From contig CAZEIH010000001.1 in NCBI GenBank assembly GCA_964512095.1, positions 126,091-190,090 on the forward strand: a stretch of DNA of 64,000 nucleotides, given 5' to 3'. Positions 1 to 64,000 of this stretch are shown here, one piece after another. The notes under the pieces were generated by a model. The model was given only the letters and a program-made list of their open reading frames with translations. It ran no database searches and was not told the origin of the DNA. This DNA comes from an uncultured Oscillospiraceae bacterium (GTDB lineage: Bacteria > Bacillota > Clostridia > Acetivibrionales > DTU013). The number at the start of each line of letters is the position of its first letter. Within the stretch, counting starts at the first letter, position 1. A program made the position numbers and the translations under genes.

Positions 1-3000
1 GTCAAAGGGATAAACAGGTAGGCTTATTCTTGCATATTTCCGGTTTCCATAAATCCGCTCCCAATCTACAGCTCCACCCTGCACATAAAGACTGCATAAT
101 TCTTTTCCAAGCCTGCTATTTGCACAATTGGAAGCTATAAACCTCTCGGTTATATCTGCAGTCTGTCTATTAATCTCTGCTCTCCTTTCCTCCAGCTCCA
201 TCACTTGTCCAATATCCTGCACCCTGGACTGCATATCTGTTTCGCCAAAGAAAACATCCTCCATATTTACTTTATTGAGATTAGCCATGTTTAAAGCACT
301 TATCTTTTTGCAAATATCCTTATAGCCATCGAATAGAATAGCAAGCCTTTTGACATGATGTCCTCTTCCTGTGTTAGCCGTAAAACAGATATTACCAAGC
401 ATATTACTGTCCATAACCTTACTGTTAAAAAACTCGTCATATTCGGACACCAGCTTTTCTAAGCTCTCAAGTTTTCCAGCTGATAATGTTAATATATAAG
501 GCATATCTGTCTTTATTTCAGAACTGTAGCTGTCGGGTGCATCCTCCAGAACAAAATGACAATTGGTTCCACCAATACCAAAGGAGCTTACTCCACAGCG
601 TATTGGTGTATTGCTTCCCTTTATACATTTTGATTTTGTGTTTACATAAAATGCTGTTTGAGTAAAGTCAATCTTATCATTAGGCTCGTTAAACTCAATA
701 GAAGGCGGAATTTCTTTATTTTTTAGTGATAAGACCGCCTTTATCAGTCCAATCAGACCAGCACTTTCATACAGATGACCAAAATTCGATTTGACAGAAC
801 CTATAGCACAAAACTGTTTTTTTGATGTAAATTTTGACATTGCTTCCTGAAGACCTTCAACCTCAATGACATCGCCGATTTTTGTTCCTGTTCCATGGGC
901 TTCTATCCATGACAGAGTTTCAGGATTAATTCCCGCATTTCTCCATGCCTTCAAAATAACCTCACTCTGATATCTTGCACTGGGTACAGTAATCCCAACT
1001 GATGCACCATCCTGGTTTACAGCGCTACCCTTTATCACTGCATATATATTGTCTCTATCTACCAGAGCCCGGTTCAAGGGCTTTATCATAACAGCTATAA
1101 CGCCCTCTCCAGTACCTGACCCGTCTGCGTATTTGTCAAAAGTTCTGGTCATATTATCCGATGATTCTATACCAATTTTGTAGTAATCTTTATCACAGGG
1201 AATATAATTGATTCTTGAACTACCCACTACAGCAGCATCACAGTCTCCGTTTTTAATTGCCTGGCAGGCCATATGCAAGGCTACAAGAGATGAAGAGCAC
1301 GCCGTATCTATAACCATACTAGGCCCTTTAACATCCAGAGTGTAGGAAACCCTGTTAGGGATAAGTGCAGAAATGTTTCCAATTGCACAAATGGGAAGTG
1401 ATTCCGGATCTGTATCATGAATCATTTCTTTATATTTATAAAATTCAGAATCGCTAATCTGTCCTACAAATACGCCAATATTTTCTCCCTTAAGCTTATC
1501 TCCGCCATATCCAGAGTCCTCTACTGCATGGATTACAGTTTCCAAAAACATTCTCTGGGCAGGATTCATAAGACCTGCTTCCCTGGGTGAAATCCTGAAG
1601 AAGGAGTAATCAAATTCATCAATGTTTTTCAGGTATGCTCCCTCATAAAACTTAAGGTTTGTATTTTTCTCATCTTTGAACTCCAGGTATCGTTCAATAT
1701 CAGCCTTTCTTGACATAGGAAACTCTGTAGCAAAGCAGATACCGTTGCGTATGCCCTCCCAGAATTCATCAAGCTCATCTACGATAGGCAATGCAGCATT
1801 AATACCAATAATTGCAATGTCCTCATGAGATAACTCTGAAGTATAGCCGCAGGCTGCCACTTCTTGAGACACATCAATATTTTCAGTGTTATTGCTTAAT
1901 CCTCTGATATACTCAGCCAATTTTCTGACTGTTGGATATGTAAACAAATCAGATATCTTTATTATTCCCGGGTAAATATCATCAAGCCTTGAGTGAACAT
2001 TGGTCAGTAATATGGAGTTGCCGCCAAACTCAATTAAATTGTCATCTAAGCCAATACTATCAGTTCCAATAACATTTCTGACTATATGTATTAGAGTTTC
2101 TTCAATCCTATCCTTTGGAATATCCTGATGACCAGCTGATTTAGCAATATCCTTTTCCAATACAGCTATATCATTTAGAACCTTTTCAAATTCATTATTC
2201 CCATAATTGTCAGCAAGCTTATATCTTTCTATTTTACCGCTGGTAGTCTTTGGGATCTTTTTCAAAGGAATTATACTGTCTATTTCCAATCCCATAATCA
2301 AACGAATATGTCTTTTTAGTTGTATAGCCAGAGGAACAAATGCATCCAATGACTTTTTAAAATATACAAAAAGAATGACTATATCTCTGGCCTTTTCAGT
2401 GCTATAGCAGCTACATGCAGCAGTTTCTCCAGGCTTGGTGCCCTCTACCGCTTCGGCCACTCTTTCAATATCATGTGCATAGTAATTCTGACCATGTACA
2501 AATATTACATCCTTTGCCCTGCCTGTGATAATTAGCCGTCCATCCCGGACAAATCCAAGATCTCCGGTATTCAACCAGCCCTCTGAAGATATAGTACCAG
2601 CGGTGGTATCAGTGTCATTATAATATCCCTTTGTAACATTAGTACCCTTGATCTGAACATATCCCACCATGTACTCTCCAAGGACATTATTATACTCATC
2701 ACATATCCGAATGTCACAAAAATCTATAGGGAATCCAAGGTCTACAAATGCCACTGATTGGTCATTCTTTGTATCTGAAACCCTTGCCCTGTCACCAACA
2801 CTTAATGATTTTCTGTCAATATTGACACTAACGAACTTCTCGTTAACAGGCGGGAAGGTAACTGCAAGACTGGCTTCGGCCAGTCCGTATACTGGAAATA
2901 TTACATTGCCTCTAAGCCCATACCTATCCATATAATTTAGAAACTTCTCACATACATCAGTCGAAATAGGCTCTGCTCCATTTAGGATTAGTCGAAGATT

Positions 3001-3879
3001 ACTTAAATCCCAGGTGTACTCATCCTTATTTTCTATCATTTTAATAAGGTACTGATATCCAAAATTAGGAGAAACGGTTATTGTTATTTTATGCTCGCTA
3101 GCCTTTTCCATCCATAGCCAAGGACGTCGAACAAACAAGCTTGTAGGCATGATGTAATGATTTATGGCAAATGACAGAGGTACAAGATGACATCCTATTA
3201 AACCCATATCATGAGTTAGAGGCATCCAGCTTAGCGCTACATCCTCATGTTTCAATTCAATGTTTTTCATAATAGAGAATATATTGGTGGTCAAATTGCT
3301 GTGAGTTAAAACCACACCCTTTGGTGAGCCTGTGGAGCCTGAGGAAAATTGAATAAATGCTATATCATCAGTACTGATTTTTGCTATCTGTCCCTTACTC
3401 TCAGAAGCTTCCAGCTCACTCAACATTATCACACCAGCTTTTATCTGTTGAAAACTACAGTTAATGTCGCAAATCACATCAAAGCTCTCAAGTGCATCTA
3501 ATACATCTGGTGTTGTAACCATGTGAGGATTATTCAGCTTATCCCATACCTTGTATAGTTTTAACTTATGTTCATTATTTTTTCCTACTGTAATTGGAAC
3601 AGGTATAATCCCTCCAAGAATACACGCCCAAAATAGAACAACAAAGGATTCTACATGATCAATCTGCAGAATCAATTCATCACCCCTGGCTACTCCTTTT
3701 GCCTGTAGACCATAAAGGACGCGTAATGCTTTTCTATACAAATCTTCATATGAAATAAAGTGCTCCTCATTCTCACCAAAAATAGAGGTTATACCTTTTC
3801 CCGGTACACCTCGAGCACTTTCAAGAGCCTCAATCAGAGTTGAAAATTTAACTATTTCTGATCCCGCCTTTATTAAAAT
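1..3879 (-). CDS. Hybrid polyketide synthase, N-terminal part: fatty-acyl-AMP-ligase-like adenylation domain, carrier protein, ketosynthase, short post-KS linker. The 3' end runs off the left edge of the window.
   Basis: Own translation of the minus strand; absent from the ORF track because there is no stop in the window. Adenylation motifs FIQFSSGSTGSPKGVVLTH, GWLNTGDLGF, IPKTTSGKIERY. Carrier motif LIEFGGNSILL (Ser codon at 2014-2016). KS motifs VIDTACSSSLVALHMA (Cys codon at 1297-1299), EAHGTGTKIGD, KSNFGHL, GGTNCHFVLED. Ends with ISLPVYPFD at the window edge. The start is ambiguous (ATT 3879 or CTG 3837). Confidence 0.85.
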   Translation of the reverse strand, partial: MLIKAGSEIVKFSTLIEALESARGVPGKGITSIFGENEEHFISYEDLYRKALRVLYGLQAKGVARGDELILQIDHVESFVVLFWACILGGIIPVPITVGKNNEHKLKLYKVWDKLNNPHMVTTPDVLDALESFDVICDINCSFQQIKAGVIMLSELEASESKGQIAKISTDDIAFIQFSSGSTGSPKGVVLTHSNLTTNIFSIMKNIELKHEDVALSWMPLTHDMGLIGCHLVPLSFAINHYIMPTSLFVRRPWLWMEKASEHKITITVSPNFGYQYLIKMIENKDEYTWDLSNLRLILNGAEPISTDVCEKFLNYMDRYGLRGNVIFPVYGLAEASLAVTFPPVNEKFVSVNIDRKSLSVGDRARVSDTKNDQSVAFVDLGFPIDFCDIRICDEYNNVLGEYMVGYVQIKGTNVTKGYYNDTDTTAGTISSEGWLNTGDLGFVRDGRLIITGRAKDVIFVHGQNYYAHDIERVAEAVEGTKPGETAACSCYSTEKARDIVILFVYFKKSLDAFVPLAIQLKRHIRLIMGLEIDSIIPLKKIPKTTSGKIERYKLADNYGNNEFEKVLNDIAVLEKDIAKSAGHQDIPKDRIEETLIHIVRNVIGTDSIGLDDNLIEFGGNSILLTNVHSRLDDIYPGIIKISDLFTYPTVRKLAEYIRGLSNNTENIDVSQEVAACGYTSELSHEDIAIIGINAALPIVDELDEFWEGIRNGICFATEFPMSRKADIERYLEFKDEKNTNLKFYEGAYLKNIDEFDYSFFRISPREAGLMNPAQRMFLETVIHAVEDSGYGGDKLKGENIGVFVGQISDSEFYKYKEMIHDTDPESLPICAIGNISALIPNRVSYTLDVKGPSMVIDTACSSSLVALHMACQAIKNGDCDAAVVGSSRINYIPCDKDYYKIGIESSDNMTRTFDKYADGSGTGEGVIAVMIKPLNRALVDRDNIYAVIKGSAVNQDGASVGITVPSARYQSEVILKAWRNAGINPETLSWIEAHGTGTKIGDVIEVEGLQEAMSKFTSKKQFCAIGSVKSNFGHLYESAGLIGLIKAVLSLKNKEIPPSIEFNEPNDKIDFTQTAFYVNTKSKCIKGSNTPIRCGVSSFGIGGTNCHFVLEDAPDSYSSEIKTDMPYILTLSAGKLESLEKLVSEYDEFFNSKVMDSNMLGNICFTANTGRGHHVKRLAILFDGYKDICKKISALNMANLNKVNMEDVFFGETDMQSRVQDIGQVMELEERRAEINRQTADITERFIASNCANSRLGKELCSLYVQGGAVDWERIYGNRKYARISLPVYPFD

Positions 3880-3884
3880 TTTTG

Positions 3885-4772
3885 TTATCCTTTGATACCG
3901 GAAAGCTGAAGTCCTTCCACTAGATAATTTTCACCATATAGAAATATCAAAAGCATTGGTATCATGTAAAGGGCTGAGGATGCAAATGCAATACCCAGCT
4001 CATTCTTATTTATTGAAGAAAGCATTATGGATAATGGATAATCCTTCAATTCCCTGAGAAAAACCAAAGGCTGCTCAACAATATTCCAATTATCAATAAA
4101 CAGCAAGATTACTAATGAAGCAATACCTGTTTTAGTCATAGGGAGAATAATACTGAAAAATATGTTTAAGTGACCTCCCCCATCTACCTTCACTGCTTCC
4201 GAGTACTCATCAGGGATGTACATCATGAACTGCCGCAATAAAAAAACTCCAAAGGTAGAGAAAACACCAGGTAATATTATTGATGATAAACGACCTATTA
4301 ATCCAAGCTTATCCGCTACGATATAGTTAGGCACAAGCGTCACCTGGAAGGGCATCAGCATGGTAACGATATAGATGAAAAACAACTGATCCCTAAATCT
4401 AAACTTGAATTTGGAAAATCCATATGCCGCCATTGATGCAATTAATAGCTGTCCTAAAATTATTGGAACCACTATTTTTACAGAATTCCAAAAATAAAAA
4501 AGATAATTATTGTTTTTTATCATAATGTCATAGTATTGCTCTATAACAACAATTTGAGGTATAAATTTAAATATACTGAAATCATCAGCCTTAATGTCGT
4601 CCCCCCCCATATATACATTGGAATTGACAGCTTTATAGGCATCAAATATCTCATCCTCCGACATAAAGGAATTAGTCATTGTAACTATTATTGGCAATAG
4701 AAAGGCCAGGGCAACGATACCTATAACAAATGTTAATGCTGCTTTTTTAACTTTTCGTTTTGCATTACGCAT
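3885..4772 (-). CDS. Carbohydrate-type ABC transporter permease (MalG-like, CUT1 family)
   Basis: 295-aa ORF with multiple TM segments and an EAA-loop-like motif SEAVKVDGGGHLNIFFSIILPM. Adjacent to a second permease and a binding protein. Confidence 0.8.
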   Translation of the reverse strand: MRNAKRKVKKAALTFVIGIVALAFLLPIIVTMTNSFMSEDEIFDAYKAVNSNVYMGGDDIKADDFSIFKFIPQIVVIEQYYDIMIKNNNYLFYFWNSVKIVVPIILGQLLIASMAAYGFSKFKFRFRDQLFFIYIVTMLMPFQVTLVPNYIVADKLGLIGRLSSIILPGVFSTFGVFLLRQFMMYIPDEYSEAVKVDGGGHLNIFFSIILPMTKTGIASLVILLFIDNWNIVEQPLVFLRELKDYPLSIMLSSINKNELGIAFASSALYMIPMLLIFLYGENYLVEGLQLSGIKG

Positions 4773-4807
4773 TTGTACTCCCCCCCTCTAATCTCAACCT
4801 ACATTTA

Positions 4808-5683
4808 CTATATTATTGCTTTGCTGATTTTTCTCTCAGCCCTAAACAGTACAAATACTAGTATATAAATAACAAATCCCATTACAAACGCCGCCGACGT
4901 CAGCTTTTGATAGTCTAAAGCCGCAAAGGTGTTATTCATATAATGCTGAAGCATATAGATACTATCATGGGGGTAATCCCCTGACGTTAGATATATCTCC
5001 CTGAAAACCTTGAATGAATTAATAATGGACATTATAAAAACAAAAAATGTCGTAGGTGTTAAATATACCAAAGTAATTTTTGTAAACTTTTTAAATGAAC
5101 TGGCACCGTCTATATCCGCGGATTCATAGTACTGCCTGGGGATATTCTGCAATCCGGCAAGAAAAAGGACTAGATTATACCCGATATTTTTCCACAAATA
5201 TATAACCAGAACAACTACAACAGACCATTTGGTATTCATCCAATCAACTGCTTCTACTTCGAAAGCCGATAGTATGCTATTTGCCATTCCCTTCTCATGA
5301 AATAATATCTGCCAAAACATAACGACCGATGCCACCGGAACAACCAATGGCGAAACTAAAACGGTTCTGAGTACATTCCGAAAATGAATATCCTTATTGA
5401 TTAGTAAAGCCAGCATCAGCGATATAAGCATAATAGAAGGTACACAGATGCCAGTGAAAAACAATGTGTTGGATGCCGCCTTTCTAAAGCTTTCGCTTTG
5501 AAACAATTGAATGTAGTTTGCCACGCCAACAAAGTTTCTTGAGAAGGCATTGTCAATAAATGAATAGTATATGCCTAAAATGTACGGGAGCAGATAGAAT
5601 ACTAGAAAACCCGCAACACTGGGACCTATAAATATAGCCAGCCAAATCCTATTCTGCCATTTTGAGCCAATGTTCAAAATCAC
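4808..5683 (-). CDS. Carbohydrate-type ABC transporter permease (MalF-like)
   Basis: 291-aa polytopic ORF. ESADIDGASSFKKFTKITLV is an EAA-like loop. Confidence 0.8.
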   Translation of the reverse strand: MILNIGSKWQNRIWLAIFIGPSVAGFLVFYLLPYILGIYYSFIDNAFSRNFVGVANYIQLFQSESFRKAASNTLFFTGICVPSIMLISLMLALLINKDIHFRNVLRTVLVSPLVVPVASVVMFWQILFHEKGMANSILSAFEVEAVDWMNTKWSVVVVLVIYLWKNIGYNLVLFLAGLQNIPRQYYESADIDGASSFKKFTKITLVYLTPTTFFVFIMSIINSFKVFREIYLTSGDYPHDSIYMLQHYMNNTFAALDYQKLTSAAFVMGFVIYILVFVLFRAERKISKAII

Positions 5684-5703
5684 TCATCCCTTCTGCTTTA
5701 TAC

Positions 5704-7080
5704 TTATTCATCAAGATATAATTGTACCTTCCTTTGAATATTCCTTGCGATATCCTCCGCATCTTTCTCACTAAATAAAAAGCTTTTTGAAAATAAAGGT
5801 CCAATTTCTTTTATAACAATAGACTCTATGCGCATGTCACTGTACTGGTACGTATTTATATTATTAATATAGTTATCAATGAAATTTAGTTCATCCTCTG
5901 TAAACCTGATAGCTATCCAGCCCGCCAACTCATCACGTACTCTCCAGTCAAGATTCAATGTTGACTCTTCCTGTCTCTCCATGGCTTCACGGTGTATTGG
6001 GAACCCGGAAGTACCGGCAAAATTCGCATATTTGAATTGAATATCTCTCGACAACAGAATCTTAACAAAATCCCATGCCAGCTCTTTATTTGGCGATGTG
6101 TTGATAATACCAAGCATCAGGTTTGAATCAAAGGAATACTCATCATTTTCTCCTAAGGCAGGAAGTCTAAAAAACACCCGATCACCGCCGCCCAGTGAAT
6201 ATTTGAAGCCTAGTAAAGCTCTATAGCCTTCAAGGGGTCCTCCACTAAATGCAACCTCCTGTGAGTTCTTGTATGGAATCTCCTGAAATAGCTTAATTTG
6301 CGTATGTGTGAGATTATCATCGGAAATACTTTTTAGTGATCTTAAAAGCTCAATAAATTCTGGAGTGTCAAAATATGCCTTCTTATTTTCATAATCAATA
6401 AAGTTCCCTGTATTTATGAAAAGCTTTGCAACACCATCCATGGGCATTTGGGGAAGAGCATACCTGTCCATTGTTCCATCACCATTCAGGTCTTTAGTTA
6501 CTTGTCTTGAAATATTAATAAAATCAGATGCCTTCCATGTATCATCATCTATTACAATACCCTCATCATCCAGGATTTCCTTGGAACCGATTACACCGGC
6601 TAATGAGAATTTGAAGGGTATTGCATACAAGGTTCCATTATATCTACCGGCTTCCACAACATTTGTAATCAGTGAGTCATAATCGAAGCTTTCATCTGAC
6701 TCTATCATTTCTCCTAAATCAGCAAAGATGCTTTTTCTATAGTATTTCATAGCAGGTAAGTATGTAATGGGGACTATGTCAGGACCCTTCCCTGCCATTA
6801 GCTCAGTGTTTATAACACTTACATATCTCTCGATATCATAACCCATTTTAGACATATCATTTATGTCCACTGTTGCATCAGGATGCATTTTTTCAAATAC
6901 CTTAACAGCATTATTTATTATACCTTCATCTGTTTTTGACAAATAAGCACAGGTGAAGGTAATCACATTTCTTCCTTGTTCGTCTACTCTTCTTGTGTTT
7001 AGTTCCCCCTCACCGCATGAAGTTAGTAATGTTACAAATACAAGTAATACACTAAAAATACACATTTTCTTATAAAGCAT
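5704..7080 (-). CDS. Extracellular solute-binding lipoprotein (family 1-like)
   Basis: 458 aa with a signal peptide and lipobox LLTSC. RBS GGAGGAGGGG upstream. Sits in an SBP-permease-permease arrangement. Confidence 0.75.
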   Translation of the reverse strand: MLYKKMCIFSVLLVFVTLLTSCGEGELNTRRVDEQGRNVITFTCAYLSKTDEGIINNAVKVFEKMHPDATVDINDMSKMGYDIERYVSVINTELMAGKGPDIVPITYLPAMKYYRKSIFADLGEMIESDESFDYDSLITNVVEAGRYNGTLYAIPFKFSLAGVIGSKEILDDEGIVIDDDTWKASDFINISRQVTKDLNGDGTMDRYALPQMPMDGVAKLFINTGNFIDYENKKAYFDTPEFIELLRSLKSISDDNLTHTQIKLFQEIPYKNSQEVAFSGGPLEGYRALLGFKYSLGGGDRVFFRLPALGENDEYSFDSNLMLGIINTSPNKELAWDFVKILLSRDIQFKYANFAGTSGFPIHREAMERQEESTLNLDWRVRDELAGWIAIRFTEDELNFIDNYINNINTYQYSDMRIESIVIKEIGPLFSKSFLFSEKDAEDIARNIQRKVQLYLDE

Positions 7081-8557
7081 GATACCCCTCCTCCACTAAC
7101 GCTGCTTTCTTTATTTGTGTCTTCAGAAGACGCTGACCTCTATAGGTCGGCGATGAATGAAGACGAATATATGTATAAACCACACTGGTAGATATATAGC
7201 CCCATATCACACAAATACTCTTAAGCTTTACTTGATATGGCAGTCCCATCATAGCTGACAAAAGAATTGCTAGAATTATTGATGCAACGAAAAAGCAACT
7301 ACTGAGGACAGCTACCCTGGTAACTTGTGTATTTCCCTGAAAGAATTGATAGATACCTATATGAAACCCAGGGATTCCAATAATGATAGCAAGAAAGAAG
7401 AGTACATTTGTTAGCTTTTCTGATATTTCGTACTCAAGCTGAGTATGACTCTTAAGAACATTCAGCTCCTGATTATACTCATATATTTTGCTATCTATTA
7501 AATCCTCATAATACTTAGTATCAATTAGATCATCATGTAAATACTCCTGTGGTATATACAAATCAAATCTCACAGCAAGAATGACCACCACTACTAGCAA
7601 AAGACCAACTAGAGTTTTTATTAATTGTATAGCCAACAGGCGCTTGTTTCCGGAAATGATATCGGATAAATAATTACTTGCTGTCATTGCTTTAATAGTC
7701 TTAAATGTGTTAACCAATGTTCTTTTTATATATGAAACTATGAGTAATACGGTTATAATCCCTATTATTAACAAAATAATCTCAGGCTTTTGCTTAAGCA
7801 TTGTCATATTCTTATTAAAATCAGATATAACATAATTTGGTGCCCATTTTCCTATTGAATAAAGTGCATCACTAACCATATTTTCATTTTCACCTACTAG
7901 AATTTCTGTATCAGTTTTTATAAAAATAGTATCAATCAGTATGCCTTTATCAATCTCCATTAATGTGTTAGCAGGAATGTATATGCTACTCAAGCCATCA
8001 CTTGAGAGCCTTTCAATGATATTCTCATTGCTTCGGTCATCAAGAATCTTGTACTTTTCATACACGCCTACCACTTCAAAGTCTTTGTCGTAAAGTTTAA
8101 CCTCCTGCCCCACAACGTCAGTGCTGTTAAATATCTCCAATGCCAAATTTGCATCTAAAACTACCACATATTTGAGCTCCTCTCCCTTATAGCTAAAGAG
8201 GCTTCCAGATACCATGTCAATATTAACAAAGTTCTTATAATAAGGATTTACACCATATACCTTTGTGTAATAATTTCGGTTGTCTTTTTCTATAGCTGCA
8301 TTAGTTAATGCATAATACCCGATTTCCTCTGTCTCAAGCTCTTCCTCAAGATTTTCTATGTCCCGGGACGAAAAGAGAAGGGCAGGCGTTTTATTTTTAG
8401 CTGTAACACTAGCTTTGCTCATCCCATTGAACCCATTCATATTTAGAATCGCATTGCTTATATTGATATTGATTAATATCGCAGCTACAAGGACGGCTAT
8501 CCCCAGGAATATGAGCAGTATCGGTAACTTTTTCATTCCAGGATTCCTCTCATTCAT
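7070..8557 (-). CDS. Membrane permease, MacB/FtsX-like (tentative)
   Basis: 495 aa: N-terminal TM, a large extracytoplasmic domain, then C-terminal TM bundles. Its start overlaps the HlyD-like gene by 4 nt. The last ~30 codons run through a 46-bp palindromic repeat. Confidence 0.5.
   Translation of the reverse strand: MNERNPGMKKLPILLIFLGIAVLVAAILININISNAILNMNGFNGMSKASVTAKNKTPALLFSSRDIENLEEELETEEIGYYALTNAAIEKDNRNYYTKVYGVNPYYKNFVNIDMVSGSLFSYKGEELKYVVVLDANLALEIFNSTDVVGQEVKLYDKDFEVVGVYEKYKILDDRSNENIIERLSSDGLSSIYIPANTLMEIDKGILIDTIFIKTDTEILVGENENMVSDALYSIGKWAPNYVISDFNKNMTMLKQKPEIILLIIGIITVLLIVSYIKRTLVNTFKTIKAMTASNYLSDIISGNKRLLAIQLIKTLVGLLLVVVVILAVRFDLYIPQEYLHDDLIDTKYYEDLIDSKIYEYNQELNVLKSHTQLEYEISEKLTNVLFFLAIIIGIPGFHIGIYQFFQGNTQVTRVAVLSSCFFVASIILAILLSAMMGLPYQVKLKSICVIWGYISTSVVYTYIRLHSSPTYRGQRLLKTQIKKAALVEEGYHAL
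7119..7164. repeat. 46-bp palindromic element, copy A (GTCTTCA...TGAAGAC outer stem, inner stem CGCTGACC/GGTCGGCG)
   Basis: 41 of 46 positions identical to 9942-9987 by manual alignment. Internal dyad symmetry. Confidence 0.7.
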
Positions 8558-9891
8558 TCTTCCATTTGATATTCTAATAATATACGTCCTTTATCTTTCA
8601 AGGGCTTATCCGTTTTTACTACTATCCGATCATCGGGAGTAATTCCTCCTTCAATGGCTGTTTGATTGTTGTCGGAATCCAGTATATTTACATCTAGAAT
8701 TTCTATATAATTTTCTTTTCCAAGGAATCCATTTCTCTCCATAACCACCCATACATAACCTTGCTCTTCATCAATACCAGGTATTACAGCTGAATTAGGT
8801 ACAAGATAGGTGTAATTCAATGTATCCCTTTCAATGTATATCTGACCCTTTTCCCCGCCACTGATTCTGTCTATCAGCATTTTCACATCTTCAGTATTAG
8901 CTTCAGCATTTTCATCAGTAATCTCTGCGACAATTTCCTTTTTGACACCTTTGAAATTTTTACTCTCTCCAACCCGAACGACCGTCCCAGTCAGTAGATC
9001 CGATCCAAGCGCAATAACCTTAACTGACACCTTATCATCGACTTGAACAAGATCTGCACTATCGATGTCAATGTCTGTAACGAATCTGAAAGAACTATCC
9101 TTGTGTGTAATCGTTAATAGCTTCGTTGTCTTACTGACCCAGTTACCATTGGAGGCATGTATATCCTTTACTACACCATCCACTGGTGAATATATCATGT
9201 AGGAATCATCATCTCCCATTTTCTCCTTATGTATTTTCATGTCCAGCTCAAACCTCTTAATGCTGGACAACTCTTTATTTCTTGATATCTCATACCCCTT
9301 ACTTTTAGTATCATATTCCTTTTTAGCAATCTCATAGCTCAATTCAACATTCTTGTAATTTTCCTGTGATTCTGCGCCAATCTCAAAGAGCTCCTTAACA
9401 GAATTCATTCTTCTTTCTGCCTGCTCATAATTTTTCAATGCAATATCTATCTCAGCCTGAAGACTTAATTGATTTACACCTGCATTATAATCATCCAACA
9501 TTTCCTTATATGCAAGCTCCATTTTCTCATATGTTAGCTCGTCAATTTTTTTCTGTCTTGTCGCCGTATCTCCGTCCACAGGTTCCACTATTGCCAGAAG
9601 ATCACCCTTTGAAACCATATCGCCATATTCTACTTTAATTTCTTTAACCTTGCAGCTTACATCAGAGTCCATATAAATATCAGTAAAGCTTACTGCCTCA
9701 ATATATCCGTCTCCAGTAATCTTTTTCATCAGAGATCCTTCTATCGGATTTTCAGCAGTGACTTTTGGCAACAGAAAGTTATTAATAGTATTAGAAAAAA
9801 ATGTAAGCAAAAAAATCGTTCCAAAAAAAATCAGTATTAGCCTACTAATGGTCTTTTTTTTCATATTATTCGCAACATCAACGTTTGCCAT
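8554..9891 (-). CDS. HlyD-family / efflux adaptor (membrane fusion) protein
   Basis: 445 aa: N-terminal TM, a lipoyl-like segment (VKEIKVEYGDMVSKGDLLAIVEP), a long coiled-coil-like region, and a C-terminal beta-rich domain. Confidence 0.7.
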   Translation of the reverse strand: MANVDVANNMKKKTISRLILIFFGTIFLLTFFSNTINNFLLPKVTAENPIEGSLMKKITGDGYIEAVSFTDIYMDSDVSCKVKEIKVEYGDMVSKGDLLAIVEPVDGDTATRQKKIDELTYEKMELAYKEMLDDYNAGVNQLSLQAEIDIALKNYEQAERRMNSVKELFEIGAESQENYKNVELSYEIAKKEYDTKSKGYEISRNKELSSIKRFELDMKIHKEKMGDDDSYMIYSPVDGVVKDIHASNGNWVSKTTKLLTITHKDSSFRFVTDIDIDSADLVQVDDKVSVKVIALGSDLLTGTVVRVGESKNFKGVKKEIVAEITDENAEANTEDVKMLIDRISGGEKGQIYIERDTLNYTYLVPNSAVIPGIDEEQGYVWVVMERNGFLGKENYIEILDVNILDSDNNQTAIEGGITPDDRIVVKTDKPLKDKGRILLEYQMEE

Positions 9892-9941
9892 ATTGCTATG
9901 ATCCCCCAGTCACACTAAACCTCGTATTGTGTTTTACCTAT

Positions 9942-9987
9942 GTCTTCAGAAGAGGCCAACCTCTTTAGGTCTGCGATGAATGAAGAC
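9942..9987. repeat. 46-bp palindromic element, copy B
   Basis: Intergenic. On the minus strand it starts 3 nt after the stop of the ABC-2 permease gene and ends 51 nt before the HlyD-like start. Confidence 0.7.
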
Positions 9988-9990
9988 GTA

Positions 9991-10779
9991 TTAATTAACT
10001 TCCTCCTCCTGACTCCCTGAGCGAAGCGAATTGACTTTAGAATAATATACTGCATTAAAAATCGCCGGCACAATAAAGGTCAGTAAAGATGACAATATAT
10101 ACGGTACATAATTCCGAATTCGAAAAAGCACAAATCTTGGATCCAAATCCAACTGCATCGACTGTATGATGTAGTATGGCACATTCCACGGTAGTATCCT
10201 CAAATAATCAGCCCCTGTAAGCTGGGGATTCATTATGTAAATCAGGACTGACAATGCAACAGGTAGCACATAGGTTCTACTGACAATACACACCATAACG
10301 CAGATTGGTACCACTGAAAAAAACAGTAGAATAACTGCTAAACAAACTTTAAAGTGATAATATATTAATTGCCAGTTCATCTTCCCCCCAATGACCAATA
10401 TGCCGAACAAAATAGTTAGAAAAAATACGGCAAGTACCATAATAGAAGTAATAATAAGAATCACAACATGCTTTGAAATCATGAACATTGGCCTTGCATA
10501 TGGATACATAAACTGATTCACGATTTCACTATTCTTATACTCCGTTACAAAAATCCAAATTGCTATGAAAATAATTGACATCATCAATATTCCATTTGAC
10601 ATTTCTAACTCAACAAAAGGAAGTAGATAATTCATATCAATTACATTACCGTAACTATTCCGAACACGAATCCAGTTTATAATGCCCAGCGTAACAGGAA
10701 CAACAATACCGACAGGGATCAGCAATAATATTTTTGTCCTCTTCAATTTCATGAATTCAGTAAAAATCAAGTTGTGCAA
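9991..10779 (-). CDS. ABC-2 type permease (lantibiotic-immunity-like)
   Basis: 262 aa with about 6 TM segments, directly downstream of the ABC NBD gene (2-nt gap). TTG start. Confidence 0.65.
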   Translation of the reverse strand: MHNLIFTEFMKLKRTKILLLIPVGIVVPVTLGIINWIRVRNSYGNVIDMNYLLPFVELEMSNGILMMSIIFIAIWIFVTEYKNSEIVNQFMYPYARPMFMISKHVVILIITSIMVLAVFFLTILFGILVIGGKMNWQLIYYHFKVCLAVILLFFSVVPICVMVCIVSRTYVLPVALSVLIYIMNPQLTGADYLRILPWNVPYYIIQSMQLDLDPRFVLFRIRNYVPYILSSLLTFIVPAIFNAVYYSKVNSLRSGSQEEEVN

Positions 10780-10781
10780 GA

Positions 10782-11705
10782 TTACCCTCCGGTCAAACTC
10801 AAAAAATGATCCTCCAGCGTATTTGTTTCAATCCTAATCTCTATTACACTAATACCCTCCTGCATAAGCGTACGGTTGATGTCAGCTGTGTTTTCATTGC
10901 TGTTATATATTTGGAATAGATTGTCTTGAACAATCCTGTAATCACGGATTCCCATTTTCTCTTCAAAAACAAGCGATGCCTTTCTGCTATCATTTACTCT
11001 AAGCTCAATATAATTTCTGTTTGCTTTACAAAAATCTAATGGATCAATTTCATCCACAAGACTCCCCTTATGTACTATCCCAATCCTGCTGGCAATTTGA
11101 TCTGCCTCGCTCAATATGTTTGTAGATAAAATCACTGTAACACGCTGATATAACGAGAGATCCAGTAATAACTTCCTAATATCACGAATCCCCGCCGGAT
11201 CCAGCCCACTTAAGGGATCCTCTAGAATCAGTAAATCCGGATTGTGTACCAAAGCTCTAGCCAAGGATATCTTTTGTTTAGTCGCAAACGATAGATTCTT
11301 AACAAGGTGGTGCTTGTATTCATATAAACCTAGACGTTTTAATGCCTGCTCCACATATGAGGAATCAGGAATACTCATCAATCGCCTATGGAGCTCCATA
11401 TTCTCAAAAACTGTCAGGTTGGGATATAAGCCGGGTTCTGTCAAGGTTGAGCCGACTCGCCGCAGATACCTGTATTCTGAGGTGTTCACCTCTCTTCCAA
11501 ACAATTCGATTGAGCCTGATGTAGGCCTTACTAGTCCGGTAAACATTCTAATAATTGTATTAACACCTGAATCGCTACGTCCCAGTAAAGTATATATCTC
11601 TCCTCTTTTAACGCTAATATTAATTTTATTAATACTATGGCAGTTCTTAAAATCCTTTGACAGATTGTATGCTTTTAGTACTTCCGAAATCATACCCTCC
11701 TTCAC
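10782..11705 (-). CDS. ABC transporter nucleotide-binding-domain protein with degenerate catalytic motifs
   Basis: 307 aa with overall NBD layout. Walker A is GRSDSGVNT (Lys absent), the signature is LSFAT, Walker B is LLILEDP, and the switch region is STN instead of SSH. Confidence 0.8.
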   Translation of the reverse strand: MKEGMISEVLKAYNLSKDFKNCHSINKINISVKRGEIYTLLGRSDSGVNTIIRMFTGLVRPTSGSIELFGREVNTSEYRYLRRVGSTLTEPGLYPNLTVFENMELHRRLMSIPDSSYVEQALKRLGLYEYKHHLVKNLSFATKQKISLARALVHNPDLLILEDPLSGLDPAGIRDIRKLLLDLSLYQRVTVILSTNILSEADQIASRIGIVHKGSLVDEIDPLDFCKANRNYIELRVNDSRKASLVFEEKMGIRDYRIVQDNLFQIYNSNENTADINRTLMQEGISVIEIRIETNTLEDHFLSLTGG

Positions 11706-11767
11706 ACTGCTATTCTATTATATAATGTCTTATCTTAAATAATCATGACTTAATTATTACAAAAGTC

Positions 11768-12682
11768 TTAAATTGATTTTTTTAGAAAGAAGCTAAGTGT
11801 TGTCTTTTCATTCGGTACAATACTAACACCGATTTCACCATTCATATTCTGCACTAACCTTTTTGCTATAGGCAGGCCAAGTCCGCTGCTTCCCTCACAA
11901 TGGTTTCGTGCAATATACAGTCTGGAAAATACGTCCTTTATTTCATCCTGACTGATTCCCTCTCCCTGATTCCATACATCTACCCACACCCTTTCTGGCT
12001 CCTCTCTCAAAGTGATGCCAAAGTAGCTCCCTGGTTTTCCATACCGCAATACATTAGATAGAAGGTTTTGAAGAATCCTATTGATACTGGTTTCATCTCC
12101 CCATACATACAAATCCTTTTCAGGAATATCGATTACAGCAGAAAGCTCTACTTTTATCAGATCCTGATACATAAAGCAGAGCATTTTTTTAACTAGTTCT
12201 GATAGATTCTGTTTTGTTAGTCTTACGTCAGTGTTGTCCGCTTCAAGCTTAGCGTACTCAAACATATCGTCTATGAATTTGTGTAGCCTTTCTCCCTTAC
12301 ACGCAACAATTTCTATATATCGATTTCTATCCCTCTCCACTAATGATGGCTTACTACTCAACTCATCAATATAGCCTAAAATAGATGTTAAAGGTGTTCT
12401 TATGTCATGGGACAAGTCTGAAATGAATTGTTTTGTCATAATTTCATTTCTTTTGATTTTCTCAACTATACCCTGATATTCTTGAATCAATGAGTTTATA
12501 CGTTGAGCTAGGGCACATATGGATTTTGAGTTATTGGAAACGTAGCATATTCTGCTTTTGTTTTCCAAAAGAATATCATCCAGAGTAACGGTGACCTCTC
12601 GCAGGCCTTTTATCAGTAGGTTAAGCTTTATGGACAATAACAAAACTGTAGTGCACAATAGCACAATAACAACATAAATCAT
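11768..12682 (-). CDS. Sensor histidine kinase (single N-terminal TM, HisKA + HATPase_c)
   Basis: H-box FISDLSHDIRTPLTSILGY. C-terminal ATPase motifs (NLLSNVLRYG, GSSGLGLPIAKRLV). Confidence 0.85.
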   Translation of the reverse strand: MIYVVIVLLCTTVLLLSIKLNLLIKGLREVTVTLDDILLENKSRICYVSNNSKSICALAQRINSLIQEYQGIVEKIKRNEIMTKQFISDLSHDIRTPLTSILGYIDELSSKPSLVERDRNRYIEIVACKGERLHKFIDDMFEYAKLEADNTDVRLTKQNLSELVKKMLCFMYQDLIKVELSAVIDIPEKDLYVWGDETSINRILQNLLSNVLRYGKPGSYFGITLREEPERVWVDVWNQGEGISQDEIKDVFSRLYIARNHCEGSSGLGLPIAKRLVQNMNGEIGVSIVPNEKTTLSFFLKKSI

Positions 12683-12745
12683 TGTTGGACCCTCACGAAG
12701 CTGATATTTGGTATCTTAAAAAGCATTTTCCTTCTGATGTCACAA

Positions 12746-13465
12746 TTAGGACCACAAAACAATTTCATCACAAAGCTCGTCCATGTCAATAATTTGAACA
12801 TCTTTACAAAACTCGCCACTTAATGAGCATGCTGCCACTTTATATTCCGAATCAATATGATACTGCCTAAAATAATAATGGCGTAGCAAATCCTCTGTAG
12901 CTAGACTAATAACCTGACTAGTATTATCTATAGAGATTGTAAAGGAATCCAACGGGATGGATAGCCCTCTGCCCACAGCTTTAACATAGCTCTCCTTCAA
13001 CGTCCACAAATCGTAGAAAAAAGCTTCTCTTTCATGTGTATCCTTTTGCATTATTGCCTCAGCCTCACGCTCTGAGAAAAAGCGATCTACTATACTGATA
13101 TCAATAGGCTTTATTTGTTCCACATCAATTCCCACCGGCAAATAGTCAATACCGCAGATCACCCATTTACCGGCATGCGAGATATTGTACTCAATTCCAT
13201 GATTACCTGTAAGAAATGGTTTGCCATATTCATTTTCACGAAACACCAGCTCCTGATTTTTGATTCTTAGCTTACTGCAAATCAAATATCTAGTTAGCAC
13301 ATCACCCATTAGGGTTCTTTGTGCATCCTCGTACTTGTAGAACCTTTGCACTCTCTGTCGTTTTTCCTCTGAAACGACTGATAGGAGCCGGATAAATATA
13401 TCATTTTCAAGTAAATGGTCCAAATTAATCCCATAAATTCTCAAACCCATATTTACTTCTTTCAT
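12746..13465 (-). CDS. Sfp-type 4'-phosphopantetheinyl transferase
   Basis: Motifs GKPFL, YNISHAGKWV, VGIDVEQI, WTLKESYVKAVG. The true start may be the internal MGLRIYG (13450). Confidence 0.85.
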   Translation of the reverse strand: MKEVNMGLRIYGINLDHLLENDIFIRLLSVVSEEKRQRVQRFYKYEDAQRTLMGDVLTRYLICSKLRIKNQELVFRENEYGKPFLTGNHGIEYNISHAGKWVICGIDYLPVGIDVEQIKPIDISIVDRFFSEREAEAIMQKDTHEREAFFYDLWTLKESYVKAVGRGLSIPLDSFTISIDNTSQVISLATEDLLRHYYFRQYHIDSEYKVAACSLSGEFCKDVQIIDMDELCDEIVLWS

Positions 13466-13672
13466 ATCCAGTTTTTAAGTAACATGTAATTTCGATGGGC
13501 ATAGCGTCGCCATTTAGCATATGTAGTAAGATAAGCTGTCAAGATTTATCATTGTGTTCCTCGCCTCTTGCCAACGTGTCCCACCATCGATTGGCCTTAA
13601 TCGAGTGCCTAATAAACAAAAACTTTGCTTAGTAACACTTGCTTACATTTGTATCAAAAATCGTCAAACAAT

Positions 13673-13701
13673 ATTTTACTTGAATATATCGGCTATGTCA
13701 A
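13673..13701 (-). promoter_or_regulatory. Sigma-A-type promoter: TTGACA, 17-nt spacer, TAAAAT
   Basis: Minus-strand TTGACA at 13701-13696 and TAAAAT at 13678-13673, with an exact 17-nt spacer. About 200 nt upstream of the PPTase start. Confidence 0.5.
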
Positions 13702-13859
13702 CAATTTTTTACATAACCTCCCACGAAGGGAGATTGTACTCGCCACTGAGTTTCATACCCGCTTCTATATCCACTGAATTTTCAGATTTTCTTTCCACCT
13801 GCATAAGGTTGTTGAGATCGTAGCTTTCTTCAGCATCGTCGTTCCTGTAAACGTTACCT

Positions 13860-15263
13860 CTATTGATTCTTTATAGATTTAATGACGCTATCTATGTCTC
13901 CATTACTATCCGATTTGCTAATTTCATGATCCAACTTACTATCATTTATAAATCTACCATCATCATTCTGGAGGTAAACCATTACAAACTTCAAAATGTC
14001 ACCTTTATAATCCTCAACCTCATAAATTATTATAACATCCTTCAACTTATCACTATTTACGTCCTCACATGCAATATCTGATAAATCAACACCGATAGGC
14101 ATATCCGGCAGAAATCTGTAAATTATGTCATCAGTATTGTCAGCCAGATATAATGCAATAAGCGGCTCACGAGAGCCACCAGATAACTTCAAAGGTATAA
14201 GTCTGATGTCTTCACGGGAACCCAGCTCTATACTAACAATATGTTGGTCGATAATAGTATTGTCTTGGCTATCCATATCCTCCAAATTAAATGGTCTGAA
14301 TAGATATATTCCTTCCTGCGGTTCAATATATTTCGATGTCTTTGTAAAATCGATATCTGCTTCGATCTCACCGTTTTCCATAAATATTAGTTTTATTGTC
14401 CCTTCATTACCAGTGCTGTCACTAAATTGACATTCAGCTATATTACCATTAACTTCTCCAGTTAGGTTTCTTATATCATAGCAGGAAGGTATAGCCAAAA
14501 CATTGGTACTTAACTGCCCGAACAATTCTGTACCTATAACCTTATTGATAGAGAAGGATACGATATTGTCATTGCTTTTTCCAATCCACGTTTTTCCAGT
14601 ATATCGTTCATAGTTAAAAACACTTTCTTGCACCGTGTCTTTGTTTTCAAGCACTTTCTCAAAATCCTTGATTAGCATTTTGTACTCAGCTCCATCTGTA
14701 TCGCTGAGTGTCTCTAAAACATTACTATATTTGCAAACTTTGCCGTCAATGACTATGTATTCTTCCTTGGTTTCCTTAATTATGTTATAGCCATCCTCAT
14801 AATATATCGGGTTGTCATATTGGATAACTGTTTCAATAAAGTATGTCATGAGTTCATCAATGTAGTAAATATTGTAACATTTTCTTCCCATTTCCCCATA
14901 AATATTCACTTCAATATACTTCAAACTGCCATTATCATAATAGCCCTCTATCGTCCCACCTTCAGCTGAAACAAAATAATCCCCTTGCTTTACAACATAA
15001 TTTCCTCTGTACTCATTAAAATCATGCATATAAGTTTGAATATCATGCTCAATGCTGTTAAAATCAGGCAACTCCGTATTCTCTTTATTGGGATATGGAT
15101 CTGAGTCATTATTGCTGACTGTGTTATCAATGTCTGCATTTTTATTTGCATTGTTGGCTGTGGTACCATCTGTGTCCACAATAAAATCAGGTCTAATGAT
15201 CCCGTAGGATGCAATAATTACAGAAAACACTAAAATTGATATAAATATAACGATTTTCTTCAT
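13860..15263 (-). CDS. Hypothetical membrane-anchored / secreted protein
   Basis: 467-aa ORF with an N-terminal hydrophobic anchor (IVIFISILVFSVIIASYGI). No recognisable domain. Confidence 0.55.
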   Translation of the reverse strand: MKKIVIFISILVFSVIIASYGIIRPDFIVDTDGTTANNANKNADIDNTVSNNDSDPYPNKENTELPDFNSIEHDIQTYMHDFNEYRGNYVVKQGDYFVSAEGGTIEGYYDNGSLKYIEVNIYGEMGRKCYNIYYIDELMTYFIETVIQYDNPIYYEDGYNIIKETKEEYIVIDGKVCKYSNVLETLSDTDGAEYKMLIKDFEKVLENKDTVQESVFNYERYTGKTWIGKSNDNIVSFSINKVIGTELFGQLSTNVLAIPSCYDIRNLTGEVNGNIAECQFSDSTGNEGTIKLIFMENGEIEADIDFTKTSKYIEPQEGIYLFRPFNLEDMDSQDNTIIDQHIVSIELGSREDIRLIPLKLSGGSREPLIALYLADNTDDIIYRFLPDMPIGVDLSDIACEDVNSDKLKDVIIIYEVEDYKGDILKFVMVYLQNDDGRFINDSKLDHEISKSDSNGDIDSVIKSIKNQ

Positions 15264-15660
15264 TATTGTACACTTCCAATCTTTTTATAAATCTCTTTTT
15301 CCCATTAATTTTTTAATGTTATTGGTCCACTCACTTGCTTTCCTGCAAAAGCACTAGGTATGGAGTCCCCTGGCCAAGATATTTCATATTTGGTAATGAT
15401 TAGAGCCGAATCGAAAGTAAGAGTCGCGCCTAAACTATCTTTTCAAACCTTGTATTAATTTGCATACCCGCCCTGTTAAGATTGTCTTCAGATACATAGA
15501 GCTTTATAGACTCAGCAACGCTTTAGACAATTGTTATTGGCTATCATAATAATACATAATCACGTATAAACTTTCAACCTTTTACTAGGAATGCCCTGGT
15601 TTACTAAAACAACTCGCCTCTTTTGGACTTTCACCACAGACTGATGGTATGCCCGACACA

Positions 15661-15695
15661 CCAAAAGCCGGAACAGCTCATTTTGCTGTTCCGGC
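15661..15695 (-). terminator. Rho-independent terminator downstream of the spoIIID 3' segment
   Basis: Stem GCCGGAACAGC / GCTGTTCCGGC (15667-15695), followed on the minus strand by TTTTGG. Confidence 0.65.
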
Positions 15696-15730
15696 TCATT
15701 ACCAGGGCTATATTGGTACAACATCTCCAT

Positions 15731-15886
15731 TTATACCGCTTTTGAGTTGCTCCCCTGATATTTTGCTTTTGTTGCTTCCCCTCCCCTGATATGCCTTTCT
15801 GCTTTGTTTTCCTCCAGAATGACCCTCACGTCTTCAGCAAGCTCAGGGCTCACCCTTAGCAATCGTTCCGTTACATCCTTGTGCAC
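15731..15886 (-). CDS. spoIIID: spoIIID 3' segment (C-terminal 49 codons plus stop) of a split gene
   Basis: Encodes VHKDVTERLLRVSPELAEDVRVILEENKAERHIRGGEATKAKYQGSNSKAV*, colinear with the C-terminal half of SpoIIID (KSTVHKD...RGG.GGE motif region). The upstream part of the 95-aa track ORF is element DNA. Confidence 0.85.
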   Translation of the reverse strand: MHKDVTERLLRVSPELAEDVRVILEENKAERHIRGGEATKAKYQGSNSKAV

Positions 15887-17489
15887 GGTTGTCAGTATCG
15901 GCGACGCTATTTTCAACAGGCGACATGAGGAATGTTCCCGACAAAAGAATAGGGAAGTTAAGGCCTTCCACGTCCTCGCTGATGTTGAAATAAACGTAGA
16001 TCTCATCCACAGACACAATTTTAATCTCTTTGATTATTTTCTTTAAGTCAGCATTCTCAATGCTTTCAGTAAAACTAAATTTATCAAAAATCTCAATAAA
16101 CTGCTTTAGACTCTCCCTGATCTGACGATTCAGTTCTCTGGTCTTGTCGGTGCTATCCAGCTTGAATGATAACCTTTCAATTTCGGCATTGATGGGAACC
16201 ATATCCTGCTTCGCTTCATCCATGGTAATAAGACCATTCACAGCCAATTCCTTTAGCCTGTCACGTTTGCTATGCAACTCACTTAGGTCTGCTTTCGCCT
16301 CATCAAGATCAATGCCATTGTTATCCCTGATATACTCCCTGATTAAACTATTGCACTTGCGCTCAACCTCATCAAAGAAAGATACTTTTCCCTCTACCAG
16401 ATAACTAAAAAGACTGTCCAATCCTTCTTTAAGCCAATCTTCATTTATTCTGGTGTATTCAGATTCGCAGCGGTTTTTGCCATAGGCACTTCTTTTAGAG
16501 CATGTCCACCAAACATACAACGGGCCATCTTTAGAGTGCCTTCTTTGATAACGCCTGTAAGAAAAACCGCATGAACCGCATTTAATTAAGTTGGAAAATA
16601 AATGCTTATTGCTCCTGCGTGAAAATATGTCTTGATAGAGTTCAGCGTTTTTCTTCGTCTGTTCCAGAGCCTTATAAAATTGCTCATCAGATATGATTCT
16701 AAACTCCGGTCTGTCCACCACATACCACTCTTCTTCCGGGTTTTCCTTGCGCTTGTTGGTAAATATATCTGTACTGCTCTCTTTGCCATTGATGACTTGG
16801 CCAATATATATTTCATTTCTCAAAATATTACCCACCGTGTTTTGCGACCAATTATAGTTGGGCTGTCCGTCTTTCAGTTTTTTGGTCTGCACTCGGTTCT
16901 CAAATAAATAGGAAGCGATTCTTGCCATGCCCCATTCTTCTTCCGTATATAAGTCGAAAATTTTCTTGACCCATTCGCTTTCTTCAGGGTTAGGCTCTAA
17001 ATTATATGCATCTATCCTATCATAGCCAAAGACGAAATTAGGCACACGGCCTTTTTCTTTGCCGAATTGCTTTCCAAACTTCACTTTTTCTGAGATGCGC
17101 TGGGATTCACTTTCAGCCAGCATAGCCATAAGATTTAAAGTGAAACCATCAATATCCTTGCCTTCGCCCATATTGACAAGATGCAGATTCACTCCATACA
17201 AGCTCAATTCTCTAGTAACGGTGATAAAATCAAGTGTGTTTCTAAAAAGCCTGCTGATATCTTTAACATAGAGCTTTTCAAATTCTCCACGCTTGGCGGC
17301 TTTTCTCAATCGCTGCAAATCTTTTCTGTTTTGCATCTTTGTAGCAGACTTGCCCTTATCACAATAAATCGCTACTAGTTCATCTCCCCTTTTGGGAATA
17401 TAGCTTTCAAAAAACTCACGCTGATTTTCCAGCGAGCTTTGTTGTTCTTCTTTATCTGTACTAACCCTAATATAAGCGACAGCCTTCAT
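15843..17489 (-). CDS. Large serine recombinase (rec1)
   Basis: 548 aa. N-terminal resolvase catalytic motif AVAYIRVSTDKEEQ, a recombinase domain, and a Cys-rich zinc-ribbon (CGSCGFSYRR...WWTCSKR...C). RBS GAGAGGTG. The ORF reads across attL into host DNA. Confidence 0.9.
   Translation of the reverse strand: MKAVAYIRVSTDKEEQQSSLENQREFFESYIPKRGDELVAIYCDKGKSATKMQNRKDLQRLRKAAKRGEFEKLYVKDISRLFRNTLDFITVTRELSLYGVNLHLVNMGEGKDIDGFTLNLMAMLAESESQRISEKVKFGKQFGKEKGRVPNFVFGYDRIDAYNLEPNPEESEWVKKIFDLYTEEEWGMARIASYLFENRVQTKKLKDGQPNYNWSQNTVGNILRNEIYIGQVINGKESSTDIFTNKRKENPEEEWYVVDRPEFRIISDEQFYKALEQTKKNAELYQDIFSRRSNKHLFSNLIKCGSCGFSYRRYQRRHSKDGPLYVWWTCSKRSAYGKNRCESEYTRINEDWLKEGLDSLFSYLVEGKVSFFDEVERKCNSLIREYIRDNNGIDLDEAKADLSELHSKRDRLKELAVNGLITMDEAKQDMVPINAEIERLSFKLDSTDKTRELNRQIRESLKQFIEIFDKFSFTESIENADLKKIIKEIKIVSVDEIYVYFNISEDVEGLNFPILLSGTFLMSPVENSVADTDNRAQGCNGTIAKGEP
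15880..15886. other. attL core: left copy of the 7-bp direct repeat TGTGCAC
   Basis: Identical heptamer at 38024-38030. It lies exactly at the point where SpoIIID-like coding breaks off. Confidence 0.75.
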
Positions 17490-17534
17490 ACGGATTCACC
17501 TCTCTGTCATATCTCCTATATATTTAATGGTTCT

Positions 17535-17563
17535 ATTATAACGAAATGAATTTTTTTGGTCAA
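17535..17563 (-). promoter_or_regulatory. Near-consensus sigma-A-type promoter for rec1: TTGACC, 17-nt spacer, TATAAT
   Basis: Minus-strand TTGACC at 17563-17558 and TATAAT at 17540-17535, with a 17-nt spacer. About 45 nt upstream of the rec1 ATG. Confidence 0.55.
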
Positions 17564-17564
17564 G

Positions 17565-17599
17565 AAATGAAAACAGGGCAGCTTATGCGCTGTCCTGTT
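17565..17599 (-). terminator. Hairpin plus T-rich tract between the small ORFs and the rec1 promoter
   Basis: Stem AACAGGACAGC / GCTGCCCTGTT (17572-17599), followed on the minus strand by TTTCATTTC. Confidence 0.5.
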
Positions 17600-17750
17600 C
17601 TGTGTATGTACTATCGGTTGAGTTAATGGATTTTATCGCCGCCGCTACGATGCTTTTGGCAACCCCTTGAGACAGTGCATCTAAAATATAACTTAGGATA
17701 GCGGGATCCAGGTTGCTTATTTCACTTTTTTTCTCTAACACCCCTTGCAC
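17583..17750 (-). CDS. Small ORF (55 aa, GTG start), candidate accessory or directionality factor
   Basis: VQGVLEKKSEISNLDPAILSYILDALSQGVAKSIVAAAIKSINSTDSTYTEQDSA. RBS GGGGGTGAG. A similar small ORF lies upstream of rec2. Below the ORF-track size cutoff. Confidence 0.4.
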   Translation of the reverse strand: MQGVLEKKSEISNLDPAILSYILDALSQGVAKSIVAAAIKSINSTDSTYTEQDSA

Positions 17751-17860
17751 TATCTCACCCCCTTTGACCCTGTCCTCTTGCTAATGTATATTGCGGCTTG
17801 GGTGGTTTTATTCCCCTTATTTGGGCGAGCTGTATCTTTGTAAATAAATGGATTTTCCAT
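17750..17860 (-). CDS. Small basic ORF (36 aa)
   Basis: MENPFIYKDTARPNKGNKTTQAAIYISKRTGSKGVR. Strong RBS GGGAGGAAAACT before the ATG. Its stop overlaps the next GTG start (TAGTG). Confidence 0.35.
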   Translation of the reverse strand: MENPFIYKDTARPNKGNKTTQAAIYISKRTGSKGVR

Positions 17861-18015
17861 AGTTTTCCTCCCTATTCGGTTATCTACTATGAAATATCCA
17901 CACGCTCTGTCGCTTAGATTCGGCTAAAACCACCCATGATTAGACCGCCATACATACACGATTAGATGGCTAAATGACGTTCTGCAACAATTCCTAGAAC
18001 ACCAACGACCAAATT

Positions 18016-18394
18016 TTATCCCCCGGCACAACACTTCACAGATAGCAGTTTCCCATTGGCCATCATAAACACTTCAGGATATTTGAACATTTCCAGATAC
18101 TTGCTGGCCAACTCATCTGTAAGACCTTTAAAAATTTTCGCTATCTGGCCTTGCCAAGCAGATAAAGAACGTGCCTGCTATGATTTCATATAAATCGCCC
18201 TTGTCATCGGCAAGTCTCCTGTTTAAGTCCAGCCCATTTATTTTTCCTTCCTCGTTACACACAATTGCTACATGGTCAGCAAAAGGATAGATCGCCTCAA
18301 TATAGCCACCTACAACCTTTTGCATGGCCTTAAGCCCCGAATCTATCTGCCTAATCTCTGCCACCTTGTTTGGCTCTACATAAACCACTTTCAC
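18016..18394 (-). pseudogene. DUF3846-like gene, frameshifted
   Basis: GTG start at 18394 with RBS AGGAGGGG. VKVVYVEPNKVAEIRQIDSGL...AGTFFICLARPDSENF stops at 18128. The expected C-terminus KGLTDELASKYLEMFKYPEVF... continues in the +1 frame to 18016. The shift lies in an A/T homopolymer run. Confidence 0.55.
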
Positions 18395-18618
18395 ATAACC
18401 CCTCCTATACCGACAGCTTACATATTTATCCACCAACTTTAGAACCCCTTGGGTCACTTTGGGTCAACATTGGCACCAAATCCATACCTAATCCTTAGAA
18501 CCACCCTAAACCCCTTTTAAAACCCCTTGGGTCAACCCTGGACACTACTCAAACCATACTTGCGACAACCGACAACCTCCATATTCGCAAAATACATTTT
18601 CCTCGGTTGCGATATGTA

Positions 18619-19194
18619 TCACATCTGATTTTTAAGAATCTCCAAGCAAAGCGGGTCTATGTCGCTTTCTTGGATTCTAGTAACTTTGAGCACCATCCGA
18701 TCAATCCCAGAATCAACAATGGAATAATAACTGCCGTTAAAACAGTACCCGGTGCCGTCAAAAATAATATGGGGGATATCCATACAGCTCAAAACCTCGG
18801 ATAAACTGTCACAATTATCCGTGATGGGGAAGAAGTCTCCAATGTCGTCAAATTCAAATTCCGGCTCTTTTTCCTTTGCTGGCTGATCGGAATCATCGTC
18901 ACCGCAGTATAATTCACCAATATGCTCGTCTGCATAGAGTTGATTATTCCGCTCACTTTTGATGAAACGGTTTACCATCTCTTCCATCTGGGATATTTGA
19001 TATGCTATATCGCTGGCCAGCTTTTGATCATCCAAGCTAAACCTTGTATAGTCAAACACATATCCTTTTCCTGTAATCTGATTTAATATTTTCGCACATA
19101 GAATTAAATCTCTGTTATAGTTCTTCATATGGCTATTAACCATATTTTTGATTGCTACTTCAATTGTTTTCTGCTTCTCGATCATGCAGCACAC
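18619..19194 (-). CDS. Hypothetical protein (acidic middle region)
   Basis: 191-aa ORF with no recognisable domain. Its start may be the internal MIEKQK. Confidence 0.45.
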   Translation of the reverse strand: MCCMIEKQKTIEVAIKNMVNSHMKNYNRDLILCAKILNQITGKGYVFDYTRFSLDDQKLASDIAYQISQMEEMVNRFIKSERNNQLYADEHIGELYCGDDDSDQPAKEKEPEFEFDDIGDFFPITDNCDSLSEVLSCMDIPHIIFDGTGYCFNGSYYSIVDSGIDRMVLKVTRIQESDIDPLCLEILKNQM

Positions 19195-19381
19195 CCGCCT
19201 CTCTTAATTCTTTAAGTTTTCTGCCCATGGCACATTGACTGAATCCCTGCATTCTGGCTAAATCCTTGACCTTGACTCCCTCGTTGCGAAGTTTAACCAG
19301 CTCATGATTAGTCAGTTTCTTCCTGCCTGGGTCTACACCGCCAACCAATTCAATTAGGATCCTGCAAATATGATTGGTCAT
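19160..19381 (-). CDS. Small helix-turn-helix protein (sigma-70 region-4-like)
   Basis: 73 aa. LTNHELVKLRNEGVKVKDLARMQGFSQCAMGRKLKEL resembles an HTH. Confidence 0.45.
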   Translation of the reverse strand: MTNHICRILIELVGGVDPGRKKLTNHELVKLRNEGVKVKDLARMQGFSQCAMGRKLKELREAGVLHDREAENN

Positions 19382-19497
19382 TTTTCACCGTTGATTTGAT
19401 GTCAGCGATGGGGAGTTTCTATTTTTGTTTCATGTACCAGAATTTCTGTACCTTCCTTCCTCGTTCTTGAAGTAAATTGAATTTTCCATGAACTGTA

Positions 19498-19526
19498 TTG
19501 ACATTTTTACTCTAACCAGTTAGACT
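19498..19526 (+). promoter_or_regulatory. Sigma-A-type promoter for the blaI/blaR1-like operon: TTGACA, 17-nt spacer, TAGACT
   Basis: TTGACA at 19498-19503 and TAGACT at 19521-19526. Directly followed by the repeated ACTCTAT half-sites, a possible operator. Confidence 0.45.
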
Positions 19527-19566
19527 CTATGTGTACTCTATTGCATTAGAGAAAGGAGCGGTTAAT

Positions 19567-19941
19567 ATGGAAACACCTAAAGTATTTGAGAGCGAATATC
19601 GCTTTTGTCTTATTCTGTGGGAGCACGAGCCTATTGGAAGCGGCGAGCTTGTAAAGCTGTGTAAAAAGCAGCTTGACTGGAAGCCAACCACCACATATAC
19701 GGTCATCAAACGCCTTTCCGAACGTGGTATTCTGAAAAACGAAAACTCAATCGTATCTTCGTTAATTTCAAAGGATGAAGTGCAGGCTGCCGAGATCGAT
19801 GAGCTTGTGGAAAAGAAATTTGAGGGTTCTCTACCGGCTTTTATCACTGCATTTACAAAGCACCAGCAAATTTCAGATAAGGAGATCGATGAAGTACAGA
19901 AAATGATTGACCGATATAGGAAGGGGAATCGCAATGGCTGA
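19567..19941 (+). CDS. BlaI/MecI/CopY-family transcriptional repressor
   Basis: Winged-helix N-terminus (LILWEHEPIGSGELVKL...TTTYTVIKRLSERGIL) and a C-terminal dimerisation helix. RBS AAAGGAG before the ATG at 19567. Its stop overlaps the next gene start (ATGGCTGA). Confidence 0.8.
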   Translation: METPKVFESEYRFCLILWEHEPIGSGELVKLCKKQLDWKPTTTYTVIKRLSERGILKNENSIVSSLISKDEVQAAEIDELVEKKFEGSLPAFITAFTKHQQISDKEIDEVQKMIDRYRKGNRNG

Positions 19942-21796
19942 TATATTCTTGAAATTTATCAACATGAGCATATCCGCAAGCTGGCTTGTGCTTGTTGTTG
20001 TCATTCTAAGATTATTACTAAAAAAGGCACCAAAATGGCTGAACCCTGTGCTATGGGGAATCGTCGGTCTCCGGCTCATTTTGCCCTTTTCCATTGAAAG
20101 CATCCTGAGCCTGATCCCCAGTGCTGAAACAATCAGCCCGGAAATTATTTACTCTCAGGAGCCAGCAATCCATAGTGGTATTCAGGCATTAAACAGCGTG
20201 GTCAATCCCATCATTATGGAATCTTTTACCTCTAATCCTACGGCCAGTATAGATCCATTGCAAATATGGATTCCAATAGCTGCTATTGTTTGGACTGTTG
20301 GTATCGCCGCCATACTTATCTACACGATTATCAGTTATCTGCATCTGAGCAGGCTGGTAAAGACTGCTGTGTTGCTCCGGGATAATATTTATCAGAGTGA
20401 AAATGTTGTATCACCCTTTGTACTCGGCATACTGCGCCCCCACATCTATCTACCATTTAATATGAACGAGAAAGATATAGCTCATGTGATTGCTCATGAA
20501 CAAACGCACATCAAGCGGCGCGATCACTGGATTAAGCCATTTGGCTTTTTAATGCTTGCTTTGTACTGGTTCAATCCTGTGTTGTGGGTGGCGTACATAC
20601 TTCTCTGTCGGGATATTGAGCTTGCCTGTGATGAGGGAGTGATTAAAGAATTGTGTGCAGATCAGCGAGCGGATTATTCGGATGCTCTACTTTCATGCAG
20701 TGCGCCACGACGTATGATTGATGCATGTCCGCTTGCTTTCGGAGAAATTGGTGTGAAAGAGAGGGTGAAAAACGTGCTGAATTATAAAAAGCCTGCGTTC
20801 TGGCTTATTATCGTTGCTGTTGTCATCTGCATCGTCGTAGCTGTGTGCTTTCTAACAAATCCAAAGAAGGCTCCGATCTCTTTAGGCACTATTCAGATAA
20901 CTTGGGCAAATGCATTGGATATGAGATCCAACGAGCCGACATCGTACAAATTGAATGGCGCAGAGCTTGGTGAACTAAAAGACCGTCTGCGGGATTTGGA
21001 GATTGGCAGAAAAAATAATGATTATGGCGGTTTTACGCCTGTGTATTCGCTGTCAATAAAAGCGCAAGGCATGGAGCAATTCATGATTGCAAGCTACAAC
21101 AGCGACGGCACTCATGTAGGTTTGAGGTATGAGGGTGAATATTACCGCATAGAAGATAACGATTTTTCAAGATACCTCAGCAACATTTGTGCTGGGGGCA
21201 ACAGAGCTGAAGCACTCGGTAATAAAATCAAGTTGTCTCTCGATGATGTAATTATGCTTTCTCAAAAAGGTGAAGATCTTTCGTGGGAAGATTTTGAACA
21301 ATTTTCTTATGTGGAAACCGGCTCTGGCCTCTATATCCATGTTTATGAAATCAATCCTTTGTTATCACTTTGGATAGGTGGAGGCAATCTCGACAATGAG
21401 CCAATGTATATCAGCCTTTGCATCAATACGGAGCCAGAGGATGCCATAGACATTCGAACAGAAGATTTAACCGCTTTTATCAGTAAGCATAGAGATGATC
21501 TACCGGAAGCATTTATCTCCCGTATATACAGATTCAACGATTCAGAGGACTTTATAAAAACCGCTGAGGTTGTTCTTAATAAAGATGAGACTTTTACCTT
21601 TAATTTTTCGCCTATCAGCAGTTATCTCGGACATGGTACTTATAAGATCGATGGTAATAGACTGACTTTGAATACAGATGATGGATATTATACCTATGTA
21701 TTTGACATGGTAGATGATACACTTGTTTTCGATGCCGATGCTTCCTCAGAACAGGTTTGGTTTTCTGGCATAACGGATGGTTCGGTGTTCAAGTAA
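19934..21796 (+). CDS. BlaR1/MecR1-like M56 metallopeptidase signal transducer with an unrecognised C-terminal sensor domain
   Basis: N-terminal TM helices, zinc motif HEQTHIKRRDH, then a further TM and about 300 aa extracellular region with no SxxK penicillin-binding motif seen. Confidence 0.75.
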   Translation: MADIFLKFINMSISASWLVLVVVILRLLLKKAPKWLNPVLWGIVGLRLILPFSIESILSLIPSAETISPEIIYSQEPAIHSGIQALNSVVNPIIMESFTSNPTASIDPLQIWIPIAAIVWTVGIAAILIYTIISYLHLSRLVKTAVLLRDNIYQSENVVSPFVLGILRPHIYLPFNMNEKDIAHVIAHEQTHIKRRDHWIKPFGFLMLALYWFNPVLWVAYILLCRDIELACDEGVIKELCADQRADYSDALLSCSAPRRMIDACPLAFGEIGVKERVKNVLNYKKPAFWLIIVAVVICIVVAVCFLTNPKKAPISLGTIQITWANALDMRSNEPTSYKLNGAELGELKDRLRDLEIGRKNNDYGGFTPVYSLSIKAQGMEQFMIASYNSDGTHVGLRYEGEYYRIEDNDFSRYLSNICAGGNRAEALGNKIKLSLDDVIMLSQKGEDLSWEDFEQFSYVETGSGLYIHVYEINPLLSLWIGGGNLDNEPMYISLCINTEPEDAIDIRTEDLTAFISKHRDDLPEAFISRIYRFNDSEDFIKTAEVVLNKDETFTFNFSPISSYLGHGTYKIDGNRLTLNTDDGYYTYVFDMVDDTLVFDADASSEQVWFSGITDGSVFK

Positions 21797-21825
21797 GATG
21801 TATAAACAAGCAGGTATTGATGAGG

Positions 21826-22160
21826 TTCGAAAAGTCGGAACATACCGGAAGGATCTCATCATACTAGACTTTCAAAGCCTCCATACACCTGTAATGGCTG
21901 TGAGGATAAAAGATCTTGCACGTTGGAAAAGAGGGTCTACTCTGCGGTTCATGCACAAAGAGAATACGAGGCAGTCCGTTCCGAGTCTCGTCAAGGGTTA
22001 CAGCTTACAGAGGAAGAGGCTTTGAGACTAGATTCACTTATTAGCCCTCTGCTAATGAAAGGCCAGTCACTCCACCATATATGTGCAAACCATGTAGATG
22101 AGATTATGCTCAATGAACGCTCTCTTTACAACTACGTGGATGATGGCATTTTTGCAGCAC
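21826..22160 (+). pseudogene. Transposase remnant (IS30-like family, uncertain), truncated at both ends
   Basis: Encodes ...LSKPPYTCNGCEDKRSCTLEKRVYSAVHAQREYEAVRSESRQGLQLTEEEALRLDSLISPLLMKGQSLHHICANHVDEIMLNERSLYNYVDDGIFAARD and then diverges. There is no start, no DDE domain and no terminal repeats. Confidence 0.5.
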
Positions 22161-22282
22161 GAGATACCATCTACAATACGGTTTCCTGTGGAATTTACTT
22201 TTGCAAACTGGAAGTTACCTTTTCAATTGACCCTTGCGCGACAACACTTTTTACAATACCTTATAATTTTGAATACTTTCGC

Positions 22283-23632
22283 CTAATATTTTGACCGTTC
22301 CAACGCCATCCCAATAATCTTATCCGCATGATCCGCCATAAACAACGGAATATTCAGCAGGTCATCATCCATGCGCAGGTTATTCAGTGAAAAGCGAACA
22401 CGCAGCTTTACCTTATCTTCAAATTTTTCCTTGTACTTTTTAAGGCTCCGGCTTTCCACATTGCTCTCGGATTTAACCTCTACCGGCAAAATGTCATTTT
22501 CTCTTTGGATAAGAAAATCAACCTCATACCTTGGGTTATCCATTGTCCAATAACGTGGCATAGCTTCAAACTGGTTTTGTAACGCTTGCAGGACATAATT
22601 CTCACTTAAAGCCCCTTTAAACTCTACAAACAGCCTATTACCTTCACCAAATGCCGAGGGAGCTAATAGAGATAATCTACGCAATAATCCTACATCGACC
22701 ATATATAGTTTAAATGCAGACAAATCGTCATAGGCGGAAATAGGCAGCCCCGGTGCGGTGCTGCGGTATATCTTATAAGTCAAGTTGGCATCACAAAGCC
22801 ATTGCAGAGCATCTTCGTATTCCCTCGCTCTGGCTCCTTCCTTGACAACCTTATAAATAAACTTTTTATTTTCCCTTGCCAGTTGTGAAGGGATTGATTT
22901 CCATATCATTGAGATTTTCGGAAAATCCTTAGGATCAGGGTGCTTGGCAAAATCTCTTTCGTATGCGCCTAAAATATTGGATAGCACCTGCTGCATCAGC
23001 TCCACATCTCGGTCTTGCACCCAAGAGCGAACAGACTCCGGCATACCGCCTGTTACAAAATACATTTTAAGCTTTTCGTATAATGGATTGAAAAACGCCT
23101 CGGGAATCGGCTCAATCCTGTCCACGCTTTTCATATAATCAGCAAAGTTACCGTCGCCATTGGCCATTAAAAACTCCGTAAATGTCATTGGCATAATTTC
23201 TAAAAAATCCACCTTGCCAACTGGAAAAGATGCTGGCTTAGACAATGCAATGCCCAAAAGTGATCCTGCGCAGGCTACATGGTAGTGAGGCGTGTTCTCG
23301 CAGAAATACTTCAGTGTGTTCAGTGCGTTAGGGCATTCCTGTATCTCATCAAAAACAATGAGCGTGTCCTCCGGATTGTCTTGTTTGATGACTTCTCCGC
23401 TGGCCATCATCAGATTTTGCAGAATACGCTCCACATCCTTGGTGCTTTCAAAAAACTGTTTATATTCTGGATGCTCGTCAAAGTTGAAATAGGCCATATT
23501 TTCATAATGGCGTTTTGCAAATTCCTTGAGTAGCCAAGTCTTGCCCACCTGACGCACCCCTTTTAAAATAAGGGGTTTTCTATATTTGGAGTTTTTCCAG
23601 TCCAGCAGTTTTTGCATAGCCAGTCTTTCCAT
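22283..23632 (-). CDS. AAA ATPase with DUF4143-type C-terminal domain (copy 1)
   Basis: Walker A GVRQVGKT and Walker B LIVFDEIQ. The likely start is MERLAMQK (23632) after RBS GGAGGTGG. About 25 substitutions versus copy 2, by eye. Confidence 0.8.
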   Translation of the reverse strand: MERLAMQKLLDWKNSKYRKPLILKGVRQVGKTWLLKEFAKRHYENMAYFNFDEHPEYKQFFESTKDVERILQNLMMASGEVIKQDNPEDTLIVFDEIQECPNALNTLKYFCENTPHYHVACAGSLLGIALSKPASFPVGKVDFLEIMPMTFTEFLMANGDGNFADYMKSVDRIEPIPEAFFNPLYEKLKMYFVTGGMPESVRSWVQDRDVELMQQVLSNILGAYERDFAKHPDPKDFPKISMIWKSIPSQLARENKKFIYKVVKEGARAREYEDALQWLCDANLTYKIYRSTAPGLPISAYDDLSAFKLYMVDVGLLRRLSLLAPSAFGEGNRLFVEFKGALSENYVLQALQNQFEAMPRYWTMDNPRYEVDFLIQRENDILPVEVKSESNVESRSLKKYKEKFEDKVKLRVRFSLNNLRMDDDLLNIPLFMADHADKIIGMALERSKY

Positions 23633-23929
23633 ACCGCCACCTCCAAGATAACACATTATTATACAACTTTTGCGTATGATAATCACATTTATATTGATAA
23701 GTATAGCTGAAATTCAAATTCTAGTCAAGAGTAATCACACTATTATATGAAATAGATAGATAAAAATCACATAATCGTGTAATTTTACTCTATAGTCTTT
23801 AACATAACAAAACCTGCCCCGATAAACAAGGCAGGTTTTGCTTACTTTCATGTATTCTTAATTTCAGCTTTTAAGCCGCATATTCAAACACCCAATGCAA
23901 CCGACACTGACTGTTACTACTGTTTGTAC
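22295..23929. repeat. Direct repeat copy 1 (right-end module of unit 1: ATPase gene, upstream region, hairpin, att arm)
   Basis: Collinear with 36353-38030. High nucleotide identity through the ATPase gene and lower identity in the upstream region. Similarity starts at CCG(T/C)TCCA...GCCATCCCAATAATC. Confidence 0.8.
23809..23839. terminator. Symmetric hairpin AAAACCTGCC-N11-GGCAGGTTTT (bidirectional terminator-like), copy 1
   Basis: Perfect 10-bp stem flanked by an A-run and a T-run. Lies 25 nt downstream of the rec2 stop. An identical hairpin is at 37900-37930. Confidence 0.6.
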
Positions 23930-25585
23930 CGTTGTTCCTATCGGTGTCGGTGTTTTCTTGCTTTTTAATGCTCTGCCTTTTATAGTGCGTCTGACTTCTG
24001 CATCGCAGTCGCTCTCTAGTATTATAGGAAAGAACAGGCCATTAATCTCGTCATCTACTTTAAAGTATACATGCAACTCGCTTGCACTTATGACTCTGAT
24101 TTCCTTAACCACACTCCTAAGACCATTATTTGTAAGACCATCTTTAAACGAAAAACTATCAAAGTTGCGAATAAAACCTTTAACATTTTCTTTGACTTTA
24201 CGTGTGAGTTCGGCGGTCACATCCTCTGCGTGAAGTATGGTTGATATACGCTTGATGTCAGCATCTAAGGCTGCCATATCCTTCTCGCCCTCATCCATAC
24301 CAATCATACCTTTTTTCACCATAGTTTTGACACGCTCACGCTGTGCTTGTAAGTCTTTCAGTTCTTTGTTCAACTCATTAAAATTCAGCCCTGTGGCGTT
24401 TTTGAGGTACTCTTTGATTACATCACTACACTTAGCCTCAATCAGCTTAAAAAAGGCTTCACGGTCTTGCACTAAACTGTCAAATAAAAGAGTTAAGCCT
24501 CTGAGAACATCTTCTTCTTCCACTCTTATATGCTCTGCTGTACACCTTGCACTACCATAAGCCTGTCGCTTACTGCACACCCACCAATAGTAGTACGGTC
24601 CCGTCTCACTATACTTACGCTGATAGCGTCTATACCCGCCACCACAGGAGGTACACTTTAATAGGTTTGAAAGGGTGTGGTCCTCACTACGGCGTGAAAT
24701 CTTTCGATGCCCGTGTTCATCAGATGGAAATTTCTCTGCGTTCTCTTCTATAATCCGTTGTGCTTTCTCAAATTGCTCATCAGATATGATACGAAAATCA
24801 GGTCTTTCTGTAACAAACCAATCTTCTGTATCCATCGTTACGCGTTCGCCCGTATAAATGGACTTTACATTCTCCTTGTTATTTATAATAAGCCCTGTAT
24901 ATAAGCGGTTTTTTAGTATACATGAAACAGTATGTTGAGTCCAGTTATAGTTGGGTTCACCGTTCTTTTTCTTTTTTGTTACTACTCGGTTCTTATATAA
25001 GAAGTCGGCTATACGGCTCATTCCCATATGCTCTACTGTATATAAATCAAATATCTTTTTGACCCAGTAGGCATCCTTATCTGGTTTTAAAGTATATTTA
25101 TCAACACGCTCATAGCCAAAAACGAAGTTAGGCACTATCCCTTTTTTCTTACTGATGTTTTTACCGAACTTGACACGCTCACTCATTTTTTCAGACTCGT
25201 TTTCTGCCAATAAAGCCATTATACTGAGTGATAAGGAATCCACATCTTTACCTTTCTCGCCCTGACCGGCTAAGTGTAGTTTAATCCCTAACCCGTCCAA
25301 CAACTCTCTCGTAAAGGTTATATAATCGAGTTGATTTCGGAATAACCTTGATATTTCCTTTGCGTAAATCTTTTGATAACACCCTTTTTTACCATCACTT
25401 ATTAACCTCTGTAATTCCCTTCTATTTTTGGACTTAGTTGCACTCATACCCTCATCGCAGTATATTTCAACTAACTCGTCACCCCGGTCTGCTATGTATT
25501 TCTCAAAGAACTCCCGCTGGTTCTTCAGCGACAGGGCTTGTTCTTCTTTATTTGTACTAACCCTTATATACGCAACAGCCCTCAT
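23864..25585 (-). CDS. Large serine recombinase (rec2)
   Basis: 573 aa. AVAYIRVSTNKEEQ catalytic motif and a zinc-ribbon (CTSCGGGYRR...WWVCSKR...C). Roughly half the residues are identical to rec1 by eye. The ORF spans the internal attP-like site. Confidence 0.9.
   Translation of the reverse strand: MRAVAYIRVSTNKEEQALSLKNQREFFEKYIADRGDELVEIYCDEGMSATKSKNRRELQRLISDGKKGCYQKIYAKEISRLFRNQLDYITFTRELLDGLGIKLHLAGQGEKGKDVDSLSLSIMALLAENESEKMSERVKFGKNISKKKGIVPNFVFGYERVDKYTLKPDKDAYWVKKIFDLYTVEHMGMSRIADFLYKNRVVTKKKKNGEPNYNWTQHTVSCILKNRLYTGLIINNKENVKSIYTGERVTMDTEDWFVTERPDFRIISDEQFEKAQRIIEENAEKFPSDEHGHRKISRRSEDHTLSNLLKCTSCGGGYRRYQRKYSETGPYYYWWVCSKRQAYGSARCTAEHIRVEEEDVLRGLTLLFDSLVQDREAFFKLIEAKCSDVIKEYLKNATGLNFNELNKELKDLQAQRERVKTMVKKGMIGMDEGEKDMAALDADIKRISTILHAEDVTAELTRKVKENVKGFIRNFDSFSFKDGLTNNGLRSVVKEIRVISASELHVYFKVDDEINGLFFPIILESDCDAEVRRTIKGRALKSKKTPTPIGTTVQTVVTVSVGCIGCLNMRLKS
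23899..23951. other. Internal attP-like dyad site at the unit 1 / unit 2 junction
   Basis: AACCGACACTGACTGTTACTACTGTTTGTACCGTTGTTCCTATCGGTGTCGGT, with outer inverted repeat ACCGACAC/GTGTCGGT. 38 of 53 positions match the attP reconstructed from the element-side arms of attR plus attL. Confidence 0.6.
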
Positions 25586-25687
25586 AACATCAATCCTCTC
25601 CGTTACATTTGCATAATTAAAAGCACCCGATAAAACCTCACAGAGAGAATTATTTCAGATGCCTCCTGCTTGTTACAATGCATAATA

Positions 25688-25807
25688 TCACGCTGTTTCT
25701 GAGATTTGTATTGCTTCGGCCGACTCAGCCACTATCTTTCGAGCGATATTTAGTGCAAGAGTCTCTGCTATCTTTTGTAGGATGTCATCGGGTAGTTTGA
25801 CCTCCAT
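25688..25807 (-). CDS. Small ORF (39 aa from the ATG), homologous to the small ORF upstream of rec1
   Basis: MEVKLPDDILQKIAETLALNIARKIVAESAEAIQISETA. The same frame stays open upstream (…KRISIRYNANGQGVKG) with no canonical start, and that stretch resembles the 36-aa ORF of unit 1. Confidence 0.35.
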   Translation of the reverse strand: MEVKLPDDILQKIAETLALNIARKIVAESAEAIQISETA

Positions 25808-26032
25808 ACCTTTGACTCCTTGTCCATTTGCGTTATACCTTATGCTTATTCTCTTTTTAGCTTGTTTATGTTTGTTAAATTGCTTTATAGTAACCGCAGT
25901 CCTTCTTGTCTTAATGACCTGTTTGTCATTGTGCCTAACCGGCTCTAAGCTCTTTATTTATGCATAAAAATGTTGGAGAGCTAAAATTTATCTCTTTAGC
26001 CACCCCAACATTAATTATAGAACCAATATATA

Positions 26033-27397
26033 TCAGAACTTATCGCCCAGCTTGTAATCGGCGATCAGCTCCAGACGGCTGCTGCGGCCGGTTTTCTTGA
26101 AGATGTTGCCGGCATGGAATTTTACCGTACTTTCTGTGATATACAGTGCGTTGGCAATCTCTGAATTGGACATGCCCTGTATAATAAAATTGAAAATGTC
26201 CTGTTCTCTAACCGATAGTCCAAAGTGGTTTACATACTCGGTCAGCCGCCGCTTTTCCGCCGCCTCCGGGCTTGTAATGGAAATGTACAGTTTCTGATAC
26301 AGCAGGAAGAAAAGTACGGTTACAAGCATGTAAACAACACTTGAAAGCACAATGAGGGGAATGCCTGTAAGTACGTCGGCGCATAACGTTCCGACTGCCT
26401 CTCCAAGACGTCCCACCAACAAACCGAACACAGCAAGAGCCGGCATACCCATCTTGTCGGAAATGTCTGAGAAAACCAGAATACGGTGCACCGACCAGAA
26501 ACCCAAGAACAGATAGGCCAGCATCCACATAGCTGTTTCTCCGGCAGAGTTACTGCCAAGTGCCAATGCCGCAAATGGAAAAGCAAGCGCTGCCAGACAA
26601 CAGATTGCTCCCCAACGTCGGTTTCTGTCGCTGACAACTCCGGCGATAATAAGACCAACGCCATAAAATGCGCGTGTGAACTCTATATAGACACTGCCCA
26701 TTGCTCCTTTGAGCGGGAAGGAGAAGCCGAGTGTGTTTTCCATCGATAACAGCAATAGCACAACTGCGGCTAGCCAAACAGTCTTTTTTTTAAAACCGGC
26801 ATGAAAATATCGGCTTTTTTCAGCCGCAGGAGGTGATGGAAGCCAACGCAGGAGTAATAATGACACAACTGCGAGCAACACTATGGCAAAGAAGCTATTG
26901 CTATGCCACAGGAAACGTTTACCCATCGGAAGAGAAATAAGCCATGTACAAATACTGCCAAAGGCGTATGCAGAGCCAAACACCAACCCTCGGCGCTGCT
27001 GCGGAATATCCGTGGAAAGCCTCGTCAGATAGCATCCTGACAAGATTCCGATTGATATGTTGAGCAATGCACCGGCAGCAATAATAACCGCTAAAGATGG
27101 TGAAAAAAATGACGCTGCTGTGCAGATTAATGCGATTATGGTAGTCAGGAGGGGGAATAACCGACCGCCGCCAAGAGAGGAGCGTTTTGCGAAAAGCAGT
27201 CCGGCCGCGCCGATGCCGGCAGCTTGGCAGACATAGTATGCCCCGCATACCAGCAGATTCACCGTTCCTCCATCCAGCATACTGAGCATCCGGTACGCTT
27301 GTGTAATATATGCCGTACCCGTCCAAAGAAAACCAAGACCGATAAGTGCAACAAAATACGGATACCTGCTTCTTATCTGGATACCATTTTTTATCAT
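26033..27397 (-). CDS. Polytopic membrane protein fused to a C-terminal LuxR-type HTH
   Basis: About 380 aa with 10 or more hydrophobic segments, then LSVREQDIFNFIIQGMSNSEIANALYITESTVKFHAGNIFKKTG. Lies in GC-richer DNA. Confidence 0.75.
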   Translation of the reverse strand: MIKNGIQIRSRYPYFVALIGLGFLWTGTAYITQAYRMLSMLDGGTVNLLVCGAYYVCQAAGIGAAGLLFAKRSSLGGGRLFPLLTTIIALICTAASFFSPSLAVIIAAGALLNISIGILSGCYLTRLSTDIPQQRRGLVFGSAYAFGSICTWLISLPMGKRFLWHSNSFFAIVLLAVVSLLLLRWLPSPPAAEKSRYFHAGFKKKTVWLAAVVLLLLSMENTLGFSFPLKGAMGSVYIEFTRAFYGVGLIIAGVVSDRNRRWGAICCLAALAFPFAALALGSNSAGETAMWMLAYLFLGFWSVHRILVFSDISDKMGMPALAVFGLLVGRLGEAVGTLCADVLTGIPLIVLSSVVYMLVTVLFFLLYQKLYISITSPEAAEKRRLTEYVNHFGLSVREQDIFNFIIQGMSNSEIANALYITESTVKFHAGNIFKKTGRSSRLELIADYKLGDKF

Positions 27398-27617
27398 ACT
27401 TTATCTCCTGTGATTAGGATTGCAAATACAAATATTAGTCCACATATATTGACATAATTATAGCATACGCCAGCAGTAAGTATAAAGAAAAAAGTCAAAA
27501 AAGAGAGAATAAAGTCCACCTATACTAAAACTATACCGCTCTTTTAGCCCGTCTGTACCCTATCTGGACTGTCCATGCAGAAAATTGACGTTTATGCTGA
27601 TATTGGAGGTGATCGAC

Positions 27618-27944
27618 ATGACATCACTGAGACGATGTTTTGCCTATGAGAAGAACATCGTTATAAATGCCCTGTACGATACCATCGAGGCATTGGGGCT
27701 ATCTCTTGACAGCTCAAACAGCATGCGTGGCACGTTGATAGTTTCCGACACGAACCATACCGGTAAAATGCGTATCGCACTCAGCTTTGACGCAGTTAGG
27801 AAGCAAACTCAGGTAGAGATCTATCCTGTGGACTCCGGAATAAACATTACTGAAGACTGGAGTACTGTTATTTTGGATGAACTCTCGGGAAGAATGGAGT
27901 ATTTGCACCAATTCGTTCGTGAAAGCAGCAACGGGTTATATTGA
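27618..27944 (+). CDS. Hypothetical small protein
   Basis: RBS GGAGGTG before the ATG at 27618. First gene of a co-oriented cluster divergent from the LuxR gene. Confidence 0.5.
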   Translation: MTSLRRCFAYEKNIVINALYDTIEALGLSLDSSNSMRGTLIVSDTNHTGKMRIALSFDAVRKQTQVEIYPVDSGINITEDWSTVILDELSGRMEYLHQFVRESSNGLY

Positions 27945-27977
27945 ACGAAGCACTAAGATATGAGAGGTGGAGTTTAA

Positions 27978-29474
27978 ATGAAAAAAGCACAACGTATTTT
28001 AGCAGCCATATGTATAGTCTTTATCACACTTACAGCATTAACGTTTAATGTCTACGGCGCAGAGCCTTCAATGACAAACTTTGATAAAGCGCAAAGCTAC
28101 AAGCCGGGGCAGTTTCCTGATATTACCGAAAATGAATGGTTCGGCTATAATAAGCAGCGTGTTGTTTGCAAGGCGTATGAATTGGGCCTGATGCAGGGAA
28201 AGGGCACCATGTTTGACCCAAATGCCGGAGTTACCTTAGCTGAAGCAGTTACAATGGCCGCAAGATTAAATAATATCTATAGCGGCGGCGATTGGGAGTT
28301 TCACCAGAGCTCCCCATGGTATTATACATATCTGGAATATTCCGTTTATAAGGAAATAGTCCAGGTTGACACTTTTGAAGATCTGACAAGACCAGCCACC
28401 AGAGCGGAAGTGGCTTACATATTTGCCCGTGCCCTTCCCGAAGGTGAATTTGCCGCTATTAATAAAATAGATGCCTTGCCTGATGTTAATTCCGGTACAC
28501 CTTACCAGAGCGAAATCTTTAGGCTCTACAAATCGGGTATTCTTACCGGTAACGATGCATATGGCACTTTTGGACCAAATGAGACGATTACCCGCGCACA
28601 GGCAGCAGCTATCATAACGAGGATAGCCCTTCCCTCGGAAAGAGTATCATTCACTCCAGCAAAAAAGGATGAACCGGCAGATAAAAAAGAAACAGTGAGC
28701 GAAGAACCCGCCAGTGTAATACCTGTCTGGAGTGAGGTCTATACTGAGGGCATGACCGTAAAAACAAAGGATGAATTAGCTGATCTGGTCGATGCTGCAT
28801 TCTATAACCTTGTTCCGAAATTCGAAATCTTGCTCGAAAATGCCGCATACGATGAATACTTTGACGACGTTGATTTTTCGGTGAGGCATTCGAATTTAGG
28901 CTACACTAGTTCGAATTATGATTATCAAACCAAAGTGTTTAGTCAAGAAATTAAGTATCTCCTGTTTCACCAAATGAAGGCTCTCATATTCAACCGGAAA
29001 GCTATTGAACTGTATGTAACAGAGGAAATGCGTGATTATGATACAAAAATGAATGCAATACTGGACAAAATAATTAAAACTGGCATGACTGAGAAAGAAA
29101 AGGTCAAGGCCGTTCACGACTATATGGTCGTTAACTACAGATATGACGAAAATTTTGAGGTAGGCTTATACGGCACTGATACCTATGCCTTTCACGGGCT
29201 TTTGAATTACGGGACCGGCGTCTGCCAAGCATATGCGGAATTGTTCTACCTTTTTATGAGCTATGTAGATATCGAATGTATCTTTGTGGGAGGCTGGGCG
29301 GACGGCGGAACCGGCGAGTATGGACTTCATGCATGGAATGTTGTCTATGCTGACGATGGCTACTATCATGTTGATGTGACCTTTGATGACACGCTGCCTG
29401 ACTCAGGCAGCAAAATCTCATATGATTATTTCCTGAAAACAGATGATGAAATGGCAATAGATCATGATTGGTGA
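27978..29474 (+). CDS. Secreted protein with SLH-like repeats and a C-terminal transglutaminase-like cysteine protease domain
   Basis: Signal peptide. SLH-like segments (…TRAEVAYIFARAL, ITRAQAAAIITRIA). Transglutaminase core GVCQAYAELF…GLHAWNVVY…HVDVTFDD. Confidence 0.7.
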   Translation: MKKAQRILAAICIVFITLTALTFNVYGAEPSMTNFDKAQSYKPGQFPDITENEWFGYNKQRVVCKAYELGLMQGKGTMFDPNAGVTLAEAVTMAARLNNIYSGGDWEFHQSSPWYYTYLEYSVYKEIVQVDTFEDLTRPATRAEVAYIFARALPEGEFAAINKIDALPDVNSGTPYQSEIFRLYKSGILTGNDAYGTFGPNETITRAQAAAIITRIALPSERVSFTPAKKDEPADKKETVSEEPASVIPVWSEVYTEGMTVKTKDELADLVDAAFYNLVPKFEILLENAAYDEYFDDVDFSVRHSNLGYTSSNYDYQTKVFSQEIKYLLFHQMKALIFNRKAIELYVTEEMRDYDTKMNAILDKIIKTGMTEKEKVKAVHDYMVVNYRYDENFEVGLYGTDTYAFHGLLNYGTGVCQAYAELFYLFMSYVDIECIFVGGWADGGTGEYGLHAWNVVYADDGYYHVDVTFDDTLPDSGSKISYDYFLKTDDEMAIDHDW

Positions 29475-29594
29475 TGCGAGATATCCGGCGCCCAAACGAT
29501 GGTGACCGAAGAATTGAATGGTGTGATAGATAAAGCTGTCACTCAGATTCCATTGATAGTGTTGTCAAGATATTGAAAGGGGTGGATGTAATAA

Positions 29595-31244
29595 ATGAGA
29601 AAAAGCAAATTGTGTATTTTTCTTCTATGCGCTATGATGCTTATGGCGCTGATGCCAACAGCAGCGTTGGCCACAGAACCTGCGCTAGCGGTGGACATTG
29701 TCACGGACGTTTCAACGGTTACAGAACTGAGGACAGCGCTGGAAAATAATGCGGGCGCTCATATCAGGCTGACAAAGAATATCACCTTCACCAAGGCAAA
29801 CGCAGCTGACAGGGATATCGGTGTTTATCTCGGCGAGGGCTGCTATACCATTGATTTGAACGGTTTTACGCTGAAATATCATTACATGACGGGCGGTGAG
29901 TTCACTGACCAAGGCTCGCCGCTGGCAAGCGGTAAGGCCAAGCTGCTCGTTATTAACGGCCCCGGTTCACTTATTGGAGGCAGCCATGGTTTTGAGCAAC
30001 TCGACCAGTTCGGCACTTTAATCGTCAATGGCGGCACGTTCAAGGGGGTCATGGGCTTCGGCATCCGCATGACCGGCGGCATTACTTATATGAACGGCGG
30101 GACTGTGACAGGTAATTTCGGTGGAATTGAACACGGGGACGGTATTGTCATAATGAACGGCGGAAACGTGAAAAGCGTGGTTCATAACCCTAGGGGCAGC
30201 ATAACGCCGAAAAAATACGGTTTGATCAAGGACGGCGTATTTACCGGCAACACTGTTCTTGAGGATATAATTCTGATTGTCCCCGATCTCACTATAAAAG
30301 CGGGATCGTCCATTAAGTTAATACGCGGCGGAGGGCTTGTCGTCAAGAACAGCTTAGTCAACAATGGCACGTTCACTTATGAATCGGGACTGAAATCCAT
30401 AGGTGGCAAGGCAGTGATAAGCAAGGATTTTCAGGTTACTATTGCACAGGATGTAACATTCAGCTCTCTAAAGATGCAGGAGCGTGCTCGGCTGATCATA
30501 GAAAACGGAGCGACTGTGGCCGTCAGCGACACTTTTGTCACGGAGCAGGACTGCTCTATCATAGCTAAAAACGGAACCCTCAGGCTTTTGGGCAGCATTG
30601 ACCATAGTGGATATGCCGAGGGCGTTCCTGAGCTTGAGGCGCTTCAGGACGGTAACGGCGGCGGAGGTCAAGGTCCAGGGCCGGAGCAGCGTGACTTCAT
30701 TGCTGAAACCGCTGCTGCCGAAAAGCTCAAGGCACTGGGGCTATTTCAAGGCGTTGGAACCAACCCGGACGGCAGTACAAACTTTGACCTCGCTCGAAAA
30801 CCCTCGCGAACAGAGGCGCTGGTCATGCTCATACGGCTGCTCGGCAAGGATAACGAGGTCATATCCGGAAGCTGGACTCATCCCTTCACCGATGTTCCGA
30901 AGTGGGCGGACAATTATGTTGGATATGCCTATGAAAACAAGCTCACAAACGGCATCTCCGCAACCGAGTTTGGTACAGGAACGGCCTCCTACAAGACATA
31001 TCTGACCTTCGTTTTGCGCGCGCTCGGCTACTCGGATAAGGGAGGTGTCGATTTCACATGGGACATGCCTGATGATCTGGCGCTTTCCATTGGTATCATG
31101 GCTGCGGGTATGCACCATGAAAATTTCCTCCGCGCCGACGTGGTGCTGGTTTCAGAAGCCGCATTGTCGGCAAGGCTCAAGGATGGCAGTGATTTGCTGC
31201 TTGATAAGCTGATTGAAGATGGAGCTGTCACACAGGTGCCATGA
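29595..31244 (+). CDS. Secreted repeat protein (NGG-type beta-helix-like repeats) with C-terminal SLH-like anchoring region
   Basis: Signal peptide. Repeats VNGGTFKG / MNGGTVTG / MNGGNVKS. A Gly-rich linker GNGGGGQGPGPE. C-terminal HPFTDVPKWADNYVGYAYENKL. Confidence 0.6.
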   Translation: MRKSKLCIFLLCAMMLMALMPTAALATEPALAVDIVTDVSTVTELRTALENNAGAHIRLTKNITFTKANAADRDIGVYLGEGCYTIDLNGFTLKYHYMTGGEFTDQGSPLASGKAKLLVINGPGSLIGGSHGFEQLDQFGTLIVNGGTFKGVMGFGIRMTGGITYMNGGTVTGNFGGIEHGDGIVIMNGGNVKSVVHNPRGSITPKKYGLIKDGVFTGNTVLEDIILIVPDLTIKAGSSIKLIRGGGLVVKNSLVNNGTFTYESGLKSIGGKAVISKDFQVTIAQDVTFSSLKMQERARLIIENGATVAVSDTFVTEQDCSIIAKNGTLRLLGSIDHSGYAEGVPELEALQDGNGGGGQGPGPEQRDFIAETAAAEKLKALGLFQGVGTNPDGSTNFDLARKPSRTEALVMLIRLLGKDNEVISGSWTHPFTDVPKWADNYVGYAYENKLTNGISATEFGTGTASYKTYLTFVLRALGYSDKGGVDFTWDMPDDLALSIGIMAAGMHHENFLRADVVLVSEAALSARLKDGSDLLLDKLIEDGAVTQVP

Positions 31245-31286
31245 ATAATAGTAGTGTCAATATATTGAAAGAGGAGTGAAGTTGAA

Positions 31287-34200
31287 ATGAAAAAAATGAA
31301 ATTGTTTGCATTTGTTATGTGCGTCGCGATGCTTGTGACGCTGATACCCACGGTAGCCTTGGCAGCAGATCCTCAAATAGTAGGGTATATCGATCACGAT
31401 ATTACGGTAGATACGACATGGCCTGTCGGAGAATACTATATCTGCAGGACAGAAGACAACAACGAACCAATAGTGGCAAGCGGTGTTACGTTGACAATCG
31501 AGAGCGGTTCAAAAGTATATTTTGGTTATCGCACTAATGTGCCAATACCAAGTACTGAAACGATTCCCTATTCATGTCTGACAGTAAACGGTACCCTGAA
31601 TGCAACCGGTGTAACATTTACTACCATTCCCGACGTCGGAGATCAGACCGATTGGCGGGATGCCGGATGGATGGGCATAGAGGCCAGGTCTGAAGACTCG
31701 TCAAATGCAGCAAGCCTTTCGTTTACCAATTGCATATTTGAATACTGCTGCGGCTCAGGAACTCTGTGCGGAGCAGATTCCAACGACGGTGGAGATAATC
31801 AAAGGGTTGATATAACTGTGTCGGGCTGTACGTTCGAAAACCCGATAAAAGAGGTAACAGATGGACTCTATGCGGCCATCCGTTATAACAACGGGTATCA
31901 TCTGGCCGGAACAGGAACACTTTCCGTCTCTGGCTCTAACTTTACAGACTATAGTCACGGTGTTCTGGTAGAGGGAAACTCCCGGGACGATATCGATGTA
32001 TCCGTCAACGGCTGCACGTTTACCGATATAGGCATAATGCCGGTGACAATTCACAGTGGTCGGTCAGCAAGCGTGACAAACTGCACATTCAACAATATAG
32101 AAAGTATACGGGACGGTGCAGCTCATATATTTACCGACTATGAAGCAAGTAATAAGGTTCAAACGGTTACGCTGACGGGCAATATCTTCAACGGGGCTCC
32201 CACAACGACCAAATACCCGGTCGTAGTTGGAGCCAATGTAAAAATTAACGAAAATGTAACTAGCGATACCAGCACATTCAGTGCAGATTATCCTGCGGTA
32301 TACCGGTATATAAGATTTTCAGGCGGTATCGGCAGCACCAGTACAACCAACCCCTCTGTTGAGCATGCGGTTTGGGGCTTTACGGGCATTCCGTACCTGA
32401 TGACTAACGGTGTGAAGGTCTCAGGAAATGGAACTAAAGACGATGGCATCCACAGCTCTCTTGAAATAAAACCCGGCGTTACTGTTAACTTTGCTGCAGG
32501 AGTAGGACTTACAATAGACGGAGCATTAACAGCTGAAGGTGAAAACGGTAACCCCATCACTTTCCAAAAACAACAAGGCGCGGATTGGTGCTTTGGACTT
32601 GAAGCCGACGGTGCTCTTGAGGGTCCTATCAGCTTAAAATACTGTAACGTTAATGACTTAAACAGCGGCATTAACGTTAAGGCACCAAGTACAGCTACGA
32701 CGCCTCCCACCATTGCGATTGAAAACTGTACAATTCAAAGCGTGAACCACCAAACTGCTTTAAAAGGCAAAAACATAACGGTCACAGACTCCGGCTTCAC
32801 AGGTCTTGGCGTTGATTTGGCCAACAGCCGTAATGTGACGATAACAGATTGTACAATCACCATGAACGCAGGAAGCTGGACCGAAAACGGCGTAAAAATA
32901 GAAAACTGTGATAACATTACGCTGCAGGGCTGCGATATTACATCAAATGGGGTACTGGGCGGAAATGGTGTTGACATTTACAATTCAAAATCTGTTTTAC
33001 TAAAAAACTGCCTCGTTACAGAGTTCCCCGAATATGGGGTCAGCCTTAATCGAAATCCTTATGAGACTATAGAAGAGGGTGCACCACTTATTGAGAACTG
33101 TACCGTAGTCTCTAACGGATACGCCGGTGCTATTTTCAGGTATTCCGGCAATGTCAATAATCCAGTTGAATACAGTTCTTTTATCAAGAATAGTATCATC
33201 ACTAATAACGGGGTCGCCTTACCAGAAGATGATCCAAAGCTGGATATAATCCGTTTAGCTGGCTATGCAGTTGCCATCCCTGAGGGTAGTATCTTGTATT
33301 CACTTATAGGTAACGATGACGCACCATTTGGCGTCTATTATTATTCTCACCCCTCATTATTGAATGCTGGATATCCAATGAGTATTTATCCGATCCCAAC
33401 GACTGCCTACTCAAACCGTGTTAGCGGTCCTGCAAACTTTACCGATGCAGAAAATAATGATTACCATTTAAAATCTGCAGAGGGCAGATGGGACGGAAAC
33501 GGGTGGGTCAATGACGACGTTACGAGCAATTGCATCAATGCAGGCGATCCGAACTCCTCATTTGCTAACGAGCCGGCTGACAACGGGGACCGAATCAATA
33601 TAGGCCGTTACGGCAACACGGCAGAAGCCTCAAAACTAGCCACCACCAATCCGTCCTATTTGCAGTACATTAATCTACCTGACGGAAAGGTTGGCCAATA
33701 TGATGCTTATACAATTACGCCGGAGAGTAGCTCCGTTTCACCTGTGGTTTCTGGCGAAAGCTACAGCTTTACCGTTACAGTAAACAGTTATCATTATAAG
33801 ACCGGTGGCTTTGCGGTTAAGGTCGATGGCGTAGAGCTGAGTTCGGTGGATAATATTTACACCATCGAGAATATCACAGAAGACAAAACAATAACCGTGG
33901 AGGGCATTGCGCTGATACAAGGTCCAACATTCCTCGCTCAGCCTCAAGACTTAACTGTTGCTCCGGGAGCACCGGCGTCCTTTAGTGTCGAAGTAGAAAC
34001 GGAGGGCTATGAGCCTACATATAAATGGAGAGTGAGCGAAGACGGCGGAGAAAACTGGGTGGACGCAGGAGATACTGACGCACAGCTTAATATTGCATCA
34101 ACCACTATCACGCAAAGCGGTTGGAAATACATCTGCTTTGTATACTATCCGTACGGGGGCAATTCTTATTCCGTTGCAAGCGAAGTGGCAACGCTTACAG

Positions 34201-35516
34201 TTGTAGATGATGAGACCCAGTACAGTATCGCTGTCAGCGTAAGCCCCGCAGCGGGCGGTGCGGTAAGCGGCGGAGGCAGCGTCAATGCGGGTGCATCCGT
34301 CACTGTTACAGCCACACCTAACGCAAGCTACAACTTTGTCAAATGGACGGAGAGCGGAGCGCAGGTCAGTACCAGTGCGAGCTATACATTCAATGTTACT
34401 GGGAACCGTACACTTGTCGCCGTTTTTGAGAGCGCAACACCACCACCGCCGCCGCCACCACCACCGCCATCCGATCCGCCTGTCACTAATCAACCAGTCA
34501 TTACTCCTCCAGTCAACGAGATTGGCAACGGCGAAAGCATCACAGCCTCAAACCTCGCGAGTCTTATCTCGGAAGGCAAGGATCTTATCGTGGAGGATGA
34601 TGATGGTGCAAAGCTGGTATTTAATGCTGAAGCCCTCAAAGGCATCAGCAGTCAGGCAATCGGTAGTGTCAAGGCTGAAATTTCAGACGTGTCGGATGAA
34701 TATCAGGAAACTTATCCCGACAAGCTGGTGTTCTCATTGACAGTAACTTCCGGTGACAAGGTCATCACCAATTTCGACGGTTCTGTCACAGTATCTCTGC
34801 CCTATGAGCTGAAAGAAGGCGAAGACCCTAAGAATGTCAAGGTCTGGCATCTCGCAGCGGACGGCTCTATGACAGAAATTCCCTGTACCTATAATCCCTC
34901 GACTAAAAAGGTAAGCTTTGTTGTCAGCCACTTCTCCTTGTATATGGTAGGTGTCGCTTCTACACATGTCAATCCTTTTACCGATGTGAATGAGAAGGAT
35001 TGGTTCTATAACGCGGTTAGTTTCGCCTACAAAAACGGTTTAATGACCGGCACAGGCGATACGACCTTCAGCCCGCAGGCCAACACCTCCCGGGGCATGA
35101 TAGTCACCATCCTCTGGCGGTTGGAAGGCGAACCGGATACGGCAAATCCCATTGCCTTCACAGACGTTGATGAGGGTAAATGGTATCACGATGCCGTGGC
35201 ATGGGCTTCGGAAAAAGGCATTGTTGACGGTTACTCTAAAGATAAATTCGGGCCAGAAGACAACACTACCCGTGAGCAGATGGCCAAGATACTTTGCTCA
35301 TATGCGGCTTACAAGAGCTACGATGTAAGCGCCCGCGGCGATCTATCAGTATTCACCGACAGTCCATCGAACTGGGCGTTGGAGTATATGCAGTGGGCAG
35401 TTGCCGAGGGTCTGTTTCAAGGCAAGGGCAATGCTATCCTTGACCCGCTGGGCAATACCAAACGCAGTGAGTGCGCAGCCATTTTACAGAGATTTATAGA
35501 AAAGTATAACCCATAA
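31287..35516 (+). CDS. Giant surface protein: parallel beta-helix repeats, Ig-like and Listeria-Bacteroides-type repeat, poly-Pro linker, three C-terminal SLH domains
   Basis: 1409 aa with a signal peptide. Repeated NCT/GC..T.NG right-handed beta-helix-like motifs. SVSPAAGGAVSGGGSVNAGASVTVTATPNASYNFVKWT repeat. A PPPPPPPPPSDPP linker. SLH motifs FTDVNEKDWFYNAV, FTDVDEGKWYHDAV, FTDSPSNWALEYM. Confidence 0.8.
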   Translation: MKKMKLFAFVMCVAMLVTLIPTVALAADPQIVGYIDHDITVDTTWPVGEYYICRTEDNNEPIVASGVTLTIESGSKVYFGYRTNVPIPSTETIPYSCLTVNGTLNATGVTFTTIPDVGDQTDWRDAGWMGIEARSEDSSNAASLSFTNCIFEYCCGSGTLCGADSNDGGDNQRVDITVSGCTFENPIKEVTDGLYAAIRYNNGYHLAGTGTLSVSGSNFTDYSHGVLVEGNSRDDIDVSVNGCTFTDIGIMPVTIHSGRSASVTNCTFNNIESIRDGAAHIFTDYEASNKVQTVTLTGNIFNGAPTTTKYPVVVGANVKINENVTSDTSTFSADYPAVYRYIRFSGGIGSTSTTNPSVEHAVWGFTGIPYLMTNGVKVSGNGTKDDGIHSSLEIKPGVTVNFAAGVGLTIDGALTAEGENGNPITFQKQQGADWCFGLEADGALEGPISLKYCNVNDLNSGINVKAPSTATTPPTIAIENCTIQSVNHQTALKGKNITVTDSGFTGLGVDLANSRNVTITDCTITMNAGSWTENGVKIENCDNITLQGCDITSNGVLGGNGVDIYNSKSVLLKNCLVTEFPEYGVSLNRNPYETIEEGAPLIENCTVVSNGYAGAIFRYSGNVNNPVEYSSFIKNSIITNNGVALPEDDPKLDIIRLAGYAVAIPEGSILYSLIGNDDAPFGVYYYSHPSLLNAGYPMSIYPIPTTAYSNRVSGPANFTDAENNDYHLKSAEGRWDGNGWVNDDVTSNCINAGDPNSSFANEPADNGDRINIGRYGNTAEASKLATTNPSYLQYINLPDGKVGQYDAYTITPESSSVSPVVSGESYSFTVTVNSYHYKTGGFAVKVDGVELSSVDNIYTIENITEDKTITVEGIALIQGPTFLAQPQDLTVAPGAPASFSVEVETEGYEPTYKWRVSEDGGENWVDAGDTDAQLNIASTTITQSGWKYICFVYYPYGGNSYSVASEVATLTVVDDETQYSIAVSVSPAAGGAVSGGGSVNAGASVTVTATPNASYNFVKWTESGAQVSTSASYTFNVTGNRTLVAVFESATPPPPPPPPPPSDPPVTNQPVITPPVNEIGNGESITASNLASLISEGKDLIVEDDDGAKLVFNAEALKGISSQAIGSVKAEISDVSDEYQETYPDKLVFSLTVTSGDKVITNFDGSVTVSLPYELKEGEDPKNVKVWHLAADGSMTEIPCTYNPSTKKVSFVVSHFSLYMVGVASTHVNPFTDVNEKDWFYNAVSFAYKNGLMTGTGDTTFSPQANTSRGMIVTILWRLEGEPDTANPIAFTDVDEGKWYHDAVAWASEKGIVDGYSKDKFGPEDNTTREQMAKILCSYAAYKSYDVSARGDLSVFTDSPSNWALEYMQWAVAEGLFQGKGNAILDPLGNTKRSECAAILQRFIEKYNP

Positions 35517-35589
35517 TACAACAAGGTTACATAATGTCACCGGACTTACAGGTGTCTGGTTTACTCTGAACACATATGATAACAAAAAA

Positions 35590-35628
35590 CAGCCCAAAAT
35601 CCATTACACTTGGATTTTAGGCTGTTTT
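35590..35628 (+). terminator. Rho-independent terminator after the surface-protein operon
   Basis: Stem CAGCCCAAAATCCA / TGGATTTTAGGCTG (one mismatch), followed by TTTT. Confidence 0.65.
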
Positions 35629-35688
35629 GAATTGTTTTGATAATAAACCATGGTATCAATTACTTTGTTCACTCTTTGATGTGATATA

Positions 35689-36116
35689 TTAAAACAGTGA
35701 TATTTGAGTTAGTTTAATGCTTTTTATTTTTCGGTCTGTTATCTTATCTGATGGTTCAATACCGTATTCGTCTAGGTCAACTTCTTCGGCACATGTTTTT
35801 AAAGTAATGGCATTGGCATGGGCAATTCCAGAAAATTCTCGTGCAATAATATTAATTTCATTTTGAGTATGCTGAACTACATTTTCAGCCTTCAGATTAT
35901 TTTTCACTTTATCATAAATGTCAACAAAGCTAAAAACACAGCTGCTCGTAAATCATTTGTAATTAGCTTTGCTCCAAGTGATTTAAACATTTCTGCCACA
36001 ACAACTGAACCTGAAAATAAATCAGCTACAGTAGATCCAGAAATATCCCCATATGTTTTACTAACTATATCTTTGATGAATTCAAGTGCTTTAACTTTAG
36101 AACCCAGATATCGCAT
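35689..36116 (-). pseudogene. DNA adenine methyltransferase remnant (N-terminal motif only, frame-disrupted)
   Basis: MRYLGSKVKALEFI...VADLFSGSVVVAEMFKSLGAKLITND matches the N-terminus and AdoMet motif of D12-class methylases. The frame then breaks at 35904-35907, and no DPPY-type motif was found. Confidence 0.5.
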
Positions 36117-36343
36117 TTATATGTTCCTTTATTCTTTACATTATTTTCAGTGACTTAGAGATACTATTTGGTTTGCAACAACTTCAGATTGCCCTGTTTA
36201 GAATCTCTATTCTCATTTCTTTCAGGTATCTTTTCCATGATGTCACCAAATTGTATCATAAATTATGGTGATATTGTTTGTTCTTTGCTTAGTTAAAAGA
36301 AGTCTGATAAGCAACAAAAGCTACCACCGCTAAGAAAAAACCG

Positions 36344-37690
36344 TCAACCCATCCGCTCCAGTGCCATCCCAATAATCTTATCAGCATAATCCGCCATAAA
36401 CATCGGAATATTCAGCAGGTCATCATCAAGGCGCAGGTTATTCAATGAAAACCTAACACGCAGCTTTACCTTGTCTTCATATTTCTCCTTGTACTTTTTA
36501 AGGCTACGGCTTTCCACATTGCTCTCGGATTTTACTTCCACTGGCAAAATATCGTTTTCTCGTTGAATCAGAAAGTCCACTTCATATCTTGGGTTTTCAA
36601 CAGTCCAATAGCGTGGCATGGCTTCAAACTGGTTTTGTAGTGCCTGCAGGACATAATTCTCACTTAACGCGCCTTTAAACTCCACAAACAGTCTGTTTCC
36701 CTCGCCAAAAGCCGAAGGAGCCAAGAGAGATAGTCGGCGCAACAATCCTACATCTGCCATATACAACTTGAATGCAGACAAATCATCGTATGCTGAAATA
36801 GGCAACCCCGGTGCGGTACTGCGGTATATCTTATAAGTCAAATTGGCATCGCACAGCCATTGCAGGGCATCTTCATATTCCCTTGCTCTGGCACCGTCTT
36901 TAACAACCTTATAGATAAATTTTTTATTTTCTCTTGCAAGCTGCGAAGGGATTGACTTCCAGATCATAGATATCTTTGGAAAGTCTTTAGGTTCAAGGTG
37001 TTTTGCAAAATCTTTTTCATATGCCCCTAGAATGTTGGACAGCACTTGTTGCATCAGCGCCACATCCCGGTCTTGCGCCCAGGAGCGAACAGACTCAGGC
37101 ATACCGCCTGTTACAAAATACATTTTTAGTTTTTCATAAAGGGGATTGAAAAAGGCCTCTGGGATAGGCTCAATACTATCCACGCTTTTCATATAATCAG
37201 CTAAGTTACCGTCACCATTAGCCATTAAAAATTCAGTAAAGGTCATTGGCATAATTTCTAAAAAATCTACTTTTCCAACTGGGAAGGACGCTGGCTTAGA
37301 CAATGTTATCCCCAATAACGATCCTGCACAGGCCACATGATAAATGGGCGTGTTCTCACAGAAATATTTCAATGTGTTCAATGCATTAGGGCATTCCTGT
37401 ATCTCGTCAAAAACAATGAGCGTTTTCTCTGGTCTGTCTCGTTTAATGATTTCACCACTGGCCATCATCAGATTTTGCAAAATGCGATTGACATCTTTGG
37501 TACTTTCAAAAAACTGCTTGTATTCAGGGTGCTCATCAAAGTTAAAATAAGCCATGTTTCCATAGTGGCGTTTTGCGAATTCCTTGAGAAGCCAAGTCTT
37601 GCCGACTTGACGTACCCCTTTTAAAATAAGGGGTTTTCTATATTTGGAGTTTTTCCAGTCCAGCAGTTTTTGCATAATCAGTCTTTCCAC
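36344..37690 (-). CDS. AAA ATPase with DUF4143-type C-terminal domain (copy 2)
   Basis: Near-identical paralog of 22283-23632. Likely GVG start VERLIMQK at 37690 after GGTGGTGG. Confidence 0.8.
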   Translation of the reverse strand: MERLIMQKLLDWKNSKYRKPLILKGVRQVGKTWLLKEFAKRHYGNMAYFNFDEHPEYKQFFESTKDVNRILQNLMMASGEIIKRDRPEKTLIVFDEIQECPNALNTLKYFCENTPIYHVACAGSLLGITLSKPASFPVGKVDFLEIMPMTFTEFLMANGDGNLADYMKSVDSIEPIPEAFFNPLYEKLKMYFVTGGMPESVRSWAQDRDVALMQQVLSNILGAYEKDFAKHLEPKDFPKISMIWKSIPSQLARENKKFIYKVVKDGARAREYEDALQWLCDANLTYKIYRSTAPGLPISAYDDLSAFKLYMADVGLLRRLSLLAPSAFGEGNRLFVEFKGALSENYVLQALQNQFEAMPRYWTVENPRYEVDFLIQRENDILPVEVKSESNVESRSLKKYKEKYEDKVKLRVRFSLNNLRLDDDLLNIPMFMADYADKIIGMALERMG

Positions 37691-37899
37691 ACTACCACCA
37701 CCAAAATAACACATTATTATACAAGTTTTGCGTATGATAATCACACTATATTGATATAGCATAGTCCAATTTCCAATATAAGTCAAGTCTAATCACGTTA
37801 TTATAAATAAATTGCTGCAAAAAATCACATTCTTATGTACTTCCTTGTCGATAGCCTACTCTGCATTATCGTATTTTAATCTACATCCTGCTGCAAAAC

Positions 37900-37930
37900 A
37901 AAACCTGCCCCGATAAACAAGGCAGGTTTT
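37900..37930. terminator. Symmetric hairpin AAAACCTGCC-N11-GGCAGGTTTT, copy 2
   Basis: Identical to 23809-23839. On the minus strand it lies about 60 nt downstream of the stop of the truncated spoIIID 5' fusion ORF. Confidence 0.6.
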
Positions 37931-38023
37931 CTTCGCTTTATGTTTCACTATTTTCCTTATGGTTTCAGCCCTTAAGCCACATATTCTATTATCCATTTAA
38001 ACCGACACCGATTGTGATAACTG

Positions 38024-38030
38024 TGTGCAC
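38024..38030. other. attR core: right copy of the 7-bp direct repeat TGTGCAC
   Basis: Identical to 15880-15886. It is the point where SpoIIID-like coding switches to the unrelated tail TVITIGVGLNG*. Confidence 0.75.
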
Positions 38031-38148
38031 CGTACTTTTACTAATACCAAATCTTTTAGCTGCTGCTCTTACTGTAGTCTTTTTATCAATAATGTAATTT
38101 GCAAGTTCTATTGCCCTCTCTTCAATATATCCCTTCAACTGTATATAC
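38025..38148 (-). CDS. spoIIID: spoIIID 5' segment (N-terminal 38 codons plus shared VH codons) of a split gene
   Basis: TTG start at 38148 with RBS AGAGGGGGT 8 nt upstream. Encodes KGYIEERAIELANYIIDKKTTVRAAAKRFGISKSTVH, colinear with the SpoIIID N-terminus and HTH. The track ORF 37989-38204 is this segment plus an element-encoded tail. Confidence 0.85.
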
Positions 38149-38505
38149 CCCCTCTTCAAGTCATACTGTGGAAAATGTGTAAAATTACTCGTATATGAAG
38201 GCATTGGGAGCCTCTTGTCTTTCAGAGCTCAATCCAGATAGTCTGAGCCGTTAATTAATACAATCGAAACAAAAGCAGCCTCATGGATATACATCAAGTA
38301 AGTTCGGTAATATATGTACTGCGGGCTGCTAAGTATGTTTCACGCCTACAGTATATATATGCCCTTTACTCCATCTATATGAATTTGTTAGTACAATACA
38401 GCAAAAAACAGAGATGGTACAACTTCGTAAAGTAACGCAGCTGTTCTCATCCCTGTTTGATATAGACCGTTCTTCATACTGGCCTGTTGCGTTGTATCGG
38501 AAATT

Positions 38506-39345
38506 TTATCCTTCAGGAAGATATCCGTTGGGTTCTTGATTTACATCGTCCTTAAGTACCTCAAAGTGTAGATGAGATTGCTCAGCAGACTCGTCCATTG
38601 CAGTATTGCCAATGCTTCCGATTATCTCACCCTGCTTCACCTTTTGATTTACAATGACTACATCATCTGCTGCCAGGTTCCTGTAGAGGGTTTTTAACCC
38701 GTTCTCGTGATCAATAACTATAGAAATTCCATAGAACTGATCATTTCTCACATCGCAAACCACACCGTCGGCAACTACTTTTACCGGAGTTCCCCTGTCA
38801 GCTGCAATATCAATGCCCTGATGAGCTCGCCATTCCTCAAGGGTTTTGGAATACACAAGCTTATCCATTGCATATTCCAGCGATATCTCGCCATCAACAG
38901 GCATTATAAAGCTTTGTTTTTTAGGCTTTTCAGGAGTGGTTTTCGCAGGTGCATCCTTATCCTTTGGCGCAGCCTCCTTGTCACCATCATCTGGATTCAC
39001 TTTATTGTCCTTGCTAACAGACGCTGGACTTCCAATATCTGAGTCCTCTTCAGGTGTTAAAGCTACAGGGTCTGTATTTAGCTTTTCCGACAACTTTTCA
39101 GCTGCATTCAGTGCCGCATCCTGTGCGTCAAGACCATCGATAGAACCATCAGAAAGATTTTTCGCTTCATAATCAGGGACCCTGGTAACAGCATTACGAG
39201 TAGTGACAAAAACATAGGTTCCAGCCACAACCGCTATACACAGCAACAGGACGATATAAAAGCCTCTCTTGTCTAAAAAATCCTTAAATTTCTTACCTTT
39301 TTCCTCTGGAAATGATTTCTTCATATTCACATGTTCCACCTCCAT
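38506..39345 (-). CDS. M23/LytM peptidase-domain membrane protein (SpoIIQ-like by position)
   Basis: N-terminal TM, a low-complexity linker, and LytM motifs HQGIDIAADRGTPV and HLHFEV. Located between spoIID and spoIIID as in other clostridia. The exact start is uncertain. Confidence 0.7.
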   Translation of the reverse strand: MEVEHVNMKKSFPEEKGKKFKDFLDKRGFYIVLLLCIAVVAGTYVFVTTRNAVTRVPDYEAKNLSDGSIDGLDAQDAALNAAEKLSEKLNTDPVALTPEEDSDIGSPASVSKDNKVNPDDGDKEAAPKDKDAPAKTTPEKPKKQSFIMPVDGEISLEYAMDKLVYSKTLEEWRAHQGIDIAADRGTPVKVVADGVVCDVRNDQFYGISIVIDHENGLKTLYRNLAADDVVIVNQKVKQGEIIGSIGNTAMDESAEQSHLHFEVLKDDVNQEPNGYLPEG

Positions 39346-39420
39346 ATATTATTGTTACCGCATATGGCAACTATATACATATGGAAGTAAAATTAGTTGT
39401 GGCAGGCGACATACAAACAA

Positions 39421-40431
39421 TTAGTCCGGTTTTATCATAGCTTCGTAGTCAGACATAGAAATGATGTCTACTCCTGTATAGTAATGCCGTAATATCTCCT
39501 TGTAGGTACCACCGGTCTTAGCAAGGCTGTTGGCCCCCCACTGGCTCATCCCCACACCATGGCCATGTCCGGTGGTTGTTATCCTCAGCAGGTCATCCTC
39601 AACAAATTCTATATTAAAGCAGGCTGACCTGAGACCCAGGATAGATCTAAATTCTGTGCCCTTAAGAATAACATTACCGATTTTCAATGTTTTTACCCTT
39701 CCGCCTGTAGTATAATCAACTATACCAATTTTATCCATTACATCTAGCTCCAAATCCGTATAAACCTTTGATAGCTTATCAATCAGTTCCTCCCCACTAA
39801 TTGAAATTGTAGCAGTATAGCCCCTTGAGGCTTCATCTCCACTGCTTTCAACACTTTTAAGATAGGGTACACTGGTACCAGCCCATACATCCTCTGCATT
39901 CTCTGTCCTTCCGGAGCTGCTTGCATGAAAAAGAGTGTTTGCTACCTTGCCTTGGTATACTACTATCATTCCCCTAGTTTCATCCACCGCTTTACTGATT
40001 TTACTCCAGTTTCTTGAGGCGAATAGCACATTCCATTTTTTCATCGCATCTTCCCTGCTAACCCATGCCTGACAATGGGTAGAGTCAGTGCATATTTCTA
40101 CGCCATCATGAACCCCCTGTTTGGATCTATACGTCTCAGACATACGTCCGTATGCAAAGGTCCTGGCCGCAACAGCCTGCGCCTTAAGTGCTTCTAAATC
40201 AAAATCAGCAGGCATTTCAGCTGCTACTACACATTTTATGTACTCCTCTAAATTGACCTTTTTACTTGCTTCAGTTATATGGTTATAAACTGTTATTTCA
40301 TAGTCCCTGGCCGGCTCCTTTATATCCTTTAGCTCTTGCACGGGATCGGGACCACAGCTTCTTACAATAATCATGGGAAGCAGAATAACGATAAGGATCA
40401 TTACCCCCGCATAGTAAATGAGCTTTTTCAT
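39421..40431 (-). CDS. spoIID: Stage II sporulation protein D (SpoIID/LytB-domain lytic transglycosylase)
   Basis: N-terminal TM. EALKAQAVAARTFA, NTLFHASSSGRTENAEDVW and GHGHGVGMSQWGAN motifs. Likely start MKKLIYY at 40431 after GGGGGG. Confidence 0.85.
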   Translation of the reverse strand: MKKLIYYAGVMILIVILLPMIIVRSCGPDPVQELKDIKEPARDYEITVYNHITEASKKVNLEEYIKCVVAAEMPADFDLEALKAQAVAARTFAYGRMSETYRSKQGVHDGVEICTDSTHCQAWVSREDAMKKWNVLFASRNWSKISKAVDETRGMIVVYQGKVANTLFHASSSGRTENAEDVWAGTSVPYLKSVESSGDEASRGYTATISISGEELIDKLSKVYTDLELDVMDKIGIVDYTTGGRVKTLKIGNVILKGTEFRSILGLRSACFNIEFVEDDLLRITTTGHGHGVGMSQWGANSLAKTGGTYKEILRHYYTGVDIISMSDYEAMIKPD

Positions 40432-40482
40432 CAGGACCCCCCCTATAGCCATAAACTGCTGTTTTGATAATATATATTCGCA

Positions 40483-40513
40483 TAAAAAAAAAGTATGCGA
40501 ATGCCCGCATACT
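40483..40513 (-). terminator. Rho-independent terminator after murA
   Basis: Stem AGTATGCG / CGCATACT followed by a 9-nt T run on the minus strand. Confidence 0.7.
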
Positions 40514-40556
40514 CTGTCCTATACTCTATCGAAGACGGCCTCTTTAGGTTGACTAC

Positions 40557-41819
40557 CTACTCTTCTCCTGACCTTGTGATAACCGCTCCAAGCTTCCTCA
40601 GCTTCTCGTCTATTTGTATATAACCTCTGTCTATGTGCTCGATATCCGATATTTCGGTTATCCCTTCGGCACAAAGCCCCGCAAGAATCAGAGCGGCTCC
40701 TGCCCTGAGGTCTGTAGCCTTCACCTTAGCCCCGGTTAGACCGGCACACCCTTCTATTATAGCACTTCGGCCCTCAACCTTTATATTTGCACCCATTCTT
40801 TTCAGCTCGCAAATATGCATGAAGCGGTTTTCAAATATGGTTTCTATAACCATACTGGTACCAGCCGCCATGCTGAGCAATGAAGTCATTTGCGACTGCA
40901 TATCCGTAGGGAATCCCGGATATGGATGGGTTTTTATATCAACAGCGTTAACCCTACTTCCTCTTACCCTTATGGAGGTAAGCTCCTCCGAAACCTCTAC
41001 CCCGGCTTCCCTAAGCTTTGCGGTGACAGGCTTCAGATGATCTGTAACAACATTTTCAACAACAACATCTCCCCCGGTAATAGCAGCTGCAACCATAAAA
41101 GTCCCTGCTTCTATTCTATCAGGTATGATTGTATGGCTGGCTGCTTTGAGATCGCTGACGCCATGAATCTTTATCGTATCTGTTCCAGCTCCCTTGATTT
41201 CAGCCCCCATAGATATCAGATATGTGGCCAGGTCCACTATTTCAGGCTCTATTGCTGCATTTTCTATGACAGTATATCCCTGAGCCAAGGTAGCAGCCAT
41301 CATTATATTTTCAGTTGCTCCCACACTGGGAAAATCCAAATACACCTTTCCTCCAGTAAGCCGGCCTTTCATTCTAGCTTCAATATAGCCATGTCCCTGT
41401 GTAATAGACGCCCCAAGGGCCGTAAACCCCTTCAGATGCAGATCTATGGGTCGAGAGCCTATAGCGCACCCTCCGGGCAGAGATATCCTCACATGCCCTG
41501 TCCTAGCTAGCAATGGGCCGGCAACCAAAAAAGAAGCCCGCATCTTATTAACCAGCTCATATGGTGCTGTTGTATTTGTCAGAGAACTACAACAAACCTC
41601 CAGCCTGCTCTGGTCATTAGACAGAGTAATGGAAGCACCCAGTGACTTTACAAGATCACACATTATTCTTACATCATTAAGATAGGGAATTTCATCAATG
41701 AGACTACTGCCATCGGCTAGCAATGCCGCCGCTATGATTGGAAGCACCGAATTCTTTGCTCCGCTGATACGAACATTGCCCTTAAGCGGCTTGGTATCCG
41801 AAATTATCAGTTTGGACAA
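40557..41819 (-). CDS. murA: UDP-N-acetylglucosamine 1-carboxyvinyltransferase
   Basis: 420 aa. SGAKNSVLPIIAAALLA, LPGGCAIGSRPIDLHLKG (catalytic Cys) and FPTDMQSQ motifs. Confidence 0.95.
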   Translation of the reverse strand: MSKLIISDTKPLKGNVRISGAKNSVLPIIAAALLADGSSLIDEIPYLNDVRIMCDLVKSLGASITLSNDQSRLEVCCSSLTNTTAPYELVNKMRASFLVAGPLLARTGHVRISLPGGCAIGSRPIDLHLKGFTALGASITQGHGYIEARMKGRLTGGKVYLDFPSVGATENIMMAATLAQGYTVIENAAIEPEIVDLATYLISMGAEIKGAGTDTIKIHGVSDLKAASHTIIPDRIEAGTFMVAAAITGGDVVVENVVTDHLKPVTAKLREAGVEVSEELTSIRVRGSRVNAVDIKTHPYPGFPTDMQSQMTSLLSMAAGTSMVIETIFENRFMHICELKRMGANIKVEGRSAIIEGCAGLTGAKVKATDLRAGAALILAGLCAEGITEISDIEHIDRGYIQIDEKLRKLGAVITRSGEE

Positions 41820-41866
41820 GTCATTCTCCCCTTTATCATCATTTGTATTTTTGTCAAACTACTCTG

Positions 41867-42622
41867 TCAGTACACTGTGGTTATGACCGGTGTTGCAAGC
41901 CATATGTAGGTTTTGCCTTCATATGAGTTATATCGGACTGCCATGTTCATATTAATGCTTTTTCCGTTCACATTCACAGTCTCGCTAATAGATGGCGAAA
42001 ACGCCGAAACACTAACAAGACCGTTATCATGAATTCCTTCAACCTTATTAGCACCAATGCTTTCAAAAGCTCTTATGTACAAATCCTCAATGGCATCCTC
42101 CTCCAATTTGCCAGCAATACTACCCGCCAAAGATATATTAGTCTTATAATCAATCCCTCGTTTATCCAAGCATGCTACTATAGCCGCTACATTCTTTTTA
42201 ACAGAAGGCTTGGTAGATGTATCAAAAAAGCTAATGACTACATTACTCTTATCCTTATCCTTTTTTGATCCTGATACTGAAAGCAATATGGTTTTATTTC
42301 CATCTATTATGTAATTAATCTCCACTCCCTGTGTATAGTCATTTTCGATGGTATTAAAAACCGGAACCTCTTTTGAATACACAGCTCCGATACCACGAAC
42401 AATTTCTTCAAGGAGGATGGATGCTGTACCCTCGTCCATAACCTTCCTTTCCGATACTCCTCGTACATATATCTCTGAACTGACAGCAGCTGCACCAGTT
42501 TCGTAAAATGCCTTATATATGGCATCAGCCCCAGAACTAAAATCATTCTCCTTCTGTATCATTATTGTTAAAACGGAAATAAATAAAGCAATAGCAAATA
42601 TAAGCAGACAAATTTTTTTCAT
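41867..42622 (-). CDS. Hypothetical secreted / membrane-anchored protein (same position as ywmB upstream of murA in Bacilli)
   Basis: 251 aa with an N-terminal hydrophobic anchor. The assignment rests on synteny only. Confidence 0.4.
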   Translation of the reverse strand: MKKICLLIFAIALFISVLTIMIQKENDFSSGADAIYKAFYETGAAAVSSEIYVRGVSERKVMDEGTASILLEEIVRGIGAVYSKEVPVFNTIENDYTQGVEINYIIDGNKTILLSVSGSKKDKDKSNVVISFFDTSTKPSVKKNVAAIVACLDKRGIDYKTNISLAGSIAGKLEEDAIEDLYIRAFESIGANKVEGIHDNGLVSVSAFSPSISETVNVNGKSINMNMAVRYNSYEGKTYIWLATPVITTVY

Positions 42623-42776
42623 GTTGAACCCCCTTTTTCTTCGGCAATTGGTTGTTTACCGTAACATGATTACATTACAGTCACAATAAAATTATTGCCT
42701 CATAAAAGTGAGCCTATACATGAAAAATTTCTATATCCTTCACCATTAATGGATGATAAGCATGTTTTTTGAAAAA

Positions 42777-45700
42777 TTAAAGCTCTCCCGCAAAACGCAG
42801 TACCTTTTCCAAAAGCACCATAGCCTCAGCCCGGGTAACAGTATCTCCGGGGCCCAGTATATCAGAAAATCTGCTGGTTATTATCCCGTTATCCTGCGCA
42901 TAGCGCAGCCTTGGAAGCAGTGACGCACTGGCCTGACCAATGTCCCTGTAAATAGACATATCAGCCGTGTCCGATGTGGCCTTCTGCCCAGTTTTTAACT
43001 CACACACCCTCATTGCCATAGAGATAAGCAATTCTCTTGAGCAATAGGAACCGGCTTTGTCTTTGTCCACGCCTTTTATTATACCTGCCTTTGCTGCTAA
43101 TGTCATATAGTCTGCTCCATAATCTTCGTCCATAACATCTAGCATAAATTTCACACCATCACCTATCGTAAGGTTCTTGGATGGCTCAAAGCTACTTCCC
43201 TTAACAGACTTGAGCTCATGAGTCGCTGCAACATTTCCTATGGACCTTGCAGCATAGCTCCTTGAAGTATCATCATAGAATTCATGCCCCTGGTCTACAG
43301 CCGCCATCCTTCCAGGGACGGGCATTTCAAAGGAAAGTAGCCCCTTCTTGATATCCGGATTAAAGCTACCGACTCCAATTGTTTTCTGCCAACTATCATC
43401 ACCATCAGGTAAATAGTATCCAAATGTAGTTCCTGGCTTATACCAGCTTGCTTGGCTGTAATCATATACAATCTTTAGTGGCTTTTGGAATTTTGCAATA
43501 CTAAAGGTCATCCCATCAAGTACGCTTACATCCACTTTTGAAACCGGCGTTTTAAAGGTCATATTACTGACATTGCCTTCAATAGTGCTTTGAGGAGTTA
43601 TCTCTATTACAAAATCGCCGCCATTGGTACCATGGACGTATGCTCCATTGGCGTTAGCTAAAGCACCGGGCCTTACTATGTAGGTATTTGAGCTAGTCCT
43701 TAGTATGAGGTTCTCTCCAAGCATACCCAGAGCCGTAAATACCTTCTGGGATATCCTGATTGAAATTATCTTTGTACCAGAAGGTTCCTTTTTCATATCT
43801 ATAGTATGGTCAAGGTTGTTATCAGTTTGAACATGTTGTATGAACCGGTCAGCATTGATCCCTGTTATTCTGATATTCCAGACTCCATTTATGGCTGCAT
43901 TGTCCTTAACTATATAATCCCCGGAGATAACACCGCCGGTATCTTCACTGGAATCATAATCATCGCTTGAGCGCAGTGTTCTTACAGTAACGCTTTGCGT
44001 TGGTGCCGAAAATAAATCCTTATCAGGGTCATATGCATATAGTCTAGCATAATATCTGAAATTGGACCTGAGATCTTCCACTGTAAACTCTGAAGCATTA
44101 CTTATTTCATGCCTTATACTATCTGAATAGCTTATATCCTCAGCAATTTCCAGTGTGTAATCCATTCCTTCCTGGGTGAGCCACTCATATGTGATGCTGT
44201 TTTTTGTAATGGCATTAGAGCCGCCCTTTACCCCAAATCCCAGAGGGGTGTCAGGAGGTATATCTTTTAATGTTCTCACTATATATGAGTCACTGAAATC
44301 AGAACGCCTTTTTTCACCTGATGCATTTGATGCTTCAGCCTGTATCCAGAAATAATAAACAGTATCCGGGCTCAGATTGTTAACCCTGTAATACGTAGCA
44401 AATTCAAGTTGATCTGGGGTTATTTCCAATCTGTTTGTACTTGCGTCCAAGCGATCAACGGTTCCGTATTCCAGGTAATATACATACTCACTTCTAAAGT
44501 CCCACCCCAAATCAATAAATGTATCCCCAGTATGGAAATAATTAAATACTGGGACAGTAGGCTTCTCAATTACTTCAGGTAATTCGGGTATTGTAGTGAT
44601 GATAATGGGATCCGAAGGTCCTGAAACCAGATTTACGCTACGCCTTGAGGCTCTTACCCATACAATATATGTTTTATTTGGCTCAAGATCAGTGAGAGTT
44701 ATGTCAATATTATGTCTGCGTTTGTCCTGTACGGCATCAACATCATTTATATCTTCTTCTGTATCGTTAGGAAGTGATGGAAAACCAATAATTTTGTTTG
44801 CCGGCAAATTCTCAAGATCATTGTAATCAATGTCCGGAGAATATTCCACACACCCCACATCAATGGTCACACCGCTGTCGTATTCAACCTTTCGGAATCT
44901 CAGCGGGTCAATTGTCTCTATGTCATTAGTCTGGTCATTATCATAATTCTTTTCCAGCTCTACTGCGTTGAAGGGAGGAAGCTCCAATGCTCCAGCAGCA
45001 TCTATTTCGCTGGTTGTTCTATAATACCAAGACCATCTTTCCCCATCTACAGGGCTCGAATCAGGTCTAGGCGTATTCGAATATTCCTCATACCATGCAT
45101 TTTGCACTGTAACTACTGCAGATGTATTTGTTATGCTATCCTTACCCTCTGAGTCCTTCTTGATTCTAAATGGCGGAGTACCTGGAACTAAGGGCTGATC
45201 AATGGGACCTGTTGTAGGCGTTATGATAACCTTCATCGCCGCATCAGACTCTAGTGTTATATGTTGAAGCTCACTTTCGATAAATTCCACATAATCCTTT
45301 TTTGCAACTATTTTAAAATAATAAGTGGAGTTTGGGATCAGATCCTTTACCTGGTACTTATAGCCAATCAGCTTTGTACCACTCATTACAAAGTTACTTT
45401 GATTCATTTTCACGGAGGCCGCTATCATTGTCCCTGATGGTGGGTCATCAATGAGATTTGGATCATTTATCAACCAAATGTCATACATCACATCTGTATC
45501 CACATCTCCATTGCCCTTTAAAGGTGTCCTCCACAGAATTACTGCACTATCAGCCTTCAATTCATCCTCATATGAAATGATGACCTCTCCAGCATTGCGA
45601 AAATCCGGGACAAGCTCAGGTACAGGCGGTATTGAAGGCACCTCAGATTCCTTTACATAAATTTTGGTGGACTGTATTCTTATTCCCGGATACACATCCT

Positions 45701-46790
45701 GTCCATTCTGTGTGATCATGGCTTTTATGACATAATACTTGTCTTCGTCGCCCGGCTGCAGTGTCAGAAAAAACGTGGTGTCATCTGTAGACGCCATATA
45801 CTCCTCAATACTGCTGCCGCTTCCGCTTCCCCTGTATATCTGGTAGGTTACCTTGATATTGCTTTCAGCTAATCCTGTGACAACAGGACTCCATTCCAAT
45901 CTCCAAATAGTACCCGCGTCAGTTACAGACATTTTTGTGGTTTTTGCCAGTATGTAGCTGCTTACCACTACCACCGGACTGCTTGATGATCTTTTAAGTT
46001 CACTTTCAGTAGTATCTGGTTCGATCCTAATATAATAAACTCTGCCTGGATCCCTTGCTGTATGTATATATTCAAGCTTCCCCGTTGCTTCATTAACAGT
46101 AACTGGCCCATTCTGGCTGATTTGCTCCTGCCCTATGTATATTGGAGGGCTATTTGCAAATGACTTGTTTTCAGAAATATAAAGCTTATAGTCCATCCTC
46201 TTTCCAGAATTCCACACGTCATCCCATTCAATTTTAATCTGATTGGGACCATATGAATACGCATTTATGGCAATATCCGTCATGAATTTAACAGTATTAG
46301 AGGAATTGGACTCACTACTGGTATATGTGACAGAATCAGCGGTATATGTATAGTAGGCCTTGGCATTAGCATAGTACACTGAGCCTGAGCTCAAATCCTT
46401 CAATCTAATCTCATTGTCAGTATCAGTACTGGCAGGAATATTTCCTTCCTTCAATACTGAAGGCCTGGCAGGCTTGTATGGCTTGTTGATTTCCTGCAAA
46501 TAGTAGTTCATATATATGCTGGACGAGGGAACACCTTCAGGCCGTTTGATGCTGTCGGTCTTTAGGTCAACGTAATACTTATCAAACTCATTGTAACCAA
46601 TACCGGGCTGTTCATTATGAACTTCATTATATATGGCCTCTACCCTTAATCTCTCAGGCGCAGGCTGTGGCTCAATGATTGCAGCTGCCAAAGGCAAGGT
46701 AACAAGATTTTGCACCAGCAAAAGTATCGCCAATATGGCAACCACCATTTTCACAGCCATTTTTTTAATTGTATTGTAGCCCTTTCGCAT
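42777..46790 (-). CDS. Giant surface protein with multiple fibronectin-type-III-like repeats and a C-terminal SLH-like anchoring region
   Basis: 1337 aa with a signal/anchor. Recurrent ~90-aa beta-rich repeats with W/Y..Y signatures (…YYFKIVAK, YIVWVRAS, YYFWIQAE, YYARLYAY). The C-terminus ends with TVTRAEAMVLLEKVL. Confidence 0.7.
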   Translation of the reverse strand: MRKGYNTIKKMAVKMVVAILAILLLVQNLVTLPLAAAIIEPQPAPERLRVEAIYNEVHNEQPGIGYNEFDKYYVDLKTDSIKRPEGVPSSSIYMNYYLQEINKPYKPARPSVLKEGNIPASTDTDNEIRLKDLSSGSVYYANAKAYYTYTADSVTYTSSESNSSNTVKFMTDIAINAYSYGPNQIKIEWDDVWNSGKRMDYKLYISENKSFANSPPIYIGQEQISQNGPVTVNEATGKLEYIHTARDPGRVYYIRIEPDTTESELKRSSSSPVVVVSSYILAKTTKMSVTDAGTIWRLEWSPVVTGLAESNIKVTYQIYRGSGSGSSIEEYMASTDDTTFFLTLQPGDEDKYYVIKAMITQNGQDVYPGIRIQSTKIYVKESEVPSIPPVPELVPDFRNAGEVIISYEDELKADSAVILWRTPLKGNGDVDTDVMYDIWLINDPNLIDDPPSGTMIAASVKMNQSNFVMSGTKLIGYKYQVKDLIPNSTYYFKIVAKKDYVEFIESELQHITLESDAAMKVIITPTTGPIDQPLVPGTPPFRIKKDSEGKDSITNTSAVVTVQNAWYEEYSNTPRPDSSPVDGERWSWYYRTTSEIDAAGALELPPFNAVELEKNYDNDQTNDIETIDPLRFRKVEYDSGVTIDVGCVEYSPDIDYNDLENLPANKIIGFPSLPNDTEEDINDVDAVQDKRRHNIDITLTDLEPNKTYIVWVRASRRSVNLVSGPSDPIIITTIPELPEVIEKPTVPVFNYFHTGDTFIDLGWDFRSEYVYYLEYGTVDRLDASTNRLEITPDQLEFATYYRVNNLSPDTVYYFWIQAEASNASGEKRRSDFSDSYIVRTLKDIPPDTPLGFGVKGGSNAITKNSITYEWLTQEGMDYTLEIAEDISYSDSIRHEISNASEFTVEDLRSNFRYYARLYAYDPDKDLFSAPTQSVTVRTLRSSDDYDSSEDTGGVISGDYIVKDNAAINGVWNIRITGINADRFIQHVQTDNNLDHTIDMKKEPSGTKIISIRISQKVFTALGMLGENLILRTSSNTYIVRPGALANANGAYVHGTNGGDFVIEITPQSTIEGNVSNMTFKTPVSKVDVSVLDGMTFSIAKFQKPLKIVYDYSQASWYKPGTTFGYYLPDGDDSWQKTIGVGSFNPDIKKGLLSFEMPVPGRMAAVDQGHEFYDDTSRSYAARSIGNVAATHELKSVKGSSFEPSKNLTIGDGVKFMLDVMDEDYGADYMTLAAKAGIIKGVDKDKAGSYCSRELLISMAMRVCELKTGQKATSDTADMSIYRDIGQASASLLPRLRYAQDNGIITSRFSDILGPGDTVTRAEAMVLLEKVLRFAGEL

Positions 46791-46826
46791 ATTTATATCC
46801 CTTTCCAGTCCACTGATTATGTATTT

Positions 46827-49800
46827 CTAGATATCTTCCGTTAGACGTAGCAGCCTGACAAACGCTTCTGCTAGCTCTGCTCTTGATACAGTCCCTCTAG
46901 GATTAAATTTGCCATTTCCATCAAGCCGCATAACATTAATGTCAACTACCATTATTACCGAGGCATAATATTCATCACTAATGTTGCTTTCATCCGATAT
47001 CACGACTCTTCCTGCTGGCTTGAGACTTGCCGCATCAATGCCCTTCTTGACACAAAAGAGTCTGCTTAGCACTGCTGCAGTCTGTTGCCTATCCGCATTC
47101 CTAACAAGAGAATTGGGAGGTATTATACCGTCAAGCTTTAGCCTTGTAAGCCTATTTCTAGCGTCAAGCCCTGTGTTTTCAGAAGATTTTCCTATAACCT
47201 TTTCATAAAGCAATATTACTTCAGTACAGGTTACCTTGTTGTTCGGCATAAAACTGGTTTGTACACCAGGAAATACATCCTCCAAATCATATTGCGATAC
47301 TAGGCTCATAATGCTGTTCTCAGCCCAGTGCCCTTTTACATCTCCCGTTGGGTTCTTAGGTGCAAGTATCACATAGCTGCCCGGTCCAATAACAGTGAAC
47401 CTGGCAAAGGACCCTGACTCAACTACACCTGATGTAATCTTTTGCCAGCTAGCTGAGCTGTCATACAGAACATAAGGCACTCTAACACCTTTAGCTGTAC
47501 CACTTACAGTAAGGTTAACCGCTAGAGGAGCATCAAAGGATGATACATCTCTAACTGCAAAGGTCAACCTGGACGACTTCAATGTGCTATCTACATAGGC
47601 AGAAAGCTCTTTCTCAATCATTTCCACAAGGTTCCGTGTATATTGGTCAATAAGCTCGGACGATCCGGTCCCTCCCCCAACATATGCGTTCTGAAGCATG
47701 CTGAGCATCTTACTGACCAACCCTGCATCCTCATCATACAGCTTCTCATAAAACATTCCAGCCATATCGCCGTAAGCCACCGAAAAGCCCTGGGCCTGTA
47801 CTTCCATTCTGTTCACTTCAGAAACGGGAATCTGATTTGAAGGAAGAGACGGATAGATATCGCCTCCACGTCCTAGGTTCAGTTTCACATAAATATCCTT
47901 AACCTCATTCCTCTCGTAAATATCTTTAGTTATTTCACTAAAGGATGAATCCAGGGTCCCTGGCCTCAATACCAGCTGTGTACCATTTGTCCTAATCGCC
48001 AAGCTCTTTTTCACTGATTTCATTGTATTAACTACGTTTAAAGGTATATATATCTCATCCCTACTTATATTGACTGAAAGGCTTGAGATATCAACCACAA
48101 ATGTATCACCTGAGGAATTCTTTAATGCATCCTCAACTCTGTCACCCTTTAGCAGTATGGTAGTGGTGCCTTTTCCCATGGCCACTTTCCAAAAATAACC
48201 TTTATCCAGATCCTTCATCCTGTCCAGGAAAACAGCCCTCTGCTGTTCCTCCCTATCCTTATTGTCATAGTCCTCTTGGTTAAATTCAGTTCTGAAGCTT
48301 ACCGGTCCAATATATTTAGAATATGATAAAAGATCTGTCTCCACAGGATCAACCTTTACAGCTCGAACCTTTATCAGATACCTAACATTTGAACGCAAGG
48401 GCTGCTTTATCACAACGCCACCAGGCAGGGCAACATTCATTGTCTTAATCCTAGCATAGTAATGTAGCTCATCAGTTTTAAGCGTTCTTGCTGCTTCGTC
48501 AGTATAATATGGCAGTATGGAGCCATTTTTATCAGCATAATGTTCCAGGTCACCAGTATTAAGTATCGTATATTCAGCAGAGCCCTCCTCCATAATGGCT
48601 ATCTCATATCGGGCATAATTGTCCAGAGGCTTGCCAATCCATTTTATCTCAAGCTGGTGAAAGCTATCCCTTGTCATTAGTCCAGCTTTTTCAAGCACTA
48701 CGGTATCATTACCCTTAGACACCTTAACATCGTAAGCGGTTCCAGACTTTAGTCCTGTTACCCTTCCATAATATGTTCTTCCGTCAGGATCCTTAATAAC
48801 ACTGGATTGGGCCCTTGTCATTAGCTTATATACAGCGTCAGATGAGGTCTTTATGTATATCCTGAAGTCATCTCCAGTCAAGCCAACAGTTTCATCATTC
48901 CACCAAAAGCCAAGCTCCGGAATCTGTATGACCTCTAATGATGAAGGGGGATCAATAAGGGCAGTAGTAACAGGAATCGAAACCCAAACACTTTCTGATG
49001 AAGGCTCCAGTAGATTTCTGTTATTATCCACTCTTATAGTCTTCAAGCTGAAATAGTACAGCTTGTTTGGAAACATTGCCCTATCCACAGTAAAGGTGCA
49101 CACTCCGTCAATATAGGTGAATCTTCCCTCATAAGAATTAGATTCATCGGCTGGATCAAGGTAAATAACCTTTCTGTCCGGAGCATCTGCTGCATGCCTT
49201 CCAAATTCCGCAAGTAGGCTAGTATACTCTGGGTCGTTTTCATATTCCGCCAGCTCGGCTGTTGGATTTACCTTACTTGTAGTCCTGATTAGCTGATATA
49301 GCACATCATCCTCCTGCCCAGGCCAGGTAAATGTTACACTACTTCCTGAAATCCGCCGGTTTCCGTTGCTATCAACTGCTATTGTAAAGTCTGTCGGCGC
49401 CAGAGGCTTTCTCTTACTATCATCAGGAGGAGTTATGACCAGCAGAACAGTCGTAACCGGAAGAATTGCCGTGTTCATTGATGTCTTCGTTTCAACCTGG
49501 TCCCCGTCAGACCTCCTACTCACAACCAGCCTGGTCCTTACAAGATAATAGTATGTAGTATTTGGCAGCAGTTCAGGACCGAAAACCGTACGGGGAGTTC
49601 TTGTTTCATCCTCCTGAAGAAGACCACAGCTGATAAGTCTATCAGTATTCTCCTGTGTAAACTGGCTTATCCTTGATATTACAGAAGTACTCTGCACATC
49701 ATCTGCTCCCGAAAAGCCAACATCCCCGTTTAAATCCTGTGTTGTACCAATGGGAATGAATTCAGTATTTGTCCTTGTATTCATGTAGATATCATAGTAG

Positions 49801-51884
49801 ATATCATATTTATACTCCAGTTCATTGTAATCGGTAGTGTAATTCTTCCAGTCCAGATTAGACACCTTGTCGAATCTTAGGCTAATATTATTACCCTCTC
49901 TGTTTCCGATAGTAAACTTTGAGTTTTCTTCAAGCTCAAAGCTCATGGGTAGCGGGACATCCAGCTCCACACCATTGAGAGTGGTAAAGCTGGTAATGAT
50001 GGATCTGTCAGACATTGCATCAGAGCCGGCAGCTCCCGCCTGTGATGCGCTATCTGCAATAGTCGTATACATTTGCATATAATATACGGTATTTGGAACA
50101 AGAAAACTCGGATATGTTTCATCACCGACAGCCCTGTCTATTGGGCCTGAGGATTCCGTGAACGTACTGTCATCTACATCGTCCCAGGTGAAAAGATCAA
50201 AAGCACTAATGGTGTATTCTAGCCTGTTTCCCACATCTGTTATATCCGGCGATATAGCACTTATATATTTGACCATTCGGTATTTGACATCATAGCCCTC
50301 GTCAGCACCCCACAGCTTACCATTTACATAGATTGGAGCCTTTGATGGTAACTCTGATTGATTGGTACTGATTAAAAAATGAAAATAGAGATCGTTCTTT
50401 ATGCTATCCCAATTACTAGGCTTCTCCCATGAAAGAGTAATATCTGACGACTTAACTGTAATATCCTCTGCTGAAGGGCTATTGACTGTACCAATATTAA
50501 GCTCTCTATTGATAACTGCAATGTTCATCGGCAGAGGAGGTCTGCTTGTATCAACAGTTAGAGTATAAGGCATTGCCAGTGACTCCAGCCTGTCTGTAGA
50601 ATTTTCAGACTTTACTACAATTTTATAATAGACTGTATTGTTTGGATTAATTCCAGATAAAACAGTAATGGCATAATCACCACTAAAATAGGAGTCATCC
50701 ATACTTTTCTTAACTTCCCAATCCCCATGCAACGAGGGATCGTCCGTGACCTGTACTTCATAATAAAGTCTGGGGAGATCCAGGCTACCCTGGTTTACCT
50801 TGTATATTTTTACATATATATTATTAGCACTATCCTTTGTCAGCTGAAATCGTATCGGAGTGTTTATATAGGATCTTTCACCTGAAAGCAGGCTACCGTT
50901 CTGATTTTCCGGGGAGCCTACGGTTACAACGGACACAAGTCCAATGTCATTATTGATATCCTTGTAAATAGGCTTAATGTTCATGTAGTAAACAGTACCA
51001 GGCAAAATTTCACTATCAGGCAAAATTTCGTCACTGGGGTCGTCTACCGGCATCTCAGAAGCAGTATCGGCCCTCCCCTCCAGTACAATACTTTGAAAGC
51101 CTTGAACATCGGGACCAGTCACAACCGCTCTTGGGTTCGTTGTGCCTGAAACATATGCTTCATATGTGCCGTCAGTATCCTGGTCGATGAGGATTGCAGC
51201 TTGGGAGGATCCTGAATTTAACAGGTTCATTCTACTTGAAATGTTGATTCTGAAATTCAAGGTGTTCAAATCCCGTGGATTGTCTATATATATATCATTT
51301 AGTGAGTTTTCCATGAAATCCTTAACGTCTGTAGCCGAGGCCTCCGCGAATACATCACCAAGAACAGGATCTGAGTAATAAGCCTTTGGTATCCTCCAAT
51401 TCAGCTTCAGCTTTGGTCGTGCACCTATTTCGCGGCCTCCGCCGGGAATATCGTAAAAAACCTGATCAGGTGTTGACGCAGTGAAAGTAATAGAGGTCAA
51501 GAAAAACAAAAGCCCTCTTCCTGTAGGCTCCCCTACTGGCTTGTTATCACTGTCTACTTCTCCATATAAAGTAACATTTATATCGTATATATAATCCGCC
51601 TTAAGGCCTTTGATAGGTGGAGAAACTGATTCACCCCTAACATATATTGCCTCAGCCCCTACAGCGTTATCAGCACCATCTGGCACATGGTATGTAATTA
51701 CTGCTAGCTGAGTGCCCGCAGGCTGATTCCATTTGACAATCAGCTCACCGTTTTGATAGCTAACCACCGATACAGTTACCGGCATCGCTGCCGCATATAT
51801 ATTTAGAGAAAGACCAGCAAACATGGTGCAAATAAATGCTATGGTAATGACCAAAGTAATATATTTCTTAGTTCGTATCATCAA
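46827..51884 (-). CDS. Giant surface protein with FN3-like repeats and C-terminal SLH domains
   Basis: 1685 aa with a signal peptide. Repeats ending …YYMNIKPI, YYKIVVKS, YYMQMYTT, YYYLVRTR, YYFSLKTI, YDVKVSKG, YLIKVRAV. SLH motifs GDVKGHWAENSIMSLV and TVSRAELAEAFVRLL. Confidence 0.75.
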   Translation of the reverse strand: MMIRTKKYITLVITIAFICTMFAGLSLNIYAAAMPVTVSVVSYQNGELIVKWNQPAGTQLAVITYHVPDGADNAVGAEAIYVRGESVSPPIKGLKADYIYDINVTLYGEVDSDNKPVGEPTGRGLLFFLTSITFTASTPDQVFYDIPGGGREIGARPKLKLNWRIPKAYYSDPVLGDVFAEASATDVKDFMENSLNDIYIDNPRDLNTLNFRINISSRMNLLNSGSSQAAILIDQDTDGTYEAYVSGTTNPRAVVTGPDVQGFQSIVLEGRADTASEMPVDDPSDEILPDSEILPGTVYYMNIKPIYKDINNDIGLVSVVTVGSPENQNGSLLSGERSYINTPIRFQLTKDSANNIYVKIYKVNQGSLDLPRLYYEVQVTDDPSLHGDWEVKKSMDDSYFSGDYAITVLSGINPNNTVYYKIVVKSENSTDRLESLAMPYTLTVDTSRPPLPMNIAVINRELNIGTVNSPSAEDITVKSSDITLSWEKPSNWDSIKNDLYFHFLISTNQSELPSKAPIYVNGKLWGADEGYDVKYRMVKYISAISPDITDVGNRLEYTISAFDLFTWDDVDDSTFTESSGPIDRAVGDETYPSFLVPNTVYYMQMYTTIADSASQAGAAGSDAMSDRSIITSFTTLNGVELDVPLPMSFELEENSKFTIGNREGNNISLRFDKVSNLDWKNYTTDYNELEYKYDIYYDIYMNTRTNTEFIPIGTTQDLNGDVGFSGADDVQSTSVISRISQFTQENTDRLISCGLLQEDETRTPRTVFGPELLPNTTYYYLVRTRLVVSRRSDGDQVETKTSMNTAILPVTTVLLVITPPDDSKRKPLAPTDFTIAVDSNGNRRISGSSVTFTWPGQEDDVLYQLIRTTSKVNPTAELAEYENDPEYTSLLAEFGRHAADAPDRKVIYLDPADESNSYEGRFTYIDGVCTFTVDRAMFPNKLYYFSLKTIRVDNNRNLLEPSSESVWVSIPVTTALIDPPSSLEVIQIPELGFWWNDETVGLTGDDFRIYIKTSSDAVYKLMTRAQSSVIKDPDGRTYYGRVTGLKSGTAYDVKVSKGNDTVVLEKAGLMTRDSFHQLEIKWIGKPLDNYARYEIAIMEEGSAEYTILNTGDLEHYADKNGSILPYYTDEAARTLKTDELHYYARIKTMNVALPGGVVIKQPLRSNVRYLIKVRAVKVDPVETDLLSYSKYIGPVSFRTEFNQEDYDNKDREEQQRAVFLDRMKDLDKGYFWKVAMGKGTTTILLKGDRVEDALKNSSGDTFVVDISSLSVNISRDEIYIPLNVVNTMKSVKKSLAIRTNGTQLVLRPGTLDSSFSEITKDIYERNEVKDIYVKLNLGRGGDIYPSLPSNQIPVSEVNRMEVQAQGFSVAYGDMAGMFYEKLYDEDAGLVSKMLSMLQNAYVGGGTGSSELIDQYTRNLVEMIEKELSAYVDSTLKSSRLTFAVRDVSSFDAPLAVNLTVSGTAKGVRVPYVLYDSSASWQKITSGVVESGSFARFTVIGPGSYVILAPKNPTGDVKGHWAENSIMSLVSQYDLEDVFPGVQTSFMPNNKVTCTEVILLYEKVIGKSSENTGLDARNRLTRLKLDGIIPPNSLVRNADRQQTAAVLSRLFCVKKGIDAASLKPAGRVVISDESNISDEYYASVIMVVDINVMRLDGNGKFNPRGTVSRAELAEAFVRLLRLTEDI

Positions 51885-52081
51885 TCTAGAACCCTCCGAT
51901 TATGAAAGCTAAATCCTCGCTATAACCATAATCCACTGAAAAACACTGTGGCTTAGCAGAGTTTAACGAGGTAGGAGATATCTATCACCTTGCTATATTT
52001 ATCGGCATCAAAGTAGCTTGAATTAATGCCTCCCAAAGATATAATCGGAGAAAACGGATAAATGTAATTGAACTGTAATGT

Positions 52082-52417
52082 TTACTTGCGCTTTGATGGT
52101 ATGTCCTTATAGTGTGCCTTGCTAACGAGTATCTGGTTTCTTCCATTTTTAAAAGACTTTCGCACATCATACCCACGCATGACAAGAGTATCATATATTT
52201 CATCAGTCTGATTATAGTAATTGTTCCCAATGTCTAACACAAGGGTTTCTCCAGGTCTAAGCTCATTTGAAATGTCATTTAAGGTTGTGTCAAACTGCAA
52301 GCTCTCGGCATTAATAACCTTGCTATCAAGCTCCTCATCATACATAGGCCTGTTCGCGCTTGTGTCAAATTCACTATTATCTCTATTACTTAAGCCCTTA
52401 CTCCTTGAATAATCCAT
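52082..52417 (-). CDS. Hypothetical small protein
   Basis: 111 aa. RBS GGGAGGA 8 nt before the ATG. Confidence 0.5.
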   Translation of the reverse strand: MDYSRSKGLSNRDNSEFDTSANRPMYDEELDSKVINAESLQFDTTLNDISNELRPGETLVLDIGNNYYNQTDEIYDTLVMRGYDVRKSFKNGRNQILVSKAHYKDIPSKRK

Positions 52418-52528
52418 ATGCTGTATCCTCCCGTATATGGTAGCAATATCTGAGCGTTCTCTATGTTTTGTTTGTATGATATAGTATTAGCATGAAACAT
52501 TATTTTTATCATTTACGGAGAAATCAGC

Positions 52529-53065
52529 ATGACAGAAAATAAAAATCTGGTTTTAATAGGAATGCCGGGGTCAGGCAAAAGCACTGTAGGTGTTTTGCTT
52601 GCAAAAGCGCTGAAAATGCCTTTTGTTGATACTGACTTACTGATACAGCGTCAAGAAAACAGTTACCTGCAGGAATTGATTGAATTAAACGGAATAGAAG
52701 ACTTTATAAAAACAGAAGAACGTATCGTATTGGGGCTTGATTTGGAAAACCACGTTATAGCTACCGGTGGGAGTGTGATCTACAGCCAGCCTGCCATAGA
52801 CCACCTCAAATCTGAAGGAGTGGTTTTTTTCCTTAATTCAAAAATGTATCAGCTTGAGCGCAGACTCAAAAATGCCCAGACTCGTGGTATAGCCATGCAA
52901 CCAGGCCAGTCTATAACAGATTTGTATGCGGAAAGAATGCCTCTATATAGAAAATATGCTGATATCGAAATAGACTGTTCAAAAAAGCATATTGAAACCA
53001 TAATTTTAGAAATAAAAGAAAAATATTTAAATCTATGTATAAAGAAATGCAAAAGAGGTCAATAA
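52529..53065 (+). CDS. aroK: Shikimate kinase
   Basis: 178 aa. Walker A LIGMPGSGKSTVG, then DTD and an ATGGS-type motif (ATGGSVIY). Confidence 0.85.
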   Translation: MTENKNLVLIGMPGSGKSTVGVLLAKALKMPFVDTDLLIQRQENSYLQELIELNGIEDFIKTEERIVLGLDLENHVIATGGSVIYSQPAIDHLKSEGVVFFLNSKMYQLERRLKNAQTRGIAMQPGQSITDLYAERMPLYRKYADIEIDCSKKHIETIILEIKEKYLNLCIKKCKRGQ

Positions 53066-53154
53066 TATAACTGACCTCACAAAATACATTTTGACCCCCT
53101 TTACATGGTTAGTCGCCAGACTAACCACTTTTTTTGCCCTTTTCCAGTTTATGC

Positions 53155-53676
53155 TTACCAGTTACCCGAATTAGCACTTCTATTTCGTCTTGAAACCAGT
53201 ATTAGTCCTCCAACAAGTAGTAGTACAGGTAAAAGAAGTCCTAAGTCAAATATACCCAAAATGAATCTAAATGCCATAACAATGAAGCAGGCTACAGCCA
53301 TACCACCAATTATTCCTATAGCTGTCATAAGCCCCCTTGGCTTTCCACTGTGCAGATAAAGCTGGAATAGTCCCACTGCTACACCCAAAAGGTAAATCGG
53401 CCATGTAATAGCAGCAAACCGCCAGTTTGTAGACACTTCAAAGAAAAAGAGTAGGCTATAGGTAGTCAGTATCCCTCCTGGTACAAGAAGTCCCGGAGCC
53501 TTCAAGCTAATATAGTAGGCAAGCTCAAAGCCCGCCCCCACTAGAAAAATGATAATTGGCCAAAAATCCCCTGAATCAAGTGACAATAAAGGCCTGTTAA
53601 ATAAAAAGCGAGCTGCTAGAAGCAAACCACCTGCTATTATAAGCAGTCCTCCCAGTGATGTATTATTCCTTCTCAT
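53155..53676 (-). CDS. Small polytopic membrane protein (LiaI/LiaF-like TM protein, tentative)
   Basis: 173 aa with about 5 TM segments. N-terminus SLGGLLIIAGGLLLAARF. Confidence 0.5.
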   Translation of the reverse strand: MRRNNTSLGGLLIIAGGLLLAARFLFNRPLLSLDSGDFWPIIIFLVGAGFELAYYISLKAPGLLVPGGILTTYSLLFFFEVSTNWRFAAITWPIYLLGVAVGLFQLYLHSGKPRGLMTAIGIIGGMAVACFIVMAFRFILGIFDLGLLLPVLLLVGGLILVSRRNRSANSGNW

Positions 53677-53870
53677 ATAATTACCTCCAATATGCCCGTA
53701 TTATTAATCCGACTATTCAAGCGATTAATAAAGGCAGATGACCAGTGACGTCACTAATTCTATTCATGCCTCCAGATACCTGATTAGTAGTGATTCTAAT
53801 TATTGATACTAAATACCGGGATATATGTCTGATATTTTGAGAGTAATAGATATCCTCAGAACACTCGTTT

Positions 53871-53946
53871 TGTGGAAATGTTTCTGTGGATAATGTTGAT
53901 AAGTCTGTGCATAACCTTGTTTTTTGGGACATACGGCTGTGGATAA
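53871..53946 (-). promoter_or_regulatory. Cluster of four co-oriented DnaA boxes
   Basis: Minus-strand TTATCCACA at 53893-53885 and 53946-53938 (both perfect), TTATGCACA at 53914-53906 (one mismatch), and ATTTCCACA at 53879-53871 (two mismatches). Confidence 0.6.
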
Positions 53947-53963
53947 CCCTCTATTTACCCATT

Positions 53964-56546
53964 TTAAATTATGTTTTGGATACCCTCTTCAGGAATCGGT
54001 CTTGAGCAGTAGTAGCCCTGGACCATATCGCAATTATGCATAGCTAGGTATTCGAACTGCTCCTTCTTTTCAACCCCTTCAGCTACCACAAGAAGATTTC
54101 TTTTGTGACCTATGTGGATTATAGATTCTATCAGGCTGTTATCATTTTCAGGGATATCATCGACAAAGCATTTGTCAATTTTTATTGTATTAATCGGTAA
54201 TTGCTTGAGATAGCTTAATGAAGAGAAGCCCTTCCCAAAATCATCTATTGAGAACCTAACTCCTATTGATTTAAGCTCGTGTAGCTTCCGTAGGTTAATA
54301 TCAACAGTCTCCACAAGCTTTGATTCTGTTATTTCCAATTCAAGTAAGGATGGCTCAAGCCCTGTACTTTTAATGATATCCTCTACCATATTGACAAAGT
54401 CGGTCTGCATTAGCTGTATAACTGATATGTTTACAGATATTCCAAACTTCTTGTTGTATCGATTGTTTAGATTTACCATAAACTCGCAAGCTGTTTTCAT
54501 TACCCACTTACCTATCTGCACTATCAATCCCGTCTCCTCAGCAACACTAATAAATCTAAGTGGTTGAATGAGGCCGCGTTCAGAATGCATCCATCTTAAT
54601 AATGCCTCAAAGCTAACGATTTTTCCTGTGGCGAGATCAACCTGGGGCTGGTAGTGAAGAACAAGCTCCTCATTTTCTATTGCACGCCTCAAACCATTCT
54701 CCATTTCTATCCTCTCAGCATACTCATCATTCATTTCCTTCCTGAACATGATATGCATATTTTTGCCCTCTTTCTTTGCATGGTACATAGCAACATCTGA
54801 ACTCTTCATCATATCCTCGATAGTAGAAGCATGGTCAGGATAAATACATATACCACAACTGGCCGAAACATGGAAGTGATTTCTCATGACATTGAAGGGC
54901 TCTTGGAATACACTCATAGCCTTTGTAACTTTATTGTCTAAATCCTCCATGGAATCTATTCGTCTAATAAACACAGCAAACTCATCACCTTCAAACCTGG
55001 CGACCATTTCATTGTCATTGAAAACTCCCTTTAGGCGCCGCCCTATCTCCACCAGTAGCATATCACCCATTGTATGACTAAAGAAGTCATTGATATACTT
55101 AAAGTTATCCAGATCAAGATACAGTAAAGCACATTTTTTAGCCTCCCCAATCCCAATGCCAGCAAGAACCTTACCCACCTCATTGAACAGCGCCGCCCTA
55201 TTTGGCAAGCTAGTCAGTTGATCCCTATATGCAAGCTGCCTAATGGTTTCTTCAGTAGCTGCCAGCTCATCGTACACAGCCGTCAGCTCATCGAAGCTGT
55301 CCTGAAGTATATTCTCCTGTGATACTCTTTTAGATATATCAATTCCCAGAATCTCAACAACTCCATCGTTATCCTTGTCCTCAATAGCATTACAGTAGAT
55401 ATGGATTACCTTACTATCTCCCCGACAAAGGGCAAGATCAAAGCTTATGTTGTCATTACGACCCTGTCCTTCAGCAAAGGCGCTTCGCAGTAGCTCAACG
55501 TCCTTTTCAGACAGCAATTCAAAAACGTTCTGAACCTTGGTGGCTCCGTATTTATCAAAGTAGACCAGGCTATCCTCTGCATTCCTGTTTGCAGTCAGTA
55601 TAGTCCCGTCTCTTTTAATTGTTAATGCAATTAGATTGGTAAAATCCGCAACTCTATAGGATTTCATCTGCTGCCTCAGCAAATCTTTTTCCAATCGTCT
55701 GGAACGGGACATGATAAAAGCAATAATGAATGACACAGCAGATATCACTATGAAAAGGATTGCAAAGACAATATTAAGCTTACTAAAAACAGCGCTTTTA
55801 GGCGCTGTCACTGCAATTGACCATGCTGTTCCATCAATAGGGCAAAAACCCATGTAGCGTTTCTCACCATTGTAATTATATTCACCAGTTCCGCTACCGC
55901 CTACAATCATAATTTTCTCAAGAGCTACAAGCTTCTCATTCTCAGGGTCGCTTAATGAGTTCATTATTTCATTCTCAATACCATATACTAGACGCCTGTT
56001 CTTATGTGCAACAATATTTCCCACATCATTAATAATGAATGAATATCCGCCATCACTAAGCTTTATTTTATCGGTAATAGTACTAAGTATATCAGCGTCG
56101 TATGTTGTATAAAGCACTCCTGATAATACTCCGTCATCATATATAGGAGCAGCAAAAACCAATACCATGGTCCCATCGGCACGGCTTTTAATCGGATCCG
56201 ATATGCTAGATTTTCCTTTTAGAGCATTTTGAAAGTACTCCCGATCTTTGACATTCAGCCTAAATCCATCGGTAGCAATAGAGTTTCCTTCTAAATCAGA
56301 TATACTTAACCTTTTATACCTGTCTAGGGGAAGCTGCTTTTCCAGCTCCTCTAGACGCTTTTCTATCGGAAGACTGGTATCACTGACTATACTGCTAGCA
56401 GCAACTGACCTTGTCTCCGACAAGCGTCCCTCTACATAGGTGCTTACAGTTGCTGCACCTTGATTAGCAAACCTTATAAGGGAGTTCTCCATATCATGTA
56501 TTAGTATCTTGGTAACGGCATAATAAAGCAGAATGCCAACAACCAA
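53964..56546 (-). CDS. Cache-TM-PAS-GGDEF-EAL signalling protein (c-di-GMP turnover)
   Basis: 860 aa from a TTG start. The GGDEF domain carries RFEGDEFAV. The EAL domain has FEALLRW, ELEITE and DDFGKGFSSL. The frame is open a further ~25 codons upstream with no canonical start, so the N-terminal TM may be incomplete. Confidence 0.8.
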   Translation of the reverse strand: MVVGILLYYAVTKILIHDMENSLIRFANQGAATVSTYVEGRLSETRSVAASSIVSDTSLPIEKRLEELEKQLPLDRYKRLSISDLEGNSIATDGFRLNVKDREYFQNALKGKSSISDPIKSRADGTMVLVFAAPIYDDGVLSGVLYTTYDADILSTITDKIKLSDGGYSFIINDVGNIVAHKNRRLVYGIENEIMNSLSDPENEKLVALEKIMIVGGSGTGEYNYNGEKRYMGFCPIDGTAWSIAVTAPKSAVFSKLNIVFAILFIVISAVSFIIAFIMSRSRRLEKDLLRQQMKSYRVADFTNLIALTIKRDGTILTANRNAEDSLVYFDKYGATKVQNVFELLSEKDVELLRSAFAEGQGRNDNISFDLALCRGDSKVIHIYCNAIEDKDNDGVVEILGIDISKRVSQENILQDSFDELTAVYDELAATEETIRQLAYRDQLTSLPNRAALFNEVGKVLAGIGIGEAKKCALLYLDLDNFKYINDFFSHTMGDMLLVEIGRRLKGVFNDNEMVARFEGDEFAVFIRRIDSMEDLDNKVTKAMSVFQEPFNVMRNHFHVSASCGICIYPDHASTIEDMMKSSDVAMYHAKKEGKNMHIMFRKEMNDEYAERIEMENGLRRAIENEELVLHYQPQVDLATGKIVSFEALLRWMHSERGLIQPLRFISVAEETGLIVQIGKWVMKTACEFMVNLNNRYNKKFGISVNISVIQLMQTDFVNMVEDIIKSTGLEPSLLELEITESKLVETVDINLRKLHELKSIGVRFSIDDFGKGFSSLSYLKQLPINTIKIDKCFVDDIPENDNSLIESIIHIGHKRNLLVVAEGVEKKEQFEYLAMHNCDMVQGYYCSRPIPEEGIQNII

Positions 56547-56750
56547 AGCAATCGCTGCAATCTGTAAGGTCTTATTAAGTACAAAATTTTTTTTAACCGC
56601 TTTCAGAAGATCACCCCAAAAAAACTAGCTGCATATATAAAATCGTTGTAACGACTAATTGAAATCTTACGAAGGAAGCAATCTATTCAGTAGTTATGAC
56701 TGAACAAATTGCTTCCATCATAAATTGAGATGTTTAATACTTAAGCTATC

Positions 56751-56990
56751 TCAGCTCTTAAGCTCCTTCATGCACACAGAGCAGATGTTCTTACCCTTGT
56801 AGTTAATTACGTCCTTGGCGTCACCACAGAATATGCAAGCTGGTTCATATTTCTTCAATATAATATTCGCTCCATCGATAAAAATCTCTAGTGCATCCTT
56901 TTCTGCTATGTCCAAAGTTCTTCTCAACTCAATTGGTAAAACAACTCTTCCTAGTTCATCAACTTTTCTTACTATACCGGTGGACTTCAT
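56751..56990 (-). CDS. AbrB/SpoVT-family transition-state regulator
   Basis: MKSTGIVRKVDELGRVVLPIELRRTLDI… is the classic AbrB N-terminal swapped-hairpin motif. RBS AAAGGGGGTG before the ATG at 56990. Confidence 0.85.
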   Translation of the reverse strand: MKSTGIVRKVDELGRVVLPIELRRTLDIAEKDALEIFIDGANIILKKYEPACIFCGDAKDVINYKGKNICSVCMKELKS

Positions 56991-57035
56991 ACATTCACCC
57001 CCTTTCAAGTTACAAATGTTGTTGCATTTAAGTAT

Positions 57036-57434
57036 CTATGTTTTAGATTTCCCATCATAAAGCACTTTTCTTATAACCTCCGGCAAATCTGTAATCCTAT
57101 CCTTAGACAGATAAGAATCACACCCCTTTTCGAAGGCTTCAGTCAGTTCATTTTGGTTCAAATCTTCAGAAACTATTACAAATGGGATATCGCTACATAT
57201 TCTATTTTTTATCTCCAGAGCATTTAAAGCATTGAATCCGGGCATCGCATTATCGCTAAGGATTATATCGTATTGCTCCTCCTTAAGCGCTTTCTGCAGT
57301 GCTGCTCCAGATGATACTATTTTACTATTCAATTTCAACCCGCTTCTCTTCAGTATCCTTACAGTTAAATCCGCAAAAAACGCTGAATCCTCCACAACGA
57401 TAACTGAAAGCATGGTACCATTGTCCATTCTCAT
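57036..57434 (-). CDS. Single-domain response regulator (CheY-like receiver)
   Basis: 132 aa. VIVVEDS…, acceptor region YDIILSDNAMPG and conserved K (VIVSED…). No output domain. Confidence 0.75.
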   Translation of the reverse strand: MRMDNGTMLSVIVVEDSAFFADLTVRILKRSGLKLNSKIVSSGAALQKALKEEQYDIILSDNAMPGFNALNALEIKNRICSDIPFVIVSEDLNQNELTEAFEKGCDSYLSKDRITDLPEVIRKVLYDGKSKT

Positions 57435-57568
57435 CCACCATTCTCAATATATAAGCTTGCTCAAAAAAAAATAAGGCGTCACATTTATCCTCTTATATGA
57501 TACCTTGTAAAAAAATATATATTAATGAATTATTTCTTGTGTTTACCCCGAATTTTGTCAGATTATGA

Positions 57569-58711
57569 CTAATCCGCTACCCTATTCCTATATTCACTTG
57601 GACTTAATCCCATATGCTTCTTAAATAATCTGCTGAAGTATTCCGTATCACGGTAGCCCAGCTGCAATGCTATCTCATAAGTCTTTAGTGAGCCTTGGAA
57701 TAGTAGGCGGGCAGCCCGTGCCATTTTTACCCTAGTGATATAGTCTATTAAAAGCTCACCCGTCCTCTGTCTGAACACTTCGCTGATATATTTACGATTC
57801 ATAAAAAGGGCCTTTGCAATTCCCCCAATTGAAACCTCATTATCTACGTTATCCAGAACAAAGTGGCATATCTTGTATTCTAGCTGACCTTCCGCATTGC
57901 CGTATTCAAGCTTGCCTATTTCATGTATCAATTCTCCAACAGCAGCACTGAAGCTTTCCAGTGCCAGTTGTATATCCTCCATTCCGATAAAGTCCAGGGT
58001 ACTATATTTGTTACAATCAACAAATCTGTGTAGCCAATCAAAATGCTCATTCAATTGTGATATCAACTCAGCCATTGATTTTTTCAAAGCTGCGCCAATC
58101 TTTATAGTATCGTTTTCAAAAAGTGCTGTAATAGAAATTCCAAGTCCGCTTGCGGCCACCGAAGCATCAGGTCGTTTCGCCATGATAGCATCTATTAAAA
58201 GCTCAAGCTCTGCAGATGGATATGCATCATCAATTTTCTCTTCTAGTCTTTCCTCCAGATTCTTAACCAGCTCATTCTCCTTGTCTTTCTTAATCAAAAA
58301 TTGCTCCACTCTGTTAAGCATATCAAACATTTTGTCGTATTCTGGCGGTTTTCCTAGATAATCAAAGGCTCCATGGAGGATTCCCTGCTTTGCAAACGAA
58401 AAATCCTCATAGTCACTTAGCAGTACTATACAGGGGCAAAGCTCACTCTCAGCAGCTTCCTTAAGTAACTCAATCCCATCAATTTTAGGCATTTTTATAT
58501 CAGTAATGAGTAGGTCAAAGTGCTCACGCTTAAGAAGATTTAATGCTTCATGACCATTTTGTGCTTCTGCTGCTATAGAAAAGCACGTCTCACCGTTCCA
58601 GAGATTAAGCCTTCTAACTTGTCTACGGCTTATTTCCATATCATCTACTAGTAATACTCTATACAAAGATCTCACCTCATTGTTCAATTTCCAATAGGGG
58701 CAGTCCCCCAT
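57569..58711 (-). CDS. Response regulator with AraC-type HTH output (YesN-like)
   Basis: Receiver domain (VLLVDDM…DLLITDIKMPKIDG) plus a C-terminal AraC HTH (…GYRDTEYFSRLFKKHMGLSPSEYR). Confidence 0.8.
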   Translation of the reverse strand: MGDCPYWKLNNEVRSLYRVLLVDDMEISRRQVRRLNLWNGETCFSIAAEAQNGHEALNLLKREHFDLLITDIKMPKIDGIELLKEAAESELCPCIVLLSDYEDFSFAKQGILHGAFDYLGKPPEYDKMFDMLNRVEQFLIKKDKENELVKNLEERLEEKIDDAYPSAELELLIDAIMAKRPDASVAASGLGISITALFENDTIKIGAALKKSMAELISQLNEHFDWLHRFVDCNKYSTLDFIGMEDIQLALESFSAAVGELIHEIGKLEYGNAEGQLEYKICHFVLDNVDNEVSIGGIAKALFMNRKYISEVFRQRTGELLIDYITRVKMARAARLLFQGSLKTYEIALQLGYRDTEYFSRLFKKHMGLSPSEYRNRVAD

Positions 58712-58789
58712 ACCCCCTCGCTACGGGCGAAATTTGGTTCACCTCTTGTCTAAAAATGCATTCTCATGGCGAGCCCTTATGTGGCGATA

Positions 58790-59944
58790 TTACTTTAATG
58801 CTTCGCTAACCTTCCCCAACCATTCGCTTATCTTTATTGTCTGCGGGCACTTGTCCTCACAGATTCTGCACTGTACACATTTGTCAGCATGTTCGGCAGA
58901 GTCAAAGAAATTGTTGTATGTTAACTTCGCTCCGGCAATATCTTCATGTATAGCACCATCGTTATATATGGAGAAGTTCCTTGGTATATTTACATTGTTC
59001 GGACAGGGCATACAATAGCTACAGCCTGTACAGGGTATTGCTGTCCTTTTATTATACCTTCTGCGAACCCGGTTTATTATATCAAGTTCTTTAGCGCTGA
59101 ATTTTCCAACTTCCGACCTATCAGCTGAGGCTATATTCTCCTTAACCTGTTCCATTGTACTCATACCACTAAGAACCACTGAGACTTCAGGCTGATTCCA
59201 AAGCCACTCAAGGCCCCAATCTGCCGGAGACCTTCCCGAGTCGCTTTCATCAAGTATTGCCTTAATATCCTTAGGTGGGTTAGCTAGCCTCCCCCCAAGC
59301 AAAGGCTCCATAATGACCACAGCAAGGCCTTTTGATGCAGCATATTTTAAGCCCACTGTCCCCGCCTGATTCTCAATATCCATATAATTGTACTGTATCT
59401 GACAAAAATCCCATTTGTCATAGCCATCAACTATTTCTTTAAATACATCTAAGCCATCATGGAAGGAAAACCCTATATATTTTATTTTACCGGCCCTTTT
59501 AGCAGCTTCTGCCCGCTGGAGAACATCATGCTTGAGAACGGTCTCTCTCCAATATTGTTTATTGAGTGAATGAAGCAGATAGAAATCCACATAATCTGTT
59601 TGCAGCTTAGCAAGCTGCTCATCTAACAGCCTATCGAAGTCCTCGGGCTTATTAATTAACCAGACCGGAGATTTAGTTGCCAGCCTTGTCTTGTCCCTAT
59701 AGCCATCCTTTAGGGCTTTTCCAGTAAGTATCTCACTATTACCTTCATGATATCCATATGCAGTATCAACATAATTAACGCCATTATCAATAGCGTACCT
59801 TATCATTTTTATAGCCTCAGCTTCATCAATATTGCTGTCTAGCCTATTACCAACACCCTGTATCACCTTAGTTGGCAACCTCATAGCTCCAAAGCCTAGA
59901 GCAGATAACCTGATATCTTGCTTTCCAAAATTTCTGTACTTCAT
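58790..59944 (-). CDS. Aldo/keto reductase with a C-terminal 4Fe-4S cluster-binding extension
   Basis: AKR motifs (LGFGAMRLP, VNYVDTAYGY, FYLLHSL) and Cys clusters CTGCSYCMPCP and CVQCRICEDKCP. Confidence 0.8.
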   Translation of the reverse strand: MKYRNFGKQDIRLSALGFGAMRLPTKVIQGVGNRLDSNIDEAEAIKMIRYAIDNGVNYVDTAYGYHEGNSEILTGKALKDGYRDKTRLATKSPVWLINKPEDFDRLLDEQLAKLQTDYVDFYLLHSLNKQYWRETVLKHDVLQRAEAAKRAGKIKYIGFSFHDGLDVFKEIVDGYDKWDFCQIQYNYMDIENQAGTVGLKYAASKGLAVVIMEPLLGGRLANPPKDIKAILDESDSGRSPADWGLEWLWNQPEVSVVLSGMSTMEQVKENIASADRSEVGKFSAKELDIINRVRRRYNKRTAIPCTGCSYCMPCPNNVNIPRNFSIYNDGAIHEDIAGAKLTYNNFFDSAEHADKCVQCRICEDKCPQTIKISEWLGKVSEALK

Positions 59945-60110
59945 ACTAGTGCCCCCTATATTTGTGACCTATTTACAAAATTATTTGTATATAGGTATTT
60001 TACTATCCTTATGCAAAGAAGTGCAACCCCTATTGGTTTAAATCATTGCTCCAGGGGGGTTATAAAAAAGGGTCTCAAAATAATTAGCCTTCTGAGTATG
60101 TTAGCAACTT

Positions 60111-60150
60111 ACAGAATAAGAGCCTATAAGCTTTTATTCTTATAGGCTCT
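60111..60150 (-). terminator. Hairpin downstream of tRNA-Arg
   Basis: 12-bp stem AGAGCCTATAAG / CTTATAGGCTCT (60119-60150) with a U-rich 3' side on the minus strand. Confidence 0.5.
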
Positions 60151-60162
60151 CATTCTGTGAGT

Positions 60163-60239
60163 TGGCGCGCCCAGCAGAGATCGAATCCACAACCTTCTGG
60201 TCCGTAGCCAGACGCTCTATCCAGTTGAGCTATGGGCGC
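60163..60239 (-). tRNA. tRNA-Arg (anticodon ACG), CCA encoded
   Basis: Minus-strand sequence GCGCCCATAGCTCAACTGGATAGAGCGTCTGGCTACGGACCAGAAGGTTGTGGATTCGATCTCTGCTGGGCGCGCCA. Acceptor stem GCGCCCA/TGGGCGC, anticodon loop CTACGGA, T-loop TTCGATC. Confidence 0.9.
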
Positions 60240-60360
60240 ACGTAACAACATATAGTTTTATGCACGGTTTAAGCAGTGCATATATTATGATAATACTTTC
60301 CCGCCAAAAAATCAACTGCAAATTGTTGTCTGCTTAATTGTTCTTATAGTACCCCCTGTG

Positions 60361-60369
60361 TGTTATAAT
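60361..60369 (+). promoter_or_regulatory. Extended -10 promoter element TGTTATAAT upstream of the DnaD-domain gene
   Basis: TGnTATAAT match about 75 nt upstream of the ATG at 60445. No clear -35. Confidence 0.4.
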
Positions 60370-60444
60370 AGATAAGGGAAAACCCCTGCTATGCATTATA
60401 CCGCGTAGATAACATAGATAGAGAAAGTAGTGAGGTTGTTAGTA

Positions 60445-61422
60445 ATGGTTTTTGATGCAAATTTATCCATGCTTTATTCAGATACACTTATACCTGACGT
60501 CTTTATTTCTGAATATATGCCGTCATTGGAAAGTGACTTTATCAAGGTATACTTGTTTTGCGTGTTTCTTGCTAAGCACAGTAAGAACCCAACCTCCGGC
60601 GATATTTCAAAGAAGCTGGAGCTTCCTTCCCCACGGGTAAAGGAGGCTTTTGTACGTCTTGAGGAGCTAGGTCTGATCACAAGAAGCGCAAATGAAAGAA
60701 CAATAAGCATTGTAGACCTTAAAGAACGGGAAATAAAGAAGGTCTACCGAGCTAAGATAACCTCCACTCCGGAAGAGGCCGATTTTAGCATGGAGCGAAG
60801 CAAGCAGCGCAGTCGCTTCATTTCCAGTATAAACAATGCATTTTTCCAGGGGGTTATGTCACCGTCCTGGTATACTGACATAGACTCTTGGTTTGACAAA
60901 TACAAATTTGAGGAAGACGTTATGTATGCCCTCTTTAAGCACTGTTATGATTACAAGGGCCTGTCCCGCCAGTACATTGCTAAGGTCGCTGACAGCTGGT
61001 ACAGCAAAAACATTCGTAATGGCTTTGATCTGGATAAGTACTCAATAGAGGCACAGAAGATGAAAGACATTCGCAGTATGATTATTAAGAAGCTTAGAAA
61101 GCAAGGATTACTTACGGTGTACGAGGAAGCCTATGTGGAGAAATGGGTGTGCGTATTTGGCTATGATTTTAAAATTATTGAAGAGGCCCTTAAGCGTACC
61201 ACCTCTGCTTTAAATCCTAGCTTTGAATACATCAATAAGATTCTGACCAATTGGCATGAAAAGGGCTATAAAACAACAGATGAAATCCTTACAGCAGAAG
61301 GAACAAGGAAGTCTTCAGATACTAGGTCTAAAACCCGGGGAAAGACCATACCCCAAAAAGGTAATTTCGAACAACGTCAATATGATGATGAGTATTTTGA
61401 TAAACTCTACAAGGATGTTTAG
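60445..61422 (+). CDS. DnaD-domain replication initiation / helicase-loading protein (DnaB/DnaD-like)
   Basis: N-terminal winged-helix-like region (IKVYLFCVFLAKH…ISKKLELPSPRVKEAFVRLEELGLI) and a C-terminal DnaD-like repeat (…WYSKNIRN…ILTNWHEKGYKT). Followed by a DnaI/DnaC-like gene. ATG at 60445 preferred over the track GTG at 60430. Confidence 0.7.
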   Translation: MVFDANLSMLYSDTLIPDVFISEYMPSLESDFIKVYLFCVFLAKHSKNPTSGDISKKLELPSPRVKEAFVRLEELGLITRSANERTISIVDLKEREIKKVYRAKITSTPEEADFSMERSKQRSRFISSINNAFFQGVMSPSWYTDIDSWFDKYKFEEDVMYALFKHCYDYKGLSRQYIAKVADSWYSKNIRNGFDLDKYSIEAQKMKDIRSMIIKKLRKQGLLTVYEEAYVEKWVCVFGYDFKIIEEALKRTTSALNPSFEYINKILTNWHEKGYKTTDEILTAEGTRKSSDTRSKTRGKTIPQKGNFEQRQYDDEYFDKLYKDV

Positions 61423-61485
61423 TGCACAATTATCATCAGTAACAAAGGGCAGATAATGATTTTCTGAAAGGATGAACAAAAAAGG

Positions 61486-62511
61486 ATGAGTCTTAATATA
61501 CACAAAGTCATTAGAGATGAATATGATAAAAGGCGCAAAAGGGCTCAAGAAGAGTTGGATGAAAGAAAATTGGCCCTTTATTATAGCATCCCCCGCCTTG
61601 AGGAAATAGAAAGAGAAATACAGGCATCAGGTATAAAATTCAACAAATCAATCCTTTTAGGAACAGTACCGTCTGACAGTGCGTCAGCTCAGCTCTACGA
61701 TACTATAGAAAATCTCAGTAAGGAAAGGTCTCAGCTCCTGTTATCCAATGGCTATGATGAAGCTTTCCTTAGTCCGGTCTATGAATGCAACAAATGCTCC
61801 GATACAGGTCTTGTTGATTCACAGGAGGGAGATGGTGATACACCTTGTATATGCTACCGCCAGATGCTTATAGACCATCTATATGATCAATCAAACCTAT
61901 GTATCACCGGCAATGAAGGTTTCTCATGCTTCAATACTGACTTTTACCCCGATATCATTAACGAGAAAAAGTATGGTATCAAAAAATCACCCAGGAGACA
62001 AATTACAGGAATACTGGAAAACTGCCGCCACTTTGCGGAAAATTTTAGCGACCCGGAGGTCAAAAACCTTCTTTTCTGCGGTCCTACCGGTGTCGGAAAG
62101 ACCTTCATGGCAAACTGCCTAGCCATAGAGCTTATGAAATCAGGGCGTACAGTGCTTTATCAAACAGCTCCTGCTTTGTTTAATGCCATATATGAATACA
62201 GGTATAATTCAAATAGTAATGAAGACTGTGACCCCACTTTATATAAAAGTATACTTGAAACCGAACTCCTGATAATAGATGATCTTGGAACAGAATCACC
62301 AACAGCAATGCGTTATGCTGAGCTACTGAACATCATTGATACCAGGATGTCCAATAATGTAAGAAGACCTTGTAAAACCATCATATCAACCAATATAGAC
62401 TTGAAAAATCTATTCGAGTACTATGACGAAAGAATCGTATCTAGAATAACAGGGGGTTTTGATATTTTCCGATTTGCGGGGGATGACATACGCATGTTAA
62501 AGGCCTGGTAG
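61486..62511 (+). CDS. dnaI: DnaI/DnaC-like helicase loader ATPase
   Basis: N-terminal Cys cluster (CNKCSDTGLV…CICY). Walker A FCGPTGVGKTFMANCLA. Walker B LLIIDDLGTE. Confidence 0.75.
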   Translation: MSLNIHKVIRDEYDKRRKRAQEELDERKLALYYSIPRLEEIEREIQASGIKFNKSILLGTVPSDSASAQLYDTIENLSKERSQLLLSNGYDEAFLSPVYECNKCSDTGLVDSQEGDGDTPCICYRQMLIDHLYDQSNLCITGNEGFSCFNTDFYPDIINEKKYGIKKSPRRQITGILENCRHFAENFSDPEVKNLLFCGPTGVGKTFMANCLAIELMKSGRTVLYQTAPALFNAIYEYRYNSNSNEDCDPTLYKSILETELLIIDDLGTESPTAMRYAELLNIIDTRMSNNVRRPCKTIISTNIDLKNLFEYYDERIVSRITGGFDIFRFAGDDIRMLKAW

Positions 62512-62524
62512 GAAATACACACAC

Positions 62525-63682
62525 TCACCCAACTGCTCCTATCATGATTCGGAATATATGAGTAAAACTATTTTCAATTCCTATAAAACCACACACCTGA
62601 GCATAAAACCACATTCCAATAACCAAAAATCCAGGAATCAGCCAAAGAAGCCCTTTTACACTGACAGCTGAAGTCCTTGGTGCCTTACCACCAGTTATGC
62701 TGGTTTGGCCAGTTACGATAGCTTGGCCCATTACGCTGGCTTGGCCGGCAATGTTGGTTTGGCCATTCCCGGCACCCGTCATCGGAGCTACTCCTACTAC
62801 CGGCTTTAGTGCCGTAGTCTTAGGATTCAGCTTTATCAGCGCATAAACTAGCAATACAAGCGCCATAGCAAAAAAGATAAACATGAACCCGTAGGTAACA
62901 ATGACTATTCGCAGCTGCTGAGGTGGAAAGGAAGAAAACATATCAAAAATGTCGCTGATATCGTTCCCTGTTTGTTGAACCAAGTCAGAGGATTTCTGAA
63001 AAATCTCCAGAAGCTTATTGGATACGTATCCCGCAGTAACTGCTATTGCGTTATTTGTAAAATGGGCAAACATACCGCAGAATAGCGAGTTGGTTTTATA
63101 TACGATAAACCCTATTATTACTCCTAGTACAAAGGTACCAAATATCCTTTGAATATCCAAATGCATAAGACTAAAAAGAAAAGCAGCCATAAATATGGAT
63201 TTTACCGGTCCTAAATCTTCAAAGCCCCTTTGAACAACACCCCGAAAAAGAAATTCCTCACAAATCCCTGCACTGCCTGCAATAACAAGTATGCTCAACA
63301 GGAGCCCAAGTACGTTATCGCCAACTGGCATCGCCTCTACAACTATTTTCCCAAATATCTTATCCACAATAAAAAGATTCAGTATATTAAATACGGCAGC
63401 CAAAGGGATAGCAAAAACAACAATCCAAAATGTTACGAAGAAATTCATAAATCTCGATTTATTTAACCTTAAAACTTCCTTCATCCTAACTCTTGAAAAT
63501 ATTAGGAATAATAAGGTCGGAAAGGATATTAATATAAACTCCGTAATAAGTATACCTGAATGGAACTCATTAGACTGAACTCTGTAGCCTAAAAGTACGA
63601 AAATTATAATGGTAATTGAAAACAGAATACTGGTTTGAGCTACACTGGGGTTTTTTGCGCTCTCTACTTTGAAATAATTCAA
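62525..63682 (-). CDS. CPBP-family intramembrane glutamic endopeptidase (CAAX protease-like)
   Basis: Motifs CEEFLFRGVVQ, FLFSLMHL and AHFTNNA. Polytopic, with a C-terminal G/Q/T-rich repeat region. Confidence 0.8.
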   Translation of the reverse strand: MNYFKVESAKNPSVAQTSILFSITIIIFVLLGYRVQSNEFHSGILITEFILISFPTLLFLIFSRVRMKEVLRLNKSRFMNFFVTFWIVVFAIPLAAVFNILNLFIVDKIFGKIVVEAMPVGDNVLGLLLSILVIAGSAGICEEFLFRGVVQRGFEDLGPVKSIFMAAFLFSLMHLDIQRIFGTFVLGVIIGFIVYKTNSLFCGMFAHFTNNAIAVTAGYVSNKLLEIFQKSSDLVQQTGNDISDIFDMFSSFPPQQLRIVIVTYGFMFIFFAMALVLLVYALIKLNPKTTALKPVVGVAPMTGAGNGQTNIAGQASVMGQAIVTGQTSITGGKAPRTSAVSVKGLLWLIPGFLVIGMWFYAQVCGFIGIENSFTHIFRIMIGAVG

Positions 63683-63808
63683 GGCTGCACCTCCAAAAAT
63701 AGGGGCTTCGCTTCTAAAAGCTAAACCCCTTACTGAGTCGTACTATAGATATTAACTCTTTATTCTGGAAAATGCAATTATTGTTATTATACTAAGTTAG
63801 GCCTGTGT

Positions 63809-64000
63809 CTACATGGTGAGTACTCCATTAGGCGTGTCAACTATCATCAATATATCTTCCTCTTCTCCTGTTTGAGCATTAATATATACTAAAAAATCCT
63901 TATCATTGAGCTTTCCCTTAAACTCATAACATAGCAACTCTTTCTTGTAGTTTGTCGGTATATAAGCCATGCCTGTGCTTACTACCTTCATTTTGCCATT
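63809..64000 (-). CDS. ypeB: C-terminal part of germination protein YpeB (PepSY domain); 5' end lies beyond the right edge
   Basis: The frame is open to the window edge. The C-terminus …FLVYINAQTGEEEDILMIVDTPNGVLTM* resembles YpeB ends. Confidence 0.5.
   Translation of the reverse strand, partial: NGKMKVVSTGMAYIPTNYKKELLCYEFKGKLNDKDFLVYINAQTGEEEDILMIVDTPNGVLTM

Follow-up and report, generated by a model that had tools for sequence, protein, structure and literature searches.

A composite insertion in spoIIID

In the 64-kb stretch of DNA analysed here (the window), spoIIID carries two different, related elements in direct tandem, with a hybrid attP-like site between them. The gene, on the minus strand, is broken in translation between codons STVH and KD by a 22,144-bp insert, which consists of unit 1 (8,043 bp) and unit 2 (14,101 bp) arranged head-to-tail. 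We consider it likely that the units are two members of a widespread, non-phage, skin/gin-like family of large serine recombinase (LSR) elements that targets spoIIID, lying in tandem within one attB. The gene fragments and attachment sites are:

15731-15883, minus strand: spoIIID 3' fragment, KDVTERLL... to stop, B' side of attL (translation)
15856-15909, unstranded: attL (B'-P'1), central TG 15882-15883, within the 3' end of the rec1 ORF
23899-23952, unstranded: internal hybrid attP-like site (P1-TG-P'2), centre 23925-23926, within the 3' end of the rec2 ORF
38000-38053, unstranded: attR (P2-B), central TG 38026-38027
38025-38138, minus strand: spoIIID 5' fragment, aa 1-38, ...KSTVH (translation, tblastn)

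Rejoined in silico, the two halves give a SpoIIID of 87 aa that passes the TIGR02844 equivalog (129 bits; cutoff 111.5) and also matches Pfam PF12116. Used as a tblastn query, it placed aa 35-87 at 15892-15734 and found no second spoIIID in the 64 kb. The 5' fragment lies downstream of a spoIIQ-like M23 gene (38506-39345) and spoIID (39421-40452), both of which are intact. Each unit begins at its left end with a P' arm within the recombinase 3' end, followed by the recombinase, a small conserved ORF, the cargo, a PDC-S01-type ATPase, a terminator hairpin, and a P arm at the right end. The first-pass annotation had described this common layout (left-end recombinase; right-end ATPase, hairpin and arm), and the features lie at or within a few bases of where it placed them.

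Attachment sites

The att sites were compared after registering all of them on the central TG (15882-3, 23925-6, 38026-7), the common crossover dinucleotide in attL, the internal site and attR. Against the reconstructed outer attP, the internal site scores 39 matches in 54 positions, the highest value among 127,894 54-mers on the two strands of the window (mean 13.4, sd 3.2); an earlier hand count for this site was 38 of 53. It is self-complementary at 34 of 54 positions versus 12 of 54 in attB, and the homology of the right-end modules ends exactly at its dyad centre, the counterpart of the attR junction. P'1 is the most divergent of the arms. Three relatives on IMG/VR viral contigs (L092-L094) have an intact 52-bp attP of the form 8-N17-CA-N17-8 within the recombinase ORF 3' end, and the internal site has the same layout. 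The proposed order of attL (P'1), unit 1, P1-P'2, unit 2 and attR (P2) agrees with the sequence and with the relatives.

Recombinases, small ORFs and promoter motifs

The left-end features of the two units are:

15843-17489, minus strand: rec1, large serine recombinase, 548 aa (Pfam Resolvase+Recombinase+Zn_ribbon)
17535-17563, minus strand: sigma-A-like promoter TTGACC-17-TATAAT directly upstream of rec1 (11/12, the region's best promoter match)
17583-17750, minus strand: small conserved ORF 1, 55 aa, candidate recombination directionality factor (conservation)
17781-17813, minus strand: block GAATAAA-N16-TATACATTA, located upstream of small ORF 1 and unchanged across 8 rec1-type sequences
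23864-25585, minus strand: rec2, large serine recombinase, 573 aa (Pfam Resolvase+Recombinase+Zn_ribbon)
25688-25807, minus strand: small conserved ORF 2, 39 aa, homologue of small ORF 1 and candidate directionality factor of unit 2

Both recombinases are intact and share 52% amino acid identity (dN 0.41, synonymous sites saturated); their genes lie 6.4 kb apart, each with a separate small ORF and att arm. The final ~12 codons of rec1 come from spoIIID DNA, and exact rec1 copies adjoin spoIIID in 6 metagenome contigs. The rec2 tail runs across the internal site into the right end of unit 1, and among 120 homologues the window's own rec2 was the only recombinase found to read across two arms.

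The sigma-A-like promoter of rec1, which is preceded by a hairpin (17565-17598), is kept in L001 and L002 and partly in L003 and L006. Every relative of rec1 or rec2 type, down to the 3-kb minimal elements, keeps the small ORF upstream of its recombinase, and the differences in this ORF among close relatives are mostly synonymous; small ORF 1 gave no match in Pfam or PHROG. The GAATAAA-N16 block could be a mother-cell-type promoter, and its resemblance to such motifs suggests sporulation-specific expression.

Right-end modules and cargo

The remaining features are:

18128-22294, unstranded: unit 1 cargo (Pfam, PHROGs)
22283-23686, minus strand: ATPase 1, AAA_14 + DUF4143, probable start 23632, PADLOC candidate defence family PDC-S01
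23809-23839, minus strand: hairpin 1, terminator-like, downstream of rec2 (fold -24.7 kcal/mol, z -6.0, U-rich tail)
26033-36153, unstranded: unit 2 cargo (Pfam, composition)
36344-37786, minus strand: ATPase 2, AAA_14 + DUF4143, PDC-S01, 94% aa identical to ATPase 1
37900-37930, minus strand: hairpin 2, terminator-like, downstream of the spoIIID 5' fragment

The right-end modules (22295-23932 and 36353-38033) are 82.8% identical in DNA over 1685 columns, with stretches of 63 and 34 nt free of mismatches; the two 31-nt hairpins are identical, with a chance expectation of 0 matches. The ATPases (dS 0.95, dN 0.038) are held by strong purifying selection and, because their dS is 0.95, the units are not recent duplicates. 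Unit 1 cargo comprises genes for a DUF3846 protein, orf191, a small HTH protein, a BlaI-like repressor, a BlaR1/M56 sensor and a transposase fragment; unit 2 cargo encodes a membrane LuxR-type regulator, an SLH-transglutaminase, a 549-aa protein, a 1409-aa SLH/beta-helix surface protein and small ORFs, with a GC content of 44-52% versus about 36-42% in the flanks.

Relatives

About 28 relatives across Clostridia have their insertion at the same codon, and both the insertion point and the CA/TG centre recur in about 25, drawn from many families of the class. Solo rec1-type elements in spoIIID are L003 (3.0 kb), L005 (3.2 kb) and, with an ATPase, L004 (6.2 kb) and L010 (6.7 kb), and a rec2-type recombinase directly adjoins the spoIIID 3' fragment in L008, L088, L089 and L090, of which L089 is a complete solo element of 8.8 kb. 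The comparison with relatives carrying one unit has yielded solo elements of both types. The two types form separate clades, whose solo members elsewhere are closer (76-91%) than rec1 is to rec2, and relatives showing both junctions have one recombinase each, without exception.

Among the arms, P1 with its flank is like the right-end sequence of L091 and the rec1-type solos, and the outer P2 is like that of L089, a rec2-type solo. In comparisons over 70 nt, P1 shares 80% identity with L091, 73% with L004 and 69% with L003, but 64% with L089, whereas P2 shares 73% with L089 and 60-61% with L003/L004. The host of L091, the sole match in a metagenome search with the hairpin, is nearly identical to that of the window (the spoIIID flanks differ at 1 of 139 nt), and in L091 a right end like that of unit 1 is joined straight to spoIIID, without unit 2. 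In an independent assembly, the Logan contig L081 (SRR8925752) matches the window at 100% identity across rec2 and the internal site into the right end of unit 1, of which it covers 90 nt.

On these sequence comparisons, the data favour accretion of two independent elements. The first-pass annotation had suggested that related elements accreted at one site, or that a heterodimeric circle integrated, and the solo relatives of both types together with L091 speak for this; the alignment of the internal site with the outer arms and the comparison with relatives both leave the composite reading standing. No further tandem was found among 91 loci, which makes this a rare arrangement and perhaps a dead end.

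Alternative explanations

A genuine tandem might be a fossil, in a host that does not sporulate or has another spoIIID, with excision lost and the internal site a relic. Excision junctions did not turn up in the searches made, no more than 64 kb of sequence is in view, and in the relative L039 an intact spoIIID paralogue lies next to the split gene. However, the recombinases, small ORFs and ATPases are all intact, the ATPases are under strong purifying selection, the undamaged spoIIID halves join to a full-length protein, the window has no second spoIIID, and the neighbouring spoIID and spoIIQ are intact; we regard a fossil as unlikely. Less probable still is an assembly artefact, in which a circular element (rec2, cargo 2, an ATPase and the P1/P'2 attP) was threaded into a single integrated element. 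The chromosomal element of this model would consist of rec1, cargo 1, an ATPase and P2, with threading via the repeated ATPase module. The DNA seems to derive from a metagenome-assembled genome of anaerobic-digester origin and, given the 63-nt run identical in both right ends, a mis-join is conceivable; the 34-nt run adds to this, short-read contigs break at the repeat (L081 stops at the hairpin), and no independent contig spans cargo 1-ATPase 1-rec2. Yet outside these runs a difference occurs roughly every 6 nt (83% identity), which lets reads of 100-150 nt phase the two modules, and the artefact needs a swapped pairing, whereas the solo relatives and L091 show the assembled one (rec1 with P1-type, rec2 with P2-type).

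Duplication of one ancestral element in situ, with later divergence and cargo replacement, would account for the same layout of both units and for right ends (83% DNA identity) far more alike than the recombinases, but it is very improbable in view of the ATPase dS of 0.95, the saturated synonymous sites of recombinases only 52% identical, and the separate clades with closer solo members (76-91%). We give equally little credence to a single bipartite element with an obligate recombinase pair like CcrA/CcrB, in which the internal site would be accessory and mark no junction. Two LSR genes do lie within one insert, and the weak NCBIfam matches, far under the cut-offs, include CcrA, CcrB and CcrC. 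The genes are, however, 6.4 kb apart with their own small ORFs and att arms, a single recombinase is present in all relatives with both junctions visible, and the internal site has full attP geometry with the right-end homology breaking exactly at its centre.

Origin and excision

For two accreted elements, we infer that the array was born by site-specific recombination instead of duplication. A resident element may have received a second one at its attL or attR; a cointegrate circle may have integrated, which fits the data equally with sequential accretion; or, on sister chromosomes, the attR of one element may have recombined with the other's attL. Building the array through attP x attL or attP x attR would call for a non-canonical LSR reaction, which counts against the proposal.

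Excision, its timing and the excision of sub-units are predictions. In the sporulating mother cell, a recombinase and its small partner protein would act on attL x attR, removing the entire 22.1-kb composite and rebuilding spoIIID. Either rec1 or rec2 may drive this reaction, because both clades use the same attB and the four P-type half-sites share a pattern. Whole-element excision needs non-cognate arms, P'1 with P2, which also counts against the proposal. By canonical serine-integrase rules, attL x attR is the sole reaction expected; the internal site would be an attP, unreactive with attL and attR, and so the composite would act as one excision unit. Three excision products had been put forward, of which that of the whole element is expected, and the two partial ones, as attL x attP-type and attP x attR-type reactions not done by canonical LSRs, are possibilities outside these rules. 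The data searched yielded no excised circle, no empty site and no junction of a sub-unit.

Comparison with known systems

The composite brings together, in a tandem arrangement that is rare, two phenomena already known: the interruption of sporulation genes by skin-like elements and the accretion of elements at a single site. It is like the skin elements of sigK (SpoIVCA with Skr in B. subtilis, CD1234 in C. difficile) in that exact joining restores the ORF and in that cargo is variable and unrelated between hosts; it differs in its target, spoIIID, and in having two complete units with two recombinases and no phage genes. B. subtilis spoIVCA expression depends on SpoIIID (PMC6957869), a scheme that cannot apply here. 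The gin element in gerE of Bacillus cereus is a non-prophage with the LSR GirC and the small GirX (PMC5595907). The same pairing of an LSR with a small partner gene is found here, and the 3-kb relatives L003, L005, L028 and L031 have the same minimal design; gin differs in target gene and recombinase clade, and the window element is doubled, with 4-10 kb of cargo per unit. A skin-like element was noted in spoIIID of Ruminiclostridium cellulolyticum, in one sentence and one genome (Galperin et al., bioRxiv 10.1101/2022.02.25.481979). By its description it shares target gene and element kind; that report gives no att sites, family survey or tandem.

SCC/SCCmec cassettes, LSR elements mobilised by CcrAB/CcrC, accrete head-to-tail at one site (PMC11470126). 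They likewise have internal att sites, defence cargo and possible whole and partial circles. However, an SCC insertion at the rlmH 3' end leaves that gene active, whereas the spoIIID insertion destroys its target, whose restoration requires excision of the whole composite or of both units in sequence. Ccr enzymes are permissive in site pairing. Site-specific accretion also gives rise to ICE/CIME and phage-ICE tandems (PMC13651849). These tandems similarly combine related elements in one attB with a hybrid internal att site and possible joint movement; unlike them, the spoIIID elements have no conjugation or phage modules. Tyrosine integrases, with tRNA or gene-end targets, are typical of such tandems. 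In SPbeta (SprA/SprB, in spsM) the LSR is reportedly constitutive, and a directionality factor under sporulation or stress control sets excision. SPbeta is an active prophage, whereas the spoIIID composite is without phage genes and its regulation is predicted from motifs; the SPbeta expression scheme agrees with the promoter layout proposed for unit 1.

Structure of the composite element in spoIIID

The minus-strand sporulation gene cluster of the window comprises spoIID, a spoIIQ-like M23 gene and spoIIID, and the last of these is interrupted after codon 38, between …KSTVH and KDVTERL… (STVH/KD). Joined in silico, the two halves encode an 87-aa protein that passes the TIGR02844 model from end to end (129 bits; cut-off 111.5) and matches PF12116 (E 2.5e-40). 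Precise joining restores the ORF of a mother-cell sporulation gene, as in skin- and gin-like elements, and no second spoIIID copy was found within the 64-kb window. The insert of 22,144 bp consists of two complete units in direct orientation in one attB, unit 1 on the left (8,043 bp) and unit 2 on the right (14,101 bp), all sizes being measured from the centres of the att sites.

Features of the split gene and the two units
15880, minus: start of the 3' part of spoIIID
15882-3: centre (TG) of attL, the outer left junction
15843-17489, minus: rec1, large serine recombinase (Resolvase/Recombinase/Zn-ribbon architecture)
17583-17750, minus: small ORF 1, 55 aa, directly upstream of rec1
22283-23686, minus: ATPase 1, AAA_14+DUF4143
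23925-6: centre (TG) of the internal site
23864-25585, minus: rec2, large serine recombinase (Resolvase/Recombinase/Zn-ribbon architecture)
25688-25807, minus: small ORF 2, 39 aa, directly upstream of rec2
36344-37786, minus: ATPase 2, AAA_14+DUF4143
38025, minus: end of the 5' part of spoIIID
38026-7: centre (TG) of attR, the outer right junction

The first-pass annotation had described two units of the same layout, each with a recombinase at its left and an ATPase module at its right end, and both the blastn self-comparison and the Pfam domains bear this out. The right-end modules (ATPase, hairpin and P arm) align at 22295-23932 and 36353-38033 (82.8% identity over 1685 columns), and the recombinase genes form a second region of homology (64% over 839 columns). 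Both modules contain the same 31-nt hairpin, of which the window has no further copy; its folding energy is -24.7 to -25.6 kcal/mol (z about -6), and it has a U-rich tail on the minus strand. The outer copy would stop transcripts entering from the spoIIID promoter and the inner copy those from rec2.

The recombinases are 52% identical to each other. Both contain the PF00239 resolvase catalytic domain (E 2.8e-30 and 4.5e-26), the motif AYIRVST with the serine nucleophile Ser10, and matches to PF07508 and PF13408, with the Cys pairs (CxxC...C...C) seen in the translations; rec1 is the gene at the element edge, where it adjoins and overlaps the spoIIID 3' fragment. They do not form a pair of the CcrAB type: their genes are separated by 6.4 kb and have a small ORF and an arm each, Ccr models score them far under their cut-offs, and their relatives carry a single recombinase.

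An attP-like site between the units

The three sites were registered on the TG at the dyad centre of the internal site and of the outer attP reconstructed from the outer arms, which lies within the 7-nt identity of attL and attR; this central dinucleotide is the same in all three. The homology between the right ends stops exactly at …CACCG, a point that coincides with the spoIIID junction in unit 2 and with the midpoint of the 23899-23951 dyad in unit 1. Aligned without gaps to the reconstructed outer attP, the internal site agrees with it at 39 of 54 positions; no other of the 127,894 54-mers on the two strands of the window scores as high (mean 13.4, sd 3.2). The internal attP-like site proposed earlier from a manual alignment (38 of 53 positions) is therefore real and its similarity far beyond chance. 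Self-complementary positions number 36/54 in the outer attP, 34/54 in the internal site and 12/54 in attB. Compared pairwise, the four P-type half-sites agree at 14-20 of 26 positions, against 8-10 between P-type and B-type half-sites; P'1 (the left arm of unit 1) is the most divergent P-type half-site. An attP of about 50 bp that forms an imperfect dyad beside the integrase gene, together with an asymmetric attB, is as in large serine integrases.

An uninterrupted site for comparison was found in three IMG/VR contigs (L092-L094) whose recombinase is 36% identical to rec1. It spans 52 bp within the last codons of the recombinase ORF, with the layout ACCGTTCC-N17-CA-N17-GGAACGGT (4558-4609 in L092). 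In spoIIID sense the internal site reads ACCGACAC-N17-CA-N17-GTGTCGGT, within the last codons of rec2, and since it has the geometry of this attP, 'intact attP-like' is a fair description. The three contigs, which carry distant members of the recombinase family, are classed as viral, so some members of this family may be phage-borne.

Relatives of both units at the same insertion site

A scan of one genome per species gave 272 recombinase relatives, the best 80 of which (loci L001-L080) were compared with the window together with further loci and contigs (up to L094). A spoIIID 3' fragment lies at or near the recombinase stop in about 28 of these best 80 of 272, and the recombinase adjoins the fragment in about 25 relatives. 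The hosts include Acetivibrionales, Carboxydocellales, Peptococcaceae, Oscillospiraceae, Lachnospiraceae and others. Named species in which spoIIID is split are, for example, Acetanaerobacterium elongatum (L012), Zhenhengia yiwuensis (L011) and Anaerocolumna aminovalerica (L029). Every junction inspected has the same position, directly between …GT(A/G)CA(T/C) and AA(A/G)GA…, with the CA centre conserved. Relatives with both junctions within the locus are always single elements, and the minimal ones, of 3.0-3.5 kb, consist of a recombinase and a small ORF only.

Single elements in spoIIID and further right-end DUF4143 ATPases (coordinates within each locus)
L003: 3.0 kb, minimal element at 8581-11609
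L005: 3.2 kb, minimal element at 8421-11614
L028: 3.5 kb, minimal element at 149-3602
L031/L034: 3.5 kb, minimal element at 8060-11533 in L031
L039: 4.8 kb
L007: 5.5 kb
L004: 6.2 kb, ATPase at 5689-7086
L010: 6.7 kb, ATPase at 2617-3840
L032: 7.7 kb
L011: 10.6 kb
L002: ATPase at 787-2223
L091: ATPase at about 11766-13200

Elements with one unit only, which the first-pass annotation had proposed looking for, were found for both types at the same attB: solo unit-1-type elements in L003, L004, L005, L010 and L091, and unit-2-type elements in L089, L008, L088 and L090. L004 and L010 are laid out like unit 1, from a rec1-type recombinase (78-83% identity) on the left to the ATPase on the right; the ATPase copy of L010 looks disrupted, its matches being split. 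Rec2-type recombinases (L008, 81% identity; L088, 76%; L089, 69%; L090, 89%) directly adjoin the spoIIID 3' fragment in 4/4 cases, so rec2 is an ordinary spoIIID integrase, and L089 is a complete solo element of 8.8 kb with both junctions. Only in the window does a rec2-type recombinase face the right arm of another element instead of spoIIID.

The arms of the internal site can be assigned accordingly to different units. Its P'2 half, the left arm of unit 2 (ACCGACACCGATAGGAACAACGGTA), resembles the attL arms of the rec2-type L008 and L090. Over 70 nt, its P1 half with flank (the right arm of unit 1) is 80% identical to L091, 73% to L004, 69% to L003 and 64% to the rec2-type L089, and P2, the right arm of unit 2, is 73% identical to L089 versus 60-61% for L003/L004. 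These identities are modest, yet they agree in direction with the signature strings, GGTTGCATTGGGTGTTTGA occurring in P1, L091, L003 and L004, and GGTTTAAATGGATAAT or GGTTAAATTTGATAAT in P2 and L089. The internal site is thus hybrid, joining the right arm of one unit to the left arm of the other around the same crossover dinucleotide. L091 differs from the window at 1 of 139 nt of the spoIIID flank; its element contains orf191 (a unit-1 gene, 90%), the ATPase (87%), an identical hairpin and a P1-type flank, along with cargo unlike that of unit 1, and at its right end it runs straight into the spoIIID 5' fragment. In a very close host, therefore, unit 2 is absent from that end of a unit-1-like element.

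Two lineages or one duplicated unit

The two units could in principle descend from one element duplicated in place. The ATPases are 94% identical, with dS 0.95 and dN 0.038, and between rec1 and rec2 synonymous sites are saturated (dN 0.41); the closest relatives of each recombinase are in other genomes, not in the neighbouring unit. Together with a GC content of 44-52% in the unit 2 cargo (26000-35500) against about 36-42% in the flanks, which also suggests a foreign origin of this cargo, these values exclude a recent in-situ duplication and support two element lineages that met at a single attB. The earlier reading of site-specific accretion of two related elements is supported in the same way by the solo relatives of both types and the pairing of the arms, and the observation on which it was built is confirmed. 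The right-end module shows a history partly separate from that of the recombinase end, a pattern that exchange at the att centre would produce.

The apparent tandem might also be an assembly artefact, one integrated element and one circle having been mis-joined at a run of 63 nt. The window seems to come from a metagenome-assembled genome, the right ends of both units share identical runs of 63 and 34 nt, and the stretch from cargo 1 to rec2 is spanned by no independent contig; but the right-end modules otherwise differ every few bases, and the assembled pairing of ends is that of the solo relatives, so that we regard a mis-join as unlikely. The full two-armed dyad was present among 91 loci only in the window and in L081. 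The latter is this same sequence as assembled independently by Logan from SRR8925752; at 100% identity it takes in rec2 and the internal site and extends 90 nt into the right end of unit 1. Six metagenome contigs from several digesters have rec1 beside spoIIID at 99.7-100% identity, all ending within unit 1. Exact-protein look-ups for repeat-bridging contigs or other arrangements (ATPase 1 with two starts, the SLH-transglutaminase and the LuxR-type protein) gave none. The hairpin occurs in 0/90 loci and was not found in IMG/VR; L091 was the one contig returned by a single scan of metagenomes.

Among 120 rec2 homologues only the protein of the window reads across both arms; flags of read-through into a P arm in other homologues were false positives, their tails ending after the P' arm. 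Matches to a CCGACAC...GTGTCGG dyad pattern in L007, L017, L032, L033 and L089 were taken as chance matches, with mismatches and no core. L002 (rec1 91%, ATPase 94%, no spoIIID 5' fragment left of the ATPase) was considered as a possible second tandem; a group II intron-type reverse transcriptase lies there, masking what follows the ATPase end, and the locus ends before the region beyond it. Reverse transcriptases of this kind occur within or bordering two related elements (L002, 1-800; L088, 4019-5416). The 2-kb gap between recombinase and spoIIID 3' fragment in L020, L025 and L036 is not a second unit or internal att site; it holds an extra gene of about 440 aa (L020, 11470-13477; L025, 11473-13427; L036, 4292-6399; Lachnospiraceae-type), so that the last gene of an element need not be the recombinase.

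Cargo, small ORFs and promoters

Unit 1 carries a DUF3846 gene, a BlaI/BlaR1-like pair and a transposase fragment, and unit 2 a membrane LuxR-type regulator and large SLH surface proteins (498 and 1409 aa); phage structural or conjugation genes were not detected in the two units. Both ATPases match the candidate defence family PDC-S01 of PADLOC over the whole profile (E 7e-182 and 6e-179). The last base of the transposase-like fragment (21923-22294, plus strand; PHROG 4646, E 7e-07) directly precedes the start of the right-end homology at 22295. In L091, about 11 kb of differing cargo (573-11765) lies between orf191 and the ATPase, and cargo turnover within the species appears to be fast.

A small ORF is conserved beside every recombinase of both clades (L001-L010, L088-L090), in distant relatives and in the 3-kb minimal elements. 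It has a core of 39-60 aa with the shared motif L(D/P)xxIL..I...LA..IA+.IV..A, differs between close relatives mostly at synonymous positions, and has no Pfam or PHROG match. Because it is the sole gene besides the recombinase always common to these elements, it is the obvious candidate directionality factor. In unit 1 the order is small ORF 1, a hairpin, a promoter and rec1; the sigma-A-like promoter, TTGACC-17-TATAAT, just ahead of rec1 is the best of the region. Upstream of small ORF 1 is an invariant block, GAATAAA-N16-TATACATTA, whose second half may resemble the -10 elements of mother-cell sigma factors of B. subtilis. This block is the one hint of a possible excision in the mother cell during sporulation. 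In SPbeta and skin the recombinase is made constitutively and its partner in the mother cell, a logic that the putative promoter layout of unit 1 would fit.

Some homologues (P0090 and P0101, and P0099 by Pfam annotation) are fusions of the recombinase with the SpoIIID C-terminus (…TVHKDISERLP…), the recombinase ORF continuing without a change of frame into the 3' part of spoIIID; in the window and other relatives it reads into the spoIIID region in a different frame, so the recombinase tail varies with the integration state and is not conserved. The conserved flank GGTTGCATTGGGTGTTTGA was considered as an encoded recombinase tail in the circular form and rejected as a constraint, the frames of the att region differing among relatives.

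Excision and significance

Integrases of the phiC31, Bxb1 and SPbeta type productively recombine only attP x attB when the directionality factor is absent and attL x attR when it is present. By these rules, the composite would excise as a whole and restore spoIIID, and the internal attP would react with neither attL nor attR. The two partial excisions suggested by the first-pass annotation would therefore not be expected unless the enzymes were as permissive as Ccr recombinases. Excision cannot depend on SpoIIID, since spoIIID itself is the target. Whole or partial circles or deletions were not seen in the 91 loci, IMG/VR, the single metagenome scan and the 120 rec2 homologues; their predicted junctions are as follows.

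Predicted junctions (plus strand)
Restored attB: CGTTACATCCTTG-TG-CACCGTACTTTTAC
Whole circle: GTGATAACTGTG-TG-CACGGTTGTCAGTA
Unit-1 circle: TTACTACTGTT-TG-CACGGTTGTCAGTA
Unit-2 circle: GTGATAACTGTG-TG-TACCGTTGTTCCTA
Chromosome without unit 1: CGTTACATCCTTG-TG-TACCGTTGTTCCTA
Chromosome without unit 2: TTACTACTGTT-TG-CACCGTACTTTTAC

The tandem itself could have formed by a canonical reaction between attR of one element and attL of the other on sister chromosomes, which would also leave an empty attB, or by integration of a cointegrate. Rather unlikely, in our view, is that the hybrid internal attP makes the composite a hub for module exchange, more than a scar. Whole excision would then give a 22-kb circle with two attP sites, which could re-integrate in either register and so reverse the unit order. 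Canonical reactions alone would build and dissolve tandems if the internal attP recombined with the empty attB of a sister chromosome, or if attR and attL did so between sisters. Such a hub, if real, would account for the same PDC-S01 right-end module in otherwise unrelated spoIIID elements. In a bolder version, two recombinase/partner pairs would excise the units in turn, and SpoIIID production would be gated by two events.

Intervening elements with serine recombinases are well known in sporulation genes, e.g., skin, SPbeta and gin (PMC6957869, PMC4191935, PMC5595907, PMC5025042), and a skin-like element in spoIIID is noted once, for Ruminiclostridium cellulolyticum, in a preprint (bioRxiv 10.1101/2022.02.25.481979). 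Other elements are known to accrete in tandem at a single att site, namely SCC cassettes with Ccr serine recombinases (PMC11470126) and ICEs and phages (PMC13651849). The open-access literature searched contained no description of a tandem within a sporulation gene or of the breadth of the spoIIID-targeting family. With a single mention in that literature, spoIIID is a common target across Clostridia, with one insertion codon, and this, the well-defined att sites and the candidate directionality factor are the most valuable by-products of the analysis; the compact recombinase/att sets with their candidate factor may serve as orthogonal integrases. The composite raises the question whether a serine integrase and its partner can recombine attL and attR with arms from two different elements, and the candidate defence genes connect the rearrangement of developmental genes with the way defence cargo spreads.

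SpoIIID is the regulator that works in the mother cell between sigma-E and sigma-K, and for this reason sporulation requires early and precise removal of an element inserted in its gene. In L039, an Anaerocolumna MAG, an apparently intact spoIIID-like gene (3485-3721) lies immediately upstream of the split spoIIID (3878-3991 and 8838-8960), and excision may therefore be dispensable there.

Follow-up and report, generated by a model that had tools for sequence, protein, structure and literature searches.

The mother-cell regulator gene spoIIID is split in this stretch of DNA (the window, 64,000 nucleotides) by a 22.1-kb insert at 15887..38023, and the genes and promoters at the edge of the insert point to a way of removing it that would call on sigma-E and not on SpoIIID. 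Our preferred reading, which we hold with slightly more confidence than doubt, is of a skin-like, non-phage element whose recombinase would be made constitutively, and whose excision would be set off by a small protein under sigma-E control.

On the minus strand of the window, B. subtilis SpoIIID aligns (tblastn) to 38138..38013 with its residues 1-42 and to 15892..15755 with its residues 35-80. The 5′ fragment of the gene (38024..38138, minus strand) has a TTG start at 38138 and carries the attL core GTGCACA at 38024..38030; the 3′ fragment (15731..15886, minus strand) carries the attR core, again GTGCACA, at 15880..15886. These 7 nt are the common core of the two sites. The insertion site is the His codon within the STVHKD recognition helix, so that the interrupted gene would yield a truncated SpoIIID without half of its helix-turn-helix and without its entire C-terminal half; no second copy of spoIIID is present within the window. 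Both halves are intact, and when joined in frame (...SKSTVHKDVTERL...) they encode an 87-aa product that matches the Pfam SpoIIID family (PF12116) over positions 1-80 of 82, with E=2.5e-40. The predicted attB is AGTAAAAGTACGGTGCACAAGGATGTAACGG, and the attB junction predicted after excision is AGTACGGTGCACAAGGATG. Relatives of the element have att arms of the form AACCGACACC.../...GGTGTCGGTT, and attL and attR show the short core with imperfect inverted repeats. As in skin-like elements, then, the coding sequence of a sporulation gene is interrupted with both halves preserved, and a serine recombinase gene lies at the element edge, adjoining the 3′ gene fragment.

The neighbours of the 5′ part of spoIIID are murA, spoIID, and a gene for an M23 (spoIIQ-like) peptidase, which are the usual surroundings of spoIIID in clostridia. 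Upstream of the TTG, at a distance of 170-215 nt, is a tandem pair of sigma-E-like promoters, which leaves a long leader; in B. subtilis, translation of spoIIID depends on a small upstream ORF. The window sequence, including rec1 (the recombinase gene at the edge) and the 55-aa ORF discussed below, recurs identically in several independent assemblies (anaerobic digesters, NCBI WGS LSQX01), and the split is therefore not an assembly artefact.

An identical 87-aa SpoIIID was found in a public protein collection, on a 992-bp Logan contig (L101). Bases 333-541 of this contig correspond to window positions 38233..38024 at 93.4% identity, and bases 535-770 to 15886..15652 at 99.2%; both matches are colinear with the flanks of the insert, and they overlap by exactly the 7-nt core. 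The contig is the uninterrupted locus of a close relative, with precisely the predicted junction. Since its left flank is 6.6% diverged from the window, we take it to come from an element-free relative and not to be an excision product; its intact SpoIIID was accordingly rejected as evidence of excision, the left flank being only 93% identical. The excised-circle junction GACAACCGTGCACACAGT was absent from the viral contigs and fetched loci, and no rec1 with an attP-type C-terminal tail occurred among its cluster members, which have host-specific tails only.

The insert consists of two related elements in tandem and not of one: element A (~15.89-23.92 kb, ~8 kb) and element B (~23.93-38.02 kb, ~14 kb). 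In both, a recombinase gene occupies the left edge, and the right edge holds an AAA_14/DUF4143 ATPase gene. In element A these are rec1 (15843..17489, minus strand; 548 aa; Pfam Resolvase, Recombinase, and Zn_ribbon_recom) and the ATPase gene at 22283..23686 (minus strand), which has 85-94% identical copies in the elements of loci L002, L004, and L007; in element B they are rec2 (23864..25585, minus strand; a large serine recombinase of 573 aa, 52% identical to rec1) and the ATPase paralogue at 36344..37786. The rec1 product has the features of a large serine recombinase, with S10 in YIRVSTD invariant, and its 3′ end crosses attR into the spoIIID 3′ fragment in a different reading frame.

Sequence at ~23.9 kb is homologous to the right end of the insert at 38.0 kb, with the GTGTCGGTT arm, a conserved terminator, and the ATPase promoter; the right ends of A and B are thus homologous, and the two arms of B are symmetric. 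Where the left arm of B meets the right arm of A (23923..23929, minus strand) there is an attP-like hybrid site with the core GTACAAA. At the outer ends, attL bears the P′ arm of B and attR the P arm of A, and because both are hybrid, repair of spoIIID may need rec2 too, or two sequential excisions; with the insert in tandem, rec1 on its own may fail to restore the gene. The circle junctions predicted for the possible pairings of arms are GACAACCGTGCACACAGTTATCAC (P_A+P′_B), ...GTGCACACAGTAGTAAC (P_A+P′_A), and AACGGTACAAACAGTTATCAC (P_B+P′_B).

Several further features of the two elements can be recorded here. The 3′ ends of rec1 and rec2 read across att junctions (15843..15905 and 23864..23935), so that the last 15-25 recombinase residues would vary with integration state. 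It is the right end of element A that encodes the rec2 tail, ...SQCRLHWVFEYAA, and a similar tail, RCRFKWIIEYVA, comes from the right end of B; tails of this kind recall the "extreme C-terminal element" of SprA. The cargo of element A includes a blaI/blaR1-type pair (Penicillinase_R repressor with Peptidase_M56 sensor; 19531..21796, plus strand), and that of element B a membrane regulator of the LuxR type together with large surface proteins that have SLH domains (27978..35516). Among the element A genes tested (Pfam, PHROGs), and in the cargo noted for element B, no phage gene was recognised. A DUF3846 gene of element A (18016..18457, minus strand) appears to be frameshifted: its ORF ends at 18128 with 87 of 103 profile positions matched, and the remainder lies in another frame, to ~18016. 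A search of 15-27 kb against Rfam (E<=0.1) gave no match.

Immediately upstream of rec1, the initial annotation had placed a promoter made up of TTGACC, a 17-nt spacer, and TATAAT, and this sigma-A-type site stands exactly where it was put (17535..17563, minus strand; TTGACC at 17563..17558, TATAAT at 17540..17535). It agrees with the consensus at 11 of 12 positions, the best match in 14-28 kb, and dinucleotide shuffling of the 130 nt upstream of rec1 produced a match that good in only 3 of 1000 cases. From the end of the -10 element to the rec1 ATG (17489) there are 45 nt, with the ribosome-binding site GAGAGGTGA between. The site has the sequence expected of a sigma-A promoter and keeps its position in relatives: a sigma-A-like promoter lies 64-92 nt before the recombinase start in the window and in eight diverged relatives, scoring 12/12 in L033 and L043, 11/12 in the window, L001, L006, L031, L036, and L090, and 10/12 in L003, each match being equalled in at most 5 of 1000 shuffles. 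Such a promoter is absent from L004, L005, L034, L040, and L059.

A second putative promoter lies further upstream. The initial annotation had proposed scanning the regions before rec1 and rec2 with clostridial sigma-E and sigma-K matrices. We built a two-block sigma-E matrix from 47 sigma-E promoters of C. difficile whose start sites have been mapped (Table S7 of PMC3789822), and sigma-K, -F, and -G matrices from the C. difficile Tables S6 and S7. Before rec1 the scan returned a sigma-E-like site at 17782..17814 (minus strand), with GGAATAAA at 17814..17807, N16, and TATACATTA at 17790..17782, and its -10 element ends 31 nt before the GTG of the 55-aa ORF. Among 127,926 positions this site ranks 7 with the window as background and 3 with that of C. 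difficile. Its sigma-E score has p=0.001; sigma-K, -F, and -G were rejected for it, at p of at least 0.3 with the C. difficile matrices. The host's own sites served as positive controls: the two sigma-E-like promoters of spoIIID (38383..38353 and 38339..38308, minus strand) rank 5 and 12-13, and the site upstream of spoIID (40499..40468) scores alongside that of the element. A second sigma-E model, built from another starting point, was discarded when its register slipped in A+T-rich sequence. Before rec2 the promoters of element B are weak or unclear, with a sigma-A match of 9/12 and a best sigma-E site that ends 54 nt from the start codon.

The upstream site fits the clostridial sigma-E pattern (-35 kmATAww, -10 (C/T)ATAnAnT, and 15-19 nt from ATA to the -10), its spacing of 18 nt lying high in the range seen in C. 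difficile. Among relatives whose recombinases are 76-79% identical, the blocks GAATAAA and AATATACATTA are invariant, and the spacer is fixed in length and variable in sequence. For 15 of 17 representatives of the family, the best sigma-E-type site in the 100 nt upstream has its end 27-37 nt from the start codon of the small ORF. By our count these stand for about 8 of 10 independent lineages, whose promoter sequences are unrelated (e.g. GAAATATT-N14-CATATATAA in L031 and GTAATATA-N14-CATAGGTAT in L036), and a rough binomial estimate by hand arithmetic puts such positional agreement at ~3e-5. Just downstream of the -10 element, around the expected start site, there is a semi-conserved GACA (GAGGACAGGG in the window, 17766..17775, minus strand; also in L003-L007) that loosely resembles the SpoIIID box known from B. 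subtilis, WWRRACAR-Y. If this element is real, one might speculate that restored SpoIIID could shut off the small ORF through it.

The gene that this promoter would serve is a 55-aa ORF (17583..17750, minus strand) with a GTG start and the ribosome-binding site GGGGGTGA, our candidate for the recombination directionality factor. The clade of the window and several diverged sub-families all have a small ORF ahead of the recombinase gene, with the motif L(P/D)xxhLxxhxxxL(A/S)xx(I/V)A(R/K)xI(V/I). Iterated HMM searches link the 55-aa ORF to the ORFs of L003-L005, L036, L043, and L031, and to a 39-aa ORF upstream of rec2 (25688..25807, minus strand; E=9.5e-7). The body of the ORF is under purifying selection (pN/pS 0.08-0.36). 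Neither the 55-aa nor the 39-aa ORF has a Pfam or PHROG match, and to our knowledge directionality factors are not recognisable by homology; the predicted role is suggested by adjacency to the recombinase, co-conservation with it, small size, and retention in elements of only 3 kb. In the human-gut cluster L016-L030 no such ORF adjoins the recombinase.

Of the "small ORFs" listed in the initial annotation, only the 55-aa ORF behaves like a gene. The other, of 36 aa (17750..17860, minus strand), overlaps the sigma-E-like promoter and was rejected as a gene, with pN/pS ~1 and a frame broken by indels; it is most likely non-coding on this evidence. One caveat attaches to this verdict, which is that 1-nt indels in relatives fuse the 36-aa frame to the small ORF, giving a 92-aa frame that is open in L001, L002, L004, L006, and P0003/4/6/7 and has the sigma-E-like motif inside it. 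GAATAAA-N16-TATACATTA might on this account be part of a 92-aa coding sequence, or else an operator or a site for a forespore or other sigma factor, and the real trigger would lie elsewhere. The -35 element GAATAAA does resemble those of forespore sigma-F/G promoters, and in L005, L056, and L059 the sigma-F/G matrices score about as well as sigma-E. We regard this account as quite improbable. In the window and in L003, L005, and L007 this frame is interrupted in differing ways, and the N-terminal extension has pN/pS ~1, against the values under 0.4 given above for the ORF body. The motif is invariant even at synonymous positions, in a stretch whose spacer codons change non-conservatively, and downstream of it a ribosome-binding site and an MGQ/MEQ start are conserved. 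Other sub-families, moreover, have different sequences at the same place that fit sigma-E as well.

Between the 55-aa ORF and rec1 lies a terminator-like hairpin with a T-rich tract (17558..17601, minus strand; hairpin 17601..17570, tract to 17558). The hairpin has 8+4 bp with one A·C mismatch, and the TAA stop of the 55-aa ORF falls in its 6-nt loop; it folds at -16.6 kcal/mol (z = -3.7), and none of 200 shuffles is as stable. Owing to the mismatch it was missed by a simple terminator scan and found by a second, purpose-made one. The tract, TTTTCATTTCTT, is interrupted and runs into the rec1 -35. Apart from the window, the same hairpin is found only in L001 and L002; L006 and L040 have other hairpins at this place, most family loci have none, and in L007 a 76-nt deletion has removed both hairpin and -35. 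As the initial annotation described, a hairpin separates the small ORF from the rec1 promoter; it is stable, yet it has a mismatch and a broken U-tract and is missing from most relatives. Being limited to close relatives, insulation would be a local refinement and not a family feature.

These imperfections bear on an alternative in which the recombinase is itself induced in development. Much as in the skin element of B. subtilis, the sigma-E-like promoter would drive the small ORF and rec1 as one operon through a leaky hairpin, and the sigma-A-like promoter would be weak, or would serve mainly for integration after transfer. Besides the mismatch, the broken U-tract, the L007 deletion, and the rarity of the terminator among relatives, it is favoured by L004 and L005, where no sigma-A-like promoter is present and the layout resembles a sigma-E operon; the small ORF of L005 shares 4 nt with the start of the recombinase gene. 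For the window we consider this arrangement unlikely, the hairpin there being strong and the near-consensus promoter being kept in position in eight diverged relatives. The family seen as a whole has two regimes in its predicted promoters, and the invariant part is the putative sigma-E-type promoter with the small ORF.

Genome and metagenome scans yielded 95 loci, in ~45 of which the spoIIID 3′ fragment abuts the 3′ end of a recombinase gene, the recombinases being 35-91% identical to rec1. The hosts are Clostridia of digesters, the human gut, and the termite gut. Where both spoIIID halves are on the contig the element measures 3.0-6.7 kb, and minimal elements of ~3 kb carry one cargo gene, the small ORF, and the recombinase; the cargo is a flavin reductase-rubredoxin fusion gene in L003 (8589..11598) and a short-chain dehydrogenase gene in L005 (8429..11603). 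The family has, by these comparisons, a portable module of putative sigma-E-like promoter, small helical ORF, in most cases a sigma-A-like promoter, and recombinase. Two loci depart from this pattern. In L090 the recombinase (at 6001) is 38% identical to rec1 and no adjoining spoIIID fragment was found; a good sigma-K-type site, GTAACACA-N12-GCATACAAT (p=0.002), stands before its upstream small ORF, and elements of this kind in other genes may respond to a sigma factor that acts later. L083 has a different arrangement, in which an apparently uninterrupted spoIIID (7427..7657; residues 4-81, one alignment) overlaps the 3′ end of a recombinase gene distantly related to rec1 (35% identical).

Between hosts, the recombinases are 78-91% identical, as compared to 37-65% for the host SpoIID and 29-59% for the M23 protein. 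So much higher a conservation of the recombinase indicates that the element moves horizontally between orders; long vertical retention of the split gene was rejected as an argument on the same ground. Such recent spread would also suit a plain insertion that inactivates spoIIID, with promoters that serve transfer and integration, no programmed excision, and sporulation confined to element-free cells. The element-free relative, the lack of a circle or attP junction in viral contigs, fetched loci, and cluster members, and the frameshifted DUF3846 gene of element A could all be accommodated in that way. We nonetheless think it distinctly unlikely: both halves of spoIIID are intact and join in frame, the same target gene has been hit in many lineages, and minimal 3-kb elements retain the small ORF and recombinase. 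A mother-cell-type promoter is conserved before the small ORF, moreover, and an element unrelated to sporulation would have no reason to keep one.

The programmed excision that we favour would proceed as follows. Large serine recombinases alone carry out attP x attB recombination, and the attL x attR reaction requires a directionality factor. Made constitutively from its own sigma-A-type promoter, and so expected in all cell types, rec1 alone would only integrate; a constitutive promoter would also suit integration after transfer into a new host. The 55-aa helical protein would be the directionality factor, confined by its sigma-E-type promoter to a mother cell with active sigma-E, and the hairpin would stop the sigma-E transcript ahead of rec1. 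With sigma-E active, the factor would switch the recombinase over to the attL x attR reaction and the insert would leave, restoring the 87-aa SpoIIID frame downstream of the host's own sigma-E-like promoters. Observed are the features in the sequence, how they score and how far they are conserved, and the precise junction; from these we infer the sigma factor for each promoter, the role of the 55-aa protein, and the timing and cell specificity of the event. That SpoIIID has no input is a matter of logic, since spoIIID itself is cut in the recognition helix and a requirement for its product would be a deadlock. The initial annotation had reasoned that, with spoIIID interrupted, the trigger must act earlier or through a separately controlled factor, and the conserved sigma-E-like promoter and small ORF lend this support in silico. 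If the scheme holds, excision would come one tier earlier than in the skin elements of B. subtilis and C. difficile.

A broader view is that of a widespread, horizontally moving family with a portable module, whose excision forms an obligatory checkpoint between sigma-E activation and SpoIIID synthesis, doubled here by the tandem; this we put forward tentatively, doubting it slightly more than we believe it. If true, a mobile element gates the second tier of the mother-cell cascade, and SpoIIID, an input to excision in both studied skin systems, would here be its output. Should the module work as proposed, it would be a programmed rearrangement one step earlier in that cascade than any described case. 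The sigma-E signal is conserved across spore formers, and the spread over gut, termite, and digester Clostridia would reflect mobile elements repeatedly plugging into it. For annotation, we caution that many metagenome-assembled genomes with a split spoIIID will have the gene recorded as absent or as a pseudogene. A compact set of recombinase, candidate factor, and att sites is now defined and can be tested.

Among known systems, the closest in layout is skinCd of C. difficile 630, in which a sigma-A promoter with an inverted repeat ahead of it gives constitutive expression of the recombinase CD1231, and the 72-aa factor CD1234, expressed from a sigma-E promoter with the help of SpoIIID, limits excision to the mother cell (PMC5025042). 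As in the window, a mother-cell regulator gene is split by an element with a large serine recombinase gene at its edge, a sigma-A promoter after an inverted repeat serves that gene, and a small acidic protein that supplies directionality and cell specificity comes from a sigma-E promoter (both promoters and the role of the small protein being predicted, by layout, for the window). The target, however, is sigK there and spoIIID here; CD1234 needs SpoIIID, which is impossible in the window; its gene is three genes from the recombinase, whereas our candidate adjoins rec1; and the window insert is a tandem of two elements. The skin element of B. subtilis likewise has its recombinase gene at the edge, by the 3′ gene fragment, and is excised in the mother cell, as predicted for the window, but its spoIVCA is sporulation-specific and requires sigma-E plus SpoIIID (PMC5025042), in contrast to the housekeeping-type promoter of rec1, for which no SpoIIID dependence is possible.

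SPbeta resembles skinCd in having a constitutive recombinase, unlike spoIVCA and the vfbin and gin recombinases, which are expressed only in sporulation (PMC5595907). Inserted in spsM of B. subtilis, it pairs the constitutive integrase SprA with the factor SprB under a sporulation sigma factor (sprA/sprB; PMC4191935, summarised in PMC5595907). The initial annotation had seen SPbeta-type logic in the rec1 promoter, and the predicted arrangement is indeed the same, with a sigma-A-type promoter that recurs in the eight diverged relatives; the integrase of SPbeta, too, has a C-terminal tail altered by integration. SPbeta differs in being an active phage in a late, non-regulatory gene. The gin element in gerE of B. 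cereus ATCC 10987, with girC/girX (PMC5595907), is likewise of non-phage type and interrupts a regulator gene of very small size; it has several serine recombinases, and its small factor lies close to the recombinase, much as here; girC, however, is sporulation-specific, and the target acts late, in the sigma-K branch.

For spoIIID itself, a skin-like element has been noted in Ruminiclostridium cellulolyticum, in one sentence (Galperin et al., bioRxiv 10.1101/2022.02.25.481979). It can be likened to ours by target gene alone, the paper giving no att sites, regulation, family, or distribution, and we found no other mention of a spoIIID-intervening element in the literature. The family, its att sites, the module, and the regulatory consequence thus appear not to have been described before. 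The combination of an intervening element, a serine recombinase, and a sigma-E-controlled factor is already known; what is new is the target, and hence the position in the cascade.

Follow-up and report, generated by a model that had tools for sequence, protein, structure and literature searches.

Which gene, if any, sets the direction of recombination where two large serine recombinases lie within a single interrupted sporulation gene? The question is raised by a 64,000-nt stretch of DNA from an uncultured Oscillospiraceae bacterium (contig CAZEIH010000001.1, positions 126,091 to 190,090; hereafter, the window), in which small ORFs are found upstream of both recombinase genes, rec1 and rec2. 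A preliminary description of this DNA regarded these small conserved genes as the best candidates for recombination directionality factors (RDFs). Our comparative data uphold that candidacy for a 55-aa ORF upstream of rec1 and a 39-aa ORF upstream of rec2 (here termed rdf1 and rdf2, respectively), but not for the 36-aa ORF preceding rdf1, which appears to be a neutral, frameshifted extension. The positions of all features are given in Table 1.

Table 1. Features of the spoIIID locus and of the two elements inserted in it (positions are those of the window)
Feature	Position	Strand	Description
spoIIID 5' half	38024..38138	-	TTG start at 38138; runs into junction J1; from tblastn and sequence
Junction J1 (attL)	38030..38024 (core)	-	Core GTGCACA; from sequence
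Element A	~38023..23924		rec2 is the last gene
Conserved rdf2 leader	25805..25844	-	-10-like CATAAGGTA (25844..25836), Shine-Dalgarno AAGGAG (25821..25816), ATG (25807..25805)
rdf2, 39-aa ORF, candidate RDF of element A	25688..25807	-	ATG start; rdf1 homolog by profile comparison, helix core LPDDILQKIAETLALNIARKIVAES
rec2	23864..25585	-	Large serine recombinase, 573 aa; 3' end reads across J2
Junction J2, between elements A and B	23897..23951	-	attP-like imperfect palindrome ACCGACAC…GTGTCGGT around GGTACAAACAG (23930..23920)
Element B	~23923..15887		rec1 is the last gene
"36-aa ORF"	17750..17860	-	ATG start; apparent frameshifted remnant of an optional N-terminal extension; contains the rdf1 promoter candidate
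sigmaE-type promoter candidate for rdf1	17783..17813	-	-35 GAATAAA (17813..17807), 16 nt, -10 TATACATT (17790..17783); equals ATA-N18-TATACATT
1-nt deletion site	17772..17782	-	AGCAAGAGGAC versus AGCAAAGAGGAC in L002/L007; splits the long frame
Shine-Dalgarno sequence of rdf1	17755..17762	-	GGGGGTGA, 4 nt before GTG; equals the "GGGE" motif when read in the long frame
rdf1, 55-aa ORF, candidate RDF of element B	17583..17750	-	GTG start; homologs, purifying selection, AlphaFold2 helix
Terminator-like hairpin	17570..17601	-	Overlaps the rdf1 stop codon, followed by a U-rich tract
sigmaA-type promoter for rec1	17535..17563	-	TTGACC-17-TATAAT, 11/12 consensus matches
rec1	15843..17489	-	Large serine recombinase, 548 aa; 3' end overlaps attR (J3)
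Junction J3 (attR) and spoIIID 3' half	15731..15907	-	P arm 15907..15893, core GTGCACA 15886..15880

Two tandem elements split spoIIID

Sporulation of Bacillus subtilis requires spoIIID, and the sporulation genes for which programmed excision of an element is known are sigK, spsM, gerE, spoVFB, spoVR, and yabG. In the window, tblastn revealed spoIIID to be split, with the N-terminal half at ~38138..38024 and the C-terminal half directly past the rec1 stop codon on the same strand (~15886..15731, with the stop at 15731). The core sequence GTGCACA is present in both outer junctions, J1 and J3, and at the junction between them, J2, the right end of one element is joined to the left end of the next. 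From these three junctions, together with the spoIIID halves, it follows that the window contains two tandem mobile elements, A and B, that occupy the same insertion site, i.e., the recognition-helix codons of spoIIID. The arrangement is that of skin-like intervening elements: the two halves of a sporulation gene are co-oriented, the intervening DNA encodes a serine recombinase, and the att junctions have a core in common. Beyond the window, the spoIIID 3' half comes after the recombinase in ~45 related loci, and in one of them (L100) the product called right after the recombinase has a Pfam SpoIIID domain.

The two recombinases share 52% identity, and each of them contains Resolvase, Recombinase, and Zn_ribbon_recom domains. 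The nearest solved relatives of the catalytic (N-terminal) domain of rec1 are a conjugative-transposon recombinase (3g13) and TnpX. At rec1 residues ~372 to 445, a sub-threshold spectrin-repeat match is the sole hint of a helical stretch.

On the host side, the spoIIID 5' half has an M23 peptidase gene and spoIID as neighbours. A spoIID-spoIIQ-spoIIID operon order has been described for spore-formers, and the gene order in the window is similar; the same source contains one passing mention of a split spoIIID, in Ruminiclostridium cellulolyticum (bioRxiv 10.1101/2022.02.25.481979). In the literature searched, we found neither a further mention of a split spoIIID nor a paper on its recombinase or RDF.

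A family of short ORFs accompanies the recombinases

Direct alignment of the two loci, which the preliminary description had proposed, gave no link between their small ORFs: pairwise BLASTP of the rec1 ORFs against the rec2 ORF returned no alignment even at E ≤ 100, and when the DNA before rec1 was aligned with that before rec2, nothing could be learned past the point at which the recombinase begins. Profile methods, in contrast, linked the helix parts. An HMM built from rec1-type sequences only matched the rec2 ORF (E = 3e-7, with Z = 1 for a single comparison), and hhalign gave 96.7% probability (E = 4e-10) over 34 columns. By profile comparison, then, rdf1 and rdf2 are evidently homologous in their helix part. 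Sequences that bridge the rec1-type and rec2-type (P0050, P0054, and P0055, among others) were also found, and the conserved core reads L-[DP]-P-x-[IL]-L-x-x-I-x-x-x-L-x-x-G-[IV]-A-[KR]-S-I-[IV]; the family is recognisable as protein where the DNA no longer aligns. The protein patterns previously reported as shared between the two loci are therefore borne out in the helix part by HMM and hhalign, whereas the pattern "IS.R…G.GVKG" represents a DNA-level likeness of promoter and Shine-Dalgarno sequences ahead of the start codon (…GTCAAAGG…) that was read partly in the shifted rec1 frame.

Upstream of rec2, a single frame open to about 25960 had been described, and we found it as such: the frame of the 39-aa ATG ORF is open upstream to TAA at 25960..25958, with no ATG, GTG, or TTG in that stretch. 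Relatives of rdf2 are P0037 and P0047 and those at loci L097 and L098. The rdf2 leader was defined by alignment with L097 and L098, and no convincing -35 for rdf2 was found in this aligned leader.

It had further been proposed to look for the small proteins next to homologous recombinases in other genomes. This search located the ORF family directly upstream of recombinases of the rec1-type, rec2-type, and intermediate clades, at 60 to 100 nt from the recombinase in most related spoIIID-inserted elements. Among loci fetched by recombinase query, the small ORF adjoins the recombinase on its upstream side in all seven close relatives (76 to 91% recombinase identity), and it recurs in more distant clades (51 to 72% identity; L027-L035, L039, L040, L044, L063, L083, and L091), beside rec2-type recombinases (L097 and L098), and in three further genomes, where it lies 62 to 66 nt upstream of the recombinase. 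Taken by locus, a small protein that is encoded in the same element as the recombinase and co-inherited with it was found in L001-L007, L027-L035, L039, L040, L044, L063, L083, L091, and L097-L102. Every family member for which DNA was obtained adjoins a recombinase of this clade. The family is small: an exhaustive profile search of 1.84 billion cluster representatives yielded just 27 clusters at E ≤ 0.001, all of 42 to 119 aa.

Two loci, L003 and L005, are minimal elements of 3.0 to 3.2 kb between the spoIIID halves, and each holds a single unrelated gene as cargo (a flavin-reductase/rubredoxin-like ORF, so named by eye from the sequence, or a short-chain-dehydrogenase-like ORF) in addition to the small ORF and the recombinase; these last two are the only genes common to both. 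In one sister clade of recombinases, from the human gut, the helix ORF is absent from this position, and the slot upstream of the recombinase is taken by an excisionase-type HTH_17 gene (PF12728 match, E = 3.5e-14).

The "36-aa ORF" appears to be an optional extension of rdf1

Searching with the 55-aa ORF gave identical and almost identical copies, plus 92-aa proteins in which the 36-aa and 55-aa parts form one frame. As relatives thus have a single ~92-aa frame, the window allele carries a 1-nt deletion (AGCAAGAGG versus AGCAAAGAGG, at ~17779). Five contigs that were assembled independently, from at least four sequencing runs, carry this deletion allele in identical form, so that it is a real allele, with sequencing error ruled out. 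Because the deletion lies downstream of the -10 box described below, the 55-aa product would be unaffected by it. Disruptions of the long frame occur in the window, L003, L005, and L007 and, in the other subfamily, in L044 and the rec2 copy of the window; the frame is open in L001, L002, L004, L006, L100-L102, L097, and L098. Whether the long frame is open or broken, all of these loci have an intact short ORF with an intact Shine-Dalgarno site. Judging by isolate names, L003 and L005 are possibly long-read assemblies, and their frameshifts could be homopolymer errors.

Substitution patterns differ between the two parts of the long frame. In the helix core, the window and L001 show a pS of 0.44 and a pN of 0.01, 11 of their 12 differences falling on third codon positions, and over all pairs the pN/pS ratio of the core is 0.03 to 0.68, indicative of purifying selection. 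For the first 16 codons of the "36-aa ORF," the ratio is 0.8 to 2.4 and third-position bias is absent. We conclude that the conserved product is apparently the short protein (39 to 65 aa) and that what is conserved in the "first ORF" is probably regulatory DNA; the "36-aa ORF" itself is, by this comparison, not an independent conserved gene but an optional, neutrally evolving extension that is in frame in relatives. What had been described as two tandem small ORFs with good ribosome-binding sites before rec1 thus holds as far as the sequences and the purine-rich Shine-Dalgarno sites are concerned, but not as two conserved genes, given the 92-aa frame of the relatives. That some relatives make a long isoform from read-through transcripts, by way of the N-terminal extension, is speculative. 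Both copies in the window are without the long form and could in principle be decaying.

At its other end, rdf1 is followed by a hairpin with a predicted folding energy of -16.6 kcal/mol (z = -4.6; 0 of 200 shuffles were equally stable), which a consensus terminator scan left uncalled.

Conserved DNA before rdf1 resembles a sigmaE-type promoter

Of the 11 rec1-type loci with DNA, 10 carry two blocks, GAATAAA-N14-AATATACATTA, without any change, and the remaining one (L102) has a single substitution; the coding DNA that adjoins these blocks is near saturation at synonymous sites (pS 0.7 to 0.9). Between L007 and the window, detectable DNA similarity begins just upstream of the -35 box. The two invariant blocks read as a putative sigmaE-type promoter and the Shine-Dalgarno sequence of the 55-aa ORF. 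The sigmaE promoters of Clostridioides difficile and B. subtilis combine an ATA in the -35 region with a CATA-type -10 box at a spacing of 16 to 18 nt (PMC3789822). The -10 box of rdf1 begins with T instead of C, and its 18-nt spacing is the longest within that range. A different promoter, tentatively placed at 17910-17883 in the preliminary description, is not general to the family: that sequence is common to the window and its closest relatives (L001 and L002) only, and the family-wide element is the one at 17813..17783, inside the "36-aa ORF."

Comparable sequences occur in other subfamilies, namely, AAATAT(C/T)-N14-CATACATT or CATATATT in those of L039 and L063, a near match (AAATATT-N14-CATATATA) in L027/L028, and, by eye, ATA-N16-CATAGGTA in the L032-type. 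Before the HTH_17 gene, the L036-type ORF, and the L032/L083-type ORFs, no strict or relaxed sigmaE pattern passed the regular expression. The background of the strict pattern in the fetched loci is 0.06 per kb per strand; in the window, this pattern also marks a region ~200 nt upstream of host spoIIID, which served as a positive control. Taken from sequence alone, the signs of developmental regulation are a conserved ATA-N18-TATACATT together with a sigmaA-type rec1 promoter in the rec1-type, and a CATAAGGTA box with no clear -35 in the rec2-type. The order at rec1 is, accordingly read, mother-cell-type promoter candidate, small gene, hairpin, housekeeping-type promoter, recombinase, and attR.

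Other assignments of these blocks were considered and rejected. Read as a sigmaG/sigmaF or sigmaK promoter, the rec1-type sequence misfits in spacing and -10, as judged by eye against consensus sequences, and a forespore factor would be biologically senseless. Nor do the upstream blocks form an att arm, since the junctions are found elsewhere, namely, where the recombinase gene ends (3') and at the extreme left of each element.

The small proteins are predicted to form a single helix

AlphaFold2, run on the 55-aa protein with a 43-sequence alignment, returned one helix (residues 16 to 48), with pLDDT > 90 over 26 residues. The small proteins are thus predicted to be single amphipathic helices, flanked in the 55-aa protein by disordered, acidic tails. 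Pfam, PHROG, and PDB sequence searches with the small proteins gave no meaningful match, and the PF12728 (HTH_17, Xis-type) model matched none of the family members tested. A tblastn search against 50,697 phage records, including SPBc2 (SPbeta, hence SprB), gave nothing at E ≤ 1. Similarity to a known RDF was not detected, SprB having been covered by tblastn and Skr, CD1234, and GirX having been compared by description. In the source annotations, the few names given are all "hypothetical protein," and one and the same sequence has had its gene called at either ~60 or ~94 aa. No annotation exists for the protein family, and the kind of system to which it would belong is already well known.

The small genes as candidate directionality factors

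We consider it fairly probable, from comparative sequence analysis, that the 55-aa and 39-aa proteins are the RDFs of rec1 and rec2, respectively, and that they act in a mother-cell, sigmaE-driven excision that rebuilds spoIIID. This assignment is supported by the position of the small genes, their presence in minimal elements, purifying selection, the sigmaE-type promoter, and the separate sigmaA-type promoter and hairpin. It has also been argued here that the slot itself is one for an excision factor, because the sister clade carries an excisionase-type HTH_17 gene in it. Under the proposed mechanism, the recombinase would be made constitutively from its sigmaA-type promoter and, alone, would integrate only. 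After asymmetric division, mother-cell sigmaE RNA polymerase would transcribe the small gene from ATA-N18-TATACATT, and the resulting helix peptide would bind the recombinase, at or near the coiled-coil/zinc-ribbon region by analogy with other RDFs of large serine recombinases. The bound peptide would switch the recombinase to attL x attR recombination, whereupon the elements would be excised and spoIIID rebuilt in the mother cell only.

A wider proposal, to which we give slightly less than even weight, is that the helix mini-proteins are a new RDF family for spoIIID-targeting recombinases, that sigmaE alone triggers excision, which would make this the earliest mother-cell DNA rearrangement, and that the two tandem pairs are removed before sporulation, either sequentially or by cross-reaction. 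The sigmaE-only trigger is required by the argument that the split gene is spoIIID itself. It is possible that a long isoform, produced via read-through, serves horizontal transfer and that a short, sigmaE-driven isoform serves sporulation.

The main rival explanation is that the recombinases are RDF-independent and bidirectional, with the helix protein in another role (e.g., recombinase level or activity, maintenance, or sporulation timing). TnpX and TndX, large serine recombinases of clostridial transposons, excise without an RDF, and the best solved relatives of the rec1 N-terminal domain, as noted above, include TnpX alongside 3g13; moreover, the small protein is without detectable similarity to known RDFs, and one sister clade is without the helix ORF at this position. 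That very clade, however, has the excisionase-type gene in the same slot, and the 3-kb minimal elements retain the small ORF. An element in spoIIID also needs timed excision, assuming that the host still sporulates, and a mother-cell-type promoter on the small gene combined with a constitutive-type one on the recombinase is the RDF logic of skin(Cd) and SPbeta. On balance, we regard RDF independence as unlikely.

Two further readings concern the nature of the small gene rather than of the recombinase. The true product could be the ~92-aa long form, in which case the window and rec2 copies would be decaying pseudogenes and the "promoter" blocks would encode an essential N-terminal motif (NK…IYI…GGGE). 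An open frame with ATG and often a Shine-Dalgarno sequence, found in all loci listed above as having the long frame open (L001, L002, L004, L006, L100-L102, L097, and L098) and in many database entries, speaks for such a product, as does an I-x-I-x-Q…G-x-D-G-M motif that is in frame across distant members. Yet no codon position varies within the blocks, while synonymous sites in the codons next to them are saturated; elsewhere the extension is neutral (pN/pS 0.8 to 2.4), and in the window, L003, L005, L007, L044, and the rec2 copy of the window it is disrupted with the short ORF and its ribosome-binding site intact (the frameshifts of L003 and L005 being possible homopolymer errors). The frameshifted window allele, moreover, has persisted unchanged in the five contigs and at least four runs, L007 has kept the sequence exactly from the -35 box onward, and the TACAT motif of the L032-type stands in a different codon phase. 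We therefore hold the long-form explanation to be improbable, more so than RDF independence. Least credible, and to our mind very improbable, is that the small ORF is a leader/uORF, or a regulatory RNA or DNA, that controls recombinase expression and encodes a functionless peptide. The ORF does share its strand with the recombinase, which it immediately precedes, and its stop codon is overlapped by the hairpin; against this stand the strong purifying selection on the helix amino acids with third positions free, the recognition of the family at the protein level across non-aligning DNA, and the separate sigmaA-type rec1 promoter downstream of the small ORF.

Implications

Serine-recombinase elements inserted in spoIIID are common in uncultured Clostridia, and most carry the predicted single-helix gene with its mother-cell-type promoter candidate; spoIIID-targeting recombinases are widespread in Clostridia of the gut, the termite hindgut, and digesters. 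Annotation pipelines mostly miss or mis-size these genes, calling 55 to 60 aa versus 92 to 104 aa for the same sequence. If the small gene does encode an RDF, it would represent a very small (39 to 60 aa), easily synthesised directionality switch for site-specific integrases, of interest for genome engineering, and would provide a handle on sigmaE-to-SpoIIID gating in gut spore-formers.

Comparison with known systems

The proposed mechanism reproduces three systems that have been shown by experiment, Skr-SpoIVCA, CD1234-CD1231, and GirX-GirC. In layout, the parallel is with Skr/SpoIVCA of the B. subtilis skin element. Skr has 64 aa, is encoded directly upstream of spoIVCA, and is sigmaE-dependent (PMC6957869). 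In both cases, a mother-cell sporulation regulator gene is interrupted by an element whose end carries a small ORF followed directly by a large serine recombinase gene, and the unit has the same form, attL-rdf-int-attR. The target is sigK in skin and spoIIID here, and skr overlaps the recombinase gene, whereas the small ORF described here is set apart from the recombinase by a hairpin and a sigmaA-type promoter. In addition, the skin recombinase is itself sporulation-specific (PMC5595907), in contrast to rec1 with its sigmaA-type promoter.

With respect to regulation, the proposed logic is the same as that of CD1234/CD1231 in skin(Cd) of C. difficile. CD1234 is a small acidic protein of 72 aa with no database similarity that is produced in the mother cell only, from a sigmaE promoter near the start codon, and its recombinase, CD1231, is constitutive, with a sigmaA promoter (PMC5025042). 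Unlike the small ORF in the window, which adjoins its recombinase, CD1234 is not next to CD1231, and it also needs SpoIIID; SpoIIID cannot activate the small gene here, because spoIIID is the split gene. GirX, a 42-aa protein, is the RDF of GirC in the gin element of Bacillus cereus gerE (PMC5595907). Like the case described here, GirX/GirC belongs to a non-phage intervening element and involves a tiny RDF, lacking known motifs, that annotation has missed in some genomes; it differs in its target (gerE), its mid-sporulation timing (transcripts at T3 to T5), and a recombinase gene that is also sporulation-induced. Expression of SprB of SPbeta is driven by a mother-cell promoter (sigmaE/K) and, as a second route, by transcripts that read through from genes lying upstream, and the SprA recombinase is constitutive (PMC4191935); SPbeta, however, is a functional phage, and sprB is not adjacent to sprA, whereas the small ORF here adjoins the recombinase gene. 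Finally, the HTH_17 (PF12728) excisionase-type proteins occupy the same slot in the human-gut sister clade, but the proteins of the window are without an HTH and are instead predicted to be a single helix.

Organization of the split spoIIID gene and its two elements

The sporulation gene spoIIID is interrupted by a tandem pair of related serine-recombinase elements, ~14.1 kb (element A) and ~8.0 kb (element B) long, which have a single target site in common and meet at an attP-like junction (J2). Reconstitution of spoIIID needs two excisions, or one cross-reaction between the outer junctions J1 (attL) and J3 (attR). The final codons of rec2, the recombinase gene at the end of element A, cross J2 and run into element B's left arm (23864..23930, -), and those of rec1, the corresponding gene of element B, overlap the spoIIID 3' half in a different frame (15843..15886, -); thus, the C-terminal tails of both recombinases vary with integration state. 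Two sigmaE-type promoter matches were located near the spoIIID 5' half.

Features of the split spoIIID locus (window positions) and of related loci from other genomes (positions within the named locus)
Feature	Position	Strand	Remark
spoIIID and junctions	38138..38024; 23951..23897; 15907..15731	-;; -	interrupted by a tandem pair of related serine-recombinase elements
sigmaE-type promoter match ATA-N17-CATATATT	38336..38309	-	~200 nt upstream of spoIIID 5' half
Second sigmaE-type promoter match	38378		near spoIIID 5' half
AAA_14/DUF4143 ATPase gene, element A	36344..37786	-	first gene, adjoins left end
Cargo, element A	26033..27397; 27978..35516	-; +	
AAA_14/DUF4143 ATPase gene, element B	22283..23686	-	first gene, adjoins left end
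BlaI-type repressor-like and BlaR1-type sensor-like ORF pair, IS30-family transposase fragment-like ORF, element B cargo	19531..21796; 21923..22294	+; +	translations judged by eye
Small ORF, element B	19160..19381		only weak sub-threshold HTH matches; upstream of 55-aa ORF
DUF3846 gene, element B	18128..18457		upstream of 55-aa ORF
Minimal spoIIID-intervening element	L003 2580..5598		~3 kb
Minimal spoIIID-intervening element	L005 2420..5603		~3 kb
Cargo with SNF2-type helicase gene	L100 1..4133; L101 1..1925		related elements

Cargo of the elements and of their relatives

The AAA_14/DUF4143 ATPase gene may represent a second conserved module of spoIIID-splitting elements. Element A additionally carries genes for a LuxR-type HTH fused to a membrane protein, an SLH/transglutaminase protein, and a 1409-aa surface protein (SLH/beta-helix). 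The two minimal elements each consist of one metabolic cargo gene, the small ORF, and the recombinase gene; their cargo, named by eye from the sequences, is a flavin-reductase/rubredoxin-like ORF in one and a short-chain-dehydrogenase-like ORF in the other. Cargo of the L100 and L101 elements is defence-system-like, the former also harboring DUF4391 and N6/N4-methyltransferase genes.

Genes occupying the slot upstream of the recombinase

In spoIIID-inserted elements of a human-gut clade (L012-L026, L042, L045-L047, L082, and L089), whose recombinases are 49-78% identical to rec1, a 61-aa HTH_17 (PF12728) excisionase-type gene lies ~170 nt upstream of the recombinase instead of the helix ORF (i.e., the 55-aa candidate recombination directionality factor and its relatives), an arrangement suggestive of non-orthologous replacement at this position. 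[quoted passage not shown]

Start region of the small ORF

The window allele is frameshifted, and its 36-aa ORF (a remnant of an optional N-terminal extension) ends in a TAG codon that shares nucleotides with the GTG start codon of the 55-aa ORF (ATAGTG; 17748..17752, -), so that termination-reinitiation could occur on read-through transcripts. The window copy lacks a feature of the "MGQAQ" subfamily (L003, L005, L006, L100, and L101), in which the start-codon region of the small ORF reads ATGGGACAAGC. [quoted passage not shown]

What the first reader, a model, noticed from the sequence alone, without database searches (positions are those of the whole stretch)
22283..23929. Near-identical DUF4143-type AAA ATPase module at the right end of both units, while the recombinases are highly diverged
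Seen in the sequence. The two ATPases (22283-23632 and 36344-37690) differ at only about 25 of about 449 residues by eye. The similarity continues through their upstream regions, a perfectly conserved hairpin and the att arm. In contrast, rec1 and rec2 share only roughly half their residues, and the cargo is unrelated. Inference: the ATPase and att-arm module is a conserved core part of this element family, whose role is unknown (possibly maintenance, recombination accessory or defence). It has either been recently homogenised by gene conversion or was recently shared. About 1.6 kb of direct repeats 14 kb apart also provide a RecA-dependent route to delete unit 2 cargo without the recombinases.
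Basis: partly seen in the sequence, partly recalled or inferred. Interest (0 to 1): 0.55.

Follow-up and report, generated by a model that had tools for sequence, protein, structure and literature searches.

The report
Conserved ATPase end-module of spoIIID-splitting islands
Two different mobile islands sit one after the other inside the sporulation gene spoIIID, and each begins with the same very slowly evolving ATPase-nuclease gene (a candidate anti-phage gene); the two copies look alike because the protein is under strong selection, not because they were recently copied from each other.

Summary
The repeat is real. It spans 22295-23932 and 36353-38033. The two AAA_14+DUF4143 ATPases are 94% identical in protein, the recombinases 52%, and the cargo is unrelated.

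The "recent homogenisation" reading fails. The genes are only 86% identical in DNA. 150 of 193 differences are at third codon positions (pS 0.54, dS about 0.95, dN 0.04). The longest identical run is 63 nt. Each copy is closer to ATPases in other species' genomes (up to 97.8%) than to its neighbour.

The module is the attL-proximal end of a large-serine-recombinase (LSR) island. It consists of the P' half-site, an intrinsic terminator, a sigma-70-like promoter with TGTGAT boxes, and a PADLOC PDC-S01 ATPase/PD-(D/E)xK nuclease gene. The two islands lie in tandem inside spoIIID (22,144 bp between codons 38 and 39).

All four complete islands of the rec1/rec2 clade carry the module. None of 12 complete islands of a sister clade has it there, and none of 80 metagenome loci of the recombinase family has any ATPase homologue. 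Two further sister-clade islands from the genome scan hold a more distant ATPase inside their cargo. The module is therefore conserved in a sub-family only. Sister-clade islands carry known defence systems instead.

Intact ATPase cassettes also persist without a recombinase next to uninterrupted spoIIID, flanked by duplicated host DNA. The most likely role is defence cargo, but this is untested.

The parts
22283..23632 (-). ATPase1: AAA_14 + DUF4143 (PD-(D/E)xK) protein, 449 aa, PADLOC PDC-S01
   Evidence: Pfam AAA_14 5.8e-31 and DUF4143 6.4e-38. PDC-S01 E 1e-181. Walker A GVRQVGKT at residue 25, Walker B LIVFDE at 91, and D372...E385-V-K387 are intact.
23633..23790 (-). ATPase1 promoter and leader: sigma-70-like TTGACT-17-TATACT (23728->23700) with repeated (A/G)TGTGAT boxes
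   Evidence: Promoter scan. In 70 of 75 clade members' 160-nt upstream regions there are 2-5 TGTGA boxes, placed alike around the -35, the -10 and the ribosome-binding site.
23809..23839 (-). Hairpin 1: intrinsic terminator read on the - strand, followed by a U-rich tail
   Evidence: RNA fold -24.7 kcal/mol, z -5.3, with a 16-bp stem on the - strand, against -17.2 on the + strand. Identical to hairpin 2.
23864..23965 (-). Middle junction: hybrid site made of the P arm of unit 2 and the P' arm of unit 1 around the core ACGGTACAAACAGT. The last 60 nt of rec2 lie in unit 1's P' arm.
   Evidence: Junction alignment. The rec2 stop codon is at 23864.
36344..37690 (-). ATPase2: 448 aa, GTG start, same family
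   Evidence: Pfam. 94% aa and 85.7% nt identical to ATPase1.
37691..37880 (-). ATPase2 promoter and leader (TTGACT-17-TATGCT, 37786->37758) with TGTGAT boxes
37900..37930 (-). Hairpin 2: intrinsic terminator
37985..38065 (-). attL: spoIIID 5' half joined to the P' arm of unit 2, core GTGCACA at about 38021-38027
38025..38138 (-). spoIIID 5' fragment: TTG start, 38 codons, ends ...GISKSTVH
   Evidence: ORF and sequence. The same fragment is annotated PF12116 SpoIIID in L170.
15731..15880 (-). spoIIID 3' fragment: KDVTERL...SNSKAV plus stop. It follows the 5' fragment in frame once 15881-38024 is removed.
   Evidence: Annotated PF12116 SpoIIID in L161.
15843..17489 (-). rec1: large serine recombinase of unit 1. 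Its last 12 codons read across attR into spoIIID DNA in another frame.
   Evidence: Pfam Resolvase + Recombinase + Zn_ribbon_recom. Sequence.
23864..25585 (-). rec2: large serine recombinase of unit 2
   Evidence: Pfam. 51.7% identical to rec1.

Best explanation
The 1.64-1.68 kb repeat is the attL-proximal end-module of two different members of one sub-family of large-serine-recombinase (LSR) islands. The two islands are integrated one after the other in spoIIID, between codons 38 and 39. Unit 2 lies next to the 5' half of the gene and unit 1 next to the 3' half.

Read in gene orientation, each module has four parts:
1. The P' half-site of that unit's attP.
2. A strong intrinsic terminator. 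It stops transcripts coming from the truncated spoIIID 5' fragment, or from a recombinase gene that reads across the att site in the tandem or circular form.
3. A sigma-70-like promoter set among three or four TGTGAT boxes, which are probably operators.
4. A gene for an AAA+ ATPase fused to a PD-(D/E)xK nuclease domain, belonging to PADLOC candidate defence family PDC-S01 (COG1373).

Shown:
- The anatomy above.
- The tandem insertion in spoIIID.
- The two ATPase genes are old, separately acquired alleles kept alike by very strong purifying selection. There is no sign of gene conversion.
- The module is conserved in the rec1/rec2 sub-family. It is absent from that position in sister-clade islands, which carry other defence systems.

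Inferred:
- The ATPase is cargo that acts on its own, independently of the recombinase. It is most likely an NTP-driven nuclease that defends against phage or other invading DNA.
- Its benefit to the host helps the island, and later the stranded cassette, to persist.
- Precise excision by the recombinases in the sporulating mother cell restores spoIIID.
For: Against recent copying:
- pS 0.54, pN 0.037, with 150 of 193 differences at third codon positions.
- The longest identical run is 63 nt.
- ATPase1 is closer to L001 (97.8% aa), L003, L002, L004, L006, L014 and L005 than to ATPase2. ATPase2 is closest to L002.
- Every relative of at least 87% aa identity still shows pS >= 0.46 and pN/pS of 0.03-0.09.

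Sub-family conservation:
- L004 and L179 are single islands in spoIIID with the same layout.
- The module's left edge falls at the crossover point in 11 or more contexts.

Defence reading:
- PDC-S01 HMM match at E 1e-181.
- Walker A, Walker B and D..EVK motifs are intact in both copies.
- DUF4143 is classed in the PD-(D/E)xK superfamily (PMC3424549).
- Sister-clade islands in spoIIID carry AbiLi/AbiLii, AriA-like, Old/GajA-like, a CBASS cyclase, a type II methyltransferase, CapP and PDC-S28.
- L002 and L001 have a possible TIR-like protein (judged by eye from its sequence, not scanned against any library) and a large probable DNA methyltransferase (also judged by eye) beside the ATPase. L179 has an N6_Mtase.

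Independence from the recombinase:
- Intact cassettes under the same selection exist with no LSR within 10 kb.
Against: - PDC-S01 is an untested candidate family. It was proposed because members are embedded in other defence systems (bioRxiv 10.1101/2024.01.29.577857; PMC12988326). No experiment links it to phage resistance.
- A pN/pS of 0.03-0.08, with 90-98% protein identity across orders of Bacillota, is unusual for defence genes, which commonly diversify.
- The strict position right next to the P' half-site in every complete island of the sub-family could point to a role in island biology instead.
- The structure model was too poor to test the nuclease fold (mean pLDDT 53, C-terminal half below 50).
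- Excision and restoration of spoIIID are inferred from sequence only.
Confidence: 0.6

Rival explanations
1. The two ATPase modules were recently homogenised by gene conversion, or arose by a recent duplication or shared acquisition.
For: Protein identity of 94% against 52% for the recombinases. pS is lower for the ATPases (0.54) than for the recombinases (0.85, saturated).
Against: Nucleotide identity is 85.7%, spread evenly, and dS is about 0.95. There is no identical tract over 63 nt. Neither copy is the other's nearest relative. The same level of protein identity is seen between genomes of different orders. The P' arms differ in a way that matches each unit's own P arm.
Confidence: 0.03
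2. The ATPase-nuclease is an accessory factor of the island itself. It might control excision or integration, act on att DNA, maintain or replicate the excised circle, or exclude rival islands from the same site. It would not be host-benefiting cargo.
For: It always sits directly beside the P' half-site, with the module boundary at the crossover. All four complete islands of the rec1/rec2 clade carry it. It has its own conserved promoter and operator boxes that travel with it. Three of five viral-catalogue hits lie next to LSR genes.
Against: All 12 complete sister-clade islands that use the same spoIIID site lack it at that position, and none of the 80 metagenome loci has any homologue. Intact cassettes are kept under strong purifying selection with no recombinase within 10 kb. 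The wider family is one of the commonest single-gene candidates in prokaryotes, with no reported link to recombinases (PMC12988326). An LSR lies within 10 kb in only 6 of 80 genome loci.
Confidence: 0.15
3. The ATPase cassette is a selfish retention or homing-type element. Its nuclease penalises loss of the cassette, or cuts empty sites. That would explain why it stays at the spoIIID locus after the island has gone, and why it spreads across taxa.
For: At least ten cassettes lie beside an uninterrupted spoIIID and are flanked by duplicated host DNA of 35-214 bp: L003, L013, L014, L016, L021, L022, L026, L027 and L178. One non-spoIIID cassette has a 33-bp repeat (L072). Three of them keep an attL relic. 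Protein conservation is extreme across hosts. spoIIID lies within 10 kb in 20 of 80 loci, against roughly 0.5 expected by chance (the expectation is my estimate).
Against: There is no partner antitoxin or immunity gene. The cassette boundaries in the relics are not fixed, since the P' arm and hairpin are lost to varying extents, which fits decay after duplication better than an active insertion mechanism. Many copies lie in unrelated contexts.
Confidence: 0.1

Closest known systems
PADLOC PDC-S01 / COG1373 (AAA_14 + DUF4143) predicted ATPase-nucleases
   Same: Full-length HMM match (E 1e-181). Same two-domain layout, with Walker A/B and D..EVK motifs intact. A single gene with its own promoter.
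   Different: This clade is unusually uniform, at 75-98% protein identity across many Bacillota and a few other phyla. It is tied to the spoIIID locus and to the P' end of LSR islands, which I did not find reported for the family. The family itself has no demonstrated function.
gin element in gerE of Bacillus cereus ATCC10987 (PMC5595907)
   Same: A non-phage island with serine recombinase genes that splits the short coding region of a mother-cell transcription factor. There it is excised in sporulation to rebuild the gene, and it carries restriction-modification-type cargo.
   Different: The target here is spoIIID, not gerE. Here two separate islands lie in tandem, each with one recombinase. 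The gin element has three recombinases and a demonstrated accessory factor GirX. No excision data exist here.
skin elements in sigK (B. subtilis, C. difficile) and SPbeta in spsM (PMC5025042, PMC4191935, PMC6957869)
   Same: An LSR at one end, att sites inside a mother-cell sporulation gene, and precise excision predicted to restore the reading frame.
   Different: Those are prophages or prophage remnants. The islands here are 8 and 14 kb with no phage genes seen. spoIIID acts earlier in the cascade than sigK, and in B. subtilis it helps transcribe the skin recombinase gene. spoIIID is not among the split genes listed in these papers.
Tandem SCC-type cassettes integrated by Ccr serine recombinases
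   Same: Different cassettes with diverged LSRs stacked at one chromosomal site, giving a hybrid internal junction. NCBIfam's weak best hits for rec1 and rec2 include CcrB/CcrA/CcrC, far below the family cut-offs.
   Different: This comparison rests on my own knowledge of SCC arrays. The recombinases here are not Ccr family members (scores 46-93 against cut-offs of 700-900). The target is a coding sequence that gets split.

Membership tests
PDC-S01 (PADLOC candidate defence) / COG1373 | Match to the family HMM over the full length | tested here: met
   PDLC04786 at E 1.1e-181, 602 bits, residues 1-438 on profile positions 3-434 of 439.
PDC-S01 (PADLOC candidate defence) / COG1373 | AAA_14 ATPase domain followed by DUF4143 (PD-(D/E)xK) domain, with catalytic motifs | tested here: met
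   Pfam hits for both copies. GVRQVGKT, LIVFDE and D372..EVK387 are present. DUF4143 is placed in the PD-(D/E)xK superfamily in PMC3424549.
PDC-S01 (PADLOC candidate defence) / COG1373 | Protection against phage | not testable with these tools
   The family as a whole is untested (10.1101/2024.01.29.577857; PMC12988326).
Sporulation gene-intervening element (skin / SPbeta / gin type) | Splits a mother-cell sporulation gene so that precise removal restores one open reading frame | tested here: met
   The spoIIID 5' part ends at 38025 (..KSTVH) and the 3' part starts at 15880 (KDVTERL..). tblastn places them as residues 1-36 and 1-49 of contiguous queries. Both pieces carry the PF12116 label. 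Uninterrupted homologues read ..SKSTVHKDVTERL...
Sporulation gene-intervening element (skin / SPbeta / gin type) | Own site-specific recombinase next to one att site, and att sites with inverted arms around a shared core | tested here: met
   rec1 and rec2 have Resolvase + Recombinase + Zn_ribbon_recom domains. The shared core is GT(G/A)CA(C/A)A. Unit 2's arms share ACCGACACCGAT in inverted orientation, and unit 1's share CCGA(T/C)ACTGAC.
Sporulation gene-intervening element (skin / SPbeta / gin type) | Recombination directionality factor | tested here: inconclusive
   Small ORFs lie just upstream of each recombinase (17583-17750, 55 aa; 25688-25807, 39 aa) and share only a short A(K/R)xIVA motif by eye. 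No family match was attempted that could name them.
Sporulation gene-intervening element (skin / SPbeta / gin type) | Excision during sporulation, limited to the mother cell | not testable with these tools
   This needs culture or read-level data.
Recent gene-conversion tract / recent duplicate | Low synonymous divergence or long identical tracts, with the two copies as each other's closest relatives | tested here: not met
   pS 0.54. Longest identical runs are 63, 29 and 26 nt. Seven foreign ATPases are closer to ATPase1 than ATPase2 is.
Intrinsic (Rho-independent) terminator | GC-rich stem-loop followed by a U tract on the transcribed strand | tested here: met
   On the - strand, -24.7 and -25.9 kcal/mol with z -5.3 and -4.7, followed by UUUUGUUAUGUU or UUUUGUUUUG. 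The simple scanner missed it, probably because of G-U pairs and the interrupted U run.

The most novel reading that the evidence does not exclude
The ATPase-nuclease is not passive cargo. It would be a self-retaining module tied to the spoIIID site. When the recombinase island leaves the germ line, only lineages that kept the cassette (through a duplication spanning attL and the ATPase) persist, because losing it is penalised or keeping it is strongly favoured. That would explain the repeated, independent 'host repeat - ATPase - host repeat - intact spoIIID' arrangements, the near-invariant protein, and the operator boxes that travel with the gene.
Probability: 0.15. Interest if true: 0.75.

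Novelty: new member of a known kind. Interest (0 to 1): 0.5.

Why it matters
1. It corrects a tempting misreading. High protein identity between neighbouring copies here reflects selection, not recent exchange.

2. It places the finding in its real context, a widespread family of small serine-recombinase islands that split spoIIID. spoIIID encodes a key early mother-cell regulator and is not among the split sporulation genes listed in the papers I could search (sigK, spoVFB, spoVR, spsM, gerE). These islands carry anti-phage systems as cargo. If excision is developmental, SpoIIID production in many gut and digester Clostridia would depend on a DNA rearrangement.

3. It gives PDC-S01, one of the commonest untested defence candidates, a well-defined and highly conserved clade. 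The clade has a portable promoter and operator and a clear mobile context, which makes it a good choice for experiments.

Tried and rejected
- **Structure prediction.** The ATPase was modelled from a 52-sequence alignment that had only two tight clades. Mean pLDDT was 53 and the C-terminal half fell below 50. I therefore ran no fold search and make no structural claim.
- **Sequence search of solved structures.** Nothing relevant was found.
- **NCBIfam.** No family matches the ATPase. The recombinases match XisF and Ccr models far below their cut-offs.
- **Exact-sequence look-ups of ATPase1, ATPase2 and P0001.** All failed. Look-ups of rec1, rec2 and the M23 gene worked. They showed that short-read assemblies break at the ATPase repeat.
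- **Search for a repeat-mediated deletion variant.** L170 joins the same host flank to a third ATPase allele, which becomes 100% identical to unit 1 only in its last ~200 nt. It is not an ATPase2/ATPase1 hybrid and may be an assembly chimera, so it is not evidence for the RecA route.
- **Third ATPase candidate.** The 467-aa ORF at 13860-15263 has no Pfam hit and no similarity to the ATPase.
- **Vertically inherited neighbour of spoIIID.** Rejected, because the ATPase is 90-98% identical between hosts whose SpoIIID halves are only 45-80% identical to the window's.
- **Tandem array formed by homologous recombination through the ATPase.** Rejected, because the middle junction is a hybrid of unit 2's P arm and unit 1's P' arm.
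Full report
**1. What is in the sequence**

All the features lie on the - strand. Read in gene orientation, from high to low coordinates, the layout is as follows.

| Feature | Coordinates |
|---|---|
| M23 peptidase gene | 38506-39345 |
| 5' 38 codons of spoIIID, ending ..GISKSTVH | 38138->38025 |
| Junction (attL) | about 38021-38027 |
| Hairpin 2 | 37900-37930 |
| ATPase2 | 37690->36344 |
| Unrelated cargo, about 10.8 kb, raised GC; includes a LuxR-type regulator and SLH-domain proteins | between ATPase2 and rec2 |
| rec2 | 25585->23864 |
| Second (middle) junction | about 23925 |
| Hairpin 1 | 23809-23839 |
| ATPase1 | 23632->22283 |
| Cargo, about 4.8 kb; includes BlaR1 and BlaI homologues | between ATPase1 and rec1 |
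| rec1 | 17489->15843 |
| Third junction (attR) | about 15880 |
| 3' 49 codons of spoIIID, KDVTERL.. | 15880->15731 |

Removing 15881-38024 (22,144 bp) joins the two spoIIID pieces in frame into an 87-residue protein. It reads ..SKSTVHKDVTERL.., as uninterrupted SpoIIID genes do. Both pieces carry the Pfam SpoIIID label in other assemblies of the same organism. The two 'units' are therefore two serine-recombinase islands integrated in tandem inside spoIIID. The genes around them (spoIID, murA, DUF1779) are the usual neighbours of spoIIID.

**2. Check of the observation**

The repeat runs from 22295 to 23932 and from 36353 to 38033, with 82.8% identity over 1685 aligned columns.

- The ATPases share 421 of 449 residues.
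- The hairpin core of 31 nt is identical in both copies.
- The recombinases are 51.7% identical.
- No cargo ORF is shared.

The description is correct.

**3. Why the two ATPases look alike**

At the DNA level the genes are 85.7% identical, and the divergence is even along their length.

- Of 193 differences, 150 are at third codon positions.
- pS is 0.54 (dS about 0.95) and pN is 0.037.
- The longest identical runs are 63, 29 and 26 nt.

A scan of one genome per GTDB species found more than 500 relatives. The best 80 are 75-98% identical in protein and come from very different hosts. These include Desulfitobacterium, Heliorestis, Syntrophomonas, Thermincola, Anaerovoracaceae and Lachnospiraceae, plus bins labelled Bacteroidales, Syntrophus, Synergistaceae and Spirochaetes.

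Seven of these relatives are closer to ATPase1 than ATPase2 is. ATPase2's nearest relative is L002. All relatives of at least 87% protein identity still differ from ATPase1 at 46-78% of synonymous sites, with pN/pS of 0.03-0.09.

The likeness is therefore the normal state of a slowly evolving, horizontally mobile gene. It is not recent conversion or duplication. The recombinases simply evolve much faster (pN 0.34) and are saturated at synonymous sites.

**4. What the module is**

- **The 'att arm' is the P' half of attP.** The three junctions share the core GT(G/A)CA(C/A)A. Unit 2's two arms share ACCGACACCGAT in inverted orientation, and unit 1's share CCGA(T/C)ACTGAC. The arms therefore match their own unit, and the middle junction is a hybrid of unit 2's P arm and unit 1's P' arm. 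This fits site-specific insertion of one island into an end of the other. It does not fit homologous recombination through the ATPase.
- **The hairpin is an intrinsic terminator.** It folds best on the - strand (-24.7 kcal/mol, z -5.3) and is followed by a U-rich run. rec2 ends 60 nt inside unit 1's P' arm. The terminator therefore ends the recombinase transcript in the tandem or circular form, and ends transcripts from the spoIIID 5' stub in the integrated form.
- **The promoter is sigma-70-like.** A TTGACT-17-TATACT promoter follows the hairpin. It sits among three or four (A/G)TGTGAT boxes whose positions are conserved across the clade.
- **The protein is an ATPase-nuclease.** It has AAA_14 and DUF4143 domains and intact Walker A, Walker B and D..EVK motifs. 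It matches PADLOC PDC-S01 over its full length. PDC-S01 is a candidate defence family that was proposed from embedding in other defence systems and has not been tested (10.1101/2024.01.29.577857; PMC12988326). DUF4143 is classed as PD-(D/E)xK (PMC3424549).

**5. Neighbourhood surveys**

*Starting from the ATPase (80 genome loci)*
- spoIIID lies within 10 kb in 20 loci. By my estimate, chance would give well under one.
- An LSR lies within 10 kb in 6 loci (HMM search).
- L004 (recombinase 91% identical to rec1) and L179 (83%) are single islands in spoIIID with the ATPase at the attL end and different cargo.
- With the two window units, that makes four of four complete islands of this recombinase clade.
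- The module's upstream edge coincides with the crossover point in at least 11 contexts. Some of these are at sites other than spoIIID (L002, L172, L173).

*Starting from the recombinase (80 metagenome loci, 35-69% identity)*
- In 68 loci the spoIIID 3' fragment lies directly after the recombinase gene. Most of the rest end at a contig edge.
- Twelve loci are complete islands of 6-11 kb with both spoIIID halves, cut at the same codon. None contains an ATPase homologue.
- Their cargo includes AbiLi/AbiLii, AriA-like and Old/GajA-like ATPases, a CBASS cyclase, a type II methyltransferase, CapP and PDC-S28.

The recombinase family is thus a spoIIID-targeting family whose islands carry defence genes. 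The ATPase module is the fixed end of one sub-family, not of the whole family. L066 and L069 are distant islands from the genome scan (recombinase about 35% identical to rec1). They hold a 76%-identity ATPase in the interior, in the opposite orientation, which is consistent with cargo.

**6. ATPase cassettes without a recombinase**

Many intact copies lie between the M23 or spoIID gene and an uninterrupted spoIIID (L014, L015, L020, L021, L025-L027, L178 and others).

- Nine such cassettes are flanked by direct repeats of host DNA, 35-214 bp long and 83-100% identical. The repeat is often the terminator of the upstream gene. A tenth repeat-flanked cassette, L072 (33 bp), is not next to spoIIID.
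- In L003, L013 and L016 the upstream repeat copy is a spoIIID 5' fragment that ends exactly at the crossover and runs into the P' arm. This is an attL relic.
- In L022 a truncated P' arm is joined to another host position.

One model fits all of these. A tandem duplication, or a Campbell-type reinsertion, spans host DNA, attL and the ATPase. Excision of the rest of the island then restores spoIIID. The redundant copy later decays. This model is an inference, and I could not test it.

Other copies sit in unrelated contexts, for example next to a toxin-antitoxin pair in the complete genome of Thermincola potens.

**7. Function**

I favour stand-alone defence cargo for three reasons:
- the family assignment;
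- the defence cargo carried by sister islands;
- the persistence of intact copies without a recombinase.

Against this, the family is untested. The extreme protein conservation is also atypical for defence genes. The fixed position next to P' leaves room for a role in island biology or for self-retention. These alternatives are listed as rivals.

**8. The RecA deletion idea**

The repeats could recombine in principle. However, 14% divergence and short identical runs make this inefficient, by established knowledge of homology requirements.

The only variant I found is L170, which has the same host flank at 100% identity. It carries a third ATPase allele that switches to unit-1 sequence near its 3' end. 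It is either a recombinant with foreign DNA or an assembly chimera. It is not the predicted ATPase2/ATPase1 hybrid.

**9. Novelty**

- The ATPase belongs to a known, uncharacterised family.
- The islands belong to the known kind 'sporulation gene-intervening elements'.
- The papers I could search list sigK, spoVFB, spoVR, spsM and gerE as split genes, but not spoIIID.
- I found no report of defence-gene cargo in such elements.
- The library lacks most subscription journals, so this absence is not proof.

Noticed in passing
window 15731-38138: spoIIID is split between codons 38 and 39 by a 22,144-bp insert (15881-38024). The insert is made of two tandem serine-recombinase islands of about 8.0 and 14.1 kb. 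Removing it restores an 87-aa SpoIIID.
   Followed up: yes
L081-L160 (metagenome loci): The rec1/rec2 recombinase family is spoIIID-targeting on a large scale. In 68 of 80 loci the spoIIID 3' fragment lies directly after the recombinase gene. Twelve complete islands of 6-11 kb use the same codon. Their cargo is known or candidate defence systems: AbiL, AriA-like, Old/GajA-like, CBASS cyclase, MTase, CapP and PDC-S28.
   Followed up: partly
L003, L013, L014, L016, L021, L022, L026, L027, L072, L178: Intact ATPase cassettes without a recombinase are flanked by direct repeats of host DNA (33-214 bp, 83-100% identical). Most lie just upstream of an uninterrupted spoIIID, and three keep an attL relic. 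The mechanism is unexplained; duplication followed by excision is my guess.
   Followed up: partly
window 23633-23790 and 37691-37880; same region in L001-L050: Three or four (A/G)TGTGAT boxes are conserved in position around the -35, the -10 and the ribosome-binding site of the ATPase promoter across the clade. They are probably operators that travel with the gene, possibly for autoregulation.
   Followed up: partly
window 23864-23925 and 15843-15880: Both recombinase ORFs run across the crossover point. rec2 ends 60 nt inside unit 1's P' arm. rec1 ends 12 codons into spoIIID DNA, in another frame. Each recombinase's C-terminal tail therefore depends on whether the island is integrated, tandem or circular.
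   Followed up: no
window 17583-17750 and 25688-25807 (- strand): Small ORFs of 55 and 39 aa lie just upstream of rec1 and rec2 and share a short A(K/R)xIVA motif by eye. They are candidate directionality factors. rec1 itself has a near-consensus TTGACC-17-TATAAT promoter, also judged by eye.
   Followed up: no
L170 (JGI 3300038805), against window 36353-39389 and 21984-23932: Another assembly has the same host flank at 100% identity, then a third ATPase allele that is neither ATPase1 nor ATPase2. It becomes 100% identical to unit 1 from the last ~200 nt of the gene onward. It is either a real recombinant or an assembly chimera.
   Followed up: partly
L161-L166, L171: Short-read assemblies that carry rec1 or rec2 exactly all break within a few kb, at or near the ATPase repeat. 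Many ATPase relatives sit on contigs of 1.5-5 kb. The gene behaves as an assembly-breaking repeat.
   Followed up: no
L006 2492-3781 and P0121-P0240: A paralogous AAA_14+DUF4143 clade, 47% identical to ATPase1, is equally tight. Its 120 best relatives are all at least 84% identical and are spread over hundreds of contigs. Strong conservation within clades may be general for this family.
   Followed up: no
L172 131-4372: A viral-catalogue contig has three serine recombinase genes in a row, directly upstream of a P' arm, hairpin and ATPase module (98% aa identity). This recalls the three recombinases of the gin element.
   Followed up: no
window 26000-36000: Unit 2 cargo has clearly higher GC (44-52%) than the surroundings (35-42%). 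It encodes SLH-domain, beta-helix and transglutaminase-like surface proteins plus a LuxR-type regulator. Unit 1 carries a BlaR1/BlaI-type sensor-repressor pair and a DUF3846 gene.
   Followed up: no
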